In this document: positions 1 to 58,369 of the stretch, in pieces | Position numbering within the stretch: position 1 is the first letter of the stretch | Layout: each line of letters opens with the position of its first letter | Assembly: GCA_043750035.1 (NCBI GenBank) | Contig: JAYVCI010000246.1 | Span: 1-58,369, forward strand | Length of the DNA: 58,369 nucleotides | Direction: 5' to 3' | Origin: Chitinophagaceae bacterium | GTDB lineage: Bacteria; Bacteroidota; Bacteroidia; UKL13-3 | Notes under the pieces: model-generated | Databases searched by the model: none | The model's input: only the letters and a program-made list of their open reading frames with translations | What the model was told of the DNA's origin: nothing | Translations under genes and position numbers: made by a program

Positions 1-197
1 GTCCATTTTTTTTGAAATGATGTCTTGTATTTTTTGCATGCACAAATATACAAAATGTTTTCATATATGTCGCCTATGTTAAGAAATAGTTAGTAATAAT
101 GCCAGAAAGACTTTTAACCAATGGTGCTATTTTTTCTTTGTGTTGTTTGCTATTGGTTATTTGCTTAAGTTTTAAAGTTGGTTTTGTTTTCATATTT

Positions 198-554
198 CTA
201 ATAGGCTTGAATTAATACTTCTGTTGGAATTTTTAAACTATCATGAAGTAGTCGAATCATCTCCAAACTTAATTTCCTTTTCTTATTTAATATTTCGCTA
301 GCCCGACTTTTAAGTCCGACAACACGTGCCAAATCAGTTTGGTTATATCCCATTTGTTCCATCCTAAATTTAATAGCTTCAATTGGGTCGGGAAAGCCAA
401 TGGGGAAATGTTCGTCTTCGTATTTCTCGATTAAAATTCCCAATATTTCAAGTTCATCACCTTGCGGCGTACCTTTTTTAGCATCAAAAATATATTCAAG
501 CCTTTCTATAGCTTTTTGATGATCTTTTTTGTTTTTAATTGGTTTTATGGTCAT
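198..554 (-). CDS. higA: HigA-family type II antitoxin / XRE-type helix-turn-helix regulator
   Basis: 118-aa ORF. An N-terminal helical region is followed by a C-terminal XRE HTH (YNQTDLARVVGLKSRASEILNKKRKLSLEMIRLL). This is the architecture of HigA antitoxins that pair with an upstream HigB toxin. Confidence 0.7.
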   Translation of the reverse strand: MTIKPIKNKKDHQKAIERLEYIFDAKKGTPQGDELEILGILIEKYEDEHFPIGFPDPIEAIKFRMEQMGYNQTDLARVVGLKSRASEILNKKRKLSLEMIRLLHDSLKIPTEVLIQAY

Positions 555-593
555 GATGTTTAAATTTTTTTAGCGTCAATTATTTGAATCATG

Positions 594-623
594 GACCATT
601 TTGTTGATGTCAGTAAAATGGTC
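594..623. promoter_or_regulatory. Perfect 9-bp inverted repeat GACCATTTT-N12-AAAATGGTC upstream of higA (possible operator)
   Basis: Read directly from the sequence, 40-70 nt upstream of the higA ATG (554). Antitoxins commonly autoregulate through such palindromes. Confidence 0.35.
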
Positions 624-900
624 TAATTTTTATTTTTATTATAGCATTTTCCTAAGCTCGCTCACCTTTGCCGAAGCCTTAAGTTTTTTAGACTTATAAT
701 CCTTTTGGGCTTGCAAAGCATTTAGTAATATTTCGTTTCTGCGTGCTTCTATTTTTAAATTCATAATGATGCAAAGCTAAAACTAATTTTGATGATTTCA
801 ATATGCAGGAAATATCAACAACAGCAGAACTCAGTTTCTCTTCCACTTATTAATAAATCAGCGAGGTTGCGTGGAATGTGTATAAAATTGATACTAGATA

Positions 901-3900
901 TCAATTATTTTTCGATATTTTTTTCCTACAAACATAATTACTTGTATATACTTCTGCTATATAAATACCAGCAGCATATTGTCTTAAATCTAATATTATA
1001 CTTTCCGTATTTTTGGATTCATATAATATTTCCATTCTTTCGCCATTCATCCCATATATAACAATTTTGTCGATTTTGTCTTTTGAAATAATGTCCATAT
1101 AGTCCGATGTAGGATTTGGGTAAAAACTAATTGCATTTATATCAGTTTCTAAAATTTCAATTGCATCCGATGATATAAATATTGCAGGGCTTGTACTGCT
1201 GCATCCTACGGAATTTAAAACTTGCACGCTATAGTTACCTTTTTTAATCGCTTTATAAGTTTGTGAAGTGGCGTTAATTATATTGTTACTGTCAAGCTTC
1301 CATTGATAACTTAAAAATGGCTGAGTGCTAAGATCGAAATTTGTTTGAACAATAATGGGGGAAGGAAGTGGATTTATCATGAGGTGCAGAGTTATAATAC
1401 TATCGCAACCATTTTTACACAATAGTGAATCAACATATATTCCACTTTGATTTATCTTTTTGCTATTAAAAAAATAACTGCCACAGGATGTATCATATAA
1501 ACTTATCGAATTACCATGTATAATTTTTAGATTAAGTATAACTATACTATCACAACCGTATGTACTTATAAATGAATCAATATAAGTCCCACTTTTATAT
1601 ATAGTTTTATTGTTTAAAAAATAACTTTCGCAGGATGTTTGAGACAGATTTATCGAATAACTCTTAAAAATATTGAGTGTAAGTTTAATTAAGCTGTCAC
1701 AGCCCTGTGTGTTTAGCAGCGAATCAACATATACACCACTTTTATAGATGGTTTGATTATTAAAAAAATAACTATCGCAAGCAGCGGCATATATATTTGT
1801 AGTATATCTATTATAATAGTTAAGTGTGAGTTTAATAATACTGTCACACTGCTCTGAATTTCTTAATGTATCATAGTATGTACCGGCACTATTATAAATT
1901 TTCCCATTGAATGAGTAGGTGCTGTTCTGGCAAAAGCTGTCAGAAAAATTGAAATAACTTCGATTACAATCTTTAGTCCTAAATTTTACAAGATAGGCAT
2001 CATAATCACCACCTATTTTGTCCTGAAATCCATAATAAGCTATATTTGATTTTGATGTTGTGCCACCACACATATACAAACTACCAGAAGATTTCTGGAA
2101 ACAAAGATAATTCGCACCCTCTTTATTATCTCCTCCAAAGTATGATGCCCATAACCGTGTTCCGCTAGATGACATTTTTGCTATAAAGCCATCATCAATA
2201 CCCCCACCATATGTATTTTGGAAACCGTTGTATGAGATATTGGATGCTGAAGTAGTGAAACCACATAAATACAAATTTCCAGAGTCATCAGGCACAAAAG
2301 AACCAATACCATCATCCGCACTTCCTCCAAAATACGTAGCCCATTGTCTTGATCCAGAAGAGGTAAACTTAACTAGAAAACCATCATAGCTTCCTCCGCC
2401 ATGTTTATTTTGATGACCATTGTATGAAATTTTAGCAGTAGATGAAGTAAAACCTCCCATGTATACATCAAAGAATTTGTCAACTGTACAATAAAATGCC
2501 CGATCATCGTTTGCACCGCCATAATAAGTCCCCCACTTAAGATTTCCATTGCTGTCAAATTTAGTTAAAAATGCATCAGCAACGCCCCCGCCAAAAGTAT
2601 CTTGAAATCCTCCTTTGGAAATGTATGTTGTGGAATTTGTCCCTCCTACTATATAAATATTATTGGAGTCGTCAACAGTACAGCTTGAAAAACCATCAGA
2701 GCCCCCACCACCATAATATGAAGCCCAAATTCTAGATCCTGAACTGTTAAATTTTACAACAAACGGTTCACTGCAAGCACCGTAAATTTTATTTTTGTAA
2801 CCATTGTAAGCAATACCAGAATCTGAAGTAGTAGAACCAACTATATATATATTACCTGACTTATCTATAGAGCAGGCATCTCCGTAGTCATAACTATGTC
2901 CTCCATAATAGGTGGCCCACAACCTTTTTCCATTAGTATTAAACTTTACAAAATAAGCATCACTCAATCCAGAAAGTGTATTTTGAAATCCATTATAAGT
3001 AATTTTAGATGTTGATTCGGTAGAACCACCCATAAATATATTGTTATATTTATCTACTATGCAAAAAGTGCCATCATCATCTTCTGATCCACCATAATAG
3101 GTAGCCCATTGACGCACACCATATTTATTAAATTTTACTAGGTATGCATCATAATTACCACTTAAAGTTTTTTGATAACCACCTGATGCAATGTTAGATG
3201 ATGAAGTTGTATGCCCTGACATGAATACATTGTCTGAATCATCCACTGCTGTACACCATCCACCATCAAAAAGACTACCTCCATAATAAGTAGACCATAC
3301 AATGGCTGGATCTATTTTTATAGTCTTCGTTTTTTCATATTCAGCTATATCGAATGTTATGATATTGGCATCAACTTCAAATTTAGTATCTATAATATTG
3401 TTTTCTTGAAAGCTTATAGGTTTTTGCTCACTAATAGTTCCCATTTTATTAATAAGACTCAAACTCCCGTCAGTATTAAGCTTTAGGTCTTCAACATATT
3501 TTGTCTTTATTTTTATATCTTTAGGGTTTCCACCTGGTTTTACCACAAAATCATATTTGAGGTTGTTGGCTGATTTGTAAATCACCCAATCTATATTTGG
3601 ATATATATTGTGGTAAATAATGGTATTATAACTATATACATCCATTGCATCGTGATTGTAGTAATTAATATAGTCTAAGCTTTTTCCTTCTGCTGTAATT
3701 AGTGCCTCTCTACTTGTTCCCAATAACTCAATATCCATGCGGTACGTTTCTGTTTTGGCAGTCTTTTTCAACGAATCCATCTTCTTTCTTTCAGACAGAT
3801 CTGAAAATTTATTAGGAGGTTTATATCCCTCTGGCATTATTGTTTTACTGAACTGATATGCAAGTCCATTTGGCAATAAAAACACTGACAATCCTCCCTC

Positions 3901-4074
3901 TTTATAGACAAAAGAAACTTTTTCTGCATCTACACCAGTTACTTGTCCTTTGTTTTCTTCAAACAAGGAGATGCTGCTTTTAGCATTAAATGTATCATTT
4001 AGTGGTTTAACTTGTGAGCCCCTAACAGTAATAACAAGGCTTAAGATACAAAAAATAAAGATCAGTTTCCTCAT
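901..4074 (-). CDS. Large secreted beta-propeller-repeat (SBBP-like) protein with Cys-rich tandem modules and a T9SS C-terminal sorting domain
   Basis: 1057 aa with signal peptide MRKLIFIFCILSLVITVRG. About nine repeats follow the pattern W(A/G)(T/S)Y(Y/F)GG..DD....C.VD..(N/G)N(I/V)(Y/F).(G/V)G.T.S..I...G(F/Y)Q. Four ~46-aa Cys modules follow. The C-terminus FYPNPTSDYMDI...GIYIAEVY is typical of a Por/T9SS CTD. Confidence 0.8.
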   Translation of the reverse strand: MRKLIFIFCILSLVITVRGSQVKPLNDTFNAKSSISLFEENKGQVTGVDAEKVSFVYKEGGLSVFLLPNGLAYQFSKTIMPEGYKPPNKFSDLSERKKMDSLKKTAKTETYRMDIELLGTSREALITAEGKSLDYINYYNHDAMDVYSYNTIIYHNIYPNIDWVIYKSANNLKYDFVVKPGGNPKDIKIKTKYVEDLKLNTDGSLSLINKMGTISEQKPISFQENNIIDTKFEVDANIITFDIAEYEKTKTIKIDPAIVWSTYYGGSLFDGGWCTAVDDSDNVFMSGHTTSSSNIASGGYQKTLSGNYDAYLVKFNKYGVRQWATYYGGSEDDDGTFCIVDKYNNIFMGGSTESTSKITYNGFQNTLSGLSDAYFVKFNTNGKRLWATYYGGHSYDYGDACSIDKSGNIYIVGSTTSDSGIAYNGYKNKIYGACSEPFVVKFNSSGSRIWASYYGGGGSDGFSSCTVDDSNNIYIVGGTNSTTYISKGGFQDTFGGGVADAFLTKFDSNGNLKWGTYYGGANDDRAFYCTVDKFFDVYMGGFTSSTAKISYNGHQNKHGGGSYDGFLVKFTSSGSRQWATYFGGSADDGIGSFVPDDSGNLYLCGFTTSASNISYNGFQNTYGGGIDDGFIAKMSSSGTRLWASYFGGDNKEGANYLCFQKSSGSLYMCGGTTSKSNIAYYGFQDKIGGDYDAYLVKFRTKDCNRSYFNFSDSFCQNSTYSFNGKIYNSAGTYYDTLRNSEQCDSIIKLTLNYYNRYTTNIYAAACDSYFFNNQTIYKSGVYVDSLLNTQGCDSLIKLTLNIFKSYSINLSQTSCESYFLNNKTIYKSGTYIDSFISTYGCDSIVILNLKIIHGNSISLYDTSCGSYFFNSKKINQSGIYVDSLLCKNGCDSIITLHLMINPLPSPIIVQTNFDLSTQPFLSYQWKLDSNNIINATSQTYKAIKKGNYSVQVLNSVGCSSTSPAIFISSDAIEILETDINAISFYPNPTSDYMDIISKDKIDKIVIYGMNGERMEILYESKNTESIILDLRQYAAGIYIAEVYTSNYVCRKKISKNN
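1357..1971 (-). repeat. Four tandem ~46-codon Cys-rich modules inside the 1057-aa CDS
   Basis: Residues ~702-906 repeat the pattern C.SYF(F/L)N...I(Y/N)(K/Q)SG.Y.DS....(Q/Y/N)GCDS(I/L)(I/V).L.L. Confidence 0.75.
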
Positions 4075-4241
4075 GTAAATTTTCTAATATTGTTTTTGTG
4101 ATTTCAATTTAAATTTGGAACAAAAATAAAGGATTTTGGCTCCATATTTAATAAAAAATGTTTCTCTCTCGATTCTCTCGATTATCTGTACTATGTTTTT
4201 TACTAACTAAAATTAATTTTGTATATGAAAATATAGCTAGG

Positions 4242-4769
4242 TTATAACCCCTCAACCCCATCCACCACCTCAAACAACCCCAAGTTATCCCTATGCAAAA
4301 AACCATGCTCCACCATATGTTTCACCATCTCCAATAATGGATCATAAAACCCATCCACATTCATTATATATATAGGTTTTTCATGTCGGCCAAGTTGTTT
4401 CCAGGTGAGGATTTCGAAGAACTCGTCGAGGGTGCCGATGCCGCCGGGGAGTATAATAAATGCATCGGACAAATCAAACATTTTGATTTTTCGTTGGTGC
4501 ATATCGTCCACCACTATTAAATTATTCAATGTATGGTGACCCACCTCACGTTCAATTAAAAATGTGGGACATACACCTGTAACGTGCCCACCCGCTGCCA
4601 TACAGGCATCGGCCACAATGCCCATCAGGCCTATGTTTCCGCCACCATATATCATATTGATATTATTTTCTCCCAGCCATGTGCCCAGTTGTTTTGCGGT
4701 TTCAGCATAAATGGGTTTGGTGCCAGGGGAGGAACCGCAGTATATTGTTATGGATTTAATATTTTTCAT
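4242..4769 (-). CDS. LOG family protein (TIGR00730; cytokinin riboside 5'-monophosphate phosphoribohydrolase-like)
   Basis: 175 aa with the PGGxGTxxE signature (LPGGIGTLDEFFE) and the GGGNIGLMG nucleotide-binding loop. Confidence 0.85.
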   Translation of the reverse strand: MKNIKSITIYCGSSPGTKPIYAETAKQLGTWLGENNINMIYGGGNIGLMGIVADACMAAGGHVTGVCPTFLIEREVGHHTLNNLIVVDDMHQRKIKMFDLSDAFIILPGGIGTLDEFFEILTWKQLGRHEKPIYIMNVDGFYDPLLEMVKHMVEHGFLHRDNLGLFEVVDGVEGL

Positions 4770-4787
4770 TTTTGCGTATGTGATTTT

Positions 4788-4905
4788 GGTATCAAGTAGC
4801 TAGTATCAAGTATCAGGTAGGTACCCAATTCGCTAGGCGAATTGGGGAATTGTAGGCGAAAGCCGGTAGCAAGTACTTGATACCTGATACTAGCTACTTG
4901 ATACC
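4788..4905. repeat. Inverted pair of 7-nt-periodic arrays (GGTATCA AGTAGCT AGTATCA AGTATCA GGTAGGT ... GGTAGCA AGTACTT GATACCT GATACTA GCTACTT GATACC) enclosing a 10-bp GC-rich hairpin
   Basis: Read directly from the sequence. The inner hairpin is CCCAATTCGC-TAG-GCGAATTGGG at 4824..4846. The right arm overlaps the stop codon and last codons of trhO (4894). Confidence 0.85.
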
Positions 4906-5835
4906 GTTTTCCAATTCTTCTATGGGCTGCCTCACATAATATCCCGTTCCATTATAGGGCCGTTTGCGGGGATGTTCCATGCAGGTGGGGGAACAGGCTC
5001 CTTCCAATTTTTCGCCACAGTCTTCGCAGATGGGCAGGTGTTCGTTGCATTCCACATTGGCACAGTTCACCATGCGTAAGGTAGGCGTGTTGCAAATATG
5101 ACAATTGGATATAATAGTTGGATTTACCTCGTTTATTGGGACTGTAATACGTGCATCAAACACATAACATACGCCATCAAAATCTTTTCCGCCCGTTTCT
5201 TTTGCATATTTTATTATACCACCATGCAATTGATACACATCTTCAAACCCATGCTCCAGTAGCAGTGCAGAAGCTTTTTCGCATTTGATGCCGCCCGTGC
5301 AATAGGTAATTATTTTCTTATCTTTTAGACTTTCGAGTTCTTTTATTTTTTCAGGAAATTCACGAAAATTTTCCATATCAAGCGTGATGGAATTTTTGAA
5401 TTTGCCCACGCCGTGCTCATAGTTAGAACGTACATCCAGCACTACCACATCTTCGTGCTCTTTCATTTCCAAAAAGGTATTGCCATCAATATGCACCCCT
5501 GTTTTTTTGCGTGGATTGATAATCTTAGGGTCACGCAAGCCGCTGTGGACGATTTCTGATTTATAACGCACATGCAGGCGGTTGAAGGCATGGGCATCGC
5601 TTTCGTCAATTTTAAAATCTATTCCTTCAAACCTTTTGTCAGATTTTACATGGTCCATATACTGCTGGCACTGTTCGGGCGAACCACTGATAGAACCGTT
5701 CAAACCCTCGTCGGCAATGATGATGCGGCCACGTACACCCAGAGATTTGCAATACTTCAAATGCTCTTCGGCATACTTTTCTCCATCCTCGATGGGCGTA
5801 TAAAAATAGTATAAAAGAATATTATAGGGTGCCAT
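4894..5835 (-). CDS. trhO: Rhodanese-domain tRNA uridine(34) hydroxylase (UPF0176/YceA family)
   Basis: 313 aa with the N-terminal UPF0176 fold (YNILLYYFYTPIED), the rhodanese active-site loop CTGGIKCEKA and a C-terminal Cys-rich tail. Confidence 0.85.
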   Translation of the reverse strand: MAPYNILLYYFYTPIEDGEKYAEEHLKYCKSLGVRGRIIIADEGLNGSISGSPEQCQQYMDHVKSDKRFEGIDFKIDESDAHAFNRLHVRYKSEIVHSGLRDPKIINPRKKTGVHIDGNTFLEMKEHEDVVVLDVRSNYEHGVGKFKNSITLDMENFREFPEKIKELESLKDKKIITYCTGGIKCEKASALLLEHGFEDVYQLHGGIIKYAKETGGKDFDGVCYVFDARITVPINEVNPTIISNCHICNTPTLRMVNCANVECNEHLPICEDCGEKLEGACSPTCMEHPRKRPYNGTGYYVRQPIEELENGIK

Positions 5836-5904
5836 GTGTTATGTTTGCAAAATTAAAGGTTAAATTTGTGAAATAAAAAATTAGATTGGCTTAAATGATT
5901 CCGT

Positions 5905-7041
5905 ATGTTAGTTAACGCACTAAGAAAGAAAAAATGCCTTCCTATACTGATGCTTTGTTGGATGAGCATTAATGTGTGGTCAAATGCGTATTGCCAACAA
6001 ATTATAGAGGATGATTACATGGGTGATTTATATCAAGAAAGCTTTAAAGGTAAAGTAAAGGAAGCCGTTAGAGAAGAGTACAACACTAGTAGGTTGTTTA
6101 GGGAAAGATTAGTAGAAAAGCGAAAATACAAGTTTGACAGTGCGGGTCGATTGGTATATTATGAATTGAAATTTCCAGCTCAGCGAAATTCAAGCCTATC
6201 GATTTCCCGTATTGAATTTTATTATAATTATTTCGGGAAATTAGCTAAAGAAATTGGCTATAGTGATAAAGGGATATTAAATACTTCCGATACTTTCATT
6301 TATGATGAGAAACTAAGATTGATTGAAAAGCAATGCTATGGTAAGGATAGTATCTGTTATGAAAAAAATATCTATTTATATGATAGTATTGGGAATTTAG
6401 TAAAAGACCTTTGGTATGCTTATGATTATACACTTGAAAAGTACGAATTAACTTCTACTATAAGTTATATATATAATAAAAATAATAAGGTAATAGAATA
6501 TTTGGGGGAGCGTACAGGTGAATTAAAATCAAAATATAAAACAACAATTTTGTATGATGTAAATGATAGCATAATCGAGGAAAATACAGAGCAATCTAGC
6601 CTTGGAAATTTTAATAAAACTATTAAAGAATACAGTTATAATACAAAGTCTAAGCACAAAGTTTCTCAAACAACATATTATAGTCTTAATGGACTTATCA
6701 CTAATTATCAGAGAACTGAAACAGATAGTCTAGATAGAATATGCGAGGATAGTTTATTTTTTTATAAAAATTATGGAGCCAATTCAGATTATTTATATAG
6801 GTATAATGAATATAGCAAGGAGGGAATTATAACTAAATCGATTGCTCGAGGTTCAAATATTAAAAGAGGTTATGTAGTAGGAGAAATTTATTACAATAAA
6901 GACCATTATCCCATTAAGGTAGTGTGGCGAGATTCTGACTCAAAAATTGTGTACACGGCATATTTCGAATATGATAAATATGGAAACTGCATAAGAAGTA
7001 GTCACCCACTATATAAACGCAGCATCACTTACTATGAATAA
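5905..7041 (+). CDS. Hypothetical secreted repeat protein
   Basis: 378 aa with an N-terminal signal-like segment and degenerate YD-like repeats (FDSAGRLVYY, YDSIGNLV, YDKYGNCI). I recognise no family. Confidence 0.5.
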   Translation: MLVNALRKKKCLPILMLCWMSINVWSNAYCQQIIEDDYMGDLYQESFKGKVKEAVREEYNTSRLFRERLVEKRKYKFDSAGRLVYYELKFPAQRNSSLSISRIEFYYNYFGKLAKEIGYSDKGILNTSDTFIYDEKLRLIEKQCYGKDSICYEKNIYLYDSIGNLVKDLWYAYDYTLEKYELTSTISYIYNKNNKVIEYLGERTGELKSKYKTTILYDVNDSIIEENTEQSSLGNFNKTIKEYSYNTKSKHKVSQTTYYSLNGLITNYQRTETDSLDRICEDSLFFYKNYGANSDYLYRYNEYSKEGIITKSIARGSNIKRGYVVGEIYYNKDHYPIKVVWRDSDSKIVYTAYFEYDKYGNCIRSSHPLYKRSITYYE

Positions 7042-8377
7042 TCCACCACAATTCCCCGATTCTTTCATCAAACATCTCCAAACTATTCCGGGTGTTGAGC
7101 CCCACGAATTGTTTGAGGCTCTGCATAGCGTCCCGCCCACGAGTATAAGGCTTAACCCAAATAAACCCACGCAAAAATATGTACACGAAAAACCTGTAAC
7201 ATGGAGCCAACATGGATATTATTTAGCTGACCGTCCCGTGTTCACACTCGACCCTTTGCACCATGCGGGGGCATATTACGTGCAAGAAGCGGGCAGCATG
7301 TTTGTGGGAACAATCATCAAAGAATTACTAAAAACAACAAAAATAAAAACGGTCCTCGATTTGTGTGCGGCACCCGGAGGTAAAACAACCGATATGGCCT
7401 CGGTACTCGATAAAGATACCTTTATATTAGCGAACGAACCCATAAAAAACCGCACCAGTATATTATATGAAAATGTGGTGAAATGGGGCAATGACAATGT
7501 ATATATTTCGCAAAATGATCCGAAGAATTTTAATACCATCAAAGGTTTTTTCGATTTGGTACTAGCCGATGTTCCTTGCAGTGGTTCGGGCATGTTTCGT
7601 AAGGATCCGCAAAGCATTGAACATTGGTCGCTTGATAGTGTGGTGCATTGTAGCCTGAGGCAGCAAAGAATAATTGACGATGTGTGGCCTGCATTAAAAG
7701 CTGGTGGATATATGATATATGCTACTTGTAGTTATAGTATGGAAGAGGATGAACAAATAGTTGAAAATATATGCAAAAATCTGGGAGCAGAAATTGTAAA
7801 TATTCCTTTACCAGATTCAAATATATATAATAGTGGAAATGGTTATCGTTTTTATCCAAATAAATTAGATTCAGAAGGATTCTTTATTGCAGTTTTGAAG
7901 AAAACAGAAGAGTTGGTGGGTGATAGTAAAGTGCCCTACTACAATGCCAAAGCAGGTTTGCCCATGATTACCAAAGGTGATAGAGCAGCTTTAGATAATT
8001 ATATAATATTGCCCAAAGAAAATTTGTTCAATATGAAACACGATTTGTATTATATAAAACATCCTGCCGAATTGCAATTTTTAAGTCCGCATTTGAATAT
8101 ATATAAACGTGGCGTAAAACTTGGAAAAATCATCAGAAAAGAATTAATTGCTGACCATGAATTTTGTATGCTGCATAGTCACAATATACAATTTAATAAA
8201 ATAGAAATAGATAAAGAAACTGCCCTAGAATTTCTCCGCAAAAACCCTGTACACACTGATGGAGCCATAGGCTGGGCAATGCTTTGTTACGAAGGTTTGC
8301 CCTTAGGCTTGATAAAGAATATGGAAAATAGAAGCAATAATTATTATCCCACGGAATGGCGTATAAGGAATCTTTAA
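7034..8377 (+). CDS. SAM-dependent rRNA cytosine-C5 methyltransferase (NOL1/NOP2/Sun family, RsmF/RsmB-like)
   Basis: 447 aa with the SAM motif DLCAAPGGKT and the catalytic motif DVPCSGSGMFRKDP. A C-terminal extension resembles that of RsmF. The start overlaps the upstream gene by 8 nt. Confidence 0.8.
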   Translation: MNNPPQFPDSFIKHLQTIPGVEPHELFEALHSVPPTSIRLNPNKPTQKYVHEKPVTWSQHGYYLADRPVFTLDPLHHAGAYYVQEAGSMFVGTIIKELLKTTKIKTVLDLCAAPGGKTTDMASVLDKDTFILANEPIKNRTSILYENVVKWGNDNVYISQNDPKNFNTIKGFFDLVLADVPCSGSGMFRKDPQSIEHWSLDSVVHCSLRQQRIIDDVWPALKAGGYMIYATCSYSMEEDEQIVENICKNLGAEIVNIPLPDSNIYNSGNGYRFYPNKLDSEGFFIAVLKKTEELVGDSKVPYYNAKAGLPMITKGDRAALDNYIILPKENLFNMKHDLYYIKHPAELQFLSPHLNIYKRGVKLGKIIRKELIADHEFCMLHSHNIQFNKIEIDKETALEFLRKNPVHTDGAIGWAMLCYEGLPLGLIKNMENRSNNYYPTEWRIRNL

Positions 8378-8379
8378 TT

Positions 8380-8435
8380 TACGATGTACGACATACGATA
8401 TACGATGTACGACATACGATGTATGATTTACGATA
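8380..8435. repeat. Eight tandem heptamers: TACGATG TACGACA TACGATA TACGATG TACGACA TACGATG TATGATT TACGATA
   Basis: Read directly from the sequence. The array begins 3 nt after the rsmF-like stop codon. Confidence 0.9.
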
Positions 8436-8533
8436 ATATTTGGTGTTTCAAATTATATTATAATATATTACAATCAAAAATAAAGTTAAGATATATAATA
8501 ATGTTATTAGCGTAATAAATCTTGCTTTGGCTA

Positions 8534-8596
8534 TATCGTATGTCGTAAATATATTCGCGTTAGCCACATCGTAAATCGTACATCGTACATCGTAAA
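8534..8596. repeat. Complementary heptamer array (TATCGTA TGTCGTA ... TCGTAAA TCGTACA TCGTACA TCGTAAA)
   Basis: Read directly from the sequence. It is the inverted partner of 8380..8435 across a ~98-nt AT-rich spacer, and it ends 3 nt before the upp stop codon (8600). Confidence 0.9.
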
Positions 8597-8599
8597 TAA

Positions 8600-9244
8600 T
8601 TATAGCTTTTCCCCAAACGATAAATCCCCCGCATCACCCAATCCTGGAATTATATAGGAATCTTCGTTCAAACTGTCATCTACCGCGGCTATCCATAAAG
8701 TGGCATCAGGTAAATTACTTTCCACATATTTTATACCTTCGGGACTTGCAATTACACAGGCTAAGTGTACTTGAGCAGGCATGCCGTGCTCTAATAAAGA
8801 ATTACATCCTTCTACCAATGATTTTCCTGAGGCCAACATGGGATCACATATAATTAAAGTTTTACCAGTAAGTGAGGGACATGCCACATAGTCTAAATTA
8901 ATATCGAACGAATGGTCTTCTCTATGCTTGCCTCGTGCAGCACCAATAAATGCAGCTTCGGCATTGTCGAACACTTTTAAGAAACCTTGCATAAAGGGCA
9001 TTCCTGCCCGCAAAATGGTAGCTACTACAACATCGTTAGTAGGTATAAAAACTACAGCATCAGCAAGTGGCGTTATGATATATTTTTTTTCGTAATGAAA
9101 TTTTTTTGATATTTCATAGGCCATCAACATACCCAACCTTTCAATATTTGTTCTAAAACGCATACGGTCGTTTTGCACTGTTTTATCACGCAGTTGAGCT
9201 AAGTAAACATTGGCAATGGAGTTTTCGGTGTTGAGTATATGCAT
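8600..9244 (-). CDS. upp: Uracil phosphoribosyltransferase
   Basis: 214 aa with the PRPP-binding loop LIICDPMLASGKS and the C-terminal IIPGLGDAGD motif. Confidence 0.9.
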   Translation of the reverse strand: MHILNTENSIANVYLAQLRDKTVQNDRMRFRTNIERLGMLMAYEISKKFHYEKKYIITPLADAVVFIPTNDVVVATILRAGMPFMQGFLKVFDNAEAAFIGAARGKHREDHSFDINLDYVACPSLTGKTLIICDPMLASGKSLVEGCNSLLEHGMPAQVHLACVIASPEGIKYVESNLPDATLWIAAVDDSLNEDSYIIPGLGDAGDLSFGEKL

Positions 9245-9257
9245 GGTGTTGTAGGGG

Positions 9258-9332
9258 TAAGGAGTAAGGGATAAGGAGTAAGGAAGCTGACGCCGTATGG
9301 CACTTAATCCTTACTCCTTATCCCTTTAATCC
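9258..9332. repeat. Heptamer-array hairpin (TAAGGAG TAAGGGA TAAGGAG TAAGGAA / TTAATCC TTACTCC TTATCCC)
   Basis: A 17-bp perfect stem pairs 9268..9284 with 9308..9324. The loop contains the GC-rich word CGCCGTATGG (9291..9300). Confidence 0.85.
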
Positions 9333-9368
9333 TAAGTATTGGCTACTGTTCTGCAAATGTATGCAAAT

Positions 9369-10436
9369 TTAACTTATGCCCAATTGCTTAAGATATTTTA
9401 TATGTGACCAAAATGCTCCAGCAAAAGTTTTATTTTCTATATATATTATATTGAATTGTGTACAAGTTTCTCTCACAAATTTGTTGATGACAGGATAATG
9501 TACATGACTTATTTTGGGAAATAAATGATGCTCCACTTGGAAGTTTAATCCCCCAACAAGCCAACTAACCAATTTACTTTTTGTGGCAAAATCAGCCGTG
9601 GTTTCTACTTGGTGTATGGCCCATTCTTTTTCTATTTTGCCATCTTGCTTTTGAGCAAACGCCGTACCTTCAACTACATGAGCCAATTGGAAAACTATAT
9701 TTAATGAATAACTTAATACAAAATGCATTGCCAGAAAACATATAATACCATTTAATAATCCTAATGAATAAATGGGTATAATAATAAATATGATGGGGTT
9801 TACTATTTTAGTAATCCAAAATATGATATGTTCTTGCATGCTCATTTTTGGATACTGATAATCTCCAATTATTTTTCCAGTGAAATACGTTTTGAAATCT
9901 CCATAATATATCCAACCTATCGATGAAAAAGGATATAATACAATCCAATATAAATATTGAAAACGATGCATAAATTTTCTTTCTTGGTATTGACTAAATC
10001 TGAATAGTGGATGTTTTTCTATATCATCATCCATTCCAACTACATTGGTATAAGTATGATGCAGTACATTGTGTTTGGTTCTCCAAAAATGTGCTTCTGC
10101 ACCAATTAAGTTTGCAGAATAAGCCATGAATAAATTTAATAACTTATTCTTCGAATACCCGCCATGTGAGCCGTCGTGCATCACATTGAAACCAATTAAT
10201 GCCGAGGTAATTCCTAATAATAATGCAGCTATAATATTATATACAGGATTTAGATGTAGAGACACCATTAATGTATAAAATAATATAAACACTGGAAATA
10301 AAATAAGGGATTTGGTATATAATTTCCAATTTCCAGTTTTAGGAATTTTAGTATTTGTAAAATAATTGTTTACCTTCTCATTAATGGCATCCATGAATGG
10401 GGTTTTGCTGTTGTTGAATGTTACTTTCGGAGTCAT
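9369..10436 (-). CDS. Membrane fatty-acid desaturase (front-end-type histidine boxes)
   Basis: 355 aa with TM segments and three His boxes: HDGSH, HNVLHH and QVEHH. The third box is of the QxxHH type. Confidence 0.85.
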   Translation of the reverse strand: MTPKVTFNNSKTPFMDAINEKVNNYFTNTKIPKTGNWKLYTKSLILFPVFILFYTLMVSLHLNPVYNIIAALLLGITSALIGFNVMHDGSHGGYSKNKLLNLFMAYSANLIGAEAHFWRTKHNVLHHTYTNVVGMDDDIEKHPLFRFSQYQERKFMHRFQYLYWIVLYPFSSIGWIYYGDFKTYFTGKIIGDYQYPKMSMQEHIIFWITKIVNPIIFIIIPIYSLGLLNGIICFLAMHFVLSYSLNIVFQLAHVVEGTAFAQKQDGKIEKEWAIHQVETTADFATKSKLVSWLVGGLNFQVEHHLFPKISHVHYPVINKFVRETCTQFNIIYIENKTFAGAFWSHIKYLKQLGIS

Positions 10437-10519
10437 TTTAAATTTTATAATTGATATTTTTTATTTTATTTGCAATTATTTTTTGTTTCTTTAAATGTAA
10501 AATAAAAAATAAAAAATGT

Positions 10520-11680
10520 TTATAATGTTCCTCTCCTTGCTTGTTCTGCTTCTATGCTTTCGAATAATGCTTGAAAATTTCCTTTACCAAACGACTTGGC
10601 TCCTTTGCGTTGTATAATCTCGAAGAATAAGGTGGGACGGTCTTCTACAGGTTTTGTAAATATCTGTAATAAATATCCTTCTTCATCTCGGTCAACCATT
10701 ATTCCCCATTGTTTTAGTTCTTCCAAATCTTCTTCTATAATTCCTACTCTATCTCTTACAGTATCATAATAACTTCCCGGAACATATAAAAATTCCACAC
10801 CACGTTTACGCATTTCAGAAATAGTAAAAATAATATCATCTGTCGCAACAGCTATATGTTGGCATCCTGGACCATTATAGAAATCCAAATATTCTTCCAC
10901 CTGCGATTTCTTTTTTCCTTTTGCGGGTTCGTTAATTGGGAATTTTATATAACCATTTCCATTACTCATTACTTTGCTCATCAATGCGGTGTACTCCGTT
11001 GATATATCTTTATCGTCGAAGGTTACGAGGTTTGCAAATCCCATTACATTTCCATAGAAATCTGCCCAGGTATTCATGGTTCCTAATTCTACATTTCCTA
11101 CCATGTGGTCAATATATTTTAAACCTGTTGGTATAGGATGATATTCCGTTTCCAGTTTTTCATAACCAGGAAAAAATATGCCCTGATAATTTTTGCGTTC
11201 AATAAATATATGTACGGTATCTCCATACGTTTTTATCCCGCTACGGTGAATAGTGCCATCATCACTTATGATAGTATTCGGTTGTATATAAGGTTCTGCA
11301 CCGCGTGATACAGTTTGCTCAAAAGCATCGTAGGCATCATCCACAGTTAATGCGATTACCTTTACGCCATCGCCATGTTTAGCAAGGTGTTTGCCGATAT
11401 CACTTTCACTATCAAAAGGTGTAGTTAACACCAAACGAATTTTACCTTGTTGTAATACATAGGATGTTCTGTCACGCATACCGGTTTCCAATCCAGCATA
11501 AGCCAAATCTTGAAAACCAAAGGCTGTTTTATAATAGTGAGCAGCTTGTTTTGCATTGCCTACATACAGCTCTACATAGTCAGTGCCTTTGATGGGTAAA
11601 AAATCTTGTGCCTTGTCGAATACTTTTTTAGTTTCGGAATATTGATAGTTTTTTACTGCCGTTAAATCTAGGGTTTCCAT
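10520..11680 (-). CDS. hppD: 4-hydroxyphenylpyruvate dioxygenase
   Basis: 386 aa with two VOC-fold halves and the C-terminal motif FFEIIQRKG...FGKGNFQALFESIE. Confidence 0.9.
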   Translation of the reverse strand: METLDLTAVKNYQYSETKKVFDKAQDFLPIKGTDYVELYVGNAKQAAHYYKTAFGFQDLAYAGLETGMRDRTSYVLQQGKIRLVLTTPFDSESDIGKHLAKHGDGVKVIALTVDDAYDAFEQTVSRGAEPYIQPNTIISDDGTIHRSGIKTYGDTVHIFIERKNYQGIFFPGYEKLETEYHPIPTGLKYIDHMVGNVELGTMNTWADFYGNVMGFANLVTFDDKDISTEYTALMSKVMSNGNGYIKFPINEPAKGKKKSQVEEYLDFYNGPGCQHIAVATDDIIFTISEMRKRGVEFLYVPGSYYDTVRDRVGIIEEDLEELKQWGIMVDRDEEGYLLQIFTKPVEDRPTLFFEIIQRKGAKSFGKGNFQALFESIEAEQARRGTL

Positions 11681-11683
11681 GAT

Positions 11684-11718
11684 GTTGAGTGAAAAGTGAA
11701 AAGTGGAAAGTGGAAAGT
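11684..11718. repeat. Five tandem heptamers: GTTGAGT GAAAAGT GAAAAGT GGAAAGT GGAAAGT
   Basis: Read directly from the sequence, in the 49-nt hmgA-hppD gap. Confidence 0.85.
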
Positions 11719-11729
11719 TGTTCGCTTTC

Positions 11730-12917
11730 TTATATGTTTAATAATTCTTTTTCTTGGGGATTTTCAATCCATGATTGATAGTAGTTGGGTATTTCGATTT
11801 TATAGGCTTCAGTAGTTGTCTTTACGGGCTTAAAAGGATCTATCATCACAGCCAGTTCTTGCGTTTCTTTCTTGCCTATACTGCGTTCAATGGCACCTGG
11901 ATGTGGACCATGTGGGATACCACCCGGGTGTAGAGTAATCTGTCCTTTTTGTATATTATTGCGGCTCATAAAATCTCCATCCACATAATATAATAGTTCA
12001 TCGCTGTCGATATTACTGTGATGATAAGGAGCAGGAATTGCATCGGGATGATAATCATATAAACGTGGAACGAAAGAACATACTACAAAATTATTTGCCT
12101 GAAACTGTTGGTGTATGGGCGGTGGCATGTGTATACGACCTGTGATCGGTTCGAAATTAAATATAGAAATAGCATAGGGATAACTGCAACCATCATAGCC
12201 CACCAAATCAAATGGATGGGTACCATATATATAAGGATATATCAAGCCACTTTTTTTAATATTGATTTTGAAATCACCTTTTTCATCATGTGTTTCCATA
12301 TCTACAGGCAACTTGAAATCACGCTCGCAGAAAGGAGAATTTTCCATAAACTGTCCATACTGATTCCTGTATCTGGCTGGCGTTTCAATAGGACTGAAGG
12401 ATTCAATAAATAATAGTTTATTATCTTCGCTATCAAAATCTAATTGATAAACTGTACCACGTGGTATTATCACATAATCACCATATTCAAAAGGAATTTT
12501 CCCATACATCGTTTTTAGTTTTCCAGAACCACGGTGTATAAAAATTATTTCATCGGCATCTGCATTTTTGAAAAAATAATCCGTCATACTATTTGTGGGA
12601 GAAGCCAAACCTATATGCAAATCATCATTTACAAAAAGAACTTTTCTGCTTTGTATATAATCATCTTCAGGTTCTACCTCAAATCCCAAATAACTCCGAG
12701 CTTGCAAATTATCTTCTATATGTATTTCGGGTTTGATACTATAAGGTCGTCCATGTTCTTTCACCATAGTGGGTGGATATAAATGATATAATAAAGAGGA
12801 GATTCCAGAGAATCCTTCAGTACCGAACAATTCCTCATGATACAGGCTACCATTGGGCTGACGAAACACTATGTGACGTTTGGCTGGGATTAACCCTACT
12901 TGGCGATAAAGTGGCAT
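11730..12917 (-). CDS. hmgA: Homogentisate 1,2-dioxygenase
   Basis: Full-length HmgA-like cupin protein (HPGGIPHGPHPG, NFEPITGRIHMPPP). I moved the start to Met17 of the tracked ORF (MPLYRQVG...) because the predicted promoter (TAATTTTG at 12942..12949, minus strand) lies inside the longer ORF. Confidence 0.9.
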   Translation of the reverse strand: MPLYRQVGLIPAKRHIVFRQPNGSLYHEELFGTEGFSGISSLLYHLYPPTMVKEHGRPYSIKPEIHIEDNLQARSYLGFEVEPEDDYIQSRKVLFVNDDLHIGLASPTNSMTDYFFKNADADEIIFIHRGSGKLKTMYGKIPFEYGDYVIIPRGTVYQLDFDSEDNKLLFIESFSPIETPARYRNQYGQFMENSPFCERDFKLPVDMETHDEKGDFKINIKKSGLIYPYIYGTHPFDLVGYDGCSYPYAISIFNFEPITGRIHMPPPIHQQFQANNFVVCSFVPRLYDYHPDAIPAPYHHSNIDSDELLYYVDGDFMSRNNIQKGQITLHPGGIPHGPHPGAIERSIGKKETQELAVMIDPFKPVKTTTEAYKIEIPNYYQSWIENPQEKELLNI

Positions 12918-12973
12918 AATATGATGTATAAATTGATGGTGCAAAATTATTTGAAAATACACCAATCACTTTA

Positions 12974-12985
12974 TGATTGTTGTCA
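12974..12985. promoter_or_regulatory. Crp/Fnr-type box, one mismatch (TGATTGTTGTCA), upstream of hmgA
   Basis: The palindrome centre is 34.5 nt from the TTTG of a perfect TAnnTTTG motif (TAATTTTG, minus strand, 12942..12949). Confidence 0.5.
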
Positions 12986-13065
12986 GTTTTTAATATGATT
13001 TTAATGAGCAATGTGTGGGTTTATAGTAGTTTTAATTTGGGCACCTATTTTTATACCCAATTTTA

Positions 13066-13077
13066 TGACTACAATCA
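13066..13077. promoter_or_regulatory. Crp/Fnr-type box, one mismatch (TGACTACAATCA), upstream of the fasciclin gene
   Basis: The flanks match the nosC box (TATGAcTACAATCATA). The centre is 34.5 nt from the TTTG of a perfect TACTTTTG motif (13102..13109). Confidence 0.5.
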
Positions 13078-13134
13078 TACAAACATACTTGTACCATCCA
13101 ATACTTTTGCATCCAGTTAAACAAAACATATATT

Positions 13135-13710
13135 ATGAAAAATAATTTCCTTCTATGGATTGCAACAGGCGTACTTTTATTAAGTGTATCTTGCAACTCG
13201 GGCAACAGTGAGAACGGTACAAGGGCAAATAGCTCAGGCAATGAGTCTTCTACACTTGCAGGCCAGTCAGGTGTGAAGGATGATGTATCTGCTAAAAATA
13301 TAGTAGGAGTTGCGGTGGGCAGCAAAGACCACACTACTTTAGTTACTGCTGTGAAAGCCGCAGAACTTGTAGATGTTTTAAGCAATACTGGCCCATTCAC
13401 GGTTTTTGCACCAACCAATGCCGCATTTAACAAACTTCCCGTAGGAACTGTTGAGAGTTTATTAAAAGCAGACAAGAAGGAAGCATTGCAGGATATATTA
13501 CAATACCATGTTTCGGTAGGTGTATATCAGGCGGATGCTTTACAAGATGGACAGGTATTGGGGCAAGTGAACGGCAGCAATATTACAATCACGAAAAAAG
13601 AAGGAAAAACTATGATAAACGGAACTGCAACCATAATTGCATCAGTACCTGCCAGCAATGGCGTGATTCATATTATAGATGCGGTATTGCTGCCACCACC
13701 AGCGAAATAG
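13135..13710 (+). CDS. Fasciclin (FAS1) domain lipoprotein
   Basis: 191 aa with a lipoprotein signal (LLLSVSC) and the FAS1 motifs TVFAPTNAAF and NGVIHIIDAVLLP. Confidence 0.85.
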   Translation: MKNNFLLWIATGVLLLSVSCNSGNSENGTRANSSGNESSTLAGQSGVKDDVSAKNIVGVAVGSKDHTTLVTAVKAAELVDVLSNTGPFTVFAPTNAAFNKLPVGTVESLLKADKKEALQDILQYHVSVGVYQADALQDGQVLGQVNGSNITITKKEGKTMINGTATIIASVPASNGVIHIIDAVLLPPPAK

Positions 13711-13747
13711 TTTTTTAGTTTTTTTTGAATTAATTATTTTTTTATCG

Positions 13748-13780
13748 AAGCATGGATGAGAATTTGTTCATGCTTTTTTT
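13748..13780 (+). terminator. Rho-independent terminator of the fasciclin gene
   Basis: Stem AAGCATG / CATGCTT followed by a T-run (tgcttttttt). Confidence 0.7.
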
Positions 13781-13834
13781 GTGTAATAATTTCACTCCTT
13801 TGGAGTTTTTAATTGGTGTGAACATGGAGCAAGT

Positions 13835-14026
13835 CTGAAGGACTTGAATATGAATAACCCCCGTATCGTCCAAGAAGACGCGATACGGGGGACAGATGAA
13901 AGCTGCGAACTACAACCCTGAAGAGGTTGAATATTGCGGGACTGTTCAACTCCTTCAGAGTTGCGTTCAGCGACGCTTTTAGGTCCCTACATTTCATGTA
14001 GGGTTATTCATATTAAATCCCTTCAG
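13835..14026. other. 192-nt multi-hairpin element closed by a long-range stem (candidate ncRNA or MITE-like element)
   Basis: 13847..13860 pairs 14/14 with 14001..14014, and 13835..13841 pairs 7/7 with 14020..14026. There are four internal hairpins: 13858..13891, 13918..13958, 13963..13976 and 13985..14003. Confidence 0.6.
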
Positions 14027-14042
14027 GATTTTTGCGTTATAC

Positions 14043-14091
14043 CATTACTTAGTTCAAAATAGTCCAAAGACTATTTTGAACTTTAGTAATG
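14043..14091. other. Long AT-rich hairpin (7 + 14 bp stem, CAAA loop)
   Basis: CATTACT-TAGTTCAAAATAGTC-CAAA-GACTATTTTGAACT-TTAGTAATG. No T-run follows on either strand. Confidence 0.6.
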
Positions 14092-14279
14092 TAATGCCGA
14101 GCTAGTAGCTGTTTAGGCCACTTGCAAAAATATATTTATTGGCCTAATACACAGATGTAGTCTCGGTATAACATTTCATGATTGATTTGTTGGAATGCAA
14201 TTGAAGGGGTATATTTGCTGAATAGATTATATACTTAACAGAGACTAAAGAAAAAATACTTAATGAACAGAAAATAAAA

Positions 14280-14534
14280 GTGTATTATAAATACAATGGC
14301 CATATTGATAGGTGGGCACGGACTGGATCAAAAAATGATAAGTTAGTTATTACAGATTCTGATTGGTATACAATTGATAGTTATTTGCAAGATATTATTC
14401 TTGTTAAACGAGGTTTAGCATCTCTGGAATTTGAGAATGCATTAGATAACAATTTAGAAAATAATTGCGAGAATCAAGAAACGATTAATCAATTGATGAA
14501 ACTTGCAGAAAATATCGAGGTAGAAAAAAAATAA
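14280..14534 (+). CDS. Hypothetical small protein (uncertain)
   Basis: 84-aa ORF with a GTG start in the track. It matches no family I recognise and has an acidic C-terminus. Confidence 0.3.
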   Translation: MYYKYNGHIDRWARTGSKNDKLVITDSDWYTIDSYLQDIILVKRGLASLEFENALDNNLENNCENQETINQLMKLAENIEVEKK

Positions 14535-14539
14535 TCTAT

Positions 14540-14932
14540 TTATATAATACTTTTATTCCCCTCCCCAAACAACTTAATCTGCATTACCGTAGAAATACTC
14601 AATGCTCTTTGCTTGGCAAGTTCAGCATTTCCTCCTTTAAATAATTCATCAATGGTGGACACAAATAATTCATTCCATCGTTCGAAGTGGCTTGGTGTTA
14701 AAGGTGTAACGCGGTGCAGGTGGCGGTGGATATTCATAGGGTCGCCAGTGTAATTGCCAGTGTAGAATATCGCATTCTCCCAAAAATCGAACATGATGGG
14801 CAAATGTTTTTCCCAGTTTACTTTTGCTATATCATTAAATATATAGCCAATAACATCATCCTTTTTTACCTTGTCGTAGAAAGTAGTTATGGCAAGTTCT
14901 ATATCTTTTCTATTTTTCAAATCTTTTTTCAT
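14540..14932 (-). CDS. Group III truncated haemoglobin-like protein
   Basis: 130 aa resembling group III (Ctb/HbP-type) truncated globins (ITTFYDKVKKDDVIG...FDFWENAIF...PMNIHRHLH...HFERWNELF). It lies 18 nt downstream of nosY on the same strand. Confidence 0.7.
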   Translation of the reverse strand: MKKDLKNRKDIELAITTFYDKVKKDDVIGYIFNDIAKVNWEKHLPIMFDFWENAIFYTGNYTGDPMNIHRHLHRVTPLTPSHFERWNELFVSTIDELFKGGNAELAKQRALSISTVMQIKLFGEGNKSII

Positions 14933-14950
14933 GATAAAAATATATTAATC

Positions 14951-15718
14951 TTATAAATCTTTCCGATTGAATTTCTTGAGGGAAATGCCTAAGGGTATAA
15001 TTGCCCAGCAACATAAAATAAGTAAGGATATATTAAACCCAAATGTTGTCCCAAAAAAATCTTTGAACACGGCCCCAGTATAGCCCATCAATGCAGATAC
15101 ATCCAGTCGTAATAATATAATAATACGGCTCAGGTCAATAGGATTTAACGTACTTATTACCATCATCGGTTTTTCTAAGGGATAATCAGCAAACTGAAAA
15201 AGGAGCAGCAATACCAACCCATCAAATATGATGGCAAAATATAACCATAATAATATTGCTACACCAATACCCTTGGCTTTGTCACGAGTGGTAACTGCCG
15301 CAAGCATAGCTATGGAAACAAAAATAACCGAAAGTAATATCCCCATAAGTGTTATAATAATTCCGGTAACTGTGGGTTCGAAAAACAGAATTGGGATACC
15401 TGCACCCAATAAAAAGGCCAGGGTTAATGAAATAGATAATCCAGAGAATAAACTCAACCATATATTTTTTCTTTTCAAAGGTTGGCTCAACAGCAACTCT
15501 ATAAACTCAGAACTATTATATATATAAATGGTAGAAAAAATAATAGATATAAGTGGTACAATAAACAAAATTAGATTGAGCATACTCAGCAATCCCTTGG
15601 CATTATTGTCTTCCAAGCTAAACACACTGAACGAAACAATAAACAAAAAGAAGGTATAAGCCAATACAATCTTGTTTCGCAAAATATCTATTACTACATA
15701 TTTAATTACTTTTGTCAT
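14951..15718 (-). CDS. nosY: Nitrous-oxide reductase maturation ABC permease
   Basis: 255-aa, six-TM ABC-2-type permease. Its start overlaps the nosF stop by 4 nt. Confidence 0.8.
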   Translation of the reverse strand: MTKVIKYVVIDILRNKIVLAYTFFLFIVSFSVFSLEDNNAKGLLSMLNLILFIVPLISIIFSTIYIYNSSEFIELLLSQPLKRKNIWLSLFSGLSISLTLAFLLGAGIPILFFEPTVTGIIITLMGILLSVIFVSIAMLAAVTTRDKAKGIGVAILLWLYFAIIFDGLVLLLLFQFADYPLEKPMMVISTLNPIDLSRIIILLRLDVSALMGYTGAVFKDFFGTTFGFNISLLILCCWAIIPLGISLKKFNRKDL

Positions 15719-16440
15719 AGCTTGCTTTGCATCATAATGTGGGCAATCGCTTTTGACAATTTCTCTTCGCCCGTTTCTTTTCTCAGTTCGTCAATTGATT
15801 TATGGAATTTTAATTTCCCATCTTGCATATATACTATTTGTGTAACAATATCATCCAAGTCGCTTAAAATATGTGAGGTGATAAATACCAATTTGCCTTT
15901 TTGTTTTTCTTTGATTATCTTTTCTTTCAAAATTTCAGAAGCCAATGGATCTAAGCCAGCCGTGGGTTCATCGAGTATAAGTACATCGGCATTGAACAAA
16001 AATGCCAACGATGCACTTACTTTTTGCATAGTGCCGCCTGATAATGTTCGCATGCGTTTGCTCAGCATTGTATTCAGTTCAAATTGTTGAATGAGTTCTT
16101 CATCCAATTGTGTTTTTTCGTCTCCACGTTTTGGGATACGAATATCTTTCATCATGCCAATTATTTGCCCTATAGTCATATTGTCGGGGTAGCGGCCTAT
16201 CTGTGGCATATAGCCAATTTGTGAACGGTATTTCCAATCTTTGGCAATATTTTTCTTATTAAATAATATGATACCCTCATCTGGAACCACCATCCCCAAT
16301 ATACTTTTTATCAAGGTAGTTTTGCCGCAGCCATTAGGCCCTATCAAAGCAATGCACTCACCGCTATCGCAGGTTAAGCTAACCTGATCAAGAGCCTTGA
16401 GTTTGCCAAATCGTTTTGATATATTTTGTACAGCAATCAC
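15715..16440 (-). CDS. nosF: Nitrous-oxide reductase maturation ABC ATPase
   Basis: 241 aa with Walker A GPNGCGKTT, signature LSGGTMQKV and Walker B LILDEP. It sits in the nosD-F-Y arrangement. Confidence 0.85.
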   Translation of the reverse strand: MIAVQNISKRFGKLKALDQVSLTCDSGECIALIGPNGCGKTTLIKSILGMVVPDEGIILFNKKNIAKDWKYRSQIGYMPQIGRYPDNMTIGQIIGMMKDIRIPKRGDEKTQLDEELIQQFELNTMLSKRMRTLSGGTMQKVSASLAFLFNADVLILDEPTAGLDPLASEILKEKIIKEKQKGKLVFITSHILSDLDDIVTQIVYMQDGKLKFHKSIDELRKETGEEKLSKAIAHIMMQSKL

Positions 16441-17678
16441 AGGTGAATGGGTTTCATAAACGGGATTTCATCTTTCAAATTTTCGGGAGTAAGCGATGGT
16501 AATACCTTTTCCGTTTTATCCAAAAGTGCAACTATAATACTTCGGAATAAAATCATGGCAGGTGGATTTTTTTCAATAATCATGGAATACATACTGATAG
16601 GGCGGTAGGGCACATCCCCAATTTTATCTTTATTAATATCATAACCTTCGTATTTATCCCAATAATTACCGTTAAAAGTATTCAATACCAAAGTGCCATT
16701 TGTGCCTATATCAAATGTATTTCCAATAAAATTATTTTGAGTAACTACAACATCCATACAACTGGCCTGTATTTTTATAGCCCACCCATTGCTGTTAAAA
16801 ACATTTTTTCTCATTAGAACTCTGTTTATACCTTCCATAAATACGCCACTGGTGTTTTTATCAAAATGATTCCCTTCTATATAACTATCCGATATTTCTT
16901 TCAATAATAAACCATAAGCAGCATCTCCCCAATTTTGCTTAAAGGTATTGTTGTACATTTTTACACCGTGGGTAAACATTACAGCCACACCCGCTCCATT
17001 GTTTTCAAATACATTGGTAATATATGCATCGTTATGCGAAAACATAAAATGTAAGCCATAGCGGATATTATTTTCAGATATATTTCGCCATATAATAGCG
17101 TTGGTCACAAATTCGAAATATATTCCATCACGATGACCTTGAATGGTGTTTGCAATAATCTGCATGGTATCACATTTCCAGCAATGAATTCCATTTCCTA
17201 TTTGCTGTTCCTGTTTTCCATAGGAAATGAGTTTGTTGTTTTTTATAATGCAATTTTGGGCATACTGTGCATAGATTCCAAAAAATGTATCATCAAGTAT
17301 ATTGTTGCAAATAATTACATGGTGTGCATCATATATCTTAATACCAGCAGGATCTTCCAGTGTTGCATAACCCGAATGCTGCAACTTAAATCCCTCAACT
17401 TTTGCATAGTTTGCTTTGATAGATATTATTTCATACTTGCCCTCGCCATCAAGAATTGGATAGTTTTTCCCAATCAGTGTAATAGATTTATCTATAATTA
17501 AGTTTTTCTCGAAATAGGTGCCAGGGTTTACAATAACAGTGTCGCCCGAGTCTGATTTGTGTATAGCTTCCTTAATGGAATGAATTGCTAATTGTTTTCC
17601 TACTTGATAAGTTTTTGCATTAAGTATAGTAAAAGAACTACTTACAAAAATAATATATATGATAACCGAACGCAACAT
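16437..17678 (-). CDS. nosD: Periplasmic copper-binding beta-helix protein
   Basis: 413 aa with a signal peptide and repeated parallel beta-helix (CASH) turns (NNI..N...GI). It lies between nosL and nosF. Confidence 0.85.
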   Translation of the reverse strand: MLRSVIIYIIFVSSSFTILNAKTYQVGKQLAIHSIKEAIHKSDSGDTVIVNPGTYFEKNLIIDKSITLIGKNYPILDGEGKYEIISIKANYAKVEGFKLQHSGYATLEDPAGIKIYDAHHVIICNNILDDTFFGIYAQYAQNCIIKNNKLISYGKQEQQIGNGIHCWKCDTMQIIANTIQGHRDGIYFEFVTNAIIWRNISENNIRYGLHFMFSHNDAYITNVFENNGAGVAVMFTHGVKMYNNTFKQNWGDAAYGLLLKEISDSYIEGNHFDKNTSGVFMEGINRVLMRKNVFNSNGWAIKIQASCMDVVVTQNNFIGNTFDIGTNGTLVLNTFNGNYWDKYEGYDINKDKIGDVPYRPISMYSMIIEKNPPAMILFRSIIVALLDKTEKVLPSLTPENLKDEIPFMKPIHL

Positions 17679-17681
17679 ATT

Positions 17682-18704
17682 TTACTTAATTAGTTGGTCC
17701 CAGAATACTTCTTCTCCTCCTAAATTGTTTTTATAATAAATCATGCTGTCTTTCTCCTTATATGCTGCCACATTACCTTCCATTGGGCTTCTCAGGTCTT
17801 CACTTCTCATAAGGAAACATTGTTTCTGGTTAACCAATTCGTGTTTACCACAAAAATCTGATATATATATATCTTTGATATCTTTGGAATCTATAGCTCC
17901 AGATTTGATATCAGAAATTAAACAATGGGCTTCGTCATATTTGTGTATTTTCCCTTTTTTAGTGATTGCTTCAGTTCCAAATCTGACATCGCTGATGGCC
18001 ATTTTACAGAACTGGCATTTGTCAACTCCTACTTTTATAGGATCAGGTGAGACATTGCAACTTGGTAAGGTTAATACAATAAAAAGTAATAAAACTGTTG
18101 CTATATTTTTTTTAGTGGTCTTCATTTTCTTCATTTTTCTATAATCCATTATTATGCAAAACAATAACATTACACCCACACTTACAAATATCCAGCCCCC
18201 AATATGGGGTACAGAATAAGCCCCAAAATTCAATAATTGCTTGAATCCGATTAAAGGTGGCTGGTAGGTCATATCTGGCACTATGATAGCAGCTTCCGGG
18301 TTTAAGTTATGTCCGTAATCGTATTCCCATTTCCAAAAATCTGCCATTGCTATTATACCAAAAACTAAGAACATTACAAACAAAATATTCATCAATTTTC
18401 TGTTGCGAAGTATTGCAACTATTATAAATAAACCGGCAAAAGAACTAATAATATAGGGTAGGATGGTAAACTCGATAAAATCTTCTGTATGCAAAGTTTT
18501 CATGCCTATATAATGATTCAACCCATTGATGATATCTACATTGCCACCAAGTTTATCAGTATATATTAATAACCGCAACCCTTCTGGATATTGGGGTGCA
18601 TCTAAATCTATCATCCACATAGGTACATATAATACTACTATTAATGCTACCCCACATAAGGCCAATACAATTCTAATCCAGTTTTGAAATGGATGCTTTT
18701 TCAT
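17682..18704 (-). CDS. nosL: nosB-like membrane domain and NosL copper chaperone lipoprotein in one reading frame
   Basis: 340 aa. Residues 1-190 are polytopic membrane. Residues 191-340 start with a complete lipoprotein signal (MKKMKTTKKNIATVLLLFIVLTLPSC) followed by NosL motifs (DKCQFCKMAISDVRFG, YDEAHC). The internal ATG is at 18132..18134. Confidence 0.7.
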   Translation of the reverse strand: MKKHPFQNWIRIVLALCGVALIVVLYVPMWMIDLDAPQYPEGLRLLIYTDKLGGNVDIINGLNHYIGMKTLHTEDFIEFTILPYIISSFAGLFIIVAILRNRKLMNILFVMFLVFGIIAMADFWKWEYDYGHNLNPEAAIIVPDMTYQPPLIGFKQLLNFGAYSVPHIGGWIFVSVGVMLLFCIIMDYRKMKKMKTTKKNIATVLLLFIVLTLPSCNVSPDPIKVGVDKCQFCKMAISDVRFGTEAITKKGKIHKYDEAHCLISDIKSGAIDSKDIKDIYISDFCGKHELVNQKQCFLMRSEDLRSPMEGNVAAYKEKDSMIYYKNNLGGEEVFWDQLIK

Positions 18705-18728
18705 AGGAGTTAATTTTTGTGATTATTA

Positions 18729-18782
18729 TAAAAAAAGATTGAGTTGTAATGGTATTATATGATACCAATTACAACTCAATCT
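18729..18782 (-). terminator. Strong hairpin plus T-run immediately after nosZ (intra-operon terminator or attenuator)
   Basis: On the minus strand: AGATTGAGTTGTAATTGGTAT-CATATA-ATACCATTACAACTCAATCT, followed by TTTTTTAT. Confidence 0.6.
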
Positions 18783-18797
18783 ATAAAGTATATATAT

Positions 18798-20786
18798 CTA
18801 TGGATTTGGATTATCCGCTTTGGGCTGGTTTTTACCTGTACTAAATAATAAGGGCACATTGCTTCCTGCTGGAGACACTCTTATATAACCCGACATTTCT
18901 TGGTGCAATGCACTACAAAAATCTGTGCAATACATTGGGAATATTCCAACTTTATCTGGCACCCATTTTAAGGTTTGTGTTTCGCCGGGCATAATGAGTA
19001 ATTCAGCATTGGCGGCACCTTTTACAGCAAATCCATGAGGCACATCCCAATCTTGTTCTAGGTTGGTAATATGGAAATATACCACATCACCCATCCGTAT
19101 GCCTTCTATATTATCAGGTGCAAAATGTGAACGGATAGCTGTGGCATATATATGAACTTCATTGCCTTGTCGTACCACTTTGCTCATTGCTTCTCCTTTG
19201 GTAACATAAGGATGCATATTTTCTTCTATTTTAAATATTTTTACCTGTTTATTTTTTAATAAATCTGCCGTTACTGCTTGTGCATAATGTGGCTCCCCAA
19301 TTGTAGGATAATCTAATATCAATTGCATCTTTTCGCCACTGATATCATATAACTGTGCACTTTGTGCAAGCTCTGGGCCTGTTGGCAGATAGCGGTCTTT
19401 GGTAATTTTATTATAGGCTATTAAGTATTTTGCATTGGGGGTTTTGCTATCCCCACCTGGTATACATAAGTGCCCTACAGAATAATAAGTAGCTACCCTG
19501 TCCAATACTTTTAAATCTTTAATATTCCACTTTACCACTTCCGAAGAAACGAACATAGATGTATATGCATTTCCTTTTCCATCAAATTCAGTATGCAATG
19601 GGCCTAAGCCTGGTTTTTTAACTTCGCCATATAATGCAGCTTCGTATTTAATTACAGGGATACCATCATAGTCGCCCGCGAAATTTTTAGCAGCTATCGC
19701 ACTTTGTATTTTATCAAAACTAAATACTGGAATTAATGCAGCTAGTTTACCACTGCCTACTATATACTCGCCAGTTGGGTCCACATCGCATCCGTGTGGC
19801 GATTTGGGACAAGGGATAAAGTAACATATATCTTTCAATTCTTTTGAATCGAGAACGATTACTTCTGTTTTAATTTCGGATGTTGCACTGTGTTTTTTAT
19901 CACTATATACATTATGGGCATATTTTACCGCTTGCTTTCTTCCTTTTCCAGCTTTTAAATATTCTTCGGCTTTTTTCCAATTTACGGCCATTATAAAATC
20001 TTTGTCTTTTTGTGAAGCATTTACTTCTAATAAAGTATTGGCTTGTTCGGTATTATAACATGAGAAGAAAAACCAACCATGTGATTTCCCCTTACCAGCA
20101 CGACTCAAATCGAAGTTTACCCCTGGGCATTGAATTTGGAAAGCTATATCCATTTTGCCATCTTCCTTACCCACACTTACAAAACTTAAAGTCCCTTTAA
20201 AATTTTTCTTATAGGTATTGATAGGCACATCTCCATTTACATCATCAGGCGGAACACTAAACCTTGTACCAGCCACTATATACTCCGTGTTTTCTGTAAT
20301 AAAAGGCGAAGAGTGATTGCCGCCACTATTGGGCAACTCGATTATTTCTTGTGTGCGAAAAGTAGTTAAGTCAATACGTGCAATACGGGGTGTATTATTG
20401 GCATTTCCAAACACCCAGCGTCCATCATATTCGCCACCCGTTTTTGAAAGTTGTACATGGTGCAAATCATCCCAAGGCACAAAACCATGTGAGGTGTTTA
20501 GCATAGGTTTGGTTTCTTCTGAATAACCATAACCTTTTTCAGGATCAACAGAAAATACGGGTATTACACGAAGCAAACGACCTGATGGCAAGCCATAAGC
20601 ACTCATTTGCCCACTGAAACCACCACTTACAAAATTATAGAATTCATCATACTTTCCTGGTGCAACATAAGTTTTTGCAGCGGCGTCGCCACTTACAGCA
20701 TTACTTGCATTTTTTGGTTTACAACCACTTGTGGCCATCAATACAACTACAGTTGCAATTGATAGTATATTTAATTTATTTTTCAT
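18798..20786 (-). CDS. nosZ: Nitrous-oxide reductase, clade II (Sec-dependent)
   Basis: 662 aa. The N-terminus is a lipoprotein/Sec signal (MATSGC) with no twin-arginine. It has a seven-blade propeller region and the C-terminal CuA motif CTDFCSALHQEMSGY. Confidence 0.95.
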   Translation of the reverse strand: MKNKLNILSIATVVVLMATSGCKPKNASNAVSGDAAAKTYVAPGKYDEFYNFVSGGFSGQMSAYGLPSGRLLRVIPVFSVDPEKGYGYSEETKPMLNTSHGFVPWDDLHHVQLSKTGGEYDGRWVFGNANNTPRIARIDLTTFRTQEIIELPNSGGNHSSPFITENTEYIVAGTRFSVPPDDVNGDVPINTYKKNFKGTLSFVSVGKEDGKMDIAFQIQCPGVNFDLSRAGKGKSHGWFFFSCYNTEQANTLLEVNASQKDKDFIMAVNWKKAEEYLKAGKGRKQAVKYAHNVYSDKKHSATSEIKTEVIVLDSKELKDICYFIPCPKSPHGCDVDPTGEYIVGSGKLAALIPVFSFDKIQSAIAAKNFAGDYDGIPVIKYEAALYGEVKKPGLGPLHTEFDGKGNAYTSMFVSSEVVKWNIKDLKVLDRVATYYSVGHLCIPGGDSKTPNAKYLIAYNKITKDRYLPTGPELAQSAQLYDISGEKMQLILDYPTIGEPHYAQAVTADLLKNKQVKIFKIEENMHPYVTKGEAMSKVVRQGNEVHIYATAIRSHFAPDNIEGIRMGDVVYFHITNLEQDWDVPHGFAVKGAANAELLIMPGETQTLKWVPDKVGIFPMYCTDFCSALHQEMSGYIRVSPAGSNVPLLFSTGKNQPKADNPNP

Positions 20787-20797
20787 AATATATATTT

Positions 20798-21307
20798 TTA
20801 TTTAATTCCATCATTCTCTCTCATAAACTCTAATAAACTTCTGGCATCATTATCGCTCAAACTTTGATTGGGCATACGCACCAAACACAGTTCTAACAGT
20901 GCCTGAGCCTTTGGGTCTTTGGTAAGCATCTCGTCAGTATTGGTGATAAAATTCATTATCCATGCGGGTTGATAACGTTTGGTTACTCCTTGCCATCCCG
21001 GCCCTACAAGTTTTTCATCCGTTAGTTTATGGCATGAAGAGCATTTTACATCAGAAACCTTTTTACCTGCATCGGCCATATTTTTATCTAGTTTATCGGC
21101 TAGTTTCACATCCGTAAATTTACCTGTTCCTCTGTTTGGGTCGTACGAAGGATTGCCTTTTGATTCAGCGGGTGCTTCCGTACTCGGTTTTGTATTGGGA
21201 TCTTCTGCTGTTTGTTTATCATTGCTCGAAGGGCTACTTGAGCAAGCAACTATAAACATTCCAAAAACCAATATTAGGCTGATTGCAACAATTTTTCTGA
21301 CGGTCAT
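20798..21307 (-). CDS. Monohaem cytochrome c lipoprotein, first gene of the nos operon (nosC-type)
   Basis: 169 aa with the lipobox FIVAC, a low-complexity linker and the haem motif CSSCH. It lies 11 nt upstream of nosZ. Confidence 0.75.
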   Translation of the reverse strand: MTVRKIVAISLILVFGMFIVACSSSPSSNDKQTAEDPNTKPSTEAPAESKGNPSYDPNRGTGKFTDVKLADKLDKNMADAGKKVSDVKCSSCHKLTDEKLVGPGWQGVTKRYQPAWIMNFITNTDEMLTKDPKAQALLELCLVRMPNQSLSDNDARSLLEFMRENDGIK

Positions 21308-21364
21308 AATTTTTTTATCTTTTATTTATATGCAATATTATCGTGAATAAAAGATTGTATTTTA

Positions 21365-21376
21365 TGATTGCAATCA
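21365..21376. promoter_or_regulatory. Crp/Fnr-type box TGATTGCAATCA upstream of nosC
   Basis: Perfect TGAT-N4-ATCA within TATGATTGCAATCATA. The centre is 34.5 nt from the ATTG core of the -7-like TAATATTG (minus strand, 21333..21340), a class II-like position. Confidence 0.6.
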
Positions 21377-21500
21377 TACCACTATATTGTTCTGCGACAC
21401 CCCATTAATTATTTTAGTTCATCAACGCTCTCAAAAATCAATAATAGCATACATTCACAGCATATTGATTGTTATATTTATAACTCAAAAAAATATTTAC

Positions 21501-21512
21501 TGATTTATATCA
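21501..21512. promoter_or_regulatory. Crp/Fnr-type box TGATTTATATCA upstream of the Crp/Fnr gene
   Basis: Perfect palindrome. The centre is 55.5 nt from the TTTG of a perfect TAATTTTG (21558..21565), a class I-like position two helical turns further out. Confidence 0.55.
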
Positions 21513-21584
21513 TAATTGAACCTGTCGAAGGTTATATTCTTTAATTGGGGGCACATCTAATTTTGAACCATTAAAGATACGATT

Positions 21585-22178
21585 ATGATAGATATTAATA
21601 CATTAATTGCTTGGGGTGGTGCTTATAAAAAATATGATGCAGAAGATACTATATTTTTAGAAGAATCTACTTGTTACTATTATTATCAATTAGTTAAAGG
21701 TAAGGTTTTGTGGATGAACATGAACGATGATGGGAAAGAATTTATACAAAACTTGATTGAACCAGATGAATGTTTTGGCGAACTACCCTTGTTTGACGGA
21801 GGCCCGTATGCAGCATCAGCAATTGCTCTAGAAGATTGTATGGTGATAAGACTGCCCCGTGACAGGTTTACTCAACTAATTAAAGAAAACTCAGAAATTC
21901 TTATACATTTTACTTGTTTATTGGCACAAAGACTTAGGTATAAATTCTTATTGCTTAAAACTATTGCATTCGAAAATCCAGAAATGAGAATTTCTACTTT
22001 ATTAAATCATTACAAAAGTACCCACTACAATGTTCCACATCAACCTTTTCAGGTAAATCTTACCCGTCAACAGATTGCGAACATGACCGGACTGAGGGTT
22101 GAAACTGTTATTAGAACAATAAGAAACCTAAATGACAAAGGCGAGTTACGGATAGACCATGGCAAAGTATTTATGTAA
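21585..22178 (+). CDS. Crp/Fnr family transcriptional regulator
   Basis: 197 aa with a cNMP-binding-like beta-barrel (CFGELPLFDGGPY) and a C-terminal HTH with the recognition helix RVETVIRTIRNL (E--xR pattern as in FNR/Dnr). There is no N-terminal Cys cluster for an FNR-type Fe-S centre. Confidence 0.85.
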   Translation: MIDINTLIAWGGAYKKYDAEDTIFLEESTCYYYYQLVKGKVLWMNMNDDGKEFIQNLIEPDECFGELPLFDGGPYAASAIALEDCMVIRLPRDRFTQLIKENSEILIHFTCLLAQRLRYKFLLLKTIAFENPEMRISTLLNHYKSTHYNVPHQPFQVNLTRQQIANMTGLRVETVIRTIRNLNDKGELRIDHGKVFM

Positions 22179-22181
22179 TTA

Positions 22182-22193
22182 TGATTTCAATCA
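22182..22193. promoter_or_regulatory. Crp/Fnr-type box TGATTTCAATCA upstream of the Nor-like module
   Basis: Perfect palindrome 4 nt after the regulator's stop codon. A perfect TAAATTTG abuts it (22194..22201). A weaker TAATTTG (22219..22225) has its TTTG 34.5 nt from the centre. Confidence 0.55.
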
Positions 22194-22238
22194 TAAATTT
22201 GCAATAGGGTTTTTTGGGTAATTTGCCCTAAATATTCA

Positions 22239-23447
22239 ATGAAGTTTGTCAATCACAAATGGCTTCGGATAGCCCTCATCAACTTAAATATTATTGCTTT
22301 GATAGGTGTAGTACTTAGGTACAAAATTGCATTCTCCCTTCCATTTATCGATCAAAAACAATTATTGCAAGGGCATTCTCATTTTGCATTTGCTGGTTGG
22401 ATTACACAAGCTTTGATGGCTTTATTGGTTGATTACTTATACAGAAGTGGCAATGAAAATGCATATAAAAAATATGCGTGGATTTTAATAGCGAATTTAA
22501 TTACGGCTTATGGTATGTTGGCTGCTTTTCCAGTAGCAGGTTATAATATTTTTTCAATTACTTTTTCTACACTCTGTGTTTTCGTTTCTTATATATTTAC
22601 TGTTGTATATTGGAAAGATTTGAATAAACTGAAACGAGATGCCGTGAGCCATTTGTGGTTTAAAGCAGCTTTGGTATTTAATGTAATGTCTTCCCTTGGG
22701 GCATTTAGTTTGGCGTATATGATGGCCAATCAATTAGTTCAACAAAAGTGGTATCTGTCATCTATATATTTTTTTTTACATTTTCAATATAATGGTTGGT
22801 TCTTTTTTGCTTGCATGGGTTTATTAATGGGTAAACTATATACATTGGGAATCGTAAATGAAGCATTTAAGAAAATATTTTGGCTCTTTTTAATTGCTTG
22901 TGCCCCTGCTTATTTTCTATCGGTACTGTGGATGTCTATCCCTATCTGGGTTTATTGGATTGTAGTATTTTCTGCATTGGCACAAGTTGGTGCCTGGATT
23001 TGGCTGGTAAAAATTATAGCACCTATCAAAAAAAATATTTCTACCCTCGGAAAGGTATTATTGATAGTATCTGGAATTGCATTAAGTGTAAAATTACTGC
23101 TCCAACTTGGCTCTACCTATCCGCCATTAAGTAATTTGGCATTTGGGTTTAGGCCTATCGTTATTGGTTACCTGCATTTGGTGCTATTGGGTGTTATTAC
23201 TGTTTTTATTTTGGGATATATAGTTTCGCAAAAATTGATTCTATTAACTAAAATAAGCAAAATTGGAATCATTATTTTTACATTTGGGATATTCTTTAAC
23301 GAATTATTATTAATGGTTCAAGGGATAGCCGCATTAAAATATGAAAGTGTTCCGTACATTAATGAAATGCTTTTATTTGCAGCATTGATAATGTTTATTG
23401 GCACGGCACTTTTGGTACGAGGTCAATTTAGAACTATGTTGAATTAG
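22239..23447 (+). CDS. Polytopic membrane protein of unknown function (at best NnrS-like)
   Basis: 402 aa with ~12 TM segments and membrane-embedded His motifs (GHSHFAFAGW, LHFQYNGW, GYLHLVLLG). It is the first gene of the Nor-like module. Confidence 0.6.
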   Translation: MKFVNHKWLRIALINLNIIALIGVVLRYKIAFSLPFIDQKQLLQGHSHFAFAGWITQALMALLVDYLYRSGNENAYKKYAWILIANLITAYGMLAAFPVAGYNIFSITFSTLCVFVSYIFTVVYWKDLNKLKRDAVSHLWFKAALVFNVMSSLGAFSLAYMMANQLVQQKWYLSSIYFFLHFQYNGWFFFACMGLLMGKLYTLGIVNEAFKKIFWLFLIACAPAYFLSVLWMSIPIWVYWIVVFSALAQVGAWIWLVKIIAPIKKNISTLGKVLLIVSGIALSVKLLLQLGSTYPPLSNLAFGFRPIVIGYLHLVLLGVITVFILGYIVSQKLILLTKISKIGIIIFTFGIFFNELLLMVQGIAALKYESVPYINEMLLFAALIMFIGTALLVRGQFRTMLN

Positions 23448-23458
23448 TATATACAAAA

Positions 23459-23878
23459 ATGAAAAAATCCTGGCAAAAATATATTTTTACAATATTAGTA
23501 ATTGCTTTTTTTAGTTATTCTATACTATTATATTCAAATGATAATTATAACTATCAAGTTAACTATGACAAGGCAAAGGCAATAGAAGGGCAGTTGGTAT
23601 GGCAAAAATATAATTGCCAAAGCTGCCATCAATTATATGGACTAGGTGGCTATCTAGGCCCTGACCTAACGAATATAATATCAGCCAAAGGAAAAGATAA
23701 ACAATATATTTCTGCTATGGTTAAGTCTGGTTCCAAACAAATGCCCGCATTCAATCTTCAAAAAAATGAAAATGATAATTTGATTGCATTTCTAAAAGCA
23801 ACAAATGCTTCGGGAACAGCCGATCCCAGAACCTATACCGCTCATTTCAATGGAATGATTACAAAAAATGGAAACTAA
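23459..23878 (+). CDS. Membrane-anchored monohaem cytochrome c (NorC/CcoO-like small subunit)
   Basis: 139 aa with an N-terminal TM anchor, the haem motif CQSCH and a candidate distal Met in KQMPAF. Confidence 0.75.
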   Translation: MKKSWQKYIFTILVIAFFSYSILLYSNDNYNYQVNYDKAKAIEGQLVWQKYNCQSCHQLYGLGGYLGPDLTNIISAKGKDKQYISAMVKSGSKQMPAFNLQKNENDNLIAFLKATNASGTADPRTYTAHFNGMITKNGN

Positions 23879-25205
23879 AGAACGTCCTAATCTAGGTCTA
23901 TATTTTCTTGCATCTGCTTTATTGATGTTGATATTGGGATTGATTTTCGGGGTATTGGCTGCTCTTAATTATATAATACCAGGCTTCTCACAAGATTATC
24001 TGGGTTTTATACAATTACGACCTTTGCATGTTTCATGTATTATATTTTTTATATTGCTAGGAGCAAGCGGTTGTGTATATTGTGGGTTGCAGGCTATCCA
24101 TCCCAAAACAGTCTCAAAACCATTGGCCTATATTCAATTAATATTATGGTGGATCGCCATTATTTGTATACTAAGTTCTTATTTTCAGCAACAATTTGGA
24201 GGAAGAGAATATTGGGAATTCCCTCCTAGATATGCAATCATCATCGTATTGGCATGGTTAATTTTTCTAGTTAATTTTTTTATCGTTGCCGTTCAAATAA
24301 AAAAATGGCCTGTATATATTTGGATGTGGATGACAGGAATTTTGTTTTTTCTTTTCACCTTTATCGAAAATTATCTTTGGGAATTTCCATACTTTAGAGA
24401 GCACTTTATCAAAGATCTCACAATTCAATGGAAGGCAAATGGCTCATTAGTAGGTTCGTGGAATCAACTTATATATGGTACTGCATTCTACTTAATGGAA
24501 CGCATAAGTGGCAATCGCAGCAACGCAAAATCAAACTTGGCTTTTGCATTGTATTTCTTGGGATTGTTTAATTTGATGTTCAATTGGGGGCATCATATTT
24601 ATACATTACCTACCGAAAGCTATATTCGATATGTGAGTTATATTGTAAGCATGACCGAATGGATATTTTTACTCCGGATTTTTTATACTTATAGAAATAC
24701 TTTAACAACTGCAAAAAAGAATTTTCATTATTTCCCCTATCGTTTTTTAATTGCTTCCGAAATCTGGATACTATTAAACATGGCACTTGCCATCATCATG
24801 TCAGTGCCTGCATTCAACTTATACACGCATGGCACACATGTAACAGTAGCACATGCTATGGGAACTACCATAGGAATAAATACAATGATATTACTAGCAG
24901 CTTTCTTGGAGTTTTTTATGCCCCATAATGAGGAATATATCAAGGGTTCAAAAGTATTAAAAATATTGTATTGGGTTACGCAGTTTTCCTTATTAATTTT
25001 TTGGCTCACTTTAATTATCATTGGAATTAAAAAGGGATTGTGGCAAATGGGGGCTCAAACTGCTTCTTTTGGTATGATGATGCAAAGCCTTCAAAATTGG
25101 CTTTATATATTTGTATTTGCCGGAAGTATTTTAATGGTGTCAATAAGTATGATTTCGATTGTTTTACTTAAGTCATTTTTTAGAAAAAAAGAAAGTGATT
25201 CGTAA
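23868..25205 (+). CDS. Haem-copper oxidase superfamily subunit I, divergent NorB/CcoN-like
   Basis: 445 aa with 12 TM segments. It has RPLH54, NWGH242H243IYT and HGTHVTVAH329AM331. The start overlaps the upstream cytochrome c gene by 11 nt. Confidence 0.75.
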   Translation: METKERPNLGLYFLASALLMLILGLIFGVLAALNYIIPGFSQDYLGFIQLRPLHVSCIIFFILLGASGCVYCGLQAIHPKTVSKPLAYIQLILWWIAIICILSSYFQQQFGGREYWEFPPRYAIIIVLAWLIFLVNFFIVAVQIKKWPVYIWMWMTGILFFLFTFIENYLWEFPYFREHFIKDLTIQWKANGSLVGSWNQLIYGTAFYLMERISGNRSNAKSNLAFALYFLGLFNLMFNWGHHIYTLPTESYIRYVSYIVSMTEWIFLLRIFYTYRNTLTTAKKNFHYFPYRFLIASEIWILLNMALAIIMSVPAFNLYTHGTHVTVAHAMGTTIGINTMILLAAFLEFFMPHNEEYIKGSKVLKILYWVTQFSLLIFWLTLIIIGIKKGLWQMGAQTASFGMMMQSLQNWLYIFVFAGSILMVSISMISIVLLKSFFRKKESDS

Positions 25206-25254
25206 ACCAATTTCATCATTCATAACTAGGTTCATTGGTTTCATACTTAAGATG

Positions 25255-25266
25255 TGACCATAAGCA
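25255..25266. promoter_or_regulatory. Degenerate Crp/Fnr-type box (TGACCATAAGCA, two mismatches) upstream of the RIC gene
   Basis: The centre is 34.5 nt from the TTTG of TTTATTTG (25291..25298). The spacing matches the strong sites, but the box itself is weak. Confidence 0.3.
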
Positions 25267-25352
25267 TAAAATCGTGCATAGATTATAACCTTTATTTGTA
25301 TTGGGTTACTAAATATTTCCCAATTACTATTTAAACTTTATAATATATAAAA

Positions 25353-26303
25353 ATGGAAGTATATAATATCCCAATTCTTGATGTAACTGTGCTACCAGCA
25401 CAATTAAAGCATGAAACTATCTTTAATAGGTATGATGCTCTCAATCAAAGCGAAAGTATCATTATTCACAACGACCATGACCCAAAGCCTTTATACTACC
25501 AGCTTCTTGCTGAAAGAGGTAATAGTTTTAATTGGGAATATTTATTAAATGGTCCTACGTATTGGGAAGTAAAAATTACCAAAAGAAATATAGAAGACAG
25601 TGGTAAAACTGTGGGACAAATTGCAGCCAGCGATTATAGAAAAGCCAAAGTATTTGCGAAATATGGAATTGATTTCTGTTGTGGGGGCAAAAAAATGTTA
25701 AAAGAAATTTGCGATGCCCAAGGTATAGATATATTACAAATTGAAAAAGATATTCAACAAATAGACAATCAAAATAGTGGCAAAGAGTTGTTATACAATG
25801 ATTGGAGTTTAGATTTCTTGATAGATTATATTCTGAATACCCATCATGCGTATATAAGAAAAGCAATTCCACAATTAATACAATATGCCGATAAAGTAGC
25901 CTGTGTCCACAGTAACAACCATCCCGAACTGATTACAATACAACAAATGTTATATGATGTTATCAATGAATTGACAAACCACATGAAGAAAGAAGAAATG
26001 GTACTTTTTCCGTATATAAAAAATTTAACCAAATATAATGATGGGGAAATTTCTAATTACGGAAGCGTTCAGAATACCATTAATATGATGGAAATGGAAC
26101 ATGAAGTTGTAGGGGAACTTTTTGAGAAAATTAATGCATTGTCCAACAACTATAGCCTTCCAACTGATGCTTGTGCCAGTTATACCTTGTTTTACAATCT
26201 ACTTAAAGAATTTGAAAATGATTTGCATTTGCATGTACACTTGGAAAATAATATACTGTTTCCAAAAGCTATACTGTTGGAGAAATCAACGCATTTTAAT
26301 TAA
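25353..26303 (+). CDS. Iron-sulfur cluster repair di-iron protein (RIC/ScdA/YtfE family) with an N-terminal DUF2249-like domain
   Basis: 316 aa. Residues ~5-75 resemble DUF2249 (HNDHDPKPLYYQL). The ScdA_N motif DFCCGG and hemerythrin-like His/Glu motifs (HHAYIRK, EEMVLFP, EHEVVGE, HVHLENNILFP) follow. Confidence 0.8.
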   Translation: MEVYNIPILDVTVLPAQLKHETIFNRYDALNQSESIIIHNDHDPKPLYYQLLAERGNSFNWEYLLNGPTYWEVKITKRNIEDSGKTVGQIAASDYRKAKVFAKYGIDFCCGGKKMLKEICDAQGIDILQIEKDIQQIDNQNSGKELLYNDWSLDFLIDYILNTHHAYIRKAIPQLIQYADKVACVHSNNHPELITIQQMLYDVINELTNHMKKEEMVLFPYIKNLTKYNDGEISNYGSVQNTINMMEMEHEVVGELFEKINALSNNYSLPTDACASYTLFYNLLKEFENDLHLHVHLENNILFPKAILLEKSTHFN

Positions 26304-26312
26304 TTGATAGTA

Positions 26313-27689
26313 CTACAACTTCTCAAAATGAGCTGTAAAATGTCTCAACAGCTTTGCTTCTTTTATTATTTTGTATCCTTTAGTATTTGCTTTATTTTTC
26401 AATACTTCATCAAATACTTCTATCACATAATCTATATGACTTTGGGTATATACCCTGCGAGGAATTGCCAGTCGTACCAGTTCCATGGCGGCCGGGATTA
26501 ATTCCCCATTTTCATCATATTTGCCAAACATCACAGAACCAACTTCTACACATCTGATTCCACCAATTCTATATAATTCACATACCAATGCCATGCCTGG
26601 GTATTCATTAAGTGGAATATGATTATACAGTTTTGCAGAATCAATATATACTGCATGGCCACCTATGGGATACATCACAGGCACACCTTTCTCTCTTAAT
26701 TTTTCTCCAAGATATGCAGTACTTTTTATTCTATAATTCAAATAATCTTTATCAAATACTTCGTTCAACCCCACGGCTATAGCTTCCATATCACGACCAC
26801 TTAAGCCACCATAAGTAGTAAACCCTTCGGTAACAATTAGTAGATTTGTACATTCTTGAGCAATAATTTCATCTTTCAAAGCCAAAAAACCACCCATATT
26901 TACCAAGGCATCTTTTTTAGCACTCATAATACAGCCATCTGCTAGCTTAAACATTTCCTTTGCAATTTCCTTATAAGTATAATTGTCAAATCCTGCTTCT
27001 CGGTGTTTGATAAAATAACTATTCTCAGCAATACGACAACAATCTATGATATATAATACTTTATATTTTTTACAAATATCAGATACTTCCTTTGCATTTT
27101 GCATACTCACAGGCTGCCCACCACCACTGTTATTGGTAACGGTTAATATTACTGCTCCAATATTTTCTGCACCATGTTCTATGATAGTTTTTTCTAATAT
27201 TTCAGTATCAATATTTCCCTTAAATGGATAATACGCTTCATGATTTTTCGATTCATAAATGCCAATATCAATAGCCGTTGCACCACTAAATTCAATATTT
27301 GCACGGGTAGTGTCGAAATGGGCATTGCTGATAAATATTTTCCCTTTGCCTCCCAAAAAACTATATAAAATTCTTTCGGCGGCTCTTCCTTGGTGGGTTG
27401 GCAAAATATAAGTATATGAAGTTAGCTCATGCACAGCATTGTAAAAACGCTCCCAGCTTTTGGCACCTGCATACGATTCATCACCCCGCATCATGGCAGC
27501 CCATTGTTCATTGCTCATGGCAGAGGTGCCGCTATCTGTTAAAAAGTCAATAATTACTTGCTCACTTTTCAATAAAAATGGATTAGAGTGAGCTGCTTCT
27601 AAATACTTTTTACGTTCGCTTTCGGTACTCATTAATATTGCCTCTACCGATTTAATTTTAAAAGGTTCGATAATTGTTTTAAATGACAT
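26313..27689 (-). CDS. tnaA: Tryptophanase (beta-eliminating lyase family)
   Basis: 458 aa with the PLP-lysine motif SAKKDALVNMGG, the TDSGTSAM and PTHQGRAAE motifs, and a TnaA-like C-terminus LRHFTAHFEKL. Tyrosine phenol-lyase is not fully excluded. Confidence 0.8.
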   Translation of the reverse strand: MSFKTIIEPFKIKSVEAILMSTESERKKYLEAAHSNPFLLKSEQVIIDFLTDSGTSAMSNEQWAAMMRGDESYAGAKSWERFYNAVHELTSYTYILPTHQGRAAERILYSFLGGKGKIFISNAHFDTTRANIEFSGATAIDIGIYESKNHEAYYPFKGNIDTEILEKTIIEHGAENIGAVILTVTNNSGGGQPVSMQNAKEVSDICKKYKVLYIIDCCRIAENSYFIKHREAGFDNYTYKEIAKEMFKLADGCIMSAKKDALVNMGGFLALKDEIIAQECTNLLIVTEGFTTYGGLSGRDMEAIAVGLNEVFDKDYLNYRIKSTAYLGEKLREKGVPVMYPIGGHAVYIDSAKLYNHIPLNEYPGMALVCELYRIGGIRCVEVGSVMFGKYDENGELIPAAMELVRLAIPRRVYTQSHIDYVIEVFDEVLKNKANTKGYKIIKEAKLLRHFTAHFEKL

Positions 27690-27780
27690 AAAATGTATTT
27701 TATATTCTACTTTATGATATATTAAGCCTAGTAAACGATCCGCCCAGAGCGTAGTAGAACTGTGGTTTTAGTTTTCACTA

Positions 27781-28635
27781 TTAAATTTCATTAAGATATT
27801 GATGCAATGCTTCTTTCCATGGCAACATAATATTGATATGGTTTTTGTTTAATACTTCGTTTTGAAGAACTGAATACTTAGGCCTATTTACTTTGTATTG
27901 AAAATCCGATGAGCTGGCTTTGAATAATTTAACCGGAGTATTGGTATATTTGAATATTTCTTCAGCAAATTCGTACCACGAGCATTGCCCTTCTGATGTG
28001 GCATGTATAGTTCCCTTAATGTCGGTGTTAAGAATTAAAGCCAATTGCTGCACAATGTTTTTTGTATTGCTTGGCGACACAAATTCATCATCCACTACTT
28101 TTACTTCACCTTTTTCGTAGGCCAATTTCAGCATCAACTGTATAAAGTTTAAACCCTTTTTAGCTCTGCAGGGATGGTGCCCATAAATTGCTGAAATTCT
28201 AATTATAATTGCATCGGGATTGTTTAAAATTATCAACTTTTCACCCTCCAATTTTGTTTTACCATATACATTTAGTGGTACTGGAATATCGTCTTCATTA
28301 TATGGAGATTTCTTTTCACCATCGAACACATAATCGGTGCTGAAATGAACAAATTTAATATGAAGTGTATGACAGATTTTTGCCATAAAGCCAACGGAAG
28401 TAGCATTGATAAGTTCTGCTATATCAGGGTTTTGTTCGCATAATTCTACTTGGTGATAGGCGGTGGTGTTGACTAGTATTTTTGGTTGAATACCAATAAG
28501 TAATTGATATATATCCGATAAGTTTCCCACATCAATATCATCATGAGTTTTAGCAATTACTTCATGTTCCTTTTTGAATGCAGCCACAATATCGCTGCCA
28601 AGCTGTCCATTAGCTCCAAGTACTAATATTTTCAT
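27781..28635 (-). CDS. rfbD: dTDP-4-dehydrorhamnose reductase
   Basis: 284 aa with the Rossmann start MKILVLGANGQLG and a RmlD-like substrate-binding domain. Confidence 0.85.
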   Translation of the reverse strand: MKILVLGANGQLGSDIVAAFKKEHEVIAKTHDDIDVGNLSDIYQLLIGIQPKILVNTTAYHQVELCEQNPDIAELINATSVGFMAKICHTLHIKFVHFSTDYVFDGEKKSPYNEDDIPVPLNVYGKTKLEGEKLIILNNPDAIIIRISAIYGHHPCRAKKGLNFIQLMLKLAYEKGEVKVVDDEFVSPSNTKNIVQQLALILNTDIKGTIHATSEGQCSWYEFAEEIFKYTNTPVKLFKASSSDFQYKVNRPKYSVLQNEVLNKNHINIMLPWKEALHQYLNEI

Positions 28636-28639
28636 ACGT

Positions 28640-29611
28640 TTAATATTTTGGTTTGGTGTTTTTAAATACTTCTATATTATAATATTTACTGTTTTCAAAA
28701 TCATTAAAATTATTAATATTTTCTAGTAAATTTTCTATAATATCTGCTTCTGTTTGCGTAGGATTGTATCCCAATTCATCCAGTGCTTTTTGCCAGCTTA
28801 CTTTATAGTTTCTATAATCTTGTATATTTTTATCTGTAATTTTTATGGCTTTATTATACTTCTTTTCAAGTAACTGTGCCATCTGCGTGGCAAGCTCGCC
28901 AATAGTGGTATTGAACGATGCAATATTAAAAATTCCATTGGTGTTGGGTTTACTTTCAATCGCTAATTGATAAGCTTTGCATAAGTCATTAAGTCCTAAA
29001 ATAGGTCGCCAAATTTTTGGGTTTGAAACGGTAATTTCGTTTTTTGAAATCGCATTTTTCATCATGGTATTAATAGCCAAATCCAATCGCATTCTAGGAC
29101 TGTATCCACTTATAGTTCCTTGCCTGAAACATATTACAGAAAAGTCTTCAGTGTGCAGAGATAGTAAAACACATTCGCCCTGCAGTTTAGAAACACCATA
29201 GGGATAATTGCAAACCGCTTCATCAGTTTCAGTGTATGTTTTATTATGCGTATATCCGTATACCGAGCACGAACTGGCAAATATAATTCGTTTAACTCCA
29301 GCTTCTCGGGCCATGAAACCTATATATGCAGGCAGTGCAGTATTATATATAAAGTTTTTAGAAGGAGAAAATTCTGCCATAGGATCATTTGATAATCCTG
29401 CCAAGAAAATAACGGTATCATAACCTTTTAACTGCTCCATTTTTAAATCGAATAAATCTAATTTAATCAGGTTGATATTTGGTGGAACATATTCCCCAAA
29501 CCAGCAGGCATCAGCAACTGTAATATCATATCCTGCATTAAATAAATAAGGCGATAATACTGCTCCCACATATCCGGAACCTCCTGCTATTAAAATTTTT
29601 TTCTTAGTCAT
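28640..29611 (-). CDS. NAD-dependent sugar epimerase/dehydratase (extended SDR)
   Basis: 323 aa with GGSGYVG and a catalytic YxxxK (YGVSK). Confidence 0.75.
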   Translation of the reverse strand: MTKKKILIAGGSGYVGAVLSPYLFNAGYDITVADACWFGEYVPPNINLIKLDLFDLKMEQLKGYDTVIFLAGLSNDPMAEFSPSKNFIYNTALPAYIGFMAREAGVKRIIFASSCSVYGYTHNKTYTETDEAVCNYPYGVSKLQGECVLLSLHTEDFSVICFRQGTISGYSPRMRLDLAINTMMKNAISKNEITVSNPKIWRPILGLNDLCKAYQLAIESKPNTNGIFNIASFNTTIGELATQMAQLLEKKYNKAIKITDKNIQDYRNYKVSWQKALDELGYNPTQTEADIIENLLENINNFNDFENSKYYNIEVFKNTKPKY

Positions 29612-29625
29612 CTTGCATATATATA

Positions 29626-30192
29626 TTAATACTTGAAATTTTTCGATAAATCATTCGATAGCCATTGTTCTAATGTATGAGCAGTTTTATCTTTGTCTGA
29701 TAGCTGTGGTTCTGCTAAAGGCCATGCTATTGCTATGGCAGGGTCGTTCCACATAATTCCTGATTCGCCATTTTTATTATATAATCCAGTACATTTATAT
29801 TGAATTTCAGCCACCTCACTTAGTACACAAAATCCTCGGGCAAAGCCTGCTGGTGCCCATACTTGCTTCTTATTTTGTGCAGATACAATTTCTCCATGCC
29901 ATTGCCCCAAACTGGGTGAACCAATTCGTAGATCAACTGCAACTAAAAATGCTTCACCTACCGTAACACGCATCAATTTACCCATGGGTGGCTCCCATTG
30001 AAAATGTATGCCCCGCAACACATTTTTTCCCGACCGTGAATGATTGTCCTGCACAAAATTGGTAGGGATGCCAAGCTTTTCAAACTCATCTGTTCGGTAC
30101 ACTTCCATAAAGAAACCCCGGTCATCTTCAAACACATCGGGTTGAATTACTTTCAATCCATTGAGATGTTCTGCTATTAAATTAATTTTCAT
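29626..30192 (-). CDS. rfbC: dTDP-4-dehydrorhamnose 3,5-epimerase
   Basis: 188-aa RmlC cupin (DDRGFFME, LRGIHFQ, PAGFARGF). Confidence 0.9.
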   Translation of the reverse strand: MKINLIAEHLNGLKVIQPDVFEDDRGFFMEVYRTDEFEKLGIPTNFVQDNHSRSGKNVLRGIHFQWEPPMGKLMRVTVGEAFLVAVDLRIGSPSLGQWHGEIVSAQNKKQVWAPAGFARGFCVLSEVAEIQYKCTGLYNKNGESGIMWNDPAIAIAWPLAEPQLSDKDKTAHTLEQWLSNDLSKNFKY

Positions 30193-30216
30193 AATTTGTA
30201 TATATTATTATAAACT

Positions 30217-31269
30217 TTATTTTATACTGTTAGTTAATTCAGTGTATGTTTTCTTTTTGCCAAAAAAATATTGTAATACCACACTTCTTGGGTACATAGA
30301 CTTTAGTATGTATTCGTCATTTTTTGTTCTAATTTTTTGTACTTGCTTTCTTTTTTTTACAATCAAAAATATATTGAGTACAATCCAAATATGTGCATAC
30401 AATATCGCAAAAGCCCTAGTAAATTCTAAGGATACAATACTTTTGCCTGCTGCCATATAATCAAGTAGTATATGTATTATCGTTTTTGAAATTGCATTTT
30501 GTAAACCATAATTTTTCAGCAATAAGTATAAAGAATTGCGGTGGTTCCAATACATTTTTTTGAAACTTTGTTGTTGTATAGTAGCCCCACCATAATGTAA
30601 TATCACCGATTGAGGAACCACTTTTACTTTATAGCCTAACAAGTGCATTCGCCAATTCAAGTCTATCTCGTCCATGTGATGCACAATAGTTTCGTCAAAA
30701 TTCCCAATCTCATTAAGTACCGAAGCTCTTATAAAACATGCAGCCCCACAGGTCCAAAAAACATCTATTACCTCATTGTATTGGCCATTATCATCTTCTA
30801 TAGTATCAAACACACGACCACGAAGAAAAGGGAATCCATATACATCCATCATACCACCGCTAGAACCCGCGTATTCAAATTTAGTTTCATCAAAAAATGA
30901 CACAATTTTAGGTTGTAAGGCAGCTATCATATCATCTTCTTCAGCTACATTTACCAAATGTGTTAGCCAATCCGGTTTTACTTTTACATCATTGTTCAGG
31001 CATAAAAAATATTTGCCTTTACATTGTTTAAAAGCCAAATTATAAGCTGCACAAAATCCATTGTTCTGGGTATTTTGTATAATAACTACTTCGGGAAAAT
31101 TTGCCTGGACATATTCCACATCATTATCTGTTGATGCATTGTCCAATAAATATATTTTATAATTGGAATAGGTAGTTAATCTCAGAGAATTAAAGCAATC
31201 ATCTAAAAACTTTTTCCCATTGTGGTTTAACACAATCACAGCTACTTCGGGTACTATTTGCTCATTCAA
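30217..31269 (-). CDS. Family 2 glycosyltransferase
   Basis: 350 aa with a GT-A N-terminus (VIVLNHNGKKFL...LLDNASTD) and C-terminal TM helices. Confidence 0.8.
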   Translation of the reverse strand: MNEQIVPEVAVIVLNHNGKKFLDDCFNSLRLTTYSNYKIYLLDNASTDNDVEYVQANFPEVVIIQNTQNNGFCAAYNLAFKQCKGKYFLCLNNDVKVKPDWLTHLVNVAEEDDMIAALQPKIVSFFDETKFEYAGSSGGMMDVYGFPFLRGRVFDTIEDDNGQYNEVIDVFWTCGAACFIRASVLNEIGNFDETIVHHMDEIDLNWRMHLLGYKVKVVPQSVILHYGGATIQQQSFKKMYWNHRNSLYLLLKNYGLQNAISKTIIHILLDYMAAGKSIVSLEFTRAFAILYAHIWIVLNIFLIVKKRKQVQKIRTKNDEYILKSMYPRSVVLQYFFGKKKTYTELTNSIK

Positions 31270-31362
31270 ACCATTTTTACTTTAGGATACAAATAACCTT
31301 GATACAACATATGTAAAATATGATTCAAGTCAGAAAACGGTTTGAGAATTATCATTTTTGTG

Positions 31363-32949
31363 TTATAATACAGAAAGCAAATAAGCATATTCCTCCTTTT
31401 TGCCTTGCTCAAAATTCTCAGGTGAAATAGCTTCCCGATAATGCGTACCAATGCTTCCTTCCCTTAACAATGCAGCTTGTATAATAAGCAAACCTGCTTG
31501 CACCATATTCAACAATTCGTAATATTTCCTTGAATTCTGATTGTATTTCATTATTTTTAATAATTCATCTTCATACTGTTGTATCGAATTTTTTGCTGTT
31601 TCTAGATTTTTCTCATTTCTCACTATTCCTGCATTATCCCACATTAATGATTGCAATTTTTCAATATCAAAAGATATATGAAGATTAAGTTCGATACCTA
31701 TCGAATTCATTTTTTTGGCAATAGGATACCTGGATCTATCCCCAAAGTGATGCGGTACTATATGTTTGTGTTTTATATAGGAAGCTGTAGCATCTGCAAA
31801 CACCAATCCTTCTAGCAATGAATTACTGGCCAGCCTGTTAGCTCCATGCACACCAGTACATGCTACTTCTCCAATGGCATATAAATTTGGTATTGTTGTT
31901 TCCCCATTCAAATTGGCAACTACTCCCCCACACATATAATGAGCTGCTGGAACTATTGGAATTATTTGTGTACTTATATCAATTCCATACTTTTTGCATG
32001 TATTATAAATGTATGGAAATTCAGTTTGTAATCTCTCATTTCCAATAGTTGTTGCATCAAGATATAAAAAGTTAGCTTGGTCTTTACGCATTTCCTTTAT
32101 CATACTTCGGGTAACTATATCACGTGGTGCTAACGACCCCATAGGGTGGTACTTGTGCATGAAACTGTTTCCATCCTTTTTTTTCAATTCGGCTCCCGCA
32201 CCACGCAGAGCTTCACTAATTAGTATATTTTCTTCGCGTTTATGCAAGTATAGCATGGTAGGATGAAACTGTAGAAATTCCATATTAGAAATTTTTGCCC
32301 CCACCCTATAAGCTAGTGCATAACCGTCGCCAGTTGCGGTATTAGGGTTGGTGTTTAATAAATAAAGATAACCTACCCCGCCAGAAGCTAAAACTACAAT
32401 ATCCGCATAAAAATTGTAACTTACATTTTCTGTTTGGTTCAGAATAGTTGCTCCGCAGCAATTGTCATTTTGCACAATTAAATCAAGTACAAAATGATTT
32501 TCGTATATATATATATTGGGATGTTTGCGAACAATGTCAACCAAAGTTTCGATAACTGCTTTTCCTGTTTCGTCTTTTGAGTGTACAATGCGGTCGTGCC
32601 TATGTCCTCCTTCTCTTGACAAGTCCAGAATATTTTTTTCGTTTTTGGTGAACTTAATTCCCATTTCTATCAATTCTAAAATACAATGTCTTGCATTTTT
32701 GATCATAAAATGTACTGCTTTTTCATCACACAAACCTGCACCTGTAATAATTGTATCTTTTATATGTTCATCTGCGGAATCATTATCCGCAAAGGGTGCT
32801 GCAATTCCGCCCTTAGCTTGGTATGAATTAGAATTATATAAACCATCCTTAACTATTAGGTGTACATGAGCATATTCAGCGGCTTTGATGGCAAATAACA
32901 ATCCACTAATTCCGCCTCCAATACATAAAATATTTAATTTCGGATTCAT
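31363..32949 (-). CDS. nadB: L-aspartate oxidase
   Basis: 528 aa with the FAD motif CIGGGISGL and the succinate dehydrogenase / fumarate reductase flavoprotein fold (HPTML, GANRLASNSLLEG). Confidence 0.9.
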   Translation of the reverse strand: MNPKLNILCIGGGISGLLFAIKAAEYAHVHLIVKDGLYNSNSYQAKGGIAAPFADNDSADEHIKDTIITGAGLCDEKAVHFMIKNARHCILELIEMGIKFTKNEKNILDLSREGGHRHDRIVHSKDETGKAVIETLVDIVRKHPNIYIYENHFVLDLIVQNDNCCGATILNQTENVSYNFYADIVVLASGGVGYLYLLNTNPNTATGDGYALAYRVGAKISNMEFLQFHPTMLYLHKREENILISEALRGAGAELKKKDGNSFMHKYHPMGSLAPRDIVTRSMIKEMRKDQANFLYLDATTIGNERLQTEFPYIYNTCKKYGIDISTQIIPIVPAAHYMCGGVVANLNGETTIPNLYAIGEVACTGVHGANRLASNSLLEGLVFADATASYIKHKHIVPHHFGDRSRYPIAKKMNSIGIELNLHISFDIEKLQSLMWDNAGIVRNEKNLETAKNSIQQYEDELLKIMKYNQNSRKYYELLNMVQAGLLIIQAALLREGSIGTHYREAISPENFEQGKKEEYAYLLSVL

Positions 32950-32958
32950 AGTTTTAAC

Positions 32959-33960
32959 TCAATTAAATTCGAGCATTCGTTTTAAGGGAATTGAAGCTTT
33001 ATATATAGTATCATCATCCAATTTAATTTCATATTTTTCTTGCTCGACATTACCTATTGCATATAATGCTTTAATTGTAGCATCCAGCGTAATCATCTTC
33101 ATATAGGGGCATTTGATACAGGGGGTAATAAATTCTTTGTCGGCATACATACGTTTCAAGGTACTGCCCAAATCGCATTCTGAGCCCAGGATAAAAGTAT
33201 GCTCGCTACTATTTTTTACATAGTTTATAATATCATTGGTGCTGCCCAAAACGCCACCCATCGAATTTAGATATTCCTTCACCGTTTCTTCTGGAACTTC
33301 CCAATGCAGTAGCACTTTAGCATCAGGATACTGGGCTTTTATTGTATTAAACGAATCCTTCTTAAACTGCTCATGCACCTCACATTTGCCATCCCATAAT
33401 ACAATATTTTTGCCCGTTTCTTGGTGGATTCTTGTTCTCAAATTCTCCCCCATATATTTATCAGGAACAAATAATAAAGTATCTTCTTTAAATGAACGGG
33501 CAATATCCAATGCATTTCGTGAGGTGCAGCAGATATCACATTCAGCCTTGGTTTCAGCAAAAGTATTTATATATCCTATTATTGGAATTCCAGGATATCG
33601 CCGTTTAAAATTTTTAAGATCCTTCGCTGTGATACTTGATGCAAGAGAACAACCTGCATTTTTATCGGGAATAAATACATTTTTTGCTGGGTTTAAAATC
33701 TTTGCGGTTTCTGCCATAAAACTTACTCCACAAAATATAATATTCTCTTGTCTCACTTTTGTAGCTTCTATACTCAATCCCAGTGAATCTCCAATAAAAT
33801 CAGCAACTCCACCTTCGCTAACCAGCAGTTGTAACTCGGGTGGCATATAATAATGTGATAGGATTACCACATTTTTTTCTTTTTTCAAACGGGCAATCTC
33901 AGCATAAAAATCGTGGATGGTGAGCGTGCCATGTTCGGATATCAATAATTCAGCACTCAT
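32959..33960 (-). CDS. nadA: Quinolinate synthase
   Basis: 333 aa, NadA type with conserved Cys (AGCSLA, DICCTS, KCPYMK). It lies directly upstream of nadB. Confidence 0.9.
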   Translation of the reverse strand: MSAELLISEHGTLTIHDFYAEIARLKKEKNVVILSHYYMPPELQLLVSEGGVADFIGDSLGLSIEATKVRQENIIFCGVSFMAETAKILNPAKNVFIPDKNAGCSLASSITAKDLKNFKRRYPGIPIIGYINTFAETKAECDICCTSRNALDIARSFKEDTLLFVPDKYMGENLRTRIHQETGKNIVLWDGKCEVHEQFKKDSFNTIKAQYPDAKVLLHWEVPEETVKEYLNSMGGVLGSTNDIINYVKNSSEHTFILGSECDLGSTLKRMYADKEFITPCIKCPYMKMITLDATIKALYAIGNVEQEKYEIKLDDDTIYKASIPLKRMLEFN

Positions 33961-34014
33961 AATGTGTAGCTATAAAAATTCCTCAAAATTGATGCTACTT
34001 TAAAATTAATTTTA

Positions 34015-34026
34015 TGATTTATATCA
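34015..34026. promoter_or_regulatory. Crp/Fnr-type box TGATTTATATCA upstream of nadA
   Basis: Identical 12-mer to the box at 21501. The centre is 33.5 nt from the TTTG of CAATTTTG (minus strand, 33984..33991). Confidence 0.5.
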
Positions 34027-34187
34027 GTTTTTTGTTGAGTTATATCATTTTTATTCGCCATATCATATTTGAGTTTCGCATTTCTGCATAATCATTAAGA
34101 GAATCCTATATTATAGCATTGATTTGGTTACTGTTTTCCTAAAAAAAAATCATTTAAAAATTTCCAAAGCCCATTTTTATATTTTAA

Positions 34188-34199
34188 TGATTCAAATCA
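34188..34199. promoter_or_regulatory. Crp/Fnr-type box TGATTCAAATCA upstream of the thioesterase / 598-aa gene pair
   Basis: Perfect palindrome. The centre is 33.5 nt from the TTTG of TAAACTTTG (TTTG at 34227..34230). Confidence 0.5.
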
Positions 34200-34258
34200 T
34201 AAAATCATAATCGTATATAATTAAACTTTGCAGGTTGAATTATGGAATTAAATAATAC

Positions 34259-34726
34259 ATGCGTTCTCGAAGACCTTCACTTTCAGAAACAGTAAAAACA
34301 GAAGTAGTATGCCCCAATGATACCAACCCAATGGGCATTTTATTGGGAGGGCAATTGGTGCATTGGATGGATATTGCTGCCGCAGTTTGTGCCCAAATGC
34401 ACTCAGGGAAAATATGTGTTACTGCGTCCATTAATAATGTGGAATTTAACCATCCTGCAAAAATTGGTGACGTACTTATTATCAAAGCCAAGATTACCCG
34501 GACTTTTAATACCTCTATGGAAATATATGTGCAAGTATATAAAAAAAGTTTAACGGCAGCTACCAAGCAATTAATAACAAATGCTTACTTCATCTTTGTG
34601 GTGCTTGATTCTAATGAGTTATCAGAAAAAATTATAGCAGTGAATCCAATTTCTAAGCAAGAAAAAAAGCAATATGAAGAAGCCCTAAAACGCAAAAAAA
34701 TATTTTCAATAACTAATACGAATTAA
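34259..34726 (+). CDS. Acyl-CoA thioesterase (hotdog fold, YciA/BFIT-like)
   Basis: 155 aa with the motif PNDTNPMGILLGGQLVHWMDIAA, typical of this thioesterase family. Confidence 0.8.
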   Translation: MRSRRPSLSETVKTEVVCPNDTNPMGILLGGQLVHWMDIAAAVCAQMHSGKICVTASINNVEFNHPAKIGDVLIIKAKITRTFNTSMEIYVQVYKKSLTAATKQLITNAYFIFVVLDSNELSEKIIAVNPISKQEKKQYEEALKRKKIFSITNTN

Positions 34727-34737
34727 ATAACGACAAC

Positions 34738-36534
34738 ATGAACAATCATAAATTTCATATACCTGTAATGGGTCTTGCATTCACCATAGATACCCCCATA
34801 AAAGTTGCACGATTTGGTATTTCTTCTGTAATACCCATAGGCGAAGAACGGCTTATAGAGATGATGCGTAGCTATTATTACCCTTTGATGGGCTTGCCCT
34901 ATATTCCTATATTGAGTAATGAAGACGACTGTCGCTCTAAAAGGATTACAGATTATCTAAACTTGGTAAATACCATTGTATCTACCCAAATAGATAAACT
35001 ACGAAACGCGGCATTTGAAAAAGGTTCGGAGATTGTGAAATATTTTGAGATGCTTCCAGAAGATAGCAAACTTAAAAAAATGTATCTGATGATGACTCAA
35101 ATAAATGACAAACCTGAAGCTGAGAAAATACAATCTTATTTAAGGGAAGCCGTTGAGCCTGGAAATATTGATGTAAATATTATGACCAAAACCGATAGAA
35201 ATAATTTAGATAAGAATGGGGTATTAATTGCCGATGGTTCTGATGCAGTATCAGCCCTGCGTGGTTATGCAAATAGTAATCTAAAAAAATCATCGGTTGT
35301 TTTTTCAGCAGGTATGAATCCACGTTTATTTAATTATCTGGAAGGCTGCCGTCAATTCGATATGAACGAAGATGGAAGTTTTGATAAGAAAATTACCATT
35401 AAAGTTAGTGATTATCGTTCGGCAATTATTCAAGGGAAATACCTGGCCAAAAAAGGGATTTGGGTAAGTGAATTCAGGATAGAATCTGGCTTGAACTGTG
35501 GGGGCCATGCTTTTGCTACCGATGGATATTTACTAGGACCTATATTAGAAGAATTTAAGACAAAAAAACAGGAATTGGTTAATACGCTTCTTGAGTTATA
35601 TATAAAAGCATTAAATGAAAAAGGGAGTTTTGTACCCAGTAAAAATCCAGAAATAAGAATAACAGTTCAAGGTGGAATTGGAACTTATGAAGAAGATACA
35701 TTCCTGCACGAAAAATATGAAGTAAGCAGTACCGGTTGGGGCACACCTTTCCTGCTGGTACCTGAGGCTACCGCGGTTGATGGTGCAACATTGGACTTAT
35801 TGTGTAAAGCCGAAAAAAAGGATATAGAACTAAGCCATCATTCGCCACTGGGTGTGCGGTTTTACTATCTTAAAGGTACTACTGCTGAAAAAGAAAGATT
35901 ACAAAGAATTGAAAAAGGGAAACCTGGTAGTCCCTGTATAGAAAAGCACCTCACCTTTAATACAGAATTTACTGAAGAGCCTATCTGTACTGCATCGCAT
36001 AAATATCAAAAGCTAAAAATCGCCCAATTAAAATCAATGAACCTAGGCGACAAAGAATACGAAAAGCAATTTAATAAAGTCGTTGAAAAAGAATGTTTAT
36101 GTGTTGGGCTTTCAAATACTGTCGCTATAAAATATCATAAAACAATAATTAAAAATATGAATGCTGTAACCATTTGCCCGGGGCCAAATATTGTATATTT
36201 TAATAAAATTGTTTCACTACAAACTATGGTGGATCATATATACGGCAGGACAAATATTATCGAGTATAATAATAGACCCAATATGTTTATCAATGAATTG
36301 GTATTATATATAAATTATTTAAAAGAAAAATTGATTGATGATTTATTATATCCTTCAAATGCAAAATTAAAGAAATACTATACTGAGTTTTACAATAATT
36401 TGTCAGATGGTATTGCCTATTACCGCAATTTAAACCCAGAATCATTTGAGAATAGAGACGCTTTCCATTCTGCATTAAACGAAGCTGAACTGGAATTGAA
36501 TATATTGAATGGGCAGTTTCAAATTTCTGCCTGA
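34738..36534 (+). CDS. Conserved-looking protein of unknown function
   Basis: 598-aa uninterrupted ORF, 11 nt after the thioesterase gene. I recognise no family. Local motifs are ESGLNCGGHAF, ITVQGGIGT and GWGTPFLLVPEAT. Confidence 0.6.
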   Translation: MNNHKFHIPVMGLAFTIDTPIKVARFGISSVIPIGEERLIEMMRSYYYPLMGLPYIPILSNEDDCRSKRITDYLNLVNTIVSTQIDKLRNAAFEKGSEIVKYFEMLPEDSKLKKMYLMMTQINDKPEAEKIQSYLREAVEPGNIDVNIMTKTDRNNLDKNGVLIADGSDAVSALRGYANSNLKKSSVVFSAGMNPRLFNYLEGCRQFDMNEDGSFDKKITIKVSDYRSAIIQGKYLAKKGIWVSEFRIESGLNCGGHAFATDGYLLGPILEEFKTKKQELVNTLLELYIKALNEKGSFVPSKNPEIRITVQGGIGTYEEDTFLHEKYEVSSTGWGTPFLLVPEATAVDGATLDLLCKAEKKDIELSHHSPLGVRFYYLKGTTAEKERLQRIEKGKPGSPCIEKHLTFNTEFTEEPICTASHKYQKLKIAQLKSMNLGDKEYEKQFNKVVEKECLCVGLSNTVAIKYHKTIIKNMNAVTICPGPNIVYFNKIVSLQTMVDHIYGRTNIIEYNNRPNMFINELVLYINYLKEKLIDDLLYPSNAKLKKYYTEFYNNLSDGIAYYRNLNPESFENRDAFHSALNEAELELNILNGQFQISA

Positions 36535-36552
36535 ACATTTTGCAGCCCTCGC

Positions 36553-36630
36553 ATCCCGATAATTATCGGGATTAGCGAAACGTTCCGCCGCGGCGGATGT
36601 GAGTACGATACAGTCAGTCTCCAGACTGAC
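36553..36630. repeat. Cluster of three GC-rich palindromes between convergent genes
   Basis: ATCCCGATAATTATCGGGAT (36553..36572), TCCGCCGCGGCGGA (36584..36597) and GTCAGTCT-CC-AGACTGAC (36613..36630). Confidence 0.85.
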
Positions 36631-36709
36631 GAGAAGATGGGAATTGTTATAATAATAAGATAGGGGTTTTTTATATTGTCATATCTCATGATACACTAGT
36701 AAGCACGGA

Positions 36710-39484
36710 TCATTCCACCACCACCTTCACCTTCCGATAGCTATCGTAATTACCACCCACAGAAAGTATATACAATCCTTTTGGCAAATGTCCGACATAT
36801 ATATTATACAACTCCTCGCCATCTTGCCTCTGGTTGGTGTTGTCACCAACCAGTACACGATGCCCAAGTATATCATATAACACAATCTGCTCGCGGTTGG
36901 CGTACTGCCTGTGGTTGGTGTTTTCACCCACCACTTGAGGCATCTTTATATACAATACATCCCGCACAGGATTTGGCCACACTTCAAAACTATATAATAC
37001 ATTACTAACATTTATTCCCTGTATTACTATAGTATGACAACCCGAAGTATCACTACAAGTATTCTGCATAATAATAGCAGCATAACTGCCACTTGATATA
37101 GGCGTATATGTTTTATTTGTGGCTCCATTTATGATTGTGTTCCCATTGCAGTTTAGCCATTGGTAGGTAGCGGGAATTGCCATGGCGGTTAAGGTAAAAC
37201 CTGTTTGCGTTACCGCTGTATCAATAGCCGCAGGTTCTATAATAGTTACCTGTTGTGTGGCAGTACAATTATTAGAATCGGTAATAGTACAAGTATAACT
37301 TCCAGCCATTAAATTATTTGCAGTAGCAGTATTACCACCGCTTGGCGACCAACTGTAACTCAAATTTCCTGTCCCACCACTCACACTCAAACTTGCACTT
37401 CCATCATTTCCACCGTGGCAAGTAACATCTTTTTGAGAAGAAGTACTTGCAGTTACTTTTGATGGTTCTGTTATAGTAACACTTGTAGTTTTTGTACACA
37501 TATTTGAATCCATTACCGTGCATATATATTTGCCCGCTTTTAAATTATTTGCCGTTGCAGCATTGCCTCCACTTGGCGACCAACTATAACTCAAGTTACC
37601 TGTTCCCCCATTTGCTTTTATTGTAACAAAAGCATTACTATCACCATAGCATTTTATATTGTTCTGTGATATCACATTAATAATATTGATTGCTGGTGGC
37701 TCTGTTATATAGAATGTGTCTCTCGCTTTACATAAGTTGGAATCAGTAATGGTACATATAAATCTACCAGCCGGCAAATTTCCCTGAGTAGGCATATTTG
37801 CCCCACCTGGCGACCAATCATACCCATGGCTGCCTGTTCCACCACTGGTACTGATTGTAACACTTCCTTTTTTATCACCATGGCACGCATTATTTGTTTG
37901 TGATATAATAGTTGTTATAATAGCATTGGGTTCGGTAATTACAACTGTATCATTTATACTGCAGAGTTTGCTATCTGTTATGGTACATATATATACGCCA
38001 CCATTTAATGCAGAAGCTGTATTGTTCGTGCCACCACTTGGAAACCAATTATAAGTATATTTACCCGCACCACCGGTTGCTTGTACACTAGCCATTCCGT
38101 TGTTATCTCCATTACATTTAATATCTTTATGTATTGAACTGGATTTAGGTAATGGATTTACTTTTATTCTAATCTCAGTTCTTTCTATACTGGTACCGCA
38201 CTCATTACTATCTTGAGCATAGAACATGGTATCTTTTGTGAATGTTGAAGTTTGATAAAAATTTCCAGTGTCTAAAAGTACACCACCACTTGGCTCGGTA
38301 TACCAACTTATTTTCCCCTTCCCCACCGCATACAATTTACTAGCATTGCCAGCACAAATGGACAACTCCGAAGCAGGGGTGCTGTCTATAGGTTGAGGTG
38401 GCCTACAATCATACTTTGCAATATAATAAGCACCCAAATTATAATTTCTAAAACCGCCTCCAACAAAAACATCATGTTTTTTATCAACTAGTACTTTATA
38501 AATAGGGTCATTGGCCTTTAAGTAAGAACTCCCAAAATTATCCCAATCATTTCCATCCCAATGTGCAATGAAACCACCAGGCCCTCCACCAGCCGCTAAA
38601 AGTTCGCCATTTCCGTATGGTGCTAATGAATAAATATTCAGATTAAAACTTAATTTACCTACTTCGCTCCAACTTGTATCATGCCATTTCACTACAATAT
38701 TATTTTTAGCATAATAATCTTCGCCTGCAGCATATATATTAAACTGACTATCGACAACTATTGTAAAGAATAATAAATCTGTATTTAAAGCATTGGCTCC
38801 TGTTCCTACTTCACTCCAAGTTGAGCCATCCCACTTGGCCACATGGCGATAACCCCCGGCATTGGTAAAAGCACCAGCAGCATAAACATGACCTGAATCA
38901 TCTCCTGCAATACAATGTATATAGTTATTTGCATCTAAAGTATTAGAACCAGCAAGCTCAGTCCATGAAGTGCCGTTCCACTTGGCGACATAGTACTTAC
39001 CATTGCTATTGGTAAAATGTCCTCCAGCATATATGTAACCAGAATCGCCCTTCACCAGACCCTTTATAGTACCGTTGGCAGCTAACGCATTGCTTCCCGT
39101 TCCCAACTCGCTCCAACTTGTGCCATCATATTTAGCCACATATCGCTTTCCATTACTATTGGTAAAATTTCCTGCTACATATAAGAATCCTGAATCGTCT
39201 CTGATGATTGATTGAATATCGGAATTAGCCTTTAGCCCTTTGCCATTAGTCCCTACCACCTCGCTCCATTTTGAGCCATTCCATTTGGCTACATAATTAG
39301 CACTCTTGGCATTATAAAAATCCCCAACCGCATATAGATTGTTTGAATCATCCGCAACCATGGATATTATAGTACCATTAACTATGTTATTGCCCCCACC
39401 CACATCAACCCAAGTTTGAGCTTTAAGTTTGACGGAGACAAAAAAAGAACTGATTAAAAAAATTTGTAGAAGTATTTTTTTCAT
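36710..39484 (-). CDS. Large T9SS-sorted surface protein with propeller-like WxGxxWxE(V/L)G repeats and SprB-type repeats
   Basis: 924 aa from the start MKKILLQIFLISSFFVSVKLKAQ (signal peptide). It has repeats of the form YVAKW(N/D)G(S/T).WSE(V/L)G, four C.G..(N/D)G...(V/L)...GG(T/A)G...Y.WSP.GG......L.AG.Y.CT(I/V).DSN.C SprB-like repeats, and a C-terminal VWPNPVRDVLYI... CTD. Confidence 0.8.
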   Translation of the reverse strand: MKKILLQIFLISSFFVSVKLKAQTWVDVGGGNNIVNGTIISMVADDSNNLYAVGDFYNAKSANYVAKWNGSKWSEVVGTNGKGLKANSDIQSIIRDDSGFLYVAGNFTNSNGKRYVAKYDGTSWSELGTGSNALAANGTIKGLVKGDSGYIYAGGHFTNSNGKYYVAKWNGTSWTELAGSNTLDANNYIHCIAGDDSGHVYAAGAFTNAGGYRHVAKWDGSTWSEVGTGANALNTDLLFFTIVVDSQFNIYAAGEDYYAKNNIVVKWHDTSWSEVGKLSFNLNIYSLAPYGNGELLAAGGGPGGFIAHWDGNDWDNFGSSYLKANDPIYKVLVDKKHDVFVGGGFRNYNLGAYYIAKYDCRPPQPIDSTPASELSICAGNASKLYAVGKGKISWYTEPSGGVLLDTGNFYQTSTFTKDTMFYAQDSNECGTSIERTEIRIKVNPLPKSSSIHKDIKCNGDNNGMASVQATGGAGKYTYNWFPSGGTNNTASALNGGVYICTITDSKLCSINDTVVITEPNAIITTIISQTNNACHGDKKGSVTISTSGGTGSHGYDWSPGGANMPTQGNLPAGRFICTITDSNLCKARDTFYITEPPAINIINVISQNNIKCYGDSNAFVTIKANGGTGNLSYSWSPSGGNAATANNLKAGKYICTVMDSNMCTKTTSVTITEPSKVTASTSSQKDVTCHGGNDGSASLSVSGGTGNLSYSWSPSGGNTATANNLMAGSYTCTITDSNNCTATQQVTIIEPAAIDTAVTQTGFTLTAMAIPATYQWLNCNGNTIINGATNKTYTPISSGSYAAIIMQNTCSDTSGCHTIVIQGINVSNVLYSFEVWPNPVRDVLYIKMPQVVGENTNHRQYANREQIVLYDILGHRVLVGDNTNQRQDGEELYNIYVGHLPKGLYILSVGGNYDSYRKVKVVVE

Positions 39485-39628
39485 TGTTTTAATTTTGAGC
39501 AAATTATGCAATTTATCACAAGATAAGCAAGTAAATGTTTGATATACATGAAGTACACATATTTCATCTTTTAGTTGCATCCTGCAAAAAAAATATTCAA
39601 ATTATCCACAGAAATGATCTGGCGTCAG

Positions 39629-39663
39629 CCATTAACCATTAACCACTAAAAATTAACCATTAA
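39629..39663. repeat. Five tandem heptamers: CCATTAA CCATTAA CCACTAA AAATTAA CCATTAA
   Basis: Read directly from the sequence. The last unit overlaps the GT2 stop codon (39660..39662). Confidence 0.85.
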
Positions 39664-40613
39664 AAAAGTCTAACCACCTTCCCCTTCAAATCCGCCTTCA
39701 GTTTAGAGCAAACCATCGAGAGTGATTGTGGGTATTTGGTTTCTTGCCTGCGTTTCCGCAATTGCGATAGCAGACTGTAGAAACCGGAAAACGATTTATA
39801 ATACCATATTTTCCCAGCCCAGCATACCAAAAGTTTTAAGTACATCATTATATAAAAGGTATTGCGGTGCATACCATCATAATGCAGGTAACCCATAATA
39901 AGTTTGTTGCGGTTGGCAATTATTTTTACGTATTCTTCAGGGTGGTGTTTTTGGATAGTGGCTGAATTGGGGTGGTAACATATAGATGCGGGAATATATA
40001 AACACTCCCATCCCATACGCAATGCCCTTAAACATATTTCAGCATCTTCATAATAGAATGGGGTGAACAGTTCGTCGTAGCCTTGCAACTGCATTAATTT
40101 CTCGCGGTTATATAATACACATGCCCCTGAATTGAATAAAGTTGACACACTGGTTATATAATCTTTTTGTTCAAAATCAACCGTGGTTTTTAAGCCTTGC
40201 AATCCCCAGGAAGGGTATTTGCCCGCATCTTGCAATACATTGTCGTAGCCATATATAGCACCGCCCACTGAGAAAAGATTTTTGTTGTTGAGGTATTTGA
40301 GTAAAGGTTCAAAATAGTTTTCATGTATTTTTACATCTGTGTTCATGGCCAGTATCCAGTTGTGCTTGGCTACTTTAAATCCTGTATTACAATTGGCCGA
40401 AAAACCCAAAGTTGATGTATTCTCAATGAGTATAATATCACTATAGTTTTGTTTGATAAAGTTTACCGAATCATCGGTTGATTTATCATCTGCTATAATA
40501 ATTTCAAAAGGCAAGGTTGAGTTTTTAAGAGCAGTAATAAGGTGTGGAAGATTCTCCTTTAGCAGCATACTGCCATTGAAATTTGGTATTACAACAGAAA
40601 TTTTCATTTGCAT
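39660..40613 (-). CDS. Family 2 glycosyltransferase
   Basis: 317 aa with a GT-A N-terminus (ISVVIPNFNGSMLL...IIADDKSTDDS) and a DxD-like region (YEDAE). Confidence 0.8.
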   Translation of the reverse strand: MQMKISVVIPNFNGSMLLKENLPHLITALKNSTLPFEIIIADDKSTDDSVNFIKQNYSDIILIENTSTLGFSANCNTGFKVAKHNWILAMNTDVKIHENYFEPLLKYLNNKNLFSVGGAIYGYDNVLQDAGKYPSWGLQGLKTTVDFEQKDYITSVSTLFNSGACVLYNREKLMQLQGYDELFTPFYYEDAEICLRALRMGWECLYIPASICYHPNSATIQKHHPEEYVKIIANRNKLIMGYLHYDGMHRNTFYIMMYLKLLVCWAGKIWYYKSFSGFYSLLSQLRKRRQETKYPQSLSMVCSKLKADLKGKVVRLF

Positions 40614-41419
40614 TATAATCCTATTTTTTCGATTACCTCATTGCTTATACCGGTAAATGAAAATCCGCCATCATGGAAAAGATTTTGCATGGTTACCATC
40701 CTTGTATAGTCGCTAAAAAGGCTTACGCAGTAGTTGGCACAATCTTCAGCACTGGCATTGCCCAGCGGGCTCATAGCATCAGCATAATCGAAGAAAGAGC
40801 CGAAGCCTTTAACACCAGTACCGGCGGTAGTTTTGGTGGGCGATTGTGATATGGTGTTTATCCTTACTTTTTTCGCTTTGCCATAATGGTAGCCAAAACT
40901 GCGGGCAATACTTTCGAGCAATGCTTTGGTATCGGCCATTTCGCTATAATCAGGGAATACACGCTGGGCAGCTATATAAGTTAAAGCCACCACCGAGCCC
41001 CAATCGTTGATGGCGTCCATTTTCCAGGCAGTCTGCAACAAACGATGAAACGACATGGCACTGATATCAAATGTTTTTTTCATCATTTCATAATCCAAAT
41101 CGGTATAGGGTTTCCCTTTACGGATATTGAGTGACATACCTACCGAGTGCAATACAAAATCTACTTTGCCACCCAATGTTTCCATTGATTCTTTCATCAA
41201 GTTTTCCATATCAGCATTTAGCGTAACATCGCAGCCAATTACCTTGCTGTTAGTAGCCTCAGCCAATTGATTGATAGTGCCCAACCTCAATGCAATGGGG
41301 GCATTGGTGAGTGTGAATACGGCACCATTTGCATGGCATTGTTCAGCTACTTTCCATGCGATGGAATTGGGGTCGAGTGCCCCAAATATGATCCCTCTTT
41401 TTCCTTCTAATATTTTCAT
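40613..41419 (-). CDS. fabI: Enoyl-ACP reductase (NADH), FabI
   Basis: 268-aa SDR with a FabI-type N-terminus (GKRGIIFGALDPNSIAWKVA) and Tyr/Lys catalytic spacing. Confidence 0.9.
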   Translation of the reverse strand: MKILEGKRGIIFGALDPNSIAWKVAEQCHANGAVFTLTNAPIALRLGTINQLAEATNSKVIGCDVTLNADMENLMKESMETLGGKVDFVLHSVGMSLNIRKGKPYTDLDYEMMKKTFDISAMSFHRLLQTAWKMDAINDWGSVVALTYIAAQRVFPDYSEMADTKALLESIARSFGYHYGKAKKVRINTISQSPTKTTAGTGVKGFGSFFDYADAMSPLGNASAEDCANYCVSLFSDYTRMVTMQNLFHDGGFSFTGISNEVIEKIGL

Positions 41420-41868
41420 TTGATAATTTTTGTTAAGGTAAATTTATATTTATTTTGATGGTTATTAATTAGGTAAAATTTGATGTTACTTCCTTGTTGG
41501 GTATAGCTAAATGTGTCTTTGGGCGAGGTGGCTTCGTTATTCCCCTTTACCATATATATATCATTGCTCTGTTCGTTGTTGAGTACCCTAAATAGTTTAT
41601 AATTAGCTGACCCTTTTATGTTTCCCACGCTATCAATTTCAATGTTTTTGAAACTGCCATCATAATAAGTAACCTTATGTTTGCCAATAAAAAGTTTTTG
41701 GGTACGCAAAACTTTGTCTAACATCTGCGATAAGTTTTTTAAAGTGTCTATTTTTTCAGGCTTTTTCAATGTGTCAGTTTTAGCTTCAGTGGGCTGTGTG
41801 TTAGCTGTATTGGAGTTAGTGCAACCCATTCCAAATATAAAAAAAATTAAAGCAGCAAAGTACCTCAT
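41416..41868 (-). CDS. Hypothetical lipoprotein
   Basis: 150 aa with the lipobox FGMGC. Its stop overlaps the fabI start by 4 nt. Confidence 0.55.
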   Translation of the reverse strand: MRYFAALIFFIFGMGCTNSNTANTQPTEAKTDTLKKPEKIDTLKNLSQMLDKVLRTQKLFIGKHKVTYYDGSFKNIEIDSVGNIKGSANYKLFRVLNNEQSNDIYMVKGNNEATSPKDTFSYTQQGSNIKFYLINNHQNKYKFTLTKIIK

Positions 41869-41981
41869 GGCACTGCAATATTAACCCAAATGTTTGTATT
41901 GTTCAATTTCAAAATTTGCTACCTTCACATATTTGGGCTTATTTTGTAGCTTCGTTATAGGAGTAGAAAGCGTTATAAAAC

Positions 41982-42518
41982 ATGGCAAGCCAGTTCAAAT
42001 ACTTTGGTCAAGACATTAAAAGGATGGTGGGTAAAAAAACGATTCGGTATATCCACATTTGGCTTAGTCGCAACTTTTGGGGCTTAGCTTTATATAGGCT
42101 TGAGCGGGGATTATTTATAACATTTGGTTTACCTTACGAAAAACTGAGGGTGCTATTACTCCCTCTATTCTATCCCATCCAAGCGTATTCAAATATAGAT
42201 ATCCCATACAGAGCTGACATTAAAGGAGGCATATCTATACTTCATCCTTCACTGGGAATTGTAATTTCTGGCATGTCAGTAATTGGTAGCAATCTTACTA
42301 TGGTGGGCGGCAATGTGATAGGGGCTAAGGATGGCTGCAAGCCCGGGGAGATTGTGGTAGGTGATGATTGCATTATGGGAGCCAATGCGGTAATATTAGG
42401 TCCAATTATTCTTGGACCCAAATCATACATCGCAGCATCTGCCTGTGCAGTTAATAACTATCCCGAAGGTAATCTTACTTTAATGGGTGTTCCGGCAAAG
42501 CCCGCTAAAAAAGATTAA
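41982..42518 (+). CDS. Hexapeptide-repeat acetyltransferase (serine O-acetyltransferase-like)
   Basis: 178 aa with left-handed beta-helix hexapeptide repeats (IGSNLTMVGGNVIGA...VGDDCIMGANAVILGP). Confidence 0.7.
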   Translation: MASQFKYFGQDIKRMVGKKTIRYIHIWLSRNFWGLALYRLERGLFITFGLPYEKLRVLLLPLFYPIQAYSNIDIPYRADIKGGISILHPSLGIVISGMSVIGSNLTMVGGNVIGAKDGCKPGEIVVGDDCIMGANAVILGPIILGPKSYIAASACAVNNYPEGNLTLMGVPAKPAKKD

Positions 42519-42560
42519 TAAAAAAACAAGCAATAAGTAAAGCTAGCATAAAAAATAATT

Positions 42561-43079
42561 TTGAACTATAACGAGGCAAAGCGAGAATTTATAAGCACAT
42601 GGGGTTCGATGGGGCCATATTGGGGAATTAACAGAACCATGGCACAAATACATGCTTTGCTTTTGATATCGCCCGAGGCAATTACTACCGAGGATGTAAT
42701 GAAGCAGTTAGATATTAGCAGAGGCAATGCAAACATGAATTTGCGAGATTTGGTAGATTGGAGCTTGGTTATAAAAAAAGTAAAAGCGGGCGACCGCAAA
42801 GATTATTTCGAAGCTGAAAAAGAACCCTGGAAAATAGCAAAATATGTAGCCCGCGAACGCCGCAAACGCGAGTTATCGCCACTGATAAAATCATTGGAAG
42901 CACTTGCAGAATTTGAAGGTGACGGCAGAGACAGGAATGTGAAAACATTTAAGAAAACAGTGAACGGTTTACAAAAAATGGTGAAGCAAACAGACAGTTC
43001 CATCGAGATGCTGATGCACGCAGAGGAATCGTGGTTTTGGAGCCACTTGATGGGCATGGTGAAATTTTTTAAAGACTAA
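42561..43079 (+). CDS. GbsR/MarR-like winged-helix transcriptional regulator
   Basis: 172 aa with a TTG start in the track and the N-terminal region FISTWGSMGPYWGINRTMAQIHALLLIS. Confidence 0.65.
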   Translation: MNYNEAKREFISTWGSMGPYWGINRTMAQIHALLLISPEAITTEDVMKQLDISRGNANMNLRDLVDWSLVIKKVKAGDRKDYFEAEKEPWKIAKYVARERRKRELSPLIKSLEALAEFEGDGRDRNVKTFKKTVNGLQKMVKQTDSSIEMLMHAEESWFWSHLMGMVKFFKD

Positions 43080-43080
43080 A

Positions 43081-44442
43081 ATGAAACTCAAAGGAAGGCT
43101 GGCAACATTTATATTTAAAACTTACCCAAGTTCTGGTTGGTATTTTCATTTGCTGCCCAGTGCAAAAGGGTTTGTGCCCGTTGCCCGCTGCAAAATTGCC
43201 GATGCTGACAAATATCCCGAAGAGCCGATTGACAATGCTTATGATACAATTGTATCGAAGGAATTAGATCTGGGATATCGCTTATGGAGCAAAGGATATA
43301 TGCTCACGGCTGAAGTTTCAAAATGGCCTGAAGATACTGAAAAACCTACATTATCCGATGAATATCGTTTTTTGCGGAAGTATTATAAGAAAGCATGGGT
43401 ATTCAATGTTTTGTTCAGAAGGCTTATTACTTTTCACAACCCTTTTACTGAAATTAGTGCATTTATAAAAACCAGAAATACAAAACATGTAGAACTTTAT
43501 AAAAACCACAAAATATATACAGAATATGAAAACTTTAAATCGCCTTTGTTGGCATCTGATATCAAAGTGAGCATTATAATACCCACTTTAAATAGATATA
43601 AATATTTGAAAGATGTAATATTAGATTTGGAGCAGCAAACAGTTACCCCACACGAAATTATTATTATAGACCAAACAAAACCATTAGACCTGGAATTTTA
43701 CAAACAGTTCAAGGCACCTATTAAATTAATTGTGCAAGAAGGCCGTGGGCAGTGGCTTGCAAGGAATGAAGCCATTAAACAAGCAACAAGTGATTGGCTT
43801 TTGTTCTTTGATGATGATTCACGAGTGGCACCCAATTGGGTGGAGGAGCATATTAAAGGAATTGATTATTTCAAAGCAGATATTTCAGCAGGGGTGAGTA
43901 TATCAAAAGTGGGCGACAAAGTCCCCCCCAATTATTCTTTTTTCCGATGGGCAGACCAGTTTGATTCTGGGAACGCATTGGTGCACAAGCGAGTGTTTGA
44001 AACCGTGGGGCTATATGATATGCAATATGACAAGATGCGGATGGGCGATGGCGAATTTGGGCTTAGGGCATATTTGCAGGGTTTCAAAAGTATCTCACAC
44101 CCGTATGCCAGCCGTTTGCATTTAAAAGTGAGCGATGGTGGGCTGAGGCAGGTAGGCCATTGGGATGCGTTCCACTCAAAAAAATGGTTCGATGCGATTC
44201 CCATTCCCAGTGTTACATTTTTATACCGCACTTATTTTGATACATTGAATATTAAAGTAGGAATGACCAGTGGTGTGATTTCAGCAGTATTGCCATTCAA
44301 TTTAAAAAAATACCGTAGCTTTTTGCCACTTACCTTTGTACTTGTATTATTAAAATTCCCCATCTTGCTCATTCGGTTTAAAAAATCATGGGATAAATCG
44401 AGCCAGATGATGAAAGAAGGACCCAAAATAGAAAAGATATAA
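43081..44442 (+). CDS. Family 2 glycosyltransferase with an N-terminal extension
   Basis: 453 aa with a GT-A core (VSIIIPTLNRYKYLKDVILDL...IIIDQT, FFDDDS). Confidence 0.75.
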   Translation: MKLKGRLATFIFKTYPSSGWYFHLLPSAKGFVPVARCKIADADKYPEEPIDNAYDTIVSKELDLGYRLWSKGYMLTAEVSKWPEDTEKPTLSDEYRFLRKYYKKAWVFNVLFRRLITFHNPFTEISAFIKTRNTKHVELYKNHKIYTEYENFKSPLLASDIKVSIIIPTLNRYKYLKDVILDLEQQTVTPHEIIIIDQTKPLDLEFYKQFKAPIKLIVQEGRGQWLARNEAIKQATSDWLLFFDDDSRVAPNWVEEHIKGIDYFKADISAGVSISKVGDKVPPNYSFFRWADQFDSGNALVHKRVFETVGLYDMQYDKMRMGDGEFGLRAYLQGFKSISHPYASRLHLKVSDGGLRQVGHWDAFHSKKWFDAIPIPSVTFLYRTYFDTLNIKVGMTSGVISAVLPFNLKKYRSFLPLTFVLVLLKFPILLIRFKKSWDKSSQMMKEGPKIEKI

Positions 44443-44443
44443 A

Positions 44444-45877
44444 ATGTTATTTAAAGACCTGAGTAAATTTAGAATCAATGCGTTAATCATACTTCATGTA
44501 TTGTTCGGCATTTTGTTTGTTAATTATACTTGGGCCATTGATATTTATTATTATGCTTTGGTACTGTTAGTTATTTCAAACTTGTTGTCTAAACAAAACA
44601 AAAATGGTGTTGCACATGTGTACATTATTTATTTGGTATCGTTAGAAATTAGTTTAAGGATGTTGAATGCCAATGTACCGTGGGAAGGTGTTAAATATAT
44701 ACTTATTTTTATCTTTTTAACAGCTCGGCAATTTCAGTCGTACACTTCTAAATCGTCCGTGCCCATTTTATTATATATATTTTTCCTATTGCCGTCCATT
44801 GCATTATCTGATATGGAAGATTTGAATGTATTTAGAAAAGAATTATCATTTAATTTATCGGGGCCATTAAGTTTGGCAATATCAGTAATTTATTTTTCCA
44901 ACAAAGTATTTACGATTAAAGAATTCAGGTCATTAATTTTATTGGCCATTTTACCGCTCATCACATGTGCAACTATCATTTTTATAAGAATACCCTCATT
45001 CTCCGAAATTGTTTTTAATGATGCGGCCAATTTTAAATTAAGTGGAGGCTATGGCCCTAACCAGGTTGCTACAATTTTTGCTTATGGACTGGTATTGATG
45101 CTTGTTGCATTTTTTTTAAATATCAGGGTTACTACTTCAGGTACATTAGATCGAATCGTTACTTTTTTAATGTTTATATTTTGTGTAATTAATTTCTCCA
45201 GAGGTGGAATTATTACAGCTATCATATCCATATTTTTTGCTACTATCGTGTGGTTGAGGTTTTCTATATCCGAAGCAAAAAATACTTTTTTAGTAGGTTT
45301 TGGCGTGCTGTTGATATTGTTATTTTTTCTGTTCAATTACTTTGACAATGCCACAGGTAATGCATTGTCTCAGCGATATGGCGGTACCTTCAAAAAGAAA
45401 AATCCCAAATTTGAAAACTATGGATCTGGAGTGAGTGGCCGAGATGACCTTGCACTAGAAGATTTTCAACTTTTCAAAGACCATTTAGCATTGGGCGTGG
45501 GTGTGGGAATGGCAAAGGAAGCACGGCTAGAACTAGGGCCACGCTATGCTGCATCGCACACTGAACTTACCAGGCTTTTATCAGAGCACGGGCTTTTGGG
45601 TTTGGGAGCTTTGGTTATTTTGTTGACAATTCCTGTTCAAAGATTTTTTTCTTTTAAAGCTTATTATCGAAAATTAATGATTGTTACTTTTGTAAGTTTT
45701 TCAATTATAGCATCGTTGCATGCGGCTATGCGGCTGTGTGTAATGGGTTTTGTATATGGGCTGGCATTTATTAACTTGATGCCCGATAAAGAAGAAATGG
45801 ATACTTCTGAGCAAATCAGGCAACGCTATTTGGAGTGGGGACGATATGAAGAAGAAATGCAACAACTGAATGCATAA
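44444..45877 (+). CDS. O-antigen ligase / Wzy-like polymerase family membrane protein
   Basis: 477 aa with more than 10 TM segments and a Wzy_C-like segment (INFSRGGIITAIISIFF). Confidence 0.7.
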   Translation: MLFKDLSKFRINALIILHVLFGILFVNYTWAIDIYYYALVLLVISNLLSKQNKNGVAHVYIIYLVSLEISLRMLNANVPWEGVKYILIFIFLTARQFQSYTSKSSVPILLYIFFLLPSIALSDMEDLNVFRKELSFNLSGPLSLAISVIYFSNKVFTIKEFRSLILLAILPLITCATIIFIRIPSFSEIVFNDAANFKLSGGYGPNQVATIFAYGLVLMLVAFFLNIRVTTSGTLDRIVTFLMFIFCVINFSRGGIITAIISIFFATIVWLRFSISEAKNTFLVGFGVLLILLFFLFNYFDNATGNALSQRYGGTFKKKNPKFENYGSGVSGRDDLALEDFQLFKDHLALGVGVGMAKEARLELGPRYAASHTELTRLLSEHGLLGLGALVILLTIPVQRFFSFKAYYRKLMIVTFVSFSIIASLHAAMRLCVMGFVYGLAFINLMPDKEEMDTSEQIRQRYLEWGRYEEEMQQLNA

Positions 45878-45882
45878 TTGCT

Positions 45883-47298
45883 ATGCTTTTCAATTCGCTA
45901 TATTTTGCCCTTTTTTTTCCAATTGTTACCTTTTTGTTCTTTGTAGTTCCTGTTAAGTTTCGCAATTACTTATTACTTTTAGCCGGTTGCATATTTTACA
46001 TGGCGGCCATCCCTTCCTATATTATTATACTCTTTGCGGCAATCATAATTGACTATTATGCCGCATTGCAAATACAAAAATCAGAGAATAATAAGCATCG
46101 AAAACGGTGGTTAATAGTAAGCATACTTGCAACCTGTGCATTACTTTTTGCATTTAAGTATATAGATTTTTTTATATCGAATTTGAATTTATTTTATTCT
46201 ATATTCGATTATGAACAATTAAAACCTTTCAAAATATTACTGCCCATCGGTCTTTCTTTTCACACTTTTCAAAGCCTTTCCTATGTTATAGAAGTATATA
46301 AACAAAAATATACAGCCGAAAAAAAATTATCCGATTATGCCCTGTATGTAATGTTTTATCCGCAGTTGGTAGCTGGGCCTATTGAGCGGCCACAAGTATT
46401 GCTTGCACAAATAAAACAGCCCAAATATTTCGACTATCATAACCTCAAATACGGTCTTACTTTAATGTGGTGGGGTTTCTTTAAAAAAATGGCTATTGCC
46501 GACCACCTCTCGTTTTTTGTAGATAAATTATATGACCATCCAAATGCTGCAACCGGGGCCGACTCACTAATGGGAATCTATTTTTTTGCCATACAGATAT
46601 ACTGCGATTTTTCGGGATATACTGATATTGCAAGGGGAGCAGCAAAAGTGATGGGGTTTGATTTGTCGCTTAATTTTAACAAACCTTATTTTGCCTCGTC
46701 GTTTAGTAATTTTTGGCAACGATGGCATATCAGCCTTTCCACTTGGTTTCGTGATTATATATATATACCATTGGGCGGCAATAAAAAACGACATATCCTC
46801 AATCTTGTCATCACCTTCCTCATCAGTGGGCTGTGGCATGGAGCCAATTGGACATTTATCACTTGGGGAGCTATACATGTATTATATCTTATTATAGAAA
46901 TTTATATACGAAAAATCTCACCACATACCTATCGTATTAAATTGCCGAAAATAATCAAACAAATTATTGTATTTCATTTGGTTTGTGTGGCTTGGGTATT
47001 CTTTAGGGCAGCTAATTTTACTGAGGTTGGGGCAGTATTCAACAGTTTGGTTTCGCACACGTATCGCAAAACAAATTTTATCGGGAATTTTGAGAATACC
47101 ATTGAGTTTGTTACAGTTTTGCTGATGATAGTAATATGTTTTTGTATAGAATTTCGATATAAACTCAATCCACTTTTCGAGTTGATGGACAAAAGAAAAC
47201 TATATGTTCAATATGTATTTTCTGTTTCAGCAATATTGATATTGTTATTTTTTGGCAGCTTTATCAAGCCTCAACAATTTATATATTTTCAGTTTTGA
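45883..47298 (+). CDS. MBOAT family O-acyltransferase (AlgI/DltB-like)
   Basis: 471 aa, polytopic, with the signature FWQRWHISLSTWFRDYIYIPLGG, which contains the catalytic His. Confidence 0.9.
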   Translation: MLFNSLYFALFFPIVTFLFFVVPVKFRNYLLLLAGCIFYMAAIPSYIIILFAAIIIDYYAALQIQKSENNKHRKRWLIVSILATCALLFAFKYIDFFISNLNLFYSIFDYEQLKPFKILLPIGLSFHTFQSLSYVIEVYKQKYTAEKKLSDYALYVMFYPQLVAGPIERPQVLLAQIKQPKYFDYHNLKYGLTLMWWGFFKKMAIADHLSFFVDKLYDHPNAATGADSLMGIYFFAIQIYCDFSGYTDIARGAAKVMGFDLSLNFNKPYFASSFSNFWQRWHISLSTWFRDYIYIPLGGNKKRHILNLVITFLISGLWHGANWTFITWGAIHVLYLIIEIYIRKISPHTYRIKLPKIIKQIIVFHLVCVAWVFFRAANFTEVGAVFNSLVSHTYRKTNFIGNFENTIEFVTVLLMIVICFCIEFRYKLNPLFELMDKRKLYVQYVFSVSAILILLFFGSFIKPQQFIYFQF

Positions 47299-48245
47299 GA
47301 AGGTTTAAACATATCGCAAACTTGGGAGTGATTATCATTATATTGTTATATGTGCTGGATTTCACTTTTACTGCAATATTCTCGAATGACAAGTATTATA
47401 AATCATCGTGGGTGCTCAATAAAAAAAGTGAGAGCTACGATGTCGCATTTCTTGGCAACTCAAGGGTGTACACCCAAATATATACCGATTCGCTAAACAA
47501 AAAATTGGGTAAAAAATGTGTGAATATCGGAGTAGATGGTACCAATATGATGCATCATTATTTATTGTTGGATTTATTTTTGAAGCAAAATAATGATATT
47601 AAATATTTGGTATATAATATCGACCCATGGTCATTGAGTTTCAATTTGGATGACCCCAAAAGAACCTGGATATTGTTGAACCAGTTGCATCACGATGAGG
47701 TATATCAACAATACCTATCCGTATTTGGTTCTCGAACTTACCTGTGGCGGTATTTTCCGTTTTGGAAATTTGTGGAGTACAATTCCAGATTGGGGTTGAT
47801 AGCCGCTGCTAATAGCCAACTGGATTTAATTAAACAAGAGTATAATACAGCAACTGGAGACTATATTACACCCAATAATAATATAGTTGATACCCATAAA
47901 ATCAACAGGATGGCTGATATACCCGATAACTTTAAAGTGAATATACAGAACATCTATTATTTGGAAAAGATGATTGCCCTGTGCAAATCGAAGCAGGTTA
48001 AATTGATTATGATAACAACCCCCATACTAAAATTGCAGCCCCAAATTACCATGCAGGTAGATAGGATAGCACAGCAGCACTTGCTCCCCATATTAAATAA
48101 AAGCAATATTCATTATTTGGATTTTACACATTTGGACATTTGCCATGATTTTCATTACTTTTACGATTATCACCATTTAAATAGCATGGGAAAAACAAAA
48201 TATAATACTATACTTGCACAAAAATTGTTAAAACAGTTTGAATAA
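47295..48245 (+). CDS. Membrane-anchored partner protein of the MBOAT (DltD/AlgJ/AlgX-like, tentative)
   Basis: 316 aa with an N-terminal TM anchor and a 4-nt overlap with the MBOAT gene. The family assignment rests on context only. Confidence 0.45.
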   Translation: MRRFKHIANLGVIIIILLYVLDFTFTAIFSNDKYYKSSWVLNKKSESYDVAFLGNSRVYTQIYTDSLNKKLGKKCVNIGVDGTNMMHHYLLLDLFLKQNNDIKYLVYNIDPWSLSFNLDDPKRTWILLNQLHHDEVYQQYLSVFGSRTYLWRYFPFWKFVEYNSRLGLIAAANSQLDLIKQEYNTATGDYITPNNNIVDTHKINRMADIPDNFKVNIQNIYYLEKMIALCKSKQVKLIMITTPILKLQPQITMQVDRIAQQHLLPILNKSNIHYLDFTHLDICHDFHYFYDYHHLNSMGKTKYNTILAQKLLKQFE

Positions 48246-50309
48246 ATGATTAAAGAATTCGAAGGTAAATTATACCAGGACCGTGAGATGAGTTGGTTGG
48301 CTTTTAACGAGCGGGTGCTGCAAGAGGCTGCCGATGATTCAGTGCCAGCACTTGAACGCTTAAAATTCCTATCTATTTTCTCATCAAACCTGGATGAATT
48401 TTTTAGGGTGCGGGTGGCTTCGCTTCGCAGGTTGCTTAAAGTGGGCAAAAAAGATTTGTTGCCCATGCAACACACGCCCACAGTGGTAATTGATTTGATA
48501 CAGAAAAAAGTATTATACCTGCAAACCAGGTTTAACGAAACCTATCAGAATATTATAGAAAAACTGGAAGAAGAAAATATATTTATTGTTGACGAGAAAA
48601 CCCTCACACCCGAGCAATCAATAGAGGTGAGAGCTTATTTTGCCAATTCGGTACTTCCGTTTTTGTTTCCCATTATTATGGATGAAAAATATGAATTGCC
48701 TTTGTTGAAAGATAAGTCTTTATACCAAGTGGTGAGTATGAACACCAAAGATAGTTCTTCCAAAACAATATATGCCATGTTTGAATTGCCTACCGATGTA
48801 ATCAGTAGGTTTTATTTAATTAAAGCCGGCGTTAGAAATTCGACCAATATTATATTGTTGGACGATGTTATTCGGTCGTCGATGGATTTGCTGTTTTCTA
48901 TTTTTGATTTCGACGAGTTTCATTCATTTACCATAAAAGTTACGCGTGACGCGGAGCTGGATCTGGACAGCGACCTCACCAAATCGTTGCTCGATATTAT
49001 GCAGCACAGCCTTAAGAAACGTAAGAACGGTGCCCTTACCCGATTGGTTTACGATGAAAGGATACCCGCAGAGATGCTCACCTATTTAATCAATAAACTA
49101 AAGGTAAGCACACGAAGTTTGATACCCGGTGGCCGCTATCATAACTATAAAGATTTTTTCGATTTTCCTGTTATTAAAAACAAGGCATTATATAACCATT
49201 CATTACCCCAGGCAAATATTGAAACGATTGACAAATCGAAAACGATGTTTGCTGCCATCAAGCAAAAAGATTATATATTGTACCATCCTTATCATAGTTT
49301 TGATTATATCATTAGGCTGTTACGCGAAGCAGCTATTGATCCGGGAGTTCAAACAATTAAGATTACTTTGTATCGGGTTGCTAAACACTCCAATATTGTA
49401 CATGCACTTATTAATGCCATAAAAAACGGGGCAAAAGTGTATGCTTGGATGGAATTGCAAGCCCGGTTTGATGAAGAGTCGAATATATACTGGGCCCAAA
49501 AACTGGAAGAGGCCGGAGCTACTGTTTTTTATGGCAAAACAGGACAGAAAATTCATTGTAAAATGTGTTTAATCTCACGTAAAGAGGATGGGAAAATAGT
49601 AAACTATGGGCATTTATCTACCGGTAATTATAATAGAATCACTGGACGGTTATATTGCGATTTGGGTTTGCTCACTACCAACAAAGAAATAGTTGCAGAC
49701 ATGGCCGCAACTTTTAAAATGCTACAGTCGCCTGAAAAACCTGCAAAAACAAAATATATGATGGTAGCCCCACACCATTTAAAAATATTTTTCCTAGATA
49801 AAATTGAACATGAAACCATACTGGCAAGGCACGGAAAAAAAGCCTATATCACGGCCAAAATGAATAGTTTGGTAGACCAAGATATCATTGACAAACTATA
49901 CGAAGCCTCACAAGCAGGCGTAAAAATAAGCTTAATTATACGTGGTATTTGTTGCCTAGTGCCTGGCGTTGAAGGTTTAAGTGAGAATATCTCAGTAATA
50001 AGTATTATAGACCGGTTGCTGGAACATTGCAGGGTATTTATTTTTGGGAATGACGGCAATGAAATAATATACCTCTCCAGTGCCGACTGGATGACCCGAA
50101 ACTTGGAGAATAGAATCGAAGCCGCTTTCCCAATCCTAGATCCCGATTGTCGTAAAATTATAAAAGACCTTATTAACCTGCAATTGAGTGATAATGTAAA
50201 AGCTAGAATTATTGATAAAAACCTCGATAACCACTATAAGGTGGACAATGGCAAGCCCCTAAGGTCGCAGATTGCGATAGCGAAATATCTGGCATCCTTA
50301 AAACAATGA
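48246..50309 (+). CDS. ppk1: Polyphosphate kinase 1
   Basis: 687 aa with the N-terminal motif YQDREMSWLAFNERVLQEA and two PLD-like C-terminal domains. Confidence 0.95.
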   Translation: MIKEFEGKLYQDREMSWLAFNERVLQEAADDSVPALERLKFLSIFSSNLDEFFRVRVASLRRLLKVGKKDLLPMQHTPTVVIDLIQKKVLYLQTRFNETYQNIIEKLEEENIFIVDEKTLTPEQSIEVRAYFANSVLPFLFPIIMDEKYELPLLKDKSLYQVVSMNTKDSSSKTIYAMFELPTDVISRFYLIKAGVRNSTNIILLDDVIRSSMDLLFSIFDFDEFHSFTIKVTRDAELDLDSDLTKSLLDIMQHSLKKRKNGALTRLVYDERIPAEMLTYLINKLKVSTRSLIPGGRYHNYKDFFDFPVIKNKALYNHSLPQANIETIDKSKTMFAAIKQKDYILYHPYHSFDYIIRLLREAAIDPGVQTIKITLYRVAKHSNIVHALINAIKNGAKVYAWMELQARFDEESNIYWAQKLEEAGATVFYGKTGQKIHCKMCLISRKEDGKIVNYGHLSTGNYNRITGRLYCDLGLLTTNKEIVADMAATFKMLQSPEKPAKTKYMMVAPHHLKIFFLDKIEHETILARHGKKAYITAKMNSLVDQDIIDKLYEASQAGVKISLIIRGICCLVPGVEGLSENISVISIIDRLLEHCRVFIFGNDGNEIIYLSSADWMTRNLENRIEAAFPILDPDCRKIIKDLINLQLSDNVKARIIDKNLDNHYKVDNGKPLRSQIAIAKYLASLKQ

Positions 50310-50372
50310 GCAAAAAAATTTGCCCGTTTTGATTTTTACCCATAAATTTGCACTCCTAAAAAAAATAAAATC

Positions 50373-50513
50373 ATGGCAGTTACTAGACTTAAAAGAAAAG
50401 ACCGTTACAATAAAACCGTTTCTAGATTGAAACAACAACACATAAAGCTTGTTATCAAAACTGTGAGTGTAGAATCTCCTTATAAAGATAAAACAGGCAT
50501 TATAGAAGACTAA
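50373..50513 (+). CDS. Small basic protein (46 aa), not in the ORF track
   Basis: MAVTRLKRKDRYNKTVSRLKQQHIKLVIKTVSVESPYKDKTGIIED. A perfect TAAATTTG motif (50343..50350) lies 22 nt upstream of the ATG, and a rho-independent terminator follows. Confidence 0.4.
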   Translation: MAVTRLKRKDRYNKTVSRLKQQHIKLVIKTVSVESPYKDKTGIIED

Positions 50514-50535
50514 TGATCTTTGTTACCACATTTAC

Positions 50536-50567
50536 AATCACCCTGCCGCAAGTTGGGTGATTTTTTT
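50536..50567 (+). terminator. Rho-independent terminator after the small ORF
   Basis: Stem AATCACCC / GGGTGATT with an 11-nt loop, followed by TTTTTTT. Confidence 0.7.
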
Positions 50568-50575
50568 ATTATAAT

Positions 50576-51037
50576 ATGTCAACACCATTCACTATTCTAA
50601 ATCCCAGTTACCGCGAACTCATTGTTGAAAAGCTAGTGGGCCAGCGGTTTATGCACCATATAGGTTTTCAGCTCGACCGAATAGAACCGGGATTGGTAAC
50701 AGCCGGTATGCCAATAGAAGCACATATATTGCAGCAAACAAATTTTGTGCATGGCGGTGCTACCGCTACACTTGCCGATTTGGTAATGGGTTTTGCAGCA
50801 TATACCCTGGTGGATGTGGGTCAGGTGGTTCTAACAGCCGACTTAAGAATATCCTACTTAAATCCAGGACAGGGAGATAAAATAACAGCCAAAGGTTTTG
50901 TGATTAAAGCAGGACGTAAAATGATTTTCTGCGAGGGAGAAGTTTATTGCTACAAAGATGGAATTGAAACTATGATAGCCAAAGCATCGGCCACCATGAG
51001 TGTGGTGAATTTGAGCGAGATAGGTAGCAGGGTTTAG
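50576..51037 (+). CDS. PaaI/YbgC-type hotdog thioesterase (TIGR00369-like)
   Basis: 153 aa with the motif NFVHGGATATLADLVMG. Confidence 0.8.
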   Translation: MSTPFTILNPSYRELIVEKLVGQRFMHHIGFQLDRIEPGLVTAGMPIEAHILQQTNFVHGGATATLADLVMGFAAYTLVDVGQVVLTADLRISYLNPGQGDKITAKGFVIKAGRKMIFCEGEVYCYKDGIETMIAKASATMSVVNLSEIGSRV

Positions 51038-51077
51038 GATTCGATAGCTATCAGGATTTAGGATTCGGGGGAATTGG
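51033..51077. repeat. Direct repeat TTTAGGATTCG (x2, 24 nt apart) around the palindrome GATAGCTATC, followed by GGGGAATTG
   Basis: Read directly from the sequence. It overlaps the stop codon at 51035..51037. Confidence 0.8.
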
Positions 51078-51137
51078 AAAGAGCCGAACTTTTAGCTTGG
51101 CTCCAGTAATATTATTATATTTTAAATTATGGCAATG

Positions 51138-51677
51138 CTATTTTTTACCTTGTACTACAAAAAGAAGCCCTACAAGCATTAATATTATTCCTACAATAAT
51201 ACTTGATAATAAAAGTATAAGGATTCCAAGTACAATTATCACCCATCCAATTGTGCCTAAAGCCCCACTTCCGCCACCATCATTGGGTTTGCTTATTGTA
51301 TTTGAAATATTTTTATTTTGGGCACTTCCATCTTTATTAAGTATATTCTCAATGGGTGCAACTTGGGTCTTTATAGATTCGCCAGTTAGCACTTTTATAA
51401 TAGGATGTGAAAATGCAGCAGAAACTACTTTATTACTTTTTGCAGTTACTATTGTCCCATTTTGCCCTATAGATGGTTGGGTTGAAACTTGTTTAATTGT
51501 AATTGGTTTATCATTGATTGTTATAATTTTTTCCTCTTTTGGGGTGCTAATTTTTAAAGAAGAATTTTCATTGAGATCTTTACGACATTCAAACCTATGG
51601 TTTTGCTTTATAATACCACACGAACTAGCAAAAAACGCTATAGCTGCTGCAATTAGAGAGATTTTTTTATATTTCAT
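51138..51677 (-). CDS. Hypothetical lipoprotein with a C-terminal TM anchor
   Basis: 179 aa with a lipoprotein signal (FFASSCG) and a C-terminal hydrophobic helix-hairpin. Confidence 0.55.
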   Translation of the reverse strand: MKYKKISLIAAAIAFFASSCGIIKQNHRFECRKDLNENSSLKISTPKEEKIITINDKPITIKQVSTQPSIGQNGTIVTAKSNKVVSAAFSHPIIKVLTGESIKTQVAPIENILNKDGSAQNKNISNTISKPNDGGGSGALGTIGWVIIVLGILILLLSSIIVGIILMLVGLLFVVQGKK

Positions 51678-51772
51678 TGCTTATATTAATTTATTTTGTT
51701 TGATGCAAACGTAATCATTGCAATTATAAAATACGATTTCATTTATCCACAATATATTTAAGGAATTGTTTT

Positions 51773-52492
51773 ATGAACCAATATACCAAATACAATATCT
51801 TTGCAATGTCTATTACAATTCCCGATTTGAAAAAAATATTTCACCTATTACAAAGAATGCTCGCCAAGCGTGGGCTTCATTTGGTTAAGTCACTCATTTA
51901 TTTGAATCGTGCAAAGCGTATAGACCTGAACCGATTGGACTATAATAGGCTGGCATGTTTGGAAATGTGCAGCCATGAAATATATACCAATAATGTTCAG
52001 GGAAATGTGGCTGAACTGGGTGTGTTCAGAGGCGATTTTGCCAAAGATATTAATACCGTTTTTCCCGACAGAAAATTATATTTATTCGATACTTTTGAAG
52101 GGTTTGACAATCGAGATGTGGGAACAGAAGTGGGCAAAGGATTCTCAACCGGAGATCAAGATTTTAGTGGAACAAGTGTGGCTTTAGTGCTTGGTAAAAT
52201 GCCGCATCCAAATAATTGCATTGTATGCAAAGGTTATTTTCCCGCAACTACTAAAGATATAGAAGACAAGTTTGCATTTGTTAGCATTGACACTGATTTG
52301 TATGAACCAATTTTAGCTGGACTACAATATTTCTATCCGAGGCTAAATGCTGGAGGTTATATATTTATTCACGATTACAATAACGAAGGATATAAAGGTG
52401 CTAGGCAAGCAGTATTGGAGTACTGCAAACAACACCAATTAGCTTTTGTTCCCATTCCCGATTTGGGAGGGAGTGTGGTTATTGGGAAATAG
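51773..52492 (+). CDS. TylF/MycF-type SAM-dependent O-methyltransferase
   Basis: 239 aa with the motifs GNVAELGVFRGDFA, YLFDTFEGF and FVSIDTDLYEP. Confidence 0.75.
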   Translation: MNQYTKYNIFAMSITIPDLKKIFHLLQRMLAKRGLHLVKSLIYLNRAKRIDLNRLDYNRLACLEMCSHEIYTNNVQGNVAELGVFRGDFAKDINTVFPDRKLYLFDTFEGFDNRDVGTEVGKGFSTGDQDFSGTSVALVLGKMPHPNNCIVCKGYFPATTKDIEDKFAFVSIDTDLYEPILAGLQYFYPRLNAGGYIFIHDYNNEGYKGARQAVLEYCKQHQLAFVPIPDLGGSVVIGK

Positions 52493-52512
52493 TTGTGAGT
52501 TGCCAGTTGTGG

Positions 52513-52543
52513 ATCCGCCGCGGCGGATGCTTTCGCCGTATGG
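52513..52543. repeat. GC-rich palindrome ATCCGCCGCGGCGGAT plus the shared words GCTTTCGCC and CGCCGTATGG
   Basis: The 16-mer TCCGCCGCGGCGGATG (52514..52529) is identical to 36584..36599. It is flanked by imperfect GTTG(T/C)G-type arms (52492..52511 and 52545..52562). Confidence 0.85.
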
Positions 52544-52567
52544 TCCCGCAACCCGCAACTATTTTAA

Positions 52568-53401
52568 TTAACCAGCTTTATGAATTGTCAACAAAGGAAT
52601 TTTTGAACTGAGTGCAAAATGCTTGGTAGTGCTGCTGTGGAACAGGCTACTCCAGAATCCTCTTTTGTGCATGGCCAAGACTAATACATTGGGGTTTTGG
52701 TTTTCAACATAGGTCTCGATTCCTTCGGTAACACCATCTCTATTTAAATTAATAAATGAGATATTTTCTGCTTTAAAATGATCCTGCAAATTCATTTTTC
52801 TATAATTGTCAGCATCCGAAATATTGGGTTCGTATAGTTCATGGAAATGTACCACTTTGGTTTCCGCACCCACCAACTTTGAGAATTTAAGAATCTGATT
52901 GATTGCCGCAATATCATCACCTATATAGTCGGTTGCATACATCACGGTTTTTATTTCTTTTATATGCGTAGATCCAGGGATTGCCCACACAGGGCAGGTA
53001 GCTTTTTCAATAACACCTAAAGTGTTTGAGCCAATTATTTTGTCAAAAATTCCAGATGCACCTTTAGTGCCCATTATTATATAATCGCATTTTAATTCTT
53101 CGGCCACTTTCAGCGTTGCATCAACTACAAAGCCATGTTCAACCCTGGTGTTTACTTTTAACCAAGGATGTTTTACCGACAATTCTTCTTTTAAATTTTT
53201 TATATCAGTTTCACTTTTAATTTTCGATTCATGCATGATGGCACTGATAGTTTCGGGTGTCATATATTGGTCAACAAAAGGTGAACCATATACATGCAAT
53301 ATAGTGATTTCTGAATCGTTGGCCTGTGCTAAATATACAGCAAAGTCCATTGCGTGTTCAGCGGGTTTGCTGAAATCTGTGGGGAATAATAAATTTTTCA
53401 T
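52568..53401 (-). CDS. Universal stress protein, tandem Usp domains
   Basis: 277 aa with two UspA-like halves, each with a G-x2-G-x9-GS-like ATP motif (MGTKGASGIFDKIIGSNT). Confidence 0.85.
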   Translation of the reverse strand: MKNLLFPTDFSKPAEHAMDFAVYLAQANDSEITILHVYGSPFVDQYMTPETISAIMHESKIKSETDIKNLKEELSVKHPWLKVNTRVEHGFVVDATLKVAEELKCDYIIMGTKGASGIFDKIIGSNTLGVIEKATCPVWAIPGSTHIKEIKTVMYATDYIGDDIAAINQILKFSKLVGAETKVVHFHELYEPNISDADNYRKMNLQDHFKAENISFINLNRDGVTEGIETYVENQNPNVLVLAMHKRGFWSSLFHSSTTKHFALSSKIPLLTIHKAG

Positions 53402-53482
53402 GTTATATTTTATATATTGGGTTTTGTTTCAAAATTGCTGGGACTAGAGACTTTAATATATGACTGCCATCAACTACACCCG

Positions 53483-53494
53483 TGATAGATATCA
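53483..53494. promoter_or_regulatory. Crp/Fnr-type box TGATAGATATCA upstream of the usp gene
   Basis: Perfect palindrome. The centre is 55.5 nt from the TTTG of CAATTTTG (minus strand, 53430..53437), the same class I-like spacing as the regulator's own promoter. Confidence 0.45.
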
Positions 53495-53621
53495 GTTTTG
53501 CTAAATAGGAGCTTGACCAATATTGATACTGCAAAAAAAACATTTTTCCCCTTAAACAATGTTAACTAAATGTTATTTTTAATATTAATTAACAAACAAA
53601 GTAATAGCAATGTTTGGTTTT

Positions 53622-55010
53622 CTAAATATTTATACTGTCTCCTCTATTCGGAATAATGACATCGGCAACACCATTCTTTTTTAACAAAGTGGTCAATGCA
53701 TTCATGTTTGCCTCATCGCCATGCACCAAGCAGGTTTTACGGTTACTTGTGGCATTTTCTGAAATTGCAAAACAAAGTCCATCTGCATCGGCATGAGAAC
53801 TAAAAGCATCTGTACTGGCAATTCGGGCATAAACTGCCATTGGGCGTCCTTTCACAGTAATTGTTTGGCGGCCTTGCAGTAAATCGTGACCTAAAGTCCC
53901 CGGAGAGCAAAAACCTGCTATCAGTATAGTAGCGTAATTATTGGAAATATGATTGGCAATATGTGTCTGTATGCGTCCACCTTCTACCATTCCTGCAGCA
54001 GAAACAATCACACAGGGTTCGAAATAATTATCCAACAAGAAATTATCAGATTGGTCTTCGATAAGCTGAAGGTTGGGGAAATTGAATAAATCATTGAAGC
54101 TGTGGGCAAATTCTGCTGTTTCAGCATTCAAATCACCTCGGTAACTGCTATATATATTGGTGCTTTTAATTGCCAATGGGCTATCTACAAATACTTTCAC
54201 ATCGGGCAACAGACCTTTTCTGGCAAGTTTGTTAAGGGTATATACTATTGATTGGGTTCTTCCCACAGAGAAAGCTGGGATAATAAGTTTGCCCCGTTGC
54301 GTTACGCAGGTGCTGGTCACAAATTCAAGCAGTTCAGCTTCGGGGTCAATATTGGGCCTGTGCAGGCGGCCACCATAAGTACTTTCACTAATCAACACAT
54401 CGCATGGTGGAAGTGATTCAGGATCTTTCAATAAAGGTGCATTTGCCCTTCCCCAGTCACCTGTAAAAACCAAAGATTTAGTTTTCCCGCTCTCTTCTAT
54501 TTGAAGTTGAACGAAAGCTGCTCCCAATAAATGGCCTGCTATGCCAAAAGTTAGCGTAACTTCTGGTGCTATGTTATAGGGTTTATGAAAAGGTAATGTT
54601 TTAAACTGGGCAATAGTTTGTTTTACATTCTTCTCCGTATAAAGCGGCTTTGGTGTTTGTATTTTTTTTCGTCGGTTTTTACGATAATCGTGGTCTTGTA
54701 TACGTGCACTGTCTAATAGTAAATGATAGGCAAGCTCTGCTGTGGCTGGCGTGCAAATAATCCTGCCTCCAAATCCCTGCCTTACCAAATTGGGCAAATT
54801 GCCACTATGGTCAATATGTGCATGGCTTAGCACCACTACATCAATACTGGCTGGATCGAATGGAAATGAATTGGGTGGACTGTAGTGAAAATTCTTTTGC
54901 TGCTCGTAATCAAGTCCGCAATCGAGTAGAATTTTAAAACCATTATCTAAAGTGATTAGGTGCATGCTGCCGGTTACTTGGCGAGCTGCACCACAAAAAG
55001 TTATTTGCAT
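53622..55010 (-). CDS. MBL-fold beta-CASP family hydrolase (RNA-metabolising type)
   Basis: 462 aa with the HxHxDH motif (SHAHIDHSG) and beta-CASP plus C-terminal RMMBL-like regions. Confidence 0.85.
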   Translation of the reverse strand: MQITFCGAARQVTGSMHLITLDNGFKILLDCGLDYEQQKNFHYSPPNSFPFDPASIDVVVLSHAHIDHSGNLPNLVRQGFGGRIICTPATAELAYHLLLDSARIQDHDYRKNRRKKIQTPKPLYTEKNVKQTIAQFKTLPFHKPYNIAPEVTLTFGIAGHLLGAAFVQLQIEESGKTKSLVFTGDWGRANAPLLKDPESLPPCDVLISESTYGGRLHRPNIDPEAELLEFVTSTCVTQRGKLIIPAFSVGRTQSIVYTLNKLARKGLLPDVKVFVDSPLAIKSTNIYSSYRGDLNAETAEFAHSFNDLFNFPNLQLIEDQSDNFLLDNYFEPCVIVSAAGMVEGGRIQTHIANHISNNYATILIAGFCSPGTLGHDLLQGRQTITVKGRPMAVYARIASTDAFSSHADADGLCFAISENATSNRKTCLVHGDEANMNALTTLLKKNGVADVIIPNRGDSINI

Positions 55011-55059
55011 TTATTGGGTATTTGTCTCATCCCTCTACTTCTTCTAAAGAATAGAAAGG

Positions 55060-55917
55060 TTAAGGATGGTTAATTATTATTTTATCAATTTCTGTTTGCC
55101 CACTTGCATAAACTATATATAATAAGTAAAATCCATTGGGCAGATTATCAGTAGCAAGACTGGACAAGCCTGGTGCAAAGATACGGCTGTAAACACTTTT
55201 GCCAAGCATATCAATTATTTGCACCTTTGCATCTCCCGATAACTTCAAGCTGAGTAATTTATCAGCAGGGCAAGGAAAAGCAATTTGTTCTTTATTATTT
55301 ATCAGATTTTCGGCAATACTTGTATTGTTTGAAAAGGAAATCTCATCAAGGTAAAAAGATATATTTTTCTTGCCAACGGCATTGCTTGGGTAATCAAAAG
55401 ATATATGGCAACGTGTGGGCATAGTTGTATCAGTATATGATATATTTAATGCTTCTTCTACCCATCCATCTTTGGTATGACTAAATGTGCTGAAGCCACT
55501 ACCCAAGGGTTGCCAATTGCCATTGGTATCAATTCTATAAAAAGTAAGTGATACAGTTGCACTATTGCCTGGCTCACTAAATGCAGTAAAAAATCTTAAA
55601 CTTGTTGGCCGTCCTTTAAATGGGAACGTATTTTCCAAAGTCTCGTAGTCATATATATTGTTGGAAGAATCAATCACCATCTGCAAACTATAACTACCCC
55701 TTGCTGCATAAGAGCTTTTCCTAACAATGCCTTGGTATCCCTGCATGAACATACTATCTGTATTGGCAACGTCCCACTTACTAGGCAATTGGTGCCCTTG
55801 ATTTAAGGTGTCATAATCTTGCCAATTTTCAAAACCTGAATTTGGAATCAGCGTTTGAGCAAAGGCCTGAAAAGAAAATAGCAATATATAAATTAGTAGC
55901 AAATAATTGCGAAACAT
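55060..55917 (-). CDS. Secreted protein with a T9SS C-terminal sorting domain
   Basis: 285 aa with the signal peptide LLFSFQAFAQ and a C-terminal ~75-aa CTD-like tail (VQIIDMLGKSVY...LPNGFYLLYIV). Confidence 0.7.
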   Translation of the reverse strand: MFRNYLLLIYILLFSFQAFAQTLIPNSGFENWQDYDTLNQGHQLPSKWDVANTDSMFMQGYQGIVRKSSYAARGSYSLQMVIDSSNNIYDYETLENTFPFKGRPTSLRFFTAFSEPGNSATVSLTFYRIDTNGNWQPLGSGFSTFSHTKDGWVEEALNISYTDTTMPTRCHISFDYPSNAVGKKNISFYLDEISFSNNTSIAENLINNKEQIAFPCPADKLLSLKLSGDAKVQIIDMLGKSVYSRIFAPGLSSLATDNLPNGFYLLYIVYASGQTEIDKIIINHP

Positions 55918-55939
55918 GGTGACAAAGATAATATCTAGG

Positions 55940-55981
55940 GTTAAGTTTTAAGTGATAAGTTAATTCCGATAGCTATCGGAA
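55940..55981. repeat. Heptamers GTTAAGT TTTAAGT GATAAGT followed by the perfect 18-nt palindrome TTCCGATAGCTATCGGAA
   Basis: Read directly from the sequence. The palindrome is at 55964..55981. Confidence 0.85.
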
Positions 55982-56069
55982 CTAAAAGTATCTATCAAAT
56001 TGCATTTTAGGGTATTCGTTATTATTACCTTAGCACAATATTAGATTATATATACTTATTGATTGGGCA

Positions 56070-56747
56070 TTAAAACTTATCACCCCACTGGAAATAATTT
56101 CCTGTGAGCCGTTTTTGGGTACAATCGCTGCCGGCAGAAAACATATAGCCAAGGCCAATATTGACCCTGCCCATGCCATCTGTTTTTTTATTAATATTAA
56201 CCCCGTCGAGGTATTTGTTGGTATGTATATAATAGGTATAATTAGAACGGAAAATAAACCTCCCAAATGCCATTTTGAAACCTGCACCTGTTCCAAACCA
56301 AAAGTTATAACCCCCATTCGACTTTTGTATATCGGGATTTATGGTTATCCAATTATCAGATACACTTACATTTTGTACACCTGCACTTAATATAATAACT
56401 GGTGTAAAACCACTGCCGTTCATAGCGGGATGAAATTTAATTAAATGGTATTCATCAATCAAAGAAAACTCCTGATATTTAGTACTAAAATTTGCACCAG
56501 CGGGCATTGAATTATTGTTTTGATTTTGCCCACTGAGCATGCCCAAACCAATGCTTGCACCAAAAGTATTCTGATGGGTAGTATAATACCCACCAATGCT
56601 GTGCTGCCAGCCTTTAAATTTGGATGAAGTATTATATTCCCCTTTATATAAATTTAGAGAATAGGCATAGTTCATTTCAAAAAGTTGTGCTTTCGAATGC
56701 GTAATTAATAAACATTGAAAAACGAATATATATATTATTTTTTTCAT
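56070..56747 (-). CDS. Outer-membrane beta-barrel protein (hypothetical)
   Basis: 225 aa with the signal peptide ...THSKAQ, an alternating beta-strand pattern and a C-terminal Phe. Confidence 0.6.
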   Translation of the reverse strand: MKKIIYIFVFQCLLITHSKAQLFEMNYAYSLNLYKGEYNTSSKFKGWQHSIGGYYTTHQNTFGASIGLGMLSGQNQNNNSMPAGANFSTKYQEFSLIDEYHLIKFHPAMNGSGFTPVIILSAGVQNVSVSDNWITINPDIQKSNGGYNFWFGTGAGFKMAFGRFIFRSNYTYYIHTNKYLDGVNINKKTDGMGRVNIGLGYMFSAGSDCTQKRLTGNYFQWGDKF

Positions 56748-56766
56748 CCTATTGTACTTGATTTTT

Positions 56767-56801
56767 TACTTGATACTTGATACTCCCTACTTGATACTAT
56801 A
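56767..56801. repeat. Five tandem heptamers: TACTTGA TACTTGA TACTCCC TACTTGA TACTATA
   Basis: Read directly from the sequence. The array abuts the stop codon at 56802 and uses the same word as the array arm at 4865..4905. Confidence 0.85.
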
Positions 56802-57545
56802 CTATAATCCCAAAAAATAATCATATCCTTGCTCAGCCCAAAAGTCAGGTGGGCGGGTATTGCTGAAATATATTGTTCCTATTCGCTTAATATGTTTTAC
56901 CCCATACTTCACAGGAATTATCAATCGAAGCGGAAATCCTTGGTTCAAAGGTAGTGCTTTCCCATTCATTTCGTAGCAAAGTATTGTTTGTGGATGGATA
57001 GCACTGGGCATGTCTATCCCTACATAATAACCCTTGTCAGGCGTTATCATTCCTACATATTCCATTTGTGTTTCGCTATCAAGTTTATAATATTTGGCAA
57101 AGTCAGAAAATTTTACGCCGCCCCAGTGGGTAATCTGGTTCCAGCCTTCCACACATTTAAAATCGAACACAATTTCAGTTTTGGGAAGTTTTTTAATTTC
57201 GTCAAGTGTTATAAAAACCGTGTCTCCATTTTTCCTTACCAACTTCAATTTCCAGTTTGAATCAAGGGGTGATTCTATCCCATCCCAACCATTTACCCGT
57301 ACTACTTTTTCAGCCTTTTCTTTGGGGTAAGTTTTTACCAAATTATTTTGCCCAACTAAGGGTTTAAAAATTTCCTCATTTTGATCTAATACTTTCCGTA
57401 AGGGCTTAAGGGCACCAGCTTCTTCGGGTTGGGTGTATAACCACTTCCAAGCATAATAAGCAATGCCTATCATGGCAAAGAAGACTACAAAAGATATAAT
57501 AGTCCTATTTCTTACTTTTTTCTTGCTCCAAATCTGTTCTTTCAT
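56802..57545 (-). CDS. Molybdopterin-dependent oxidoreductase (sulfite oxidase / MsrP-like fold) with an N-terminal TM anchor
   Basis: 247 aa with the motifs FKCVEGWNQITHWGGVKF and GFPLRLIIPVKYGVKHIKRI. Confidence 0.75.
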   Translation of the reverse strand: MKEQIWSKKKVRNRTIISFVVFFAMIGIAYYAWKWLYTQPEEAGALKPLRKVLDQNEEIFKPLVGQNNLVKTYPKEKAEKVVRVNGWDGIESPLDSNWKLKLVRKNGDTVFITLDEIKKLPKTEIVFDFKCVEGWNQITHWGGVKFSDFAKYYKLDSETQMEYVGMITPDKGYYVGIDMPSAIHPQTILCYEMNGKALPLNQGFPLRLIIPVKYGVKHIKRIGTIYFSNTRPPDFWAEQGYDYFLGL

Positions 57546-58212
57546 CGTCAGTGGGTTTTAGTTTTTTTGTTTCAAAACCTGTAATCATTGAACTAAAGTT
57601 TTTCCATCCTGCTATAATAACTTGTATAATATGAACTAAGAAAAACAAGGCGAATAATATAGTAATTACAAAATGTTCAATTCGTGCTGCTTCATAGCCA
57701 CCACAAAGGGTACACAACCAATTTAGTTGAACTGGTTTATATATAGCCAAGCCAGTAATAATTATTAGAAATCCCATAATGATTACACCAGTATATGCGA
57801 TTCTTTGTGCGGCATTATACTTCTTTTGCGGGGGTAGTCCTTTTTTTATATGTAAATCGTGGAGCAATACCAACCAAGCTTCTTTCAATGCTTTGCGATG
57901 TGGAAATATCAGTTTATATTCTTTCGAAAAAATTAAATATATTAAATATATAACACCATTAATGGCAAACAACCACATAAAAGCAAAGTGCAAAGCCATC
58001 CCCTCAGCCAATCTGCGACGCATACCTACTGCATCGTAAAACCATTCAGGGAAAAAGGTAATGGTAGTGAAACCTATATCTAATTTATATACTCGGTTGG
58101 CATAATATATAAGCAATCCGCTCCATATCATTACTGCTAATAATGGAAAATTTACCCAATGAAGCCAACGTATGGCTAATGGATGTTTGTGTATTACTTT
58201 TTTATTTTCCAA
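57505..58212 (-). CDS. Membrane cytochrome b (Ni/Fe-hydrogenase b-type / MsrQ-like)
   Basis: 235 aa with 4-5 TM segments and conserved His (IRWLHWVNF, ALHFAFMW, ARIEHFV). It overlaps the downstream Mo-enzyme gene by 41 nt. Confidence 0.7.
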   Translation of the reverse strand: MENKKVIHKHPLAIRWLHWVNFPLLAVMIWSGLLIYYANRVYKLDIGFTTITFFPEWFYDAVGMRRRLAEGMALHFAFMWLFAINGVIYLIYLIFSKEYKLIFPHRKALKEAWLVLLHDLHIKKGLPPQKKYNAAQRIAYTGVIIMGFLIIITGLAIYKPVQLNWLCTLCGGYEAARIEHFVITILFALFFLVHIIQVIIAGWKNFSSMITGFETKKLKPTDDERTDLEQEKSKK

Positions 58213-58228
58213 ATATTATAATACTAAA

Positions 58229-58369
58229 TTATTTGGAAGGAACAAACCATTTCTTTTTGAACTTGTACATTCTTCTCCATTTTACATATTTAATTTTACC
58301 TACCTCCCTTGTACAAGTCATTTTTACTCCATTTTTATAATAGGTTGCTGTTACTTTGCTAACTACAAG
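58229..58369 (-). CDS. Partial CDS (C-terminal 46 codons), truncated by the window edge
   Basis: Open frame from the window end to TAA at 58229..58231 (...VTATYYKNGVKMTCTREVGKIKYVKWRRMYKFKKKWFVPSK). It lies 16 nt upstream of the cytochrome b gene. Confidence 0.3.
   Translation of the reverse strand, partial: LVVSKVTATYYKNGVKMTCTREVGKIKYVKWRRMYKFKKKWFVPSK

What the first reader, a model, noticed from the sequence alone, without database searches (positions are those of the whole stretch)
4788..56801. Family of 7-nt-periodic intergenic arrays: a different word at each locus, same period, same placement at gene 3' ends
At least seven loci carry arrays in strict 7-nt register, each with its own word:
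- GGTATCA/AGTATCA (4788..4822) with a complementary arm (4865..4905).
- TACGATG (8380..8435 / 8534..8596).
- TAAGGAG/TAAGGGA (9258..9285) with its complement (9304..9332; 17-bp perfect stem).
- GAAAAGT/GGAAAGT (11684..11718).
- CCATTAA (39629..39663).
- nTTAAGT (55940..55960).
- TACTTGA (56767..56801), the same word as the 4865..4905 arm.
Each array lies 0-36 nt from a stop codon. Two overlap the stop codon (trhO at 4894, GT2 at 39660) and one abuts it (Mo-oxidoreductase gene at 56802). I saw no T-runs after them.
Different words with one period and one placement argue against the spread of a single mobile repeat. Two explanations seem more likely: a generative process such as slippage or templated addition at gene ends, or selection for a 7-nt register, for example a periodic RNA- or DNA-binding protein or 3'-end protection.
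Basis: seen in the sequence. Interest (0 to 1): 0.65.

Follow-up and report, generated by a model that had tools for sequence, protein, structure and literature searches.

The report
Intergenic seven-base microsatellites in a Bacteroidota genome
The window really does carry a set of short tandem repeats with a 7-base unit squeezed against gene ends, but this is the already described class of bacterial heptanucleotide microsatellites (known from cyanobacteria, Xanthomonas, Beggiatoa and a few Bacteroidetes), here seen in an uncultured Bacteroidota genome, and their function is still unknown.

Summary
Period-7 arrays are far above chance: 6 strong lag-7 clusters in the window against 0.0 in shuffles, and other periods near 0. 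The 55940-55960 array is not above chance.

- Most flanking genes are on the minus strand, so five arrays lie 3-19 nt upstream of a start codon as well as near a stop.
- Three loci are inverted pairs of arrays that fold into very stable hairpins (-41 to -70 kcal/mol). The single arrays are unstructured.
- Words are not private to a locus. TACTTGA, CCATTAA and TACGATG recur at other loci or in relatives, and metagenome depth over one array is more than 100 times the genome's depth.

In about 1 Mb of related Bacteroidota contigs, period 7 again dominates. The arrays are intergenic, sit against gene ends and differ in copy number between relatives. They also follow a strand rule: G-rich on the sense strand after stops, C-rich before starts.

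All of this matches published heptameric repeats in Xanthomonas, Nostoc and Beggiatoaceae. The most likely origin is slippage-driven microsatellites filtered by selection on transcripts. The hairpin forms probably act as intercistronic RNA structures rather than canonical terminators. This is a new member of a known kind, of modest interest.

The parts
4874..4905 (-). Heptamer array, read GGTATCA/AGTATCA on the sense (minus) strand. It is the 5' arm of a hairpin and overlaps the trhO stop codon (4894-4896).
   Evidence: TRF 4.4 copies. Arm is 32 nt and 94% complementary to 4788-4819. ORF 4894..5835 is TrhO.
4820..4873 (-). Interior of the hairpin, holding two small stem-loops: 4824-4846 (CCCAATTCGC-TAG-GCGAATTGGG) and 4855-4864 (GGC-GAAA-GCC).
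   Evidence: Fold of 4780-4912: -67.5 kcal/mol, z -12.0, 0 of 200 shuffles as stable.
4788..4819 (-). Heptamer array, read TACTTGA/TACCTGA on the sense strand. It is the 3' arm of the hairpin and ends 19 nt upstream of the ATG (4769) of a LOG/TIGR00730-family gene.
8377..8435 (+). TACGATG/TACGACA array of about 7.9 units, with a 21-nt super-period. It begins right after the stop (8375-8377) of the rsmF-like gene.
   Evidence: TRF rows at period 7, 14 and 21. Inverted-repeat pairs I3-I6.
8532..8597 (-). Inverted copies of the same array, read TACGATG on the upp sense strand and interrupted by TGGCTAACGC. They begin 2-3 nt after the upp stop (8600-8602). With 8377-8435 they form a long hairpin between convergent genes.
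   Evidence: Fold -70.6 kcal/mol, z -6.5. The orthologous array in L004 has 3 units plus TGGCTTACGCC.
9303..9333 (-). Array read AAGGGAT/AAGGAGT/AAGGATT on the sense strand. It is the 5' arm of a hairpin and lies 35 nt after the stop (9369) of a fatty-acid desaturase gene.
   Evidence: 19 nt perfect. Fold -41.5 kcal/mol, z -7.8.
9253..9284 (-). Array read CCTTACT/CCTTATC on the sense strand. It is the 3' arm of the hairpin and ends 8 nt upstream of the upp ATG (9244). The loop (9285-9302) carries GCTGACGCC.
11684..11718 (-). Single array, read ACTTTCC/ACTTTTC on the sense strand. It lies 11 nt after the stop of an HgmA-like gene (11730) and 3 nt before the ATG of the 4-hydroxyphenylpyruvate dioxygenase gene (11680). 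It is unstructured.
   Evidence: TRF 4.4 copies, 95% matches. Fold z -0.47. k-mer depth over the array is 940-1635x against 4.6-7.7x for the flanks.
39629..39663 (-). Single array, read TTAATGG on the sense strand, overlapping the stop (39660-39662) of a GT2 glycosyltransferase gene. It is followed by the cap TGGCTGACGCCAGAT (39617-39631).
   Evidence: A second contig at the same depth shares the cap plus array.
56767..56801 (-). Single array, read AGTATCA on the sense strand. This is the same word and the same orientation as the after-stop arm at 4874-4905. It abuts the stop (56802) of an Oxidored_molyb gene and lies 19 nt before the ATG at 56747. It is unusually unstructured.
   Evidence: Fold -0.3 kcal/mol; 195 of 200 shuffles fold at least as well.
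55940..55960 (-). Claimed nTTAAGT array. It is too short and imperfect to separate from chance. The adjacent perfect palindrome TTCCGATAGCTATCGGAA (55964-55981) is the real feature at this site.
   Evidence: Absent from TRF at score 30. The palindrome family is enriched.

Best explanation
These are intergenic heptanucleotide microsatellites. They belong to the class described as STRR in cyanobacteria, LSSR(5-11) by Mrazek, GGGAATC repeats in Xanthomonas and TAACTGA repeats in Beggiatoaceae and some Bacteroidetes.

Shown: the arrays exist, period 7 is specifically over-represented, and they are confined to intergenic DNA. They sit against start and stop codons, differ by whole units between relatives, and obey a strand rule relative to the adjacent gene end.

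Inferred:
- They arise, grow and shrink by slipped-strand mispairing in 7-nt steps. The preference for 7 would be a property of the replication machinery, as Mrazek proposed.
- They persist only in the transcribed edges of intergenic spacers, and only in the orientation that the transcript tolerates: G-rich and C-poor RNA after a stop, C-rich and G-poor unstructured RNA before a start.
- Where the same word lies in both orientations in one spacer, the transcript folds into a 19-32 bp near-perfect duplex. Such a stem has no U-tract. In two cases it ends 8-19 nt before the next ATG, so it cannot be a canonical terminator. It most likely acts as an intercistronic RNA structure, either a barrier to 3' exonucleases or a target for RNase III.
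- Complementarity between the arms is kept by selection for pairing or by hairpin-templated correction.
For: Period-7 excess:
- for the window.
- 51 arrays of at least 3.5 copies at period 7, against 12-16 at periods 5, 6 and 8.
- 22 intergenic lag-7 clusters against 0.0 in shuffles, and 1 in 6.6 times as much coding DNA.

Intergenic location: 37 of 42 arrays are intergenic, although 89% of the DNA lies in ORFs.

Position against gene ends: the relative position in the spacer has median 0.145, KS p = 3e-7. This is replicated in 37 unrelated IMG/VR loci with median 0.075, p = 1e-8.

Strand rule:
- After stops, G>C in 15 of 18 arrays and in 26 of 26. Array-free flanks after stops have G about equal to C.
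- Before starts, C>G in 12 of 15.
- The polarity flips within 450 nt in L059 and within 4 kb in L054. It therefore follows the gene, not the direction of replication.

Slippage: 7 against 5 units, and different arm unit counts, in L054/L066 at about 90% nucleotide identity. Four against 3 units after upp in the window and L004.

Hairpins: -67.5, -41.5 and -70.6 kcal/mol. Arm-to-arm identity (91-100%) exceeds unit-to-unit identity within an arm (72-84%).

No T-run terminators at the arrays, although relatives have canonical T-run terminators after the HPPD gene.

Literature. PMC4692102 reports heptamers that are 89-93% intergenic, have a mode of 4 units, lie close to or overlapping the stop codon, show the same coding/non-coding strand rule, form 70-75 inverted pairs, and vary in length between species. 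PMC4679880 covers TAACTGA and 'other heptamer direct repeats' in Bacteroidetes, and reports the Mrazek slippage proposal.
Against: - Neutral slippage predicts a broad spread of copy numbers. Eight of the nine window arrays are 30-35 nt (4.3-5.0 units). Xanthomonas also has a mode of 4 units.
- The after-stop polarity is nearly absolute, which is more than a passive filter would obviously give.
- The TACGATG array and its TGGCTNACGC cap are kept at the upp 3' end between relatives with 90% protein identity, while the rest of the spacer no longer aligns.
- The same word recurs at several loci of one genome or contig (window; L136, L149, L150). Slippage in place does not explain this.
- No transcript data exist for this organism, so transcription of the arrays and any RNA role are inferred.
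- Gene ends come from a crude ORF caller. Arrays that contain ATG or stop triplets can shift a called end.
Confidence: 0.55

Rival explanations
1. The arrays are selected cis-sites for a single-strand nucleic-acid binding protein with a footprint of about 7 nt. A cold-shock-domain protein binding one molecule per heptamer, or ribosomal protein S1, are candidates. The protein would coat the 5' leader or 3' trailer and tune translation initiation or RNA stability. The period would be fixed by the protein and the word would be free.
For: - One period with many words, and no shared core among 57 words.
- Arrays before starts are pyrimidine-rich, G-poor and unstructured (ACTTTCC, TCTCTAT, TAACTTT, AACTTTT, CTTTCGC) and lie 2-19 nt from the ATG.
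- These words resemble the T/C-rich heptamers bound by B. subtilis CspB, one protein per heptamer, as summarised in PMC4679880.
- The tight mode of about 4.4 units in the window.
- Strict strand polarity.
- Bacteroidota do not rely on Shine-Dalgarno pairing and need unstructured leaders (my own knowledge).
Against: - No binding protein has been identified or tested.
- The G-rich after-stop arrays are not explained by a pyrimidine-binding protein.
- Arrays are gained and lost quickly between close relatives. The HPPD upstream site is empty in L007 and L008 at 87% identity.
- Period 8 arrays also occur: 8 intergenic clusters.
- G-poor 5' flanks are the background state in these genomes.
Confidence: 0.2
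2. The arrays are spread by a mobile or templated process: a MITE/REP-like element, or gene conversion between loci. Slippage then only modifies the copies.
For: - The same word occurs at several loci of one genome or contig. The AAGTATC class is at two window loci. GGAAAGT is at three sites in L136, and AAGTATC is at three to four sites in L150.
- The 15-nt cap TGGCT(G/T)ACGCCAGAT follows arrays of different words in two genomes. These are its only two matches in 1.07 Mb.
- A second contig at the genome's own depth shares the cap plus the CCATTAA array.
- k-mer depth over the arrays is 100-350 times genome depth.
Against: - Other contigs share only the array and diverge exactly at its edges. 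No conserved internal sequence, terminal structure or target duplication is visible.
- No transposase lies nearby.
- A permuted control word is as frequent in IMG/VR as the real word: 16 against 15 contigs. Cross-genome recurrence therefore needs no transfer.
- Xanthomonas heptamers were not associated with mobile elements.
Confidence: 0.12
3. The inverted array pairs are transcription terminators, as the reader's '3'-end' idea implies. The repeats are simply how this lineage builds long terminator stems.
For: - Very stable stems directly after stop codons, including one between convergent genes.
- U-tract-poor terminators have been suggested for some Bacteroidota (my own knowledge).
Against: - No T-run follows any arm (and the sequence).
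- Two of the three stems end 8 and 19 nt before the next co-directional ATG. That leaves no room for a promoter, so the downstream gene must be read through the stem.
- The single arrays are unstructured.
- Relatives use ordinary hairpin-plus-T-run terminators.
Confidence: 0.08

Closest known systems
Heptameric G-rich repeats of Xanthomonas (GGGAATC) and Nostoc/Anabaena (GGGGA(C/T)T), Rehm et al. 2015, PMC4692102
   Same: - 7-nt unit with a mode of about 4 units.
- About 90% intergenic.
- Within 0-50 nt of the stop codon or overlapping it.
- G-rich strand is the coding strand downstream of ORFs and the non-coding strand upstream of them.
- Frequent inverted pairs able to form stem-loops.
- Length varies between related species while the type (single or inverted pair) is kept.
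   Different: - One dominant word per genome there; at least six words in 58 kb here.
- The words here are AT-rich and lack G3 tracts, so they cannot form G-quadruplexes. The G4 explanation offered for the Xanthomonas repeats therefore cannot account for the shared placement and polarity.
- Different phylum.
TAACTGA direct repeats of marine Beggiatoaceae, some Cyanobacteria and five Bacteroidetes, MacGregor 2015, PMC4679880
   Same: - Heptamer arrays of 2-6 or more units, a few nt upstream of start codons in 'forward' orientation and reversed when after a stop.
- Reported in Bacteroidetes, where 'other heptamer direct repeats' share the same spacers.
- A relative fetched here (L016) has 9 units of NNAACTG ending 2 nt before the HPPD ATG. 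L078 has the reverse word directly after the stop.
   Different: - That study followed a single word.
- The window itself has no TAACTGA array.
- Hairpin pairs were rare there (one indirect repeat in the BOGUAY genome).
Cyanobacterial STRR (short tandemly repeated repetitive sequences) and Mrazek's LSSR(5-11)
   Same: - Several different heptamer words per genome, dispersed at many intergenic loci.
- Heptamers are the most abundant long simple-sequence-repeat class.
- Polymerase slippage is proposed as the cause (as summarised in PMC4679880, and PMC4692102; STRR details are from my own knowledge).
   Different: STRR words are GC-richer and were defined in heterocystous cyanobacteria. No gene-end polarity was described for them.
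REP/BIME elements and MITEs
   Same: Intergenic, hairpin-forming, multi-copy, and often between co-directional or convergent genes. REP stems stabilise upstream mRNA (my own knowledge).
   Different: REPs and MITEs are conserved along their whole length and are not internally periodic. Here only the array is shared between loci.
Intrinsic (Rho-independent) terminators
   Same: A stable stem-loop just after a stop codon.
   Different: There is no U-tract, the stems are 19-32 bp rather than 5-12 bp, and two of them sit directly in front of the next ATG.

Membership tests
Intergenic heptanucleotide SSRs (STRR / LSSR5-11 / GGGAATC / TAACTGA class) | Head-to-tail copies of a 7-nt unit, usually 2-10 or more units, imperfect copies allowed | tested here: met
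   TRF finds 9 arrays of 4.3-7.9 units at 72-95% matches.
Intergenic heptanucleotide SSRs (STRR / LSSR5-11 / GGGAATC / TAACTGA class) | Unit length 7 over-represented against chance and against other unit lengths | tested here: met
   Six clusters against 0.0 in the window. 22 against 0.0 in intergenic DNA of 81 loci, with periods 4-6 and 10-11 at 0.
Intergenic heptanucleotide SSRs (STRR / LSSR5-11 / GGGAATC / TAACTGA class) | Predominantly intergenic | tested here: met
   37 of 42 arrays are intergenic with 89% of the DNA in ORFs. One coding against 22 intergenic clusters.
Intergenic heptanucleotide SSRs (STRR / LSSR5-11 / GGGAATC / TAACTGA class) | Placed next to start or stop codons with an orientation that depends on the gene end | tested here: met
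   Edge test p = 3e-7 and 1e-8. Polarity is 15 of 18 and 26 of 26 after stops, and 12 of 15 before starts.
Intergenic heptanucleotide SSRs (STRR / LSSR5-11 / GGGAATC / TAACTGA class) | Unit number varies between related genomes at the same site | tested here: met
   L054 against L066. Window against L004 after upp.
Intergenic heptanucleotide SSRs (STRR / LSSR5-11 / GGGAATC / TAACTGA class) | The same word dispersed at many loci of one genome | tested here: inconclusive
   TACTTGA is at two window loci. Other contigs share arrays, and depth is 100-350 times genome depth. The complete genome is not available, and some of that depth comes from other organisms.
G-quadruplex-forming heptamer repeats (Rehm et al.) | At least 4 units, each with a run of 3 or more G | tested here: not met
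   The window words (TACGATG, CCATTAA, TACTTGA, GAAAAGT, TAAGGAG) have no G3 run in successive units.
Intrinsic terminator | G+C-rich stem-loop followed directly by a U-tract on the transcribed strand | tested here: not met
   No terminator-like site on the gene strand at any array. The only hit at an array (11705-11730) is on the non-gene strand.
REP/BIME or MITE | Copies alignable along the whole element; terminal inverted repeats with target-site duplication; cognate transposase (RAYT or IS) | tested here: not met
   Contigs sharing an array diverge at its inner and outer edges. No transposase was looked for outside the window.
Phase-variation contingency SSRs | Units of 1-5 nt inside ORFs or between promoter elements of surface or host-interaction genes | tested here: not met
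   The unit is 7 nt. The neighbouring genes are housekeeping (trhO, upp, rsmF-like, HPPD, LOG family).
Known RNA families (Rfam 15) | Match at or above the gathering score | tested here: not met
   No matches in the window, and no tRNA or tmRNA.

The most novel reading that the evidence does not exclude
The rule tying array position and strand to gene ends now holds for words that cannot form G-quadruplexes, in a third phylum. Heptamer arrays might therefore be a widespread, selected mark of gene ends that is read on single-stranded RNA. A protein with a 7-nt footprint (a cold-shock-domain type) would coat C/U-rich arrays in 5' leaders. The complementary G-rich arrays in 3' trailers would either exclude it or pair with leader arrays, in cis as intercistronic hairpins or in trans between mRNAs that share a word. 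That would give a word-coded post-transcriptional network.
Probability: 0.12. Interest if true: 0.75.

Novelty: new member of a known kind. Interest (0 to 1): 0.3.

Why it matters
Heptanucleotide repeats are the most common long microsatellite class in many bacteria. Two questions remain open: why the unit is 7 nt, and why the arrays sit against gene ends.

This case adds three things:
- The pattern is widespread in uncultured Bacteroidota, where period 7 dominates across about 1 Mb of related contigs.
- The published placement and strand-polarity rule holds for AT-rich words that cannot form G-quadruplexes. This weakens the G4 explanation and points to a more general cause at the level of the transcript or of transcription.
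- A practical caution: these arrays break short-read assemblies (Logan contigs end at them) and inflate k-mer depth.

It does not reveal a new kind of genetic element.

Tried and rejected
1. A shared core across words. GG or GGA on the G-rich strand occurs in 21 and 12 of 57 words, against 20.5 and 11.5 in permutations. No trinucleotide is enriched after multiple testing; AGT is 18 against 12.8, p = 0.06. Rejected.

2. A stop barrier in all three frames, from a 7-nt unit that contains a stop triplet. Five of 32 after-stop arrays stop all frames within 21 nt, against 14.5 in the null. Arrays with no stop number 12, against 12.2. Rejected.

3. A special vocabulary shared across taxa. GGAAAGT x3 is in 15 IMG/VR contigs of 30-64% GC, but a permuted control word (GAGATGA x3) is in 16. 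TACTTGA x3 is in 6 and its control in 0. This is no evidence for transfer. It shows that purine-rich heptamer arrays are common in general.

4. The cap motif TGGCTGACGCCAGAT as a dispersed element. All 48 IMG/VR matches lack nearby periodicity and are consistent with chance.

5. Known RNA families: none found.

6. Transcript evidence: no RNA run is available.

7. Strain-level copy-number variation from metagenome contigs. Four runs carry the identical sequence. Two runs with a diverged relative are too fragmentary at 2-4x depth.

8. Extending the genome. 9.2 kb beyond the right end of the window (L172) holds no array. The left-end look-up returned sequence that lies within the window apart from about 40 nt.

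9. Replication-strand explanation of the polarity. Rejected because the polarity flips within one spacer or within a few kb, following the gene ends.

Full report
WHAT IS THERE. The window is 35% G+C and comes from an uncultured Bacteroidota. It encodes proteins with T9SS sorting tails. The nearest labelled relatives are a 'Flavobacteriaceae bacterium' metagenome-assembled genome (MAG; upp 90% identical) and a 'Bacteroidetes bacterium' MAG. The same sequence is present, base for base, in an independent ENA assembly and in Logan contigs of four sediment metagenomes, so the arrays are not an assembly artefact.

Tandem Repeats Finder lists period-7 arrays at 4789-4819, 4874-4904, 8380-8434, 8568-8597, 9253-9284, 9303-9333, 11688-11718, 39629-39663 and 56767-56798. 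Every array in the window with 4 or more copies has period 7, 14 or 21. A lag-match test gives 6 clusters at lag 7 against 0.0 in dinucleotide shuffles, and 0-1 at every lag from 4 to 13. The real feature at that site is the palindrome TTCCGATAGCTATCGGAA.

ANATOMY. The arrays come in two forms.

(a) Inverted pairs:
- 4788-4819 with 4874-4905: 32 nt, 94% complementary.
- 8377-8435 with 8532-8597.
- 9253-9284 with 9303-9333: 19 nt perfect.

As RNA these fold at -67.5, -70.6 and -41.5 kcal/mol, with z-scores of -12, -6.5 and -7.8, and about equally well on either strand. The arms match each other better (91-100%) than the units within an arm match one another (72-84%). Irregular units, such as GTAGCTA in the first pair, are mirrored in the partner arm.

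(b) Single arrays at 11684-11718, 39629-39663 and 56767-56801. These are unstructured. For 56745-56810, 195 of 200 shuffles fold at least as well.

Nearly all neighbouring genes are on the minus strand. Read in the sense of those genes, each spacer runs stop codon, array(s), start codon. The arrays at 4788, 9253, 11684 and 56767 end 19, 8, 3 and 19 nt before the next ATG. No arm is followed by a T-run. Two of the three stems end so close to the next ATG that the downstream gene must be transcribed through them.

BEYOND THE WINDOW. I fetched 80 contigs from metagenomes that encode the neighbouring 4-hydroxyphenylpyruvate dioxygenase (HPPD) at 87-67% identity, about 1 Mb in all.
- Period 7 is again the dominant tandem-repeat class. 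There are 51 arrays of at least 3.5 copies, against 12-16 for periods 5, 6 and 8.
- In intergenic DNA there are 22 lag-7 clusters against 0.0 in shuffles. In 6.6 times as much coding DNA there is 1. Period 8 comes second with 8 clusters.
- Of 42 arrays that are not low-complexity, 37 are intergenic, although 89% of the DNA lies in ORFs.
- The distribution is patchy. Some contigs carry 3-4 arrays, and about 50 of the 80 carry none.

GENE-END RULE. Within their spacers the arrays sit against a gene end. The relative position has median 0.145 where 0.5 is expected, KS p = 3e-7. Restricted to spacers with at least 60 nt of slack, p = 4e-5.

The arrays also have a polarity.
- Next to a stop codon, the sense strand of that gene is G>C in 15 of 18 arrays.
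- Next to a start codon, it is C>G in 12 of 15.
- Most of the exceptions are arrays in very short spacers that touch both ends.
- Array-free flanks show only a mild version of this. Before starts C is 15.5% and G is 11.2%. After stops G is about equal to C.
- The polarity flips within 450 nt in L059 and within 4 kb in L054. It therefore follows the gene and not the replication fork.

The same words obey the rule wherever they recur. CCATTAA lies before a start in L004, and TTAATGG lies after a stop in the window. GGAAAGT lies after stops, and ACTTTCC lies before starts.

I replicated both results in 37 unrelated IMG/VR contigs of 26-64% G+C, retrieved only by word.
- The edge test gave median 0.075, p = 1e-8.
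- After stops, G>C in 26 of 26 arrays.
- Before starts the result was mixed: 9 against 12. Seven related contigs are an artefact in which my ORF caller picked an ATG inside an AGAGATG array. Removing them leaves 9 against 5.

One caveat applies to all of this. Gene ends come from a crude longest-ORF caller, and stop triplets contain no C, so part of the tendency to abut the stop may be by construction. GGAAAGT contains no stop in any frame and still follows the rule in 6 of 6 cases.

DYNAMICS AND DISPERSAL. Orthologous arrays differ by whole units.
- AAAGGNN has 7 units against 5 after the stop upstream of the HPPD gene in L054 and L066, which are about 90% identical in nucleotide sequence. 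Their GTTCATG/CCATGAA inverted pair is kept, but with different unit counts.
- TACGATG has 4 units in the window and 3 in L004 after upp. In both, TGGCT(A/T)ACGC follows, while the rest of the spacer no longer aligns.
- Arrays are also gained and lost. The HPPD upstream site is empty in the closest relatives, L007 and L008.

Words are not private to a locus.
- The AAGTATC class occurs at two window loci and in L054.
- CCATTAA sits upstream of upp in L004, where the window has TAAGGAG.
- In the source metagenomes, k-mer depth over 11688-11718 is 940-1635x against 4.6-7.7x for the flanks. Many contigs share an array and diverge exactly at its edges. Only the array is shared, not a longer element.
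- One exception was noticed. The 15-nt cap TGGCT(G/T)ACGCCAGAT follows arrays of different words in the window (39617-39631) and in L004. These are its only two matches in 1.07 Mb.

WHAT IT IS NOT.
- Not a canonical terminator. There is no U-tract, and relatives do use hairpin-plus-T-run terminators.
- Not a known RNA family.
- Not a MITE or REP (see above).
- Not a G-quadruplex repeat, because successive units have no G3 runs.
- Not organised around a shared sub-motif.
- Not a three-frame stop barrier.

Recurrence of a word in very different genomes needs no horizontal transfer. A permuted control word is just as common in IMG/VR as the real word.

COMPARISON WITH THE LITERATURE. Rehm et al. 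2015 (PMC4692102) describe GGGAATC repeats in Xanthomonas and GGGGA(C/T)T repeats in Nostoc, with these properties:
- about 186 per genome;
- a mode of 4 units;
- 89-93% intergenic;
- within 0-50 nt of the stop codon or overlapping it;
- G-rich strand coding downstream of ORFs and non-coding upstream;
- 70-75 inverted pairs;
- length varying between species while the type is preserved;
- mostly transcribed.

MacGregor 2015 (PMC4679880) describes TAACTGA repeats a few nucleotides upstream of start codons in Beggiatoaceae, Cyanobacteria and five Bacteroidetes. That paper notes 'other heptamer direct repeats' in the same Bacteroidetes spacers. It also summarises Mrazek's finding that heptamers are the commonest long simple-sequence repeats, possibly because about 7 nt interact with the polymerase.

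Two things are new here. One is the lineage, with its rich set of words. The other is that the placement and polarity rule holds for AT-rich words that cannot form G-quadruplexes, so G4 formation cannot be the general explanation.

MECHANISM. My best account (confidence 0.55) has three parts.
- The arrays are slippage-driven microsatellites whose 7-nt step is set by the replication machinery.
- They are retained only in the transcribed edges of spacers, in the orientation that the transcript tolerates.
- Inverted pairs form intercistronic duplexes of 19-32 bp, long enough for RNase III or to block 3' exonucleases. This last point is an inference from general knowledge and was not tested.

Several observations sit uneasily with a purely neutral origin: the tight mode near 4.4 units, the near-absolute after-stop polarity, the conserved array plus cap at upp, and word recurrence within a genome. 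They keep alive a functional reading, a periodic single-strand binder such as a cold-shock-domain protein (0.2), and a dispersal reading (0.12). No RNA data exist for this organism, so every RNA-level step is inference.

VERDICT. The novelty claim is not, because this is a new member of a known kind. Interest is 0.3.

Noticed in passing
window 39617-39631 (minus strand) and L004 2291-2305: The 15-nt motif TGGCT(G/T)ACGCCAGAT forms a small GGC-NNNN-GCC hairpin. It directly follows heptamer arrays of different words (TTAATGG and TACGATG), after stop codons of different genes, in two genomes. These are its only two matches in 1.07 Mb. GCTGACGCC also sits in the loop of the 9253-9333 hairpin, and contigs from other loci show TACGATG arrays joined by TTGCTGACGCCT.
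   Followed up: partly
window 55966-55979, 36556-36569, 36734-36747, 51041-51054; L018 9929-9942; L019 3213-3226: A second family of short palindromes, CCGATAGCTATCGG. It has 4 matches with up to 2 mismatches in the window, against 0.02 expected. Most are intergenic and lie just after stop codons. The same 14-mer lies upstream of the HPPD gene in a relative with 81% identity.
   Followed up: partly
window 14951-20786 (minus strand): A nitrous-oxide reductase accessory cluster: a nos_propeller protein (18798-20786), NosD (16437-17678), an ABC ATPase (15715-16440) and an ABC2 membrane protein (14951-15718). The Pfam labels come from the identical ENA contig.
   Followed up: no
window 10520-12965 (minus strand): Tyrosine catabolism pair: an HgmA_N-domain protein with only a weak homogentisate dioxygenase match, followed by 4-hydroxyphenylpyruvate dioxygenase. 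The two are separated only by the ACTTTCC array.
   Followed up: no
window 51019-51067; 34010-34052; 15518-15565; 32681-32728: Longer-period tandem duplications of 24, 21, 25 and 24 nt, each about 2 copies. The 24-nt unit at 51019 itself contains two GGATTNN heptamers and one copy of the CGATAGCTATC palindrome.
   Followed up: no
window 8380, 4813/4819, 4876/4880, 9257, 11717/11718 (ends of Logan contigs): Short-read assemblies of four metagenomes break exactly at the heptamer arrays. k-mer depth there is 10-350 times the genome's depth. Such arrays therefore fragment MAGs and could mislead binning by coverage.
   Followed up: partly
L016 9930-9992; L078 7849-7870; L045 1254-1279: Relatives carry words with an AACTG core. 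L016 has nine units of NNAACTG ending 2 nt before the HPPD ATG. L078 has the reverse word, ACAGTTT, abutting the stop. L045 has TAACTCA. This is the published TAACTGA family, in further Bacteroidota.
   Followed up: partly
L136 (IMGVR_UViG_3300028549_004239), L150 (IMGVR_UViG_3300048999_000098), L149: Contigs classed as viral carry 6-10 heptamer arrays each, within 9-15 kb. The same word occurs at several sites, and inverted pairs are present. Either phage genomes also accumulate these arrays, or these contigs are cellular.
   Followed up: no

What the first reader, a model, noticed from the sequence alone, without database searches (positions are those of the whole stretch)
22239..25205. Nor-like operon whose haem-copper subunit I appears to lack two canonical ligands (possible uncharacterised HCO family)
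Three co-directional genes sit directly after the Crp/Fnr gene and next to the nos operon.
(i) A 402-aa, ~12-TM protein with membrane-embedded His motifs (GHSHFAFAGW, LHFQYNGW, GYLHLVLLG). I cannot place it; it is NnrS-like at best.
(ii) A 139-aa membrane-anchored monohaem cytochrome c (CQSCH, QMPAF) resembling NorC/CcoO.
(iii) A 445-aa, 12-TM haem-copper oxidase subunit I whose ATG overlaps the cytochrome c stop by 11 nt.
I aligned subunit I by eye to motifs recalled for cNOR NorB (WWVVHLWVEG, GHHYFW, HGTQLTAAHGHM) and cbb3 CcoN (WWYGHNAVGF, HH, GHVH). Three elements are present: the helix-II haem His (RPLH54), the HH pair (NWGH242H243IYT) and the high-spin haem His (VAH329). Two are not. The first CuB/FeB His position reads IQWKAN191GSLVG, with no His and without the cNOR glutamates. 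The second His of the H-x-H haem pair is Met (H329-A-M331, codon 24858..24860).
This predicts a two-His active-site metal and a His/Met low-spin haem, which matches none of cNOR, qNOR or cbb3. The small subunit is NorC-like, not CuA-type as in the alternative NOR families proposed within the A/B-type branches. The context (nos, Crp/Fnr, RIC) points to NO/N2O or micro-oxic chemistry.
Basis: partly seen in the sequence, partly recalled or inferred. Interest (0 to 1): 0.75.

Follow-up and report, generated by a model that had tools for sequence, protein, structure and literature searches.

The report
Variant nitric-oxide-reductase-like haem enzyme family
The window encodes a real, widely conserved relative of bacterial nitric oxide reductase whose catalytic subunit has lost one metal-binding histidine and swapped a haem-binding histidine for methionine, so it belongs to a large, untested enzyme family that databases currently mislabel as NorB or cbb3 oxidase.

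Summary
The three co-directional genes exist. The 445-aa protein is a haem-copper-oxidase subunit I (PF00115, 105 bits). The 139-aa protein is NorC-like. Both ligand substitutions are confirmed by pairwise, profile and multiple alignments.

One correction: the canonical helix-VI His column is G192, not N191. N191 is variable. The conserved neighbour is K189.

Across 72 full-length representatives of ≤50%-identity clusters:
- the His column is Gly (55/55) or Asp (17/17);
- the second haem-b His is Met (71/72);
- K189/G192 covaries with H189/D192.

The cNOR Ca2+ site and most periplasmic proton-path residues are retained. E211 and E215 are lost.

The family is monophyletic and sister to cNOR, at 17-20% identity. 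It is probably the cNOR-related "putative N2O reductase" family mentioned briefly by Murali et al. 2024. I could not verify that.

Only the cytochrome c + subunit I pair is conserved (79/80 loci). nosZ adjacency is rare (4/80). The 402-aa gene is adjacent in only 5 loci; by predicted fold it is itself oxidase-subunit-I-like.

My best guess is a cytochrome-c-dependent NO reductase. Here it appears to be co-regulated with nosZ through a shared FNR-type box. The substrate is unproven.

The parts
23868..25205 (+). 445-aa haem-copper-oxidase superfamily subunit I (NorB-like catalytic subunit) of a distinct family sister to cNOR
   Evidence: PF00115 scores 105.5 bits, while ccoN TIGR00780 scores only 46.8 against a cutoff of 583. 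The AF2 model has pLDDT 84.5 and pTM 0.88; Foldseek gives TM 0.82-0.84 to cbb3 CcoN and cNOR NorB. The family profile scores cNOR 70.9 bits, above cbb3 at 54 and qNOR at 27. In an NJ tree the family is monophyletic and sister to cNOR.
24432..24443 (+). Codons K189-A190-N191-G192. G192 occupies the column of the canonical helix-VI CuB/FeB His. K189 is the conserved candidate replacement ligand or proton donor.
   Evidence: The H207 column of PaNorB is G in 55/55 representatives of subgroups 1 and 2 and D in 17/17 of subgroup 3. K189 in subgroups 1 and 2 covaries with H189 in subgroup 3. N191 is variable. AF2 confidence is below 50 for residues 183-192.
24591..24596 (+). Codons H242-H243, the retained helix-VII His pair of the non-haem metal site
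   Evidence: These align with PaNorB H258/H259 and are invariant in 72/72 representatives.
24852..24860 (+). Codons H329-A330-M331. H329 is the proximal His of the high-spin haem. Met replaces the second axial His of the low-spin haem.
   Evidence: H347 of PaNorB aligns with H329 (72/72). H349 aligns with M331 (Met in 71/72).
24027..24029 (+). Codon H54, the helix-II axial His of the low-spin haem
   Evidence: It aligns with PaNorB H60 and is invariant.
24657..24659 (+). Codon E264, equivalent to cNOR E280 (the buried Glu of the periplasmic proton path)
   Evidence: It is E in 55/55 representatives of subgroups 1 and 2 and absent in subgroup 3 and in cbb3.
23459..23878 (+). 139-aa membrane-anchored monohaem cytochrome c, the NorC-like electron-entry subunit, translationally coupled to subunit I
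   Evidence: The best PDB hits are NorC 3o0r_C (2.2e-11) and 4xyd_B. C53, C56, H57, M95, G63 and Y65 are at least 95% conserved in 79 family copies. G63 and Y65 align with the NorC Ca2+ ligands G71 and Y73. The gene lies directly upstream of subunit I in 79/80 loci.
22239..23447 (+). 402-aa membrane protein of an unnamed family with a predicted oxidase-subunit-I-like fold. It is the first gene of the local operon but not a conserved partner of the pair.
   Evidence: No Pfam, NCBIfam or PDB sequence hit was found, yet it has more than 6400 homologues, all named 'hypothetical'. The AF2 model has pLDDT 85.7. The top 50 Foldseek hits are all HCO subunit I, with TM 0.59-0.77 and best E 4e-6. hhalign against the subunit I family gives probability 0.5%. 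It is adjacent in 5/80 loci and elsewhere is usually paired with a Crp gene.
21585..22178 (+). Crp/Fnr-family regulator lacking an FNR-type Cys cluster; the likely activator of the flanking operons
   Evidence: It carries PF00027 and PF13545. No N-terminal Cys cluster is present in the translation. The recognition helix reads VETVIR, with E and R spaced as in the FNR E--SR motif (inference from the sequence).
22181..22194 (.). FNR-type palindrome ATGATTTCAATCAT, 45 bp upstream of the 402-aa gene
   Evidence: It is one of three perfect ATGATTnnAATCAT sites in 58 kb. Five sites match with up to 1 mismatch, against 1.1 expected; 0/100 shuffles reach five.
21364..21377 (.). FNR-type palindrome ATGATTGCAATCAT, about 57 bp upstream of the divergent cytochrome c-nosZ operon
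18798..21307 (-). Clade II (Sec-type) nosZ preceded by a lipoprotein cytochrome c. This is the neighbouring N2O-reduction operon, which carries the same box.
   Evidence: TIGR04246 scores 933 bits and PF00034 is present. nosD, nosF and nosY lie downstream.
25353..26303 (+). RIC/ScdA di-iron Fe-S repair protein with an N-terminal DUF2249 domain; a nitrosative-stress gene downstream of subunit I
   Evidence: TIGR03652 scores 239 bits, with PF10006, PF04405 and PF01814 present. A RIC gene is present in 22/80 related loci.

Best explanation
Genes 23459-25205 encode a two-subunit membrane haem enzyme descended from the cNOR lineage of the haem-copper oxidase superfamily. It belongs to a separate family that is large and found mostly in Bacteroidota.

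Proposed route (inferred)
1. A periplasmic electron donor reduces the NorC-like haem c (C53-x2-C56-H57, M95).
2. Electrons pass to a low-spin haem b ligated by H54 and M331. This should raise its potential relative to bis-His.
3. They then reach a high-spin haem b3 (H329). It faces a remodelled non-haem site made of H242 and H243, plus K189 reaching into the space left by G192.
4. A Ca2+ bridges the two haems and the two subunits.
5. Protons come from the periplasm through the retained cNOR-type network (D183, S261, E264, S312, N317, H321, T323). The enzyme is therefore probably not electrogenic.

Most likely substrate (inferred)
NO, reduced to N2O as detoxification or low-level respiration. 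In this organism the product would be handed to the adjacent clade II NosZ. Both operons carry the same FNR-type box next to a Crp/Fnr regulator.

Shown versus inferred
- Shown: family placement, ligand pattern, subunit pairing and the shared box.
- Inferred: metal identity, the role of K189, proton direction and substrate.

Confidence is about 0.9 for the structural and family description and about 0.4-0.45 for NO as substrate. The figure given is for the whole statement.
For: Fold and family
- PF00115 scores 105 bits.
- Foldseek gives TM 0.82-0.84 to CcoN and NorB.
- The family profile hits cNOR best, at 70.9 and 56 bits.
- The NJ tree places the family sister to cNOR.

NorC-like partner
- Its best PDB hits are NorC, with the His/Met haem c ligands and the Ca2+ ligands G63/Y65 conserved.
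- It is adjacent to subunit I in 79/80 loci.

Residues retained from cNOR
- R51, H54, R113, E114 (Ca2+ ligand E135), D183, S261, E264 (E280), S312, N317, H321, T323 and H329.

Remodelled site
- H207 becomes G, E211 is deleted, E215 becomes N199 and H349 becomes M.
- K189/G192 in subgroups 1 and 2 covaries with H189/D192 in subgroup 3.

NO and low-oxygen context
- RIC lies directly downstream here.
- Across related loci, RIC occurs in 22/80 and Rrf2 in 30/80, and anaerobic NrdD/G lies nearby.
- The same perfect ATGATTnnAATCAT box sits upstream of both the nosZ operon and this operon.

Literature
- Bacteroidota carrying 'cnorB' plus clade II nosZ but no nir genes are reported, with cnorB repressed by high O2 (PMC11879220). 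Whether those genes belong to this family was not checked.
Against: - No member has been assayed.
- The FeB ligands that define NO reductases of this lineage (third His, E211) and E215 are missing.
- No nirK or nirS was seen in the window or among the recurrent neighbours.
- nosZ is near in only 4/80 loci.
- The commonest neighbours are amino-acid catabolic genes: tryptophanase, tyrosine phenol-lyase and proline dehydrogenase.
- Subgroup 3 sits in housekeeping contexts.
- The only published proposal for what is probably this family is N2O reduction, not NO reduction (PMC11214002).
- AF2 is unconfident exactly at residues 183-192, so K189 geometry is untested.
Confidence: 0.45

Rival explanations
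1. It is a membrane-bound, cytochrome-c-dependent nitrous oxide reductase. This is the 'N2O red' HCO family proposed by Murali et al. 2024 to explain the sulfide- and acetylene-insensitive membrane N2O reductase of Flexibacter (Solitalea) canadensis.
For: - Murali et al. describe an HCO family without the active-site Tyr, closely related to cNOR, present in 293 GTDB genomes. They tie it to a Bacteroidota organism (PMC11214002).
- The present family fits that description. It is sister to cNOR, has no Tyr at the cross-link column, and is found mainly in Bacteroidota.
- The site lacks the carboxylates typical of FeB.
- MbnP/MbnH-type genes occur near the pair in 12-13/80 loci. Their link to copper handling is from my own knowledge.
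Against: - Identity with the published family is unverified, because the SI and leaf lists are not held.
- The published proposal is itself a conjecture without an assay.
- This genome already has a complete clade II nos cluster next door under the same box. That makes a sequential NO->N2O->N2 arrangement more economical than two N2O reductases.
- There is no known precedent for N2O reduction at a haem/non-haem site.
Confidence: 0.15
2. It is a low-oxygen O2-scavenging or terminal oxidase. It disposes of electrons from amino-acid catabolism under micro-oxic conditions.
For: - In most Bacteroidota the pair sits co-directionally inside [unk601]-[NadA-NadB]-tryptophanase-tyrosine phenol-lyase-[ADP-forming acetyl-CoA synthetase]-cytC-HCO-proline dehydrogenase.
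- Subgroup 3 occurs in Verrucomicrobiota and Planctomycetota without N-oxide genes.
- The non-haem site uses only neutral N-ligands, as CuB does.
- cNOR itself has slow O2 reductase activity (my own knowledge).
Against: - There is no Tyr at either cross-link position, and no third His to cross-link to.
- The cNOR-type periplasmic proton residues are retained, rather than a cytoplasmic channel.
- FNR-type box, RIC, Rrf2 and anaerobic ribonucleotide reductase neighbours point to anoxic or nitrosative conditions.
Confidence: 0.2
3. It is an ordinary cNOR or cbb3 oxidase, and the missing ligands are an alignment artefact.
For: Database names for relatives are 'cbb3-type cytochrome c oxidase subunit I' (NCBI) and 'nitric oxide reductase subunit B' (JGI).
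Against: - Three independent alignment methods agree on the substitutions.
- No His exists in W188-G196.
- Met331 is present in 71/72 divergent representatives.
- ccoN TIGR00780 scores 46.8 against a cutoff of 583.
- Identity is 17-20% to cNOR and about 16-17.5% to cbb3, and the clade is separate.
Confidence: 0.02
4. It catalyses other chemistry or acts as a sensor. Examples are peroxide, nitrite or hydroxylamine turnover, NO dismutation, or a role tied to the indole and phenol released by the adjacent lyases.
For: - The ligand set is unprecedented in this branch of the superfamily.
- There is a strong and unexplained linkage to tryptophanase and tyrosine phenol-lyase (57/80 loci).
- Di-haem peroxidase (CCP_MauG) neighbours occur in 13/80 loci.
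Against: No positive evidence supports any specific alternative. The retained electron-entry subunit, two haems and proton path look like those of a small-molecule reductase.
Confidence: 0.15

Closest known systems
cNOR (NorBC cytochrome-c-dependent nitric oxide reductase; structures 3O0R, 4XYD)
   Same: - Two subunits, with a membrane-anchored monohaem NorC-type cytochrome c encoded directly upstream.
- A 12-helix subunit I.
- Haem b3 proximal His.
- The helix-VII His pair.
- Ca2+ ligands (NorB E135, NorC G71/Y73).
- R57, R134, D198, S277, E280, N335, H339 and T341 equivalents.
- No cross-linked Tyr.
- It is the best sequence-profile match.
   Different: - The third FeB His (H207) is Gly.
- The FeB Glu (E211) column is deleted.
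- E215 is Asn.
- The second haem b His (H349) is Met.
- A conserved Lys (K189) appears one turn before the lost His.
- NorC K53 and E57 are both Gln.
- No norQ or norD gene is adjacent.
- Identity is only 17-20%, and the clade is separate.
cbb3-type cytochrome c oxidase CcoN (C-family; 3MK7, 6XKW, 9G6B)
   Same: - Same branch of the superfamily.
- Equally good structural match (TM 0.82-0.84).
- Ca2+-binding Glu.
- The Q-W motif at the start of helix VI.
- No insertion at the E211 position.
   Different: - No helix-VI His.
- No helix-VII cross-link Tyr (L236/M237 at that column).
- His/Met rather than bis-His haem b.
- A NorC-like partner instead of CcoO/CcoP.
- TIGR00780 scores far below its cutoff.
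'N2O red' HCO family of Murali et al. 2024 (PNAS 121:e2316422121)
   Same: It is described as an HCO family lacking the active-site Tyr, closely related to cNOR within the C-family branch, linked to a Bacteroidota organism, and a few hundred genomes in size. All of this is compatible with the present family.
   Different: Identity could not be checked. The main text gives no ligand pattern, and the supplementary data are not held. The proposed function (N2O reduction) is conjectural and differs from my preferred reading.
nNOR, gNOR and eNOR (B-family-derived putative or confirmed NO reductases)
   Same: They give precedents for the same kinds of change. nNOR has a His/Met low-spin haem. gNOR replaces one active-site His with Asp, as subgroup 3 of this family does (PMC11214002).
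   Different: Those families derive from B-type oxidases and have cupredoxin (CuA-type) subunit II. This family lies in the C/cNOR branch with a cytochrome c subunit, so the resemblance is convergent.
NnrS (for the 402-aa protein)
   Same: A roughly 400-aa, 12-helix membrane protein with conserved His residues, encoded next to a Crp/Fnr-family regulator and expressed with N-oxide genes. The resemblance is recalled from knowledge of the NnrR-NnrS pair.
   Different: No match to Pfam NnrS was found in the window protein or in any of 51 relatives, even at E<=10. The predicted fold instead matches oxidase subunit I.

Membership tests
cNOR (NorBC) | Membrane-anchored monohaem NorC subunit (CxxCH, Met axial ligand) encoded next to NorB | tested here: met
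   The best PDB hits are NorC 3o0r_C (2.2e-11) and 4xyd_B. C53, C56, H57 and M95 are conserved. The gene is adjacent to subunit I in 79/80 loci.
cNOR (NorBC) | Inter-haem Ca2+ site (NorB E135; NorC G71 and Y73) | tested here: met
   E114 is present in 70/72 representatives. G63 and Y65 are at least 95% conserved and align with G71 and Y73.
cNOR (NorBC) | Non-haem FeB ligated by three His (H207, H258, H259) and Glu (E211) | tested here: not met
   The H207 column is G192 (G in 55/55 representatives of subgroups 1 and 2; D in subgroup 3). The E211 column is a gap in all 72. H242 and H243 are present.
cNOR (NorBC) | Bis-His low-spin haem b (H60, H349) | tested here: not met
   H54 is present, but the H349 column is M331 (Met in 71/72).
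cNOR (NorBC) | Conserved active-site and proton-path glutamates E215 and E280 | tested here: inconclusive
   E215 becomes N199, which is invariant in subgroups 1 and 2. E280 is retained as E264 in subgroups 1 and 2 but lost in subgroup 3.
cNOR (NorBC) | norQ/norD accessory genes with norCB | tested here: not met
   The neighbours in the window are Crp, the 402-aa protein, RIC and tryptophanase. None of the recurrent neighbour clusters that I annotated in the 80 loci is an AAA or VWA protein, but not every cluster was annotated. The rest of the genomes was not searched.
cbb3 oxidase (C-family) | CuB with three His, and a His-Tyr cross-link with the Tyr on helix VII | tested here: not met
   There is no helix-VI His. 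The Tyr column holds L236 or M237, depending on the alignment.
cbb3 oxidase (C-family) | CcoN equivalog score, and CcoO/CcoP partner subunits | tested here: not met
   TIGR00780 scores 46.8 bits against a cutoff of 583. For the cytochrome c, ccoP TIGR00782 scores 31.5 against 180. The partner's best match is NorC.
qNOR | Single polypeptide of about 750 aa with a fused, haem-free NorC-like N-terminal domain and a quinol site | tested here: not met
   The subunit I is 445 aa and has a separate haem-binding cytochrome c. It is the weakest profile match among the C-branch structures (3ayf, 27 bits).
B-family-derived NORs (eNOR, sNOR, gNOR, nNOR, bNOR) | Cupredoxin-type subunit II and descent from B-type oxidases | tested here: not met
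   The partner is a c-type cytochrome. ba3 structures match worse (TM 0.59-0.72 against 0.81-0.84), and no ba3 chain appears in the sequence-profile hits.
'N2O red' HCO family (Murali et al. 2024) | HCO lacking the active-site Tyr, phylogenetically next to cNOR in the C-family branch | tested here: met
   There is no Tyr at either cross-link position. The family is sister to cNOR in the NJ tree, and cNOR is the best profile hit.
'N2O red' HCO family (Murali et al. 2024) | Membership of the authors' clade (their HMM or leaf list), presence in Solitalea canadensis, and N2O reductase activity | not testable with these tools
   The supplementary files are not held. The single genome-collection scan returned only the 80 closest loci, all from MAGs. 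The cluster look-up found no isolates.
NnrS (402-aa protein) | Match to the NnrS family model (Pfam NnrS) | tested here: not met
   No Pfam or NCBIfam hit for the window protein. 0 of 51 relatives hit NnrS at E<=10.
Haem-copper oxidase subunit I superfamily (402-aa protein) | Sequence-detectable homology to PF00115, and the six canonical His ligands | tested here: not met
   hhalign against the subunit I family gives probability 0.5%. There is no PDB sequence hit, and PF00115 is hit by 1/51 relatives at E=3.7. Only the fold matches: the top 50 Foldseek hits are all subunit I, with TM 0.59-0.77. His residues are present on helices 2, 6 and 10 only.

The most novel reading that the evidence does not exclude
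The family carries a new kind of binuclear centre for this superfamily: a high-spin haem facing a two-His-plus-Lys site (or His/Asp in subgroup 3), fed by a His/Met haem b. It performs chemistry that canonical enzymes do not. The leading candidate is the long-unexplained acetylene- and sulfide-insensitive membrane N2O reductase of Bacteroidota. If so, thousands of genes now counted as norB or ccoN in nitrogen-cycle surveys would be a hidden N2O sink or another unrecognised N-oxide activity.
Probability: 0.2. Interest if true: 0.85.

Novelty: new variant of a known kind. Interest (0 to 1): 0.58.

Why it matters
NO and N2O turnover by non-denitrifying Bacteroidota matters for greenhouse-gas budgets. 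Gene inventories label this family as norB (IMG) or cbb3 subunit I (NCBI), yet it fails defining tests for both. Knowing its substrate would correct those inventories.

It would also test the one published conjecture of a second, NosZ-independent N2O reductase.

For bioenergetics, the family shows which cNOR features survive when the FeB ligands are replaced. Its two covarying ligand solutions (K189/G192 and H189/D192) offer a natural experiment on how the non-haem site tunes chemistry.

The family is abundant, with more than 3100 clusters at 90% identity. Closely related sequences are available for expression.

Tried and rejected
- NnrS assignment of the 402-aa protein. No Pfam or NCBIfam hit, and 0/51 relatives hit NnrS. 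Rejected.
- Sequence homology of the 402-aa protein to subunit I. hhalign gives probability 0.5% and there is no PDB sequence hit. Only fold similarity remains.
- Verifying identity with the 'N2O red' family of Murali et al. The supplements are not held. The preprint and the FIND preprint give no details. The BBA 2022 paper is not held. Further literature searches found nothing more.
- Looking for a cultured host. The genome scan returned only MAGs among the 80 best loci. A cluster look-up of 10 proteins found no isolate names. The link to Solitalea canadensis could not be tested.
- Sigma-70 promoter and terminator scan of 21200-26400. Counts were no better than shuffles, as expected for Bacteroidota.
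- N191 as the ligand-equivalent residue. Rejected in favour of G192 by the profile and multiple alignments, and N191 is not conserved.
- A conserved 'nos-linked three-gene module'. Rejected by the context counts.
- nirK or nirS in the window. None was found among the ORFs scanned, but not every ORF was scanned.
AF2 confidence is also low at residues 183-192.

Full report
**What is there**

The window carries three co-directional ORFs exactly as described:
- 22239-23447, 402 aa;
- 23459-23878, 139 aa;
- 23868-25205, 445 aa.

The subunit I start overlaps the cytochrome c stop by 11 nt. Upstream is a Crp/Fnr-family gene (21585-22178). Divergent from it are a lipoprotein cytochrome c and a Sec-type clade II nosZ (TIGR04246, 933 bits). 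These are followed by a 340-aa membrane protein, then nosD, nosF and nosY. Downstream is a RIC/ScdA Fe-S repair gene fused to DUF2249. T9SS sorting domains elsewhere in the window fit a Bacteroidota origin.

**The 445-aa protein**

- It matches PF00115 over its whole length (105.5 bits). It scores only 46.8 bits on the cbb3 CcoN equivalog model, whose cutoff is 583.
- The AlphaFold2 model, built from 72 homologues, is confident overall (pLDDT 84.5, pTM 0.88). It is below 50 at residues 183-192.
- Foldseek matches cbb3 CcoN and cNOR NorB equally well (TM 0.82-0.84). qNOR and A/B-type oxidases match less well.
- A profile of the family hits cNOR NorB best (4xyd 70.9 bits, 3o0r 56), then cbb3 (54-45), then qNOR (27).

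**The ligand question**

Three methods agree: phmmer, profile hmmsearch, and MAFFT L-INS-i with two cNOR and two cbb3 references.

| PaNorB residue | Role | This protein |
|---|---|---|
| H60 | haem b | H54 |
| H258, H259 | FeB | H242, H243 |
| H347 | haem b3 | H329 |
| H349 | second haem b ligand | M331 |
| H207 | helix-VI metal ligand | G192 (profile and multiple alignments) |

No His exists anywhere in W188-G196, so the substitution is real.

The cNOR FeB glutamate E211 falls in a gap. E215 is N199. The cbb3 cross-link Tyr column holds L236 or M237.

**Family-wide pattern**

An exhaustive search of 1.84 billion cluster representatives found only 426 at E<=0.001 and 255 at E<=1e-10. The family is therefore well separated from the far larger cNOR and cbb3 families. 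I aligned 72 full-length representatives:

| Position | Subgroups 1+2 (n=55) | Subgroup 3 (n=17) |
|---|---|---|
| H54, H242, H243, H329 | invariant | invariant |
| 331 (H349 column) | Met 54/55 | Met 17/17 |
| 192 (H207 column) | Gly 55/55 | Asp 17/17 |
| 189 | Lys | His |
| 264 (cNOR E280) | Glu | lost |
| 244 | variable (I/T/V) | His in 14/17, giving HHH |

N191 is variable (Y, N, L, I and others). This covariation argues that positions 189 and 192 act together at the non-haem site. K189 lies three residues, about one helical turn, before the vacated His position. That it reaches into the site is my inference; I could not measure it.

An NJ tree makes the three subgroups monophyletic and sister to cNOR, with cbb3 as outgroup. 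Mean identity is 17-20% to cNOR and about 16-17.5% to cbb3. This tree is crude and needs a proper maximum-likelihood analysis.

**What is retained from cNOR**

- The small subunit's best structural-database matches are NorC (3o0r_C, 2.2e-11; 4xyd_B).
- Its haem ligands (C53, C56, H57, M95) are at least 95% conserved in 79 copies. So are G63 and Y65, which align with the NorC Ca2+ ligands G71 and Y73.
- In subunit I the equivalents of R57, R134, E135 (Ca2+), D198, S277, E280, T330 (as Ser), N335, H339 and T341 are conserved.
- By my knowledge of cNOR structures, these residues form the Ca2+ bridge and the periplasm-facing proton network. I therefore infer that electron entry, haem arrangement and periplasmic proton supply work as in cNOR. 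Only the non-haem site and the haem b ligation have been redesigned.

**Genomic context**

I compared 80 related loci, all Bacteroidota MAGs.

| Gene | Loci of 80 |
|---|---|
| cytochrome c directly upstream of subunit I | 79 |
| beta-eliminating lyase | 57 |
| proline dehydrogenase | 32 |
| Rrf2 regulator | 30 |
| RIC | 22 |
| 402-aa gene within 8 kb | 13 (adjacent only in the 5 closest) |
| Crp | 7 |
| nosZ within 8 kb | 4 |

The lyases are tryptophanase and a bona fide tyrosine phenol-lyase (TIGR02618, 744 bits, above its cutoff). The typical co-directional order is:

[unknown 600-aa protein]-[NadA-NadB]-tryptophanase-tyrosine phenol-lyase-[ADP-forming acetyl-CoA synthetase]-cytC-HCO-proline dehydrogenase.

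Rrf2, RIC, thioesterase, MbnP/di-haem peroxidase and anaerobic ribonucleotide reductase genes lie nearby. Subgroup 3 members come from Verrucomicrobiota, Planctomycetota and others. They keep the cytC-HCO pair but sit among housekeeping genes. The nos adjacency seen here is therefore a local arrangement, not a family trait.

**Local regulation**

A perfect palindrome ATGATTnnAATCAT, with an FNR-type TGAT-N4-ATCA core, occurs three times in 58 kb:
- about 57 bp upstream of the cytochrome c-nosZ operon (21364);
- 45 bp upstream of the 402-aa gene (22181);
- between nadA and the thioesterase/unknown-600-aa genes (34187).

A one-mismatch copy lies upstream of the fasciclin gene. With up to one mismatch there are five sites against 1.1 expected, and 0 of 100 shuffles reach five. 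The adjacent regulator lacks an FNR Cys cluster but keeps the E...R spacing of the FNR recognition helix (sequence). I infer that this organism expresses the 402-aa gene, cytC, HCO and nosZ together under low oxygen or NO. Similar boxes occur upstream of the same neighbour genes in some related loci.

**The 402-aa protein**

- It has no Pfam, NCBIfam or PDB sequence match, and NnrS is not hit by any of 51 relatives.
- It has more than 6400 homologues, all named 'hypothetical'.
- Its AF2 model (pLDDT 85.7) matches oxidase subunit I exclusively in the top 50 Foldseek hits (TM 0.59-0.77, best E 4e-6).
- Profile-profile comparison with the subunit I family finds nothing.
- Its conserved His residues sit on helices 2 (H46, H48), 6 (H181) and 10 (H313). 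These are the three pseudo-symmetric helices that carry ligands in oxidases. The helix-7 pair is absent.
- I read it as a very divergent oxidase-fold protein that may bind haem or metal. It is usually partnered with a Crp gene rather than with the cytC-HCO pair. Its function is open.

**Comparison with the literature**

Murali et al. 2024 (PMC11214002) list an HCO family 'closely related to cNOR' and lacking the active-site Tyr. They suggest it might be the sulfide- and acetylene-insensitive membrane N2O reductase of Flexibacter canadensis, and they count it in 293 GTDB genomes. Its position, taxon and size fit the present family. The main text gives no ligand pattern, however, and the supplements are not held, so identity is probable but unproven.

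The same paper gives precedents for both types of change. nNOR has a His/Met haem b. gNOR has a His-to-Asp replacement. Both families are B-type derivatives with cupredoxin subunits, so the resemblance is convergent.

An activated-sludge study reports Bacteroidota with 'cnorB' plus clade II nosZ and no nir genes, with cnorB repressed by oxygen (PMC11879220). Whether those genes belong to this family was not checked.

**Function**

The family description is solid. The substrate is not. My rough weighting is:
- NO reduction, about 0.4-0.45. For it: cNOR descent with the electron and proton paths retained, RIC and Rrf2 neighbours, and co-regulation with nosZ here, giving a sequential NO->N2O->N2 route in a genome region without nir.
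- O2 scavenging, about 0.2. For it: the catabolic operon context and neutral N-ligands. Against it: no Tyr cross-link.
- N2O reduction, about 0.15. It is the only published conjecture, but it would be redundant with the adjacent NosZ.
- Other chemistry, the remainder.

The loss of H207, E211 and E215 is a real argument against simple cNOR-type chemistry.

**Verdict**

However, it is not a nos-linked three-gene module, and it was probably already flagged as a sequence family.

Noticed in passing
L006-L075 (e.g. L081:4961-12516); window 26313-27689, 31363-36534: In most related Bacteroidota the cytC-HCO pair sits in a co-directional block: unknown 600-aa protein, NadA, NadB, tryptophanase, tyrosine phenol-lyase, ADP-forming acetyl-CoA synthetase, cytC, HCO, proline dehydrogenase. 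A beta-eliminating lyase is present in 57/80 loci. Why an NOR-like enzyme travels with aromatic amino-acid lyases is unexplained.
   Followed up: partly
window 21364-21377, 22181-22194, 34187-34200 (and 13065-13078 with 1 mismatch): Three perfect copies of the FNR-type palindrome ATGATTnnAATCAT lie upstream of the nosZ operon, the 402-aa/cytC/HCO operon and the thioesterase/unknown-600-aa genes. A near-copy lies upstream of the fasciclin gene. This suggests one local regulon. With up to 1 mismatch there are five sites against 1.1 expected.
   Followed up: partly
window 34738-36534 (homologues e.g. L008:4338-6143): A 598-aa protein with no Pfam, NCBIfam or PDB sequence match recurs near the HCO pair in 34/80 loci. 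Here it lies downstream of an FNR-type box.
   Followed up: partly
window 22239-23447: The 402-aa 'hypothetical' membrane protein is predicted to have an oxidase-subunit-I fold. Its conserved His residues are on helices 2, 6 and 10, yet no sequence similarity to the superfamily or to NnrS is detectable. In other genomes it is usually paired with a Crp/Fnr gene.
   Followed up: yes
L081:274-1566 (minus strand): A further divergent 430-aa protein has a sub-threshold PF00115 match (29 bits, helices VI-X region). It carries an HxH...GW motif resembling that of the 402-aa protein. It is encoded beside DUF1858/DUF2249 and RIC genes.
   Followed up: partly
P0338-P0386; loci L084-L086: A third subgroup of the family occurs in Verrucomicrobiota, Planctomycetota and some others. 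It has His at 189, Asp at the lost-His column and an HHH triplet on helix VII, and it lacks the E280 equivalent. It keeps the cytC-HCO pair but has no N-oxide gene neighbours.
   Followed up: partly
window 25353-26303: The RIC/ScdA di-iron repair protein carries an extra N-terminal DUF2249 domain. The same fusion is seen in L081.
   Followed up: no
window 14540-14932: A 130-aa ORF at the distal end of the nos cluster gives a weak bacterial-globin match (PF01152, E=0.003). It may be a truncated haemoglobin.
   Followed up: no
window 17682-18704: A 340-aa membrane protein between nosZ and nosD has a weak C-terminal NosL-like match (E=2e-4). It may be a fused accessory protein of the clade II nos cluster.
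   Followed up: no
L011, L030, L042, L043, L054, L064, L069, L081 and others: MbnP plus di-haem peroxidase (CCP_MauG/MbnH-like) gene pairs lie within a few kb of the HCO pair in 12-13 of 80 loci. These are linked to copper handling (from my own knowledge).
   Followed up: no
window 10520-12965 and 56802-58131: Tyrosine-degradation genes lie nearby (4-hydroxyphenylpyruvate dioxygenase-like and homogentisate dioxygenase-like). So does a molybdopterin oxidoreductase plus cytochrome b561 pair (MsrPQ-like). These appear ordinary.
   Followed up: no
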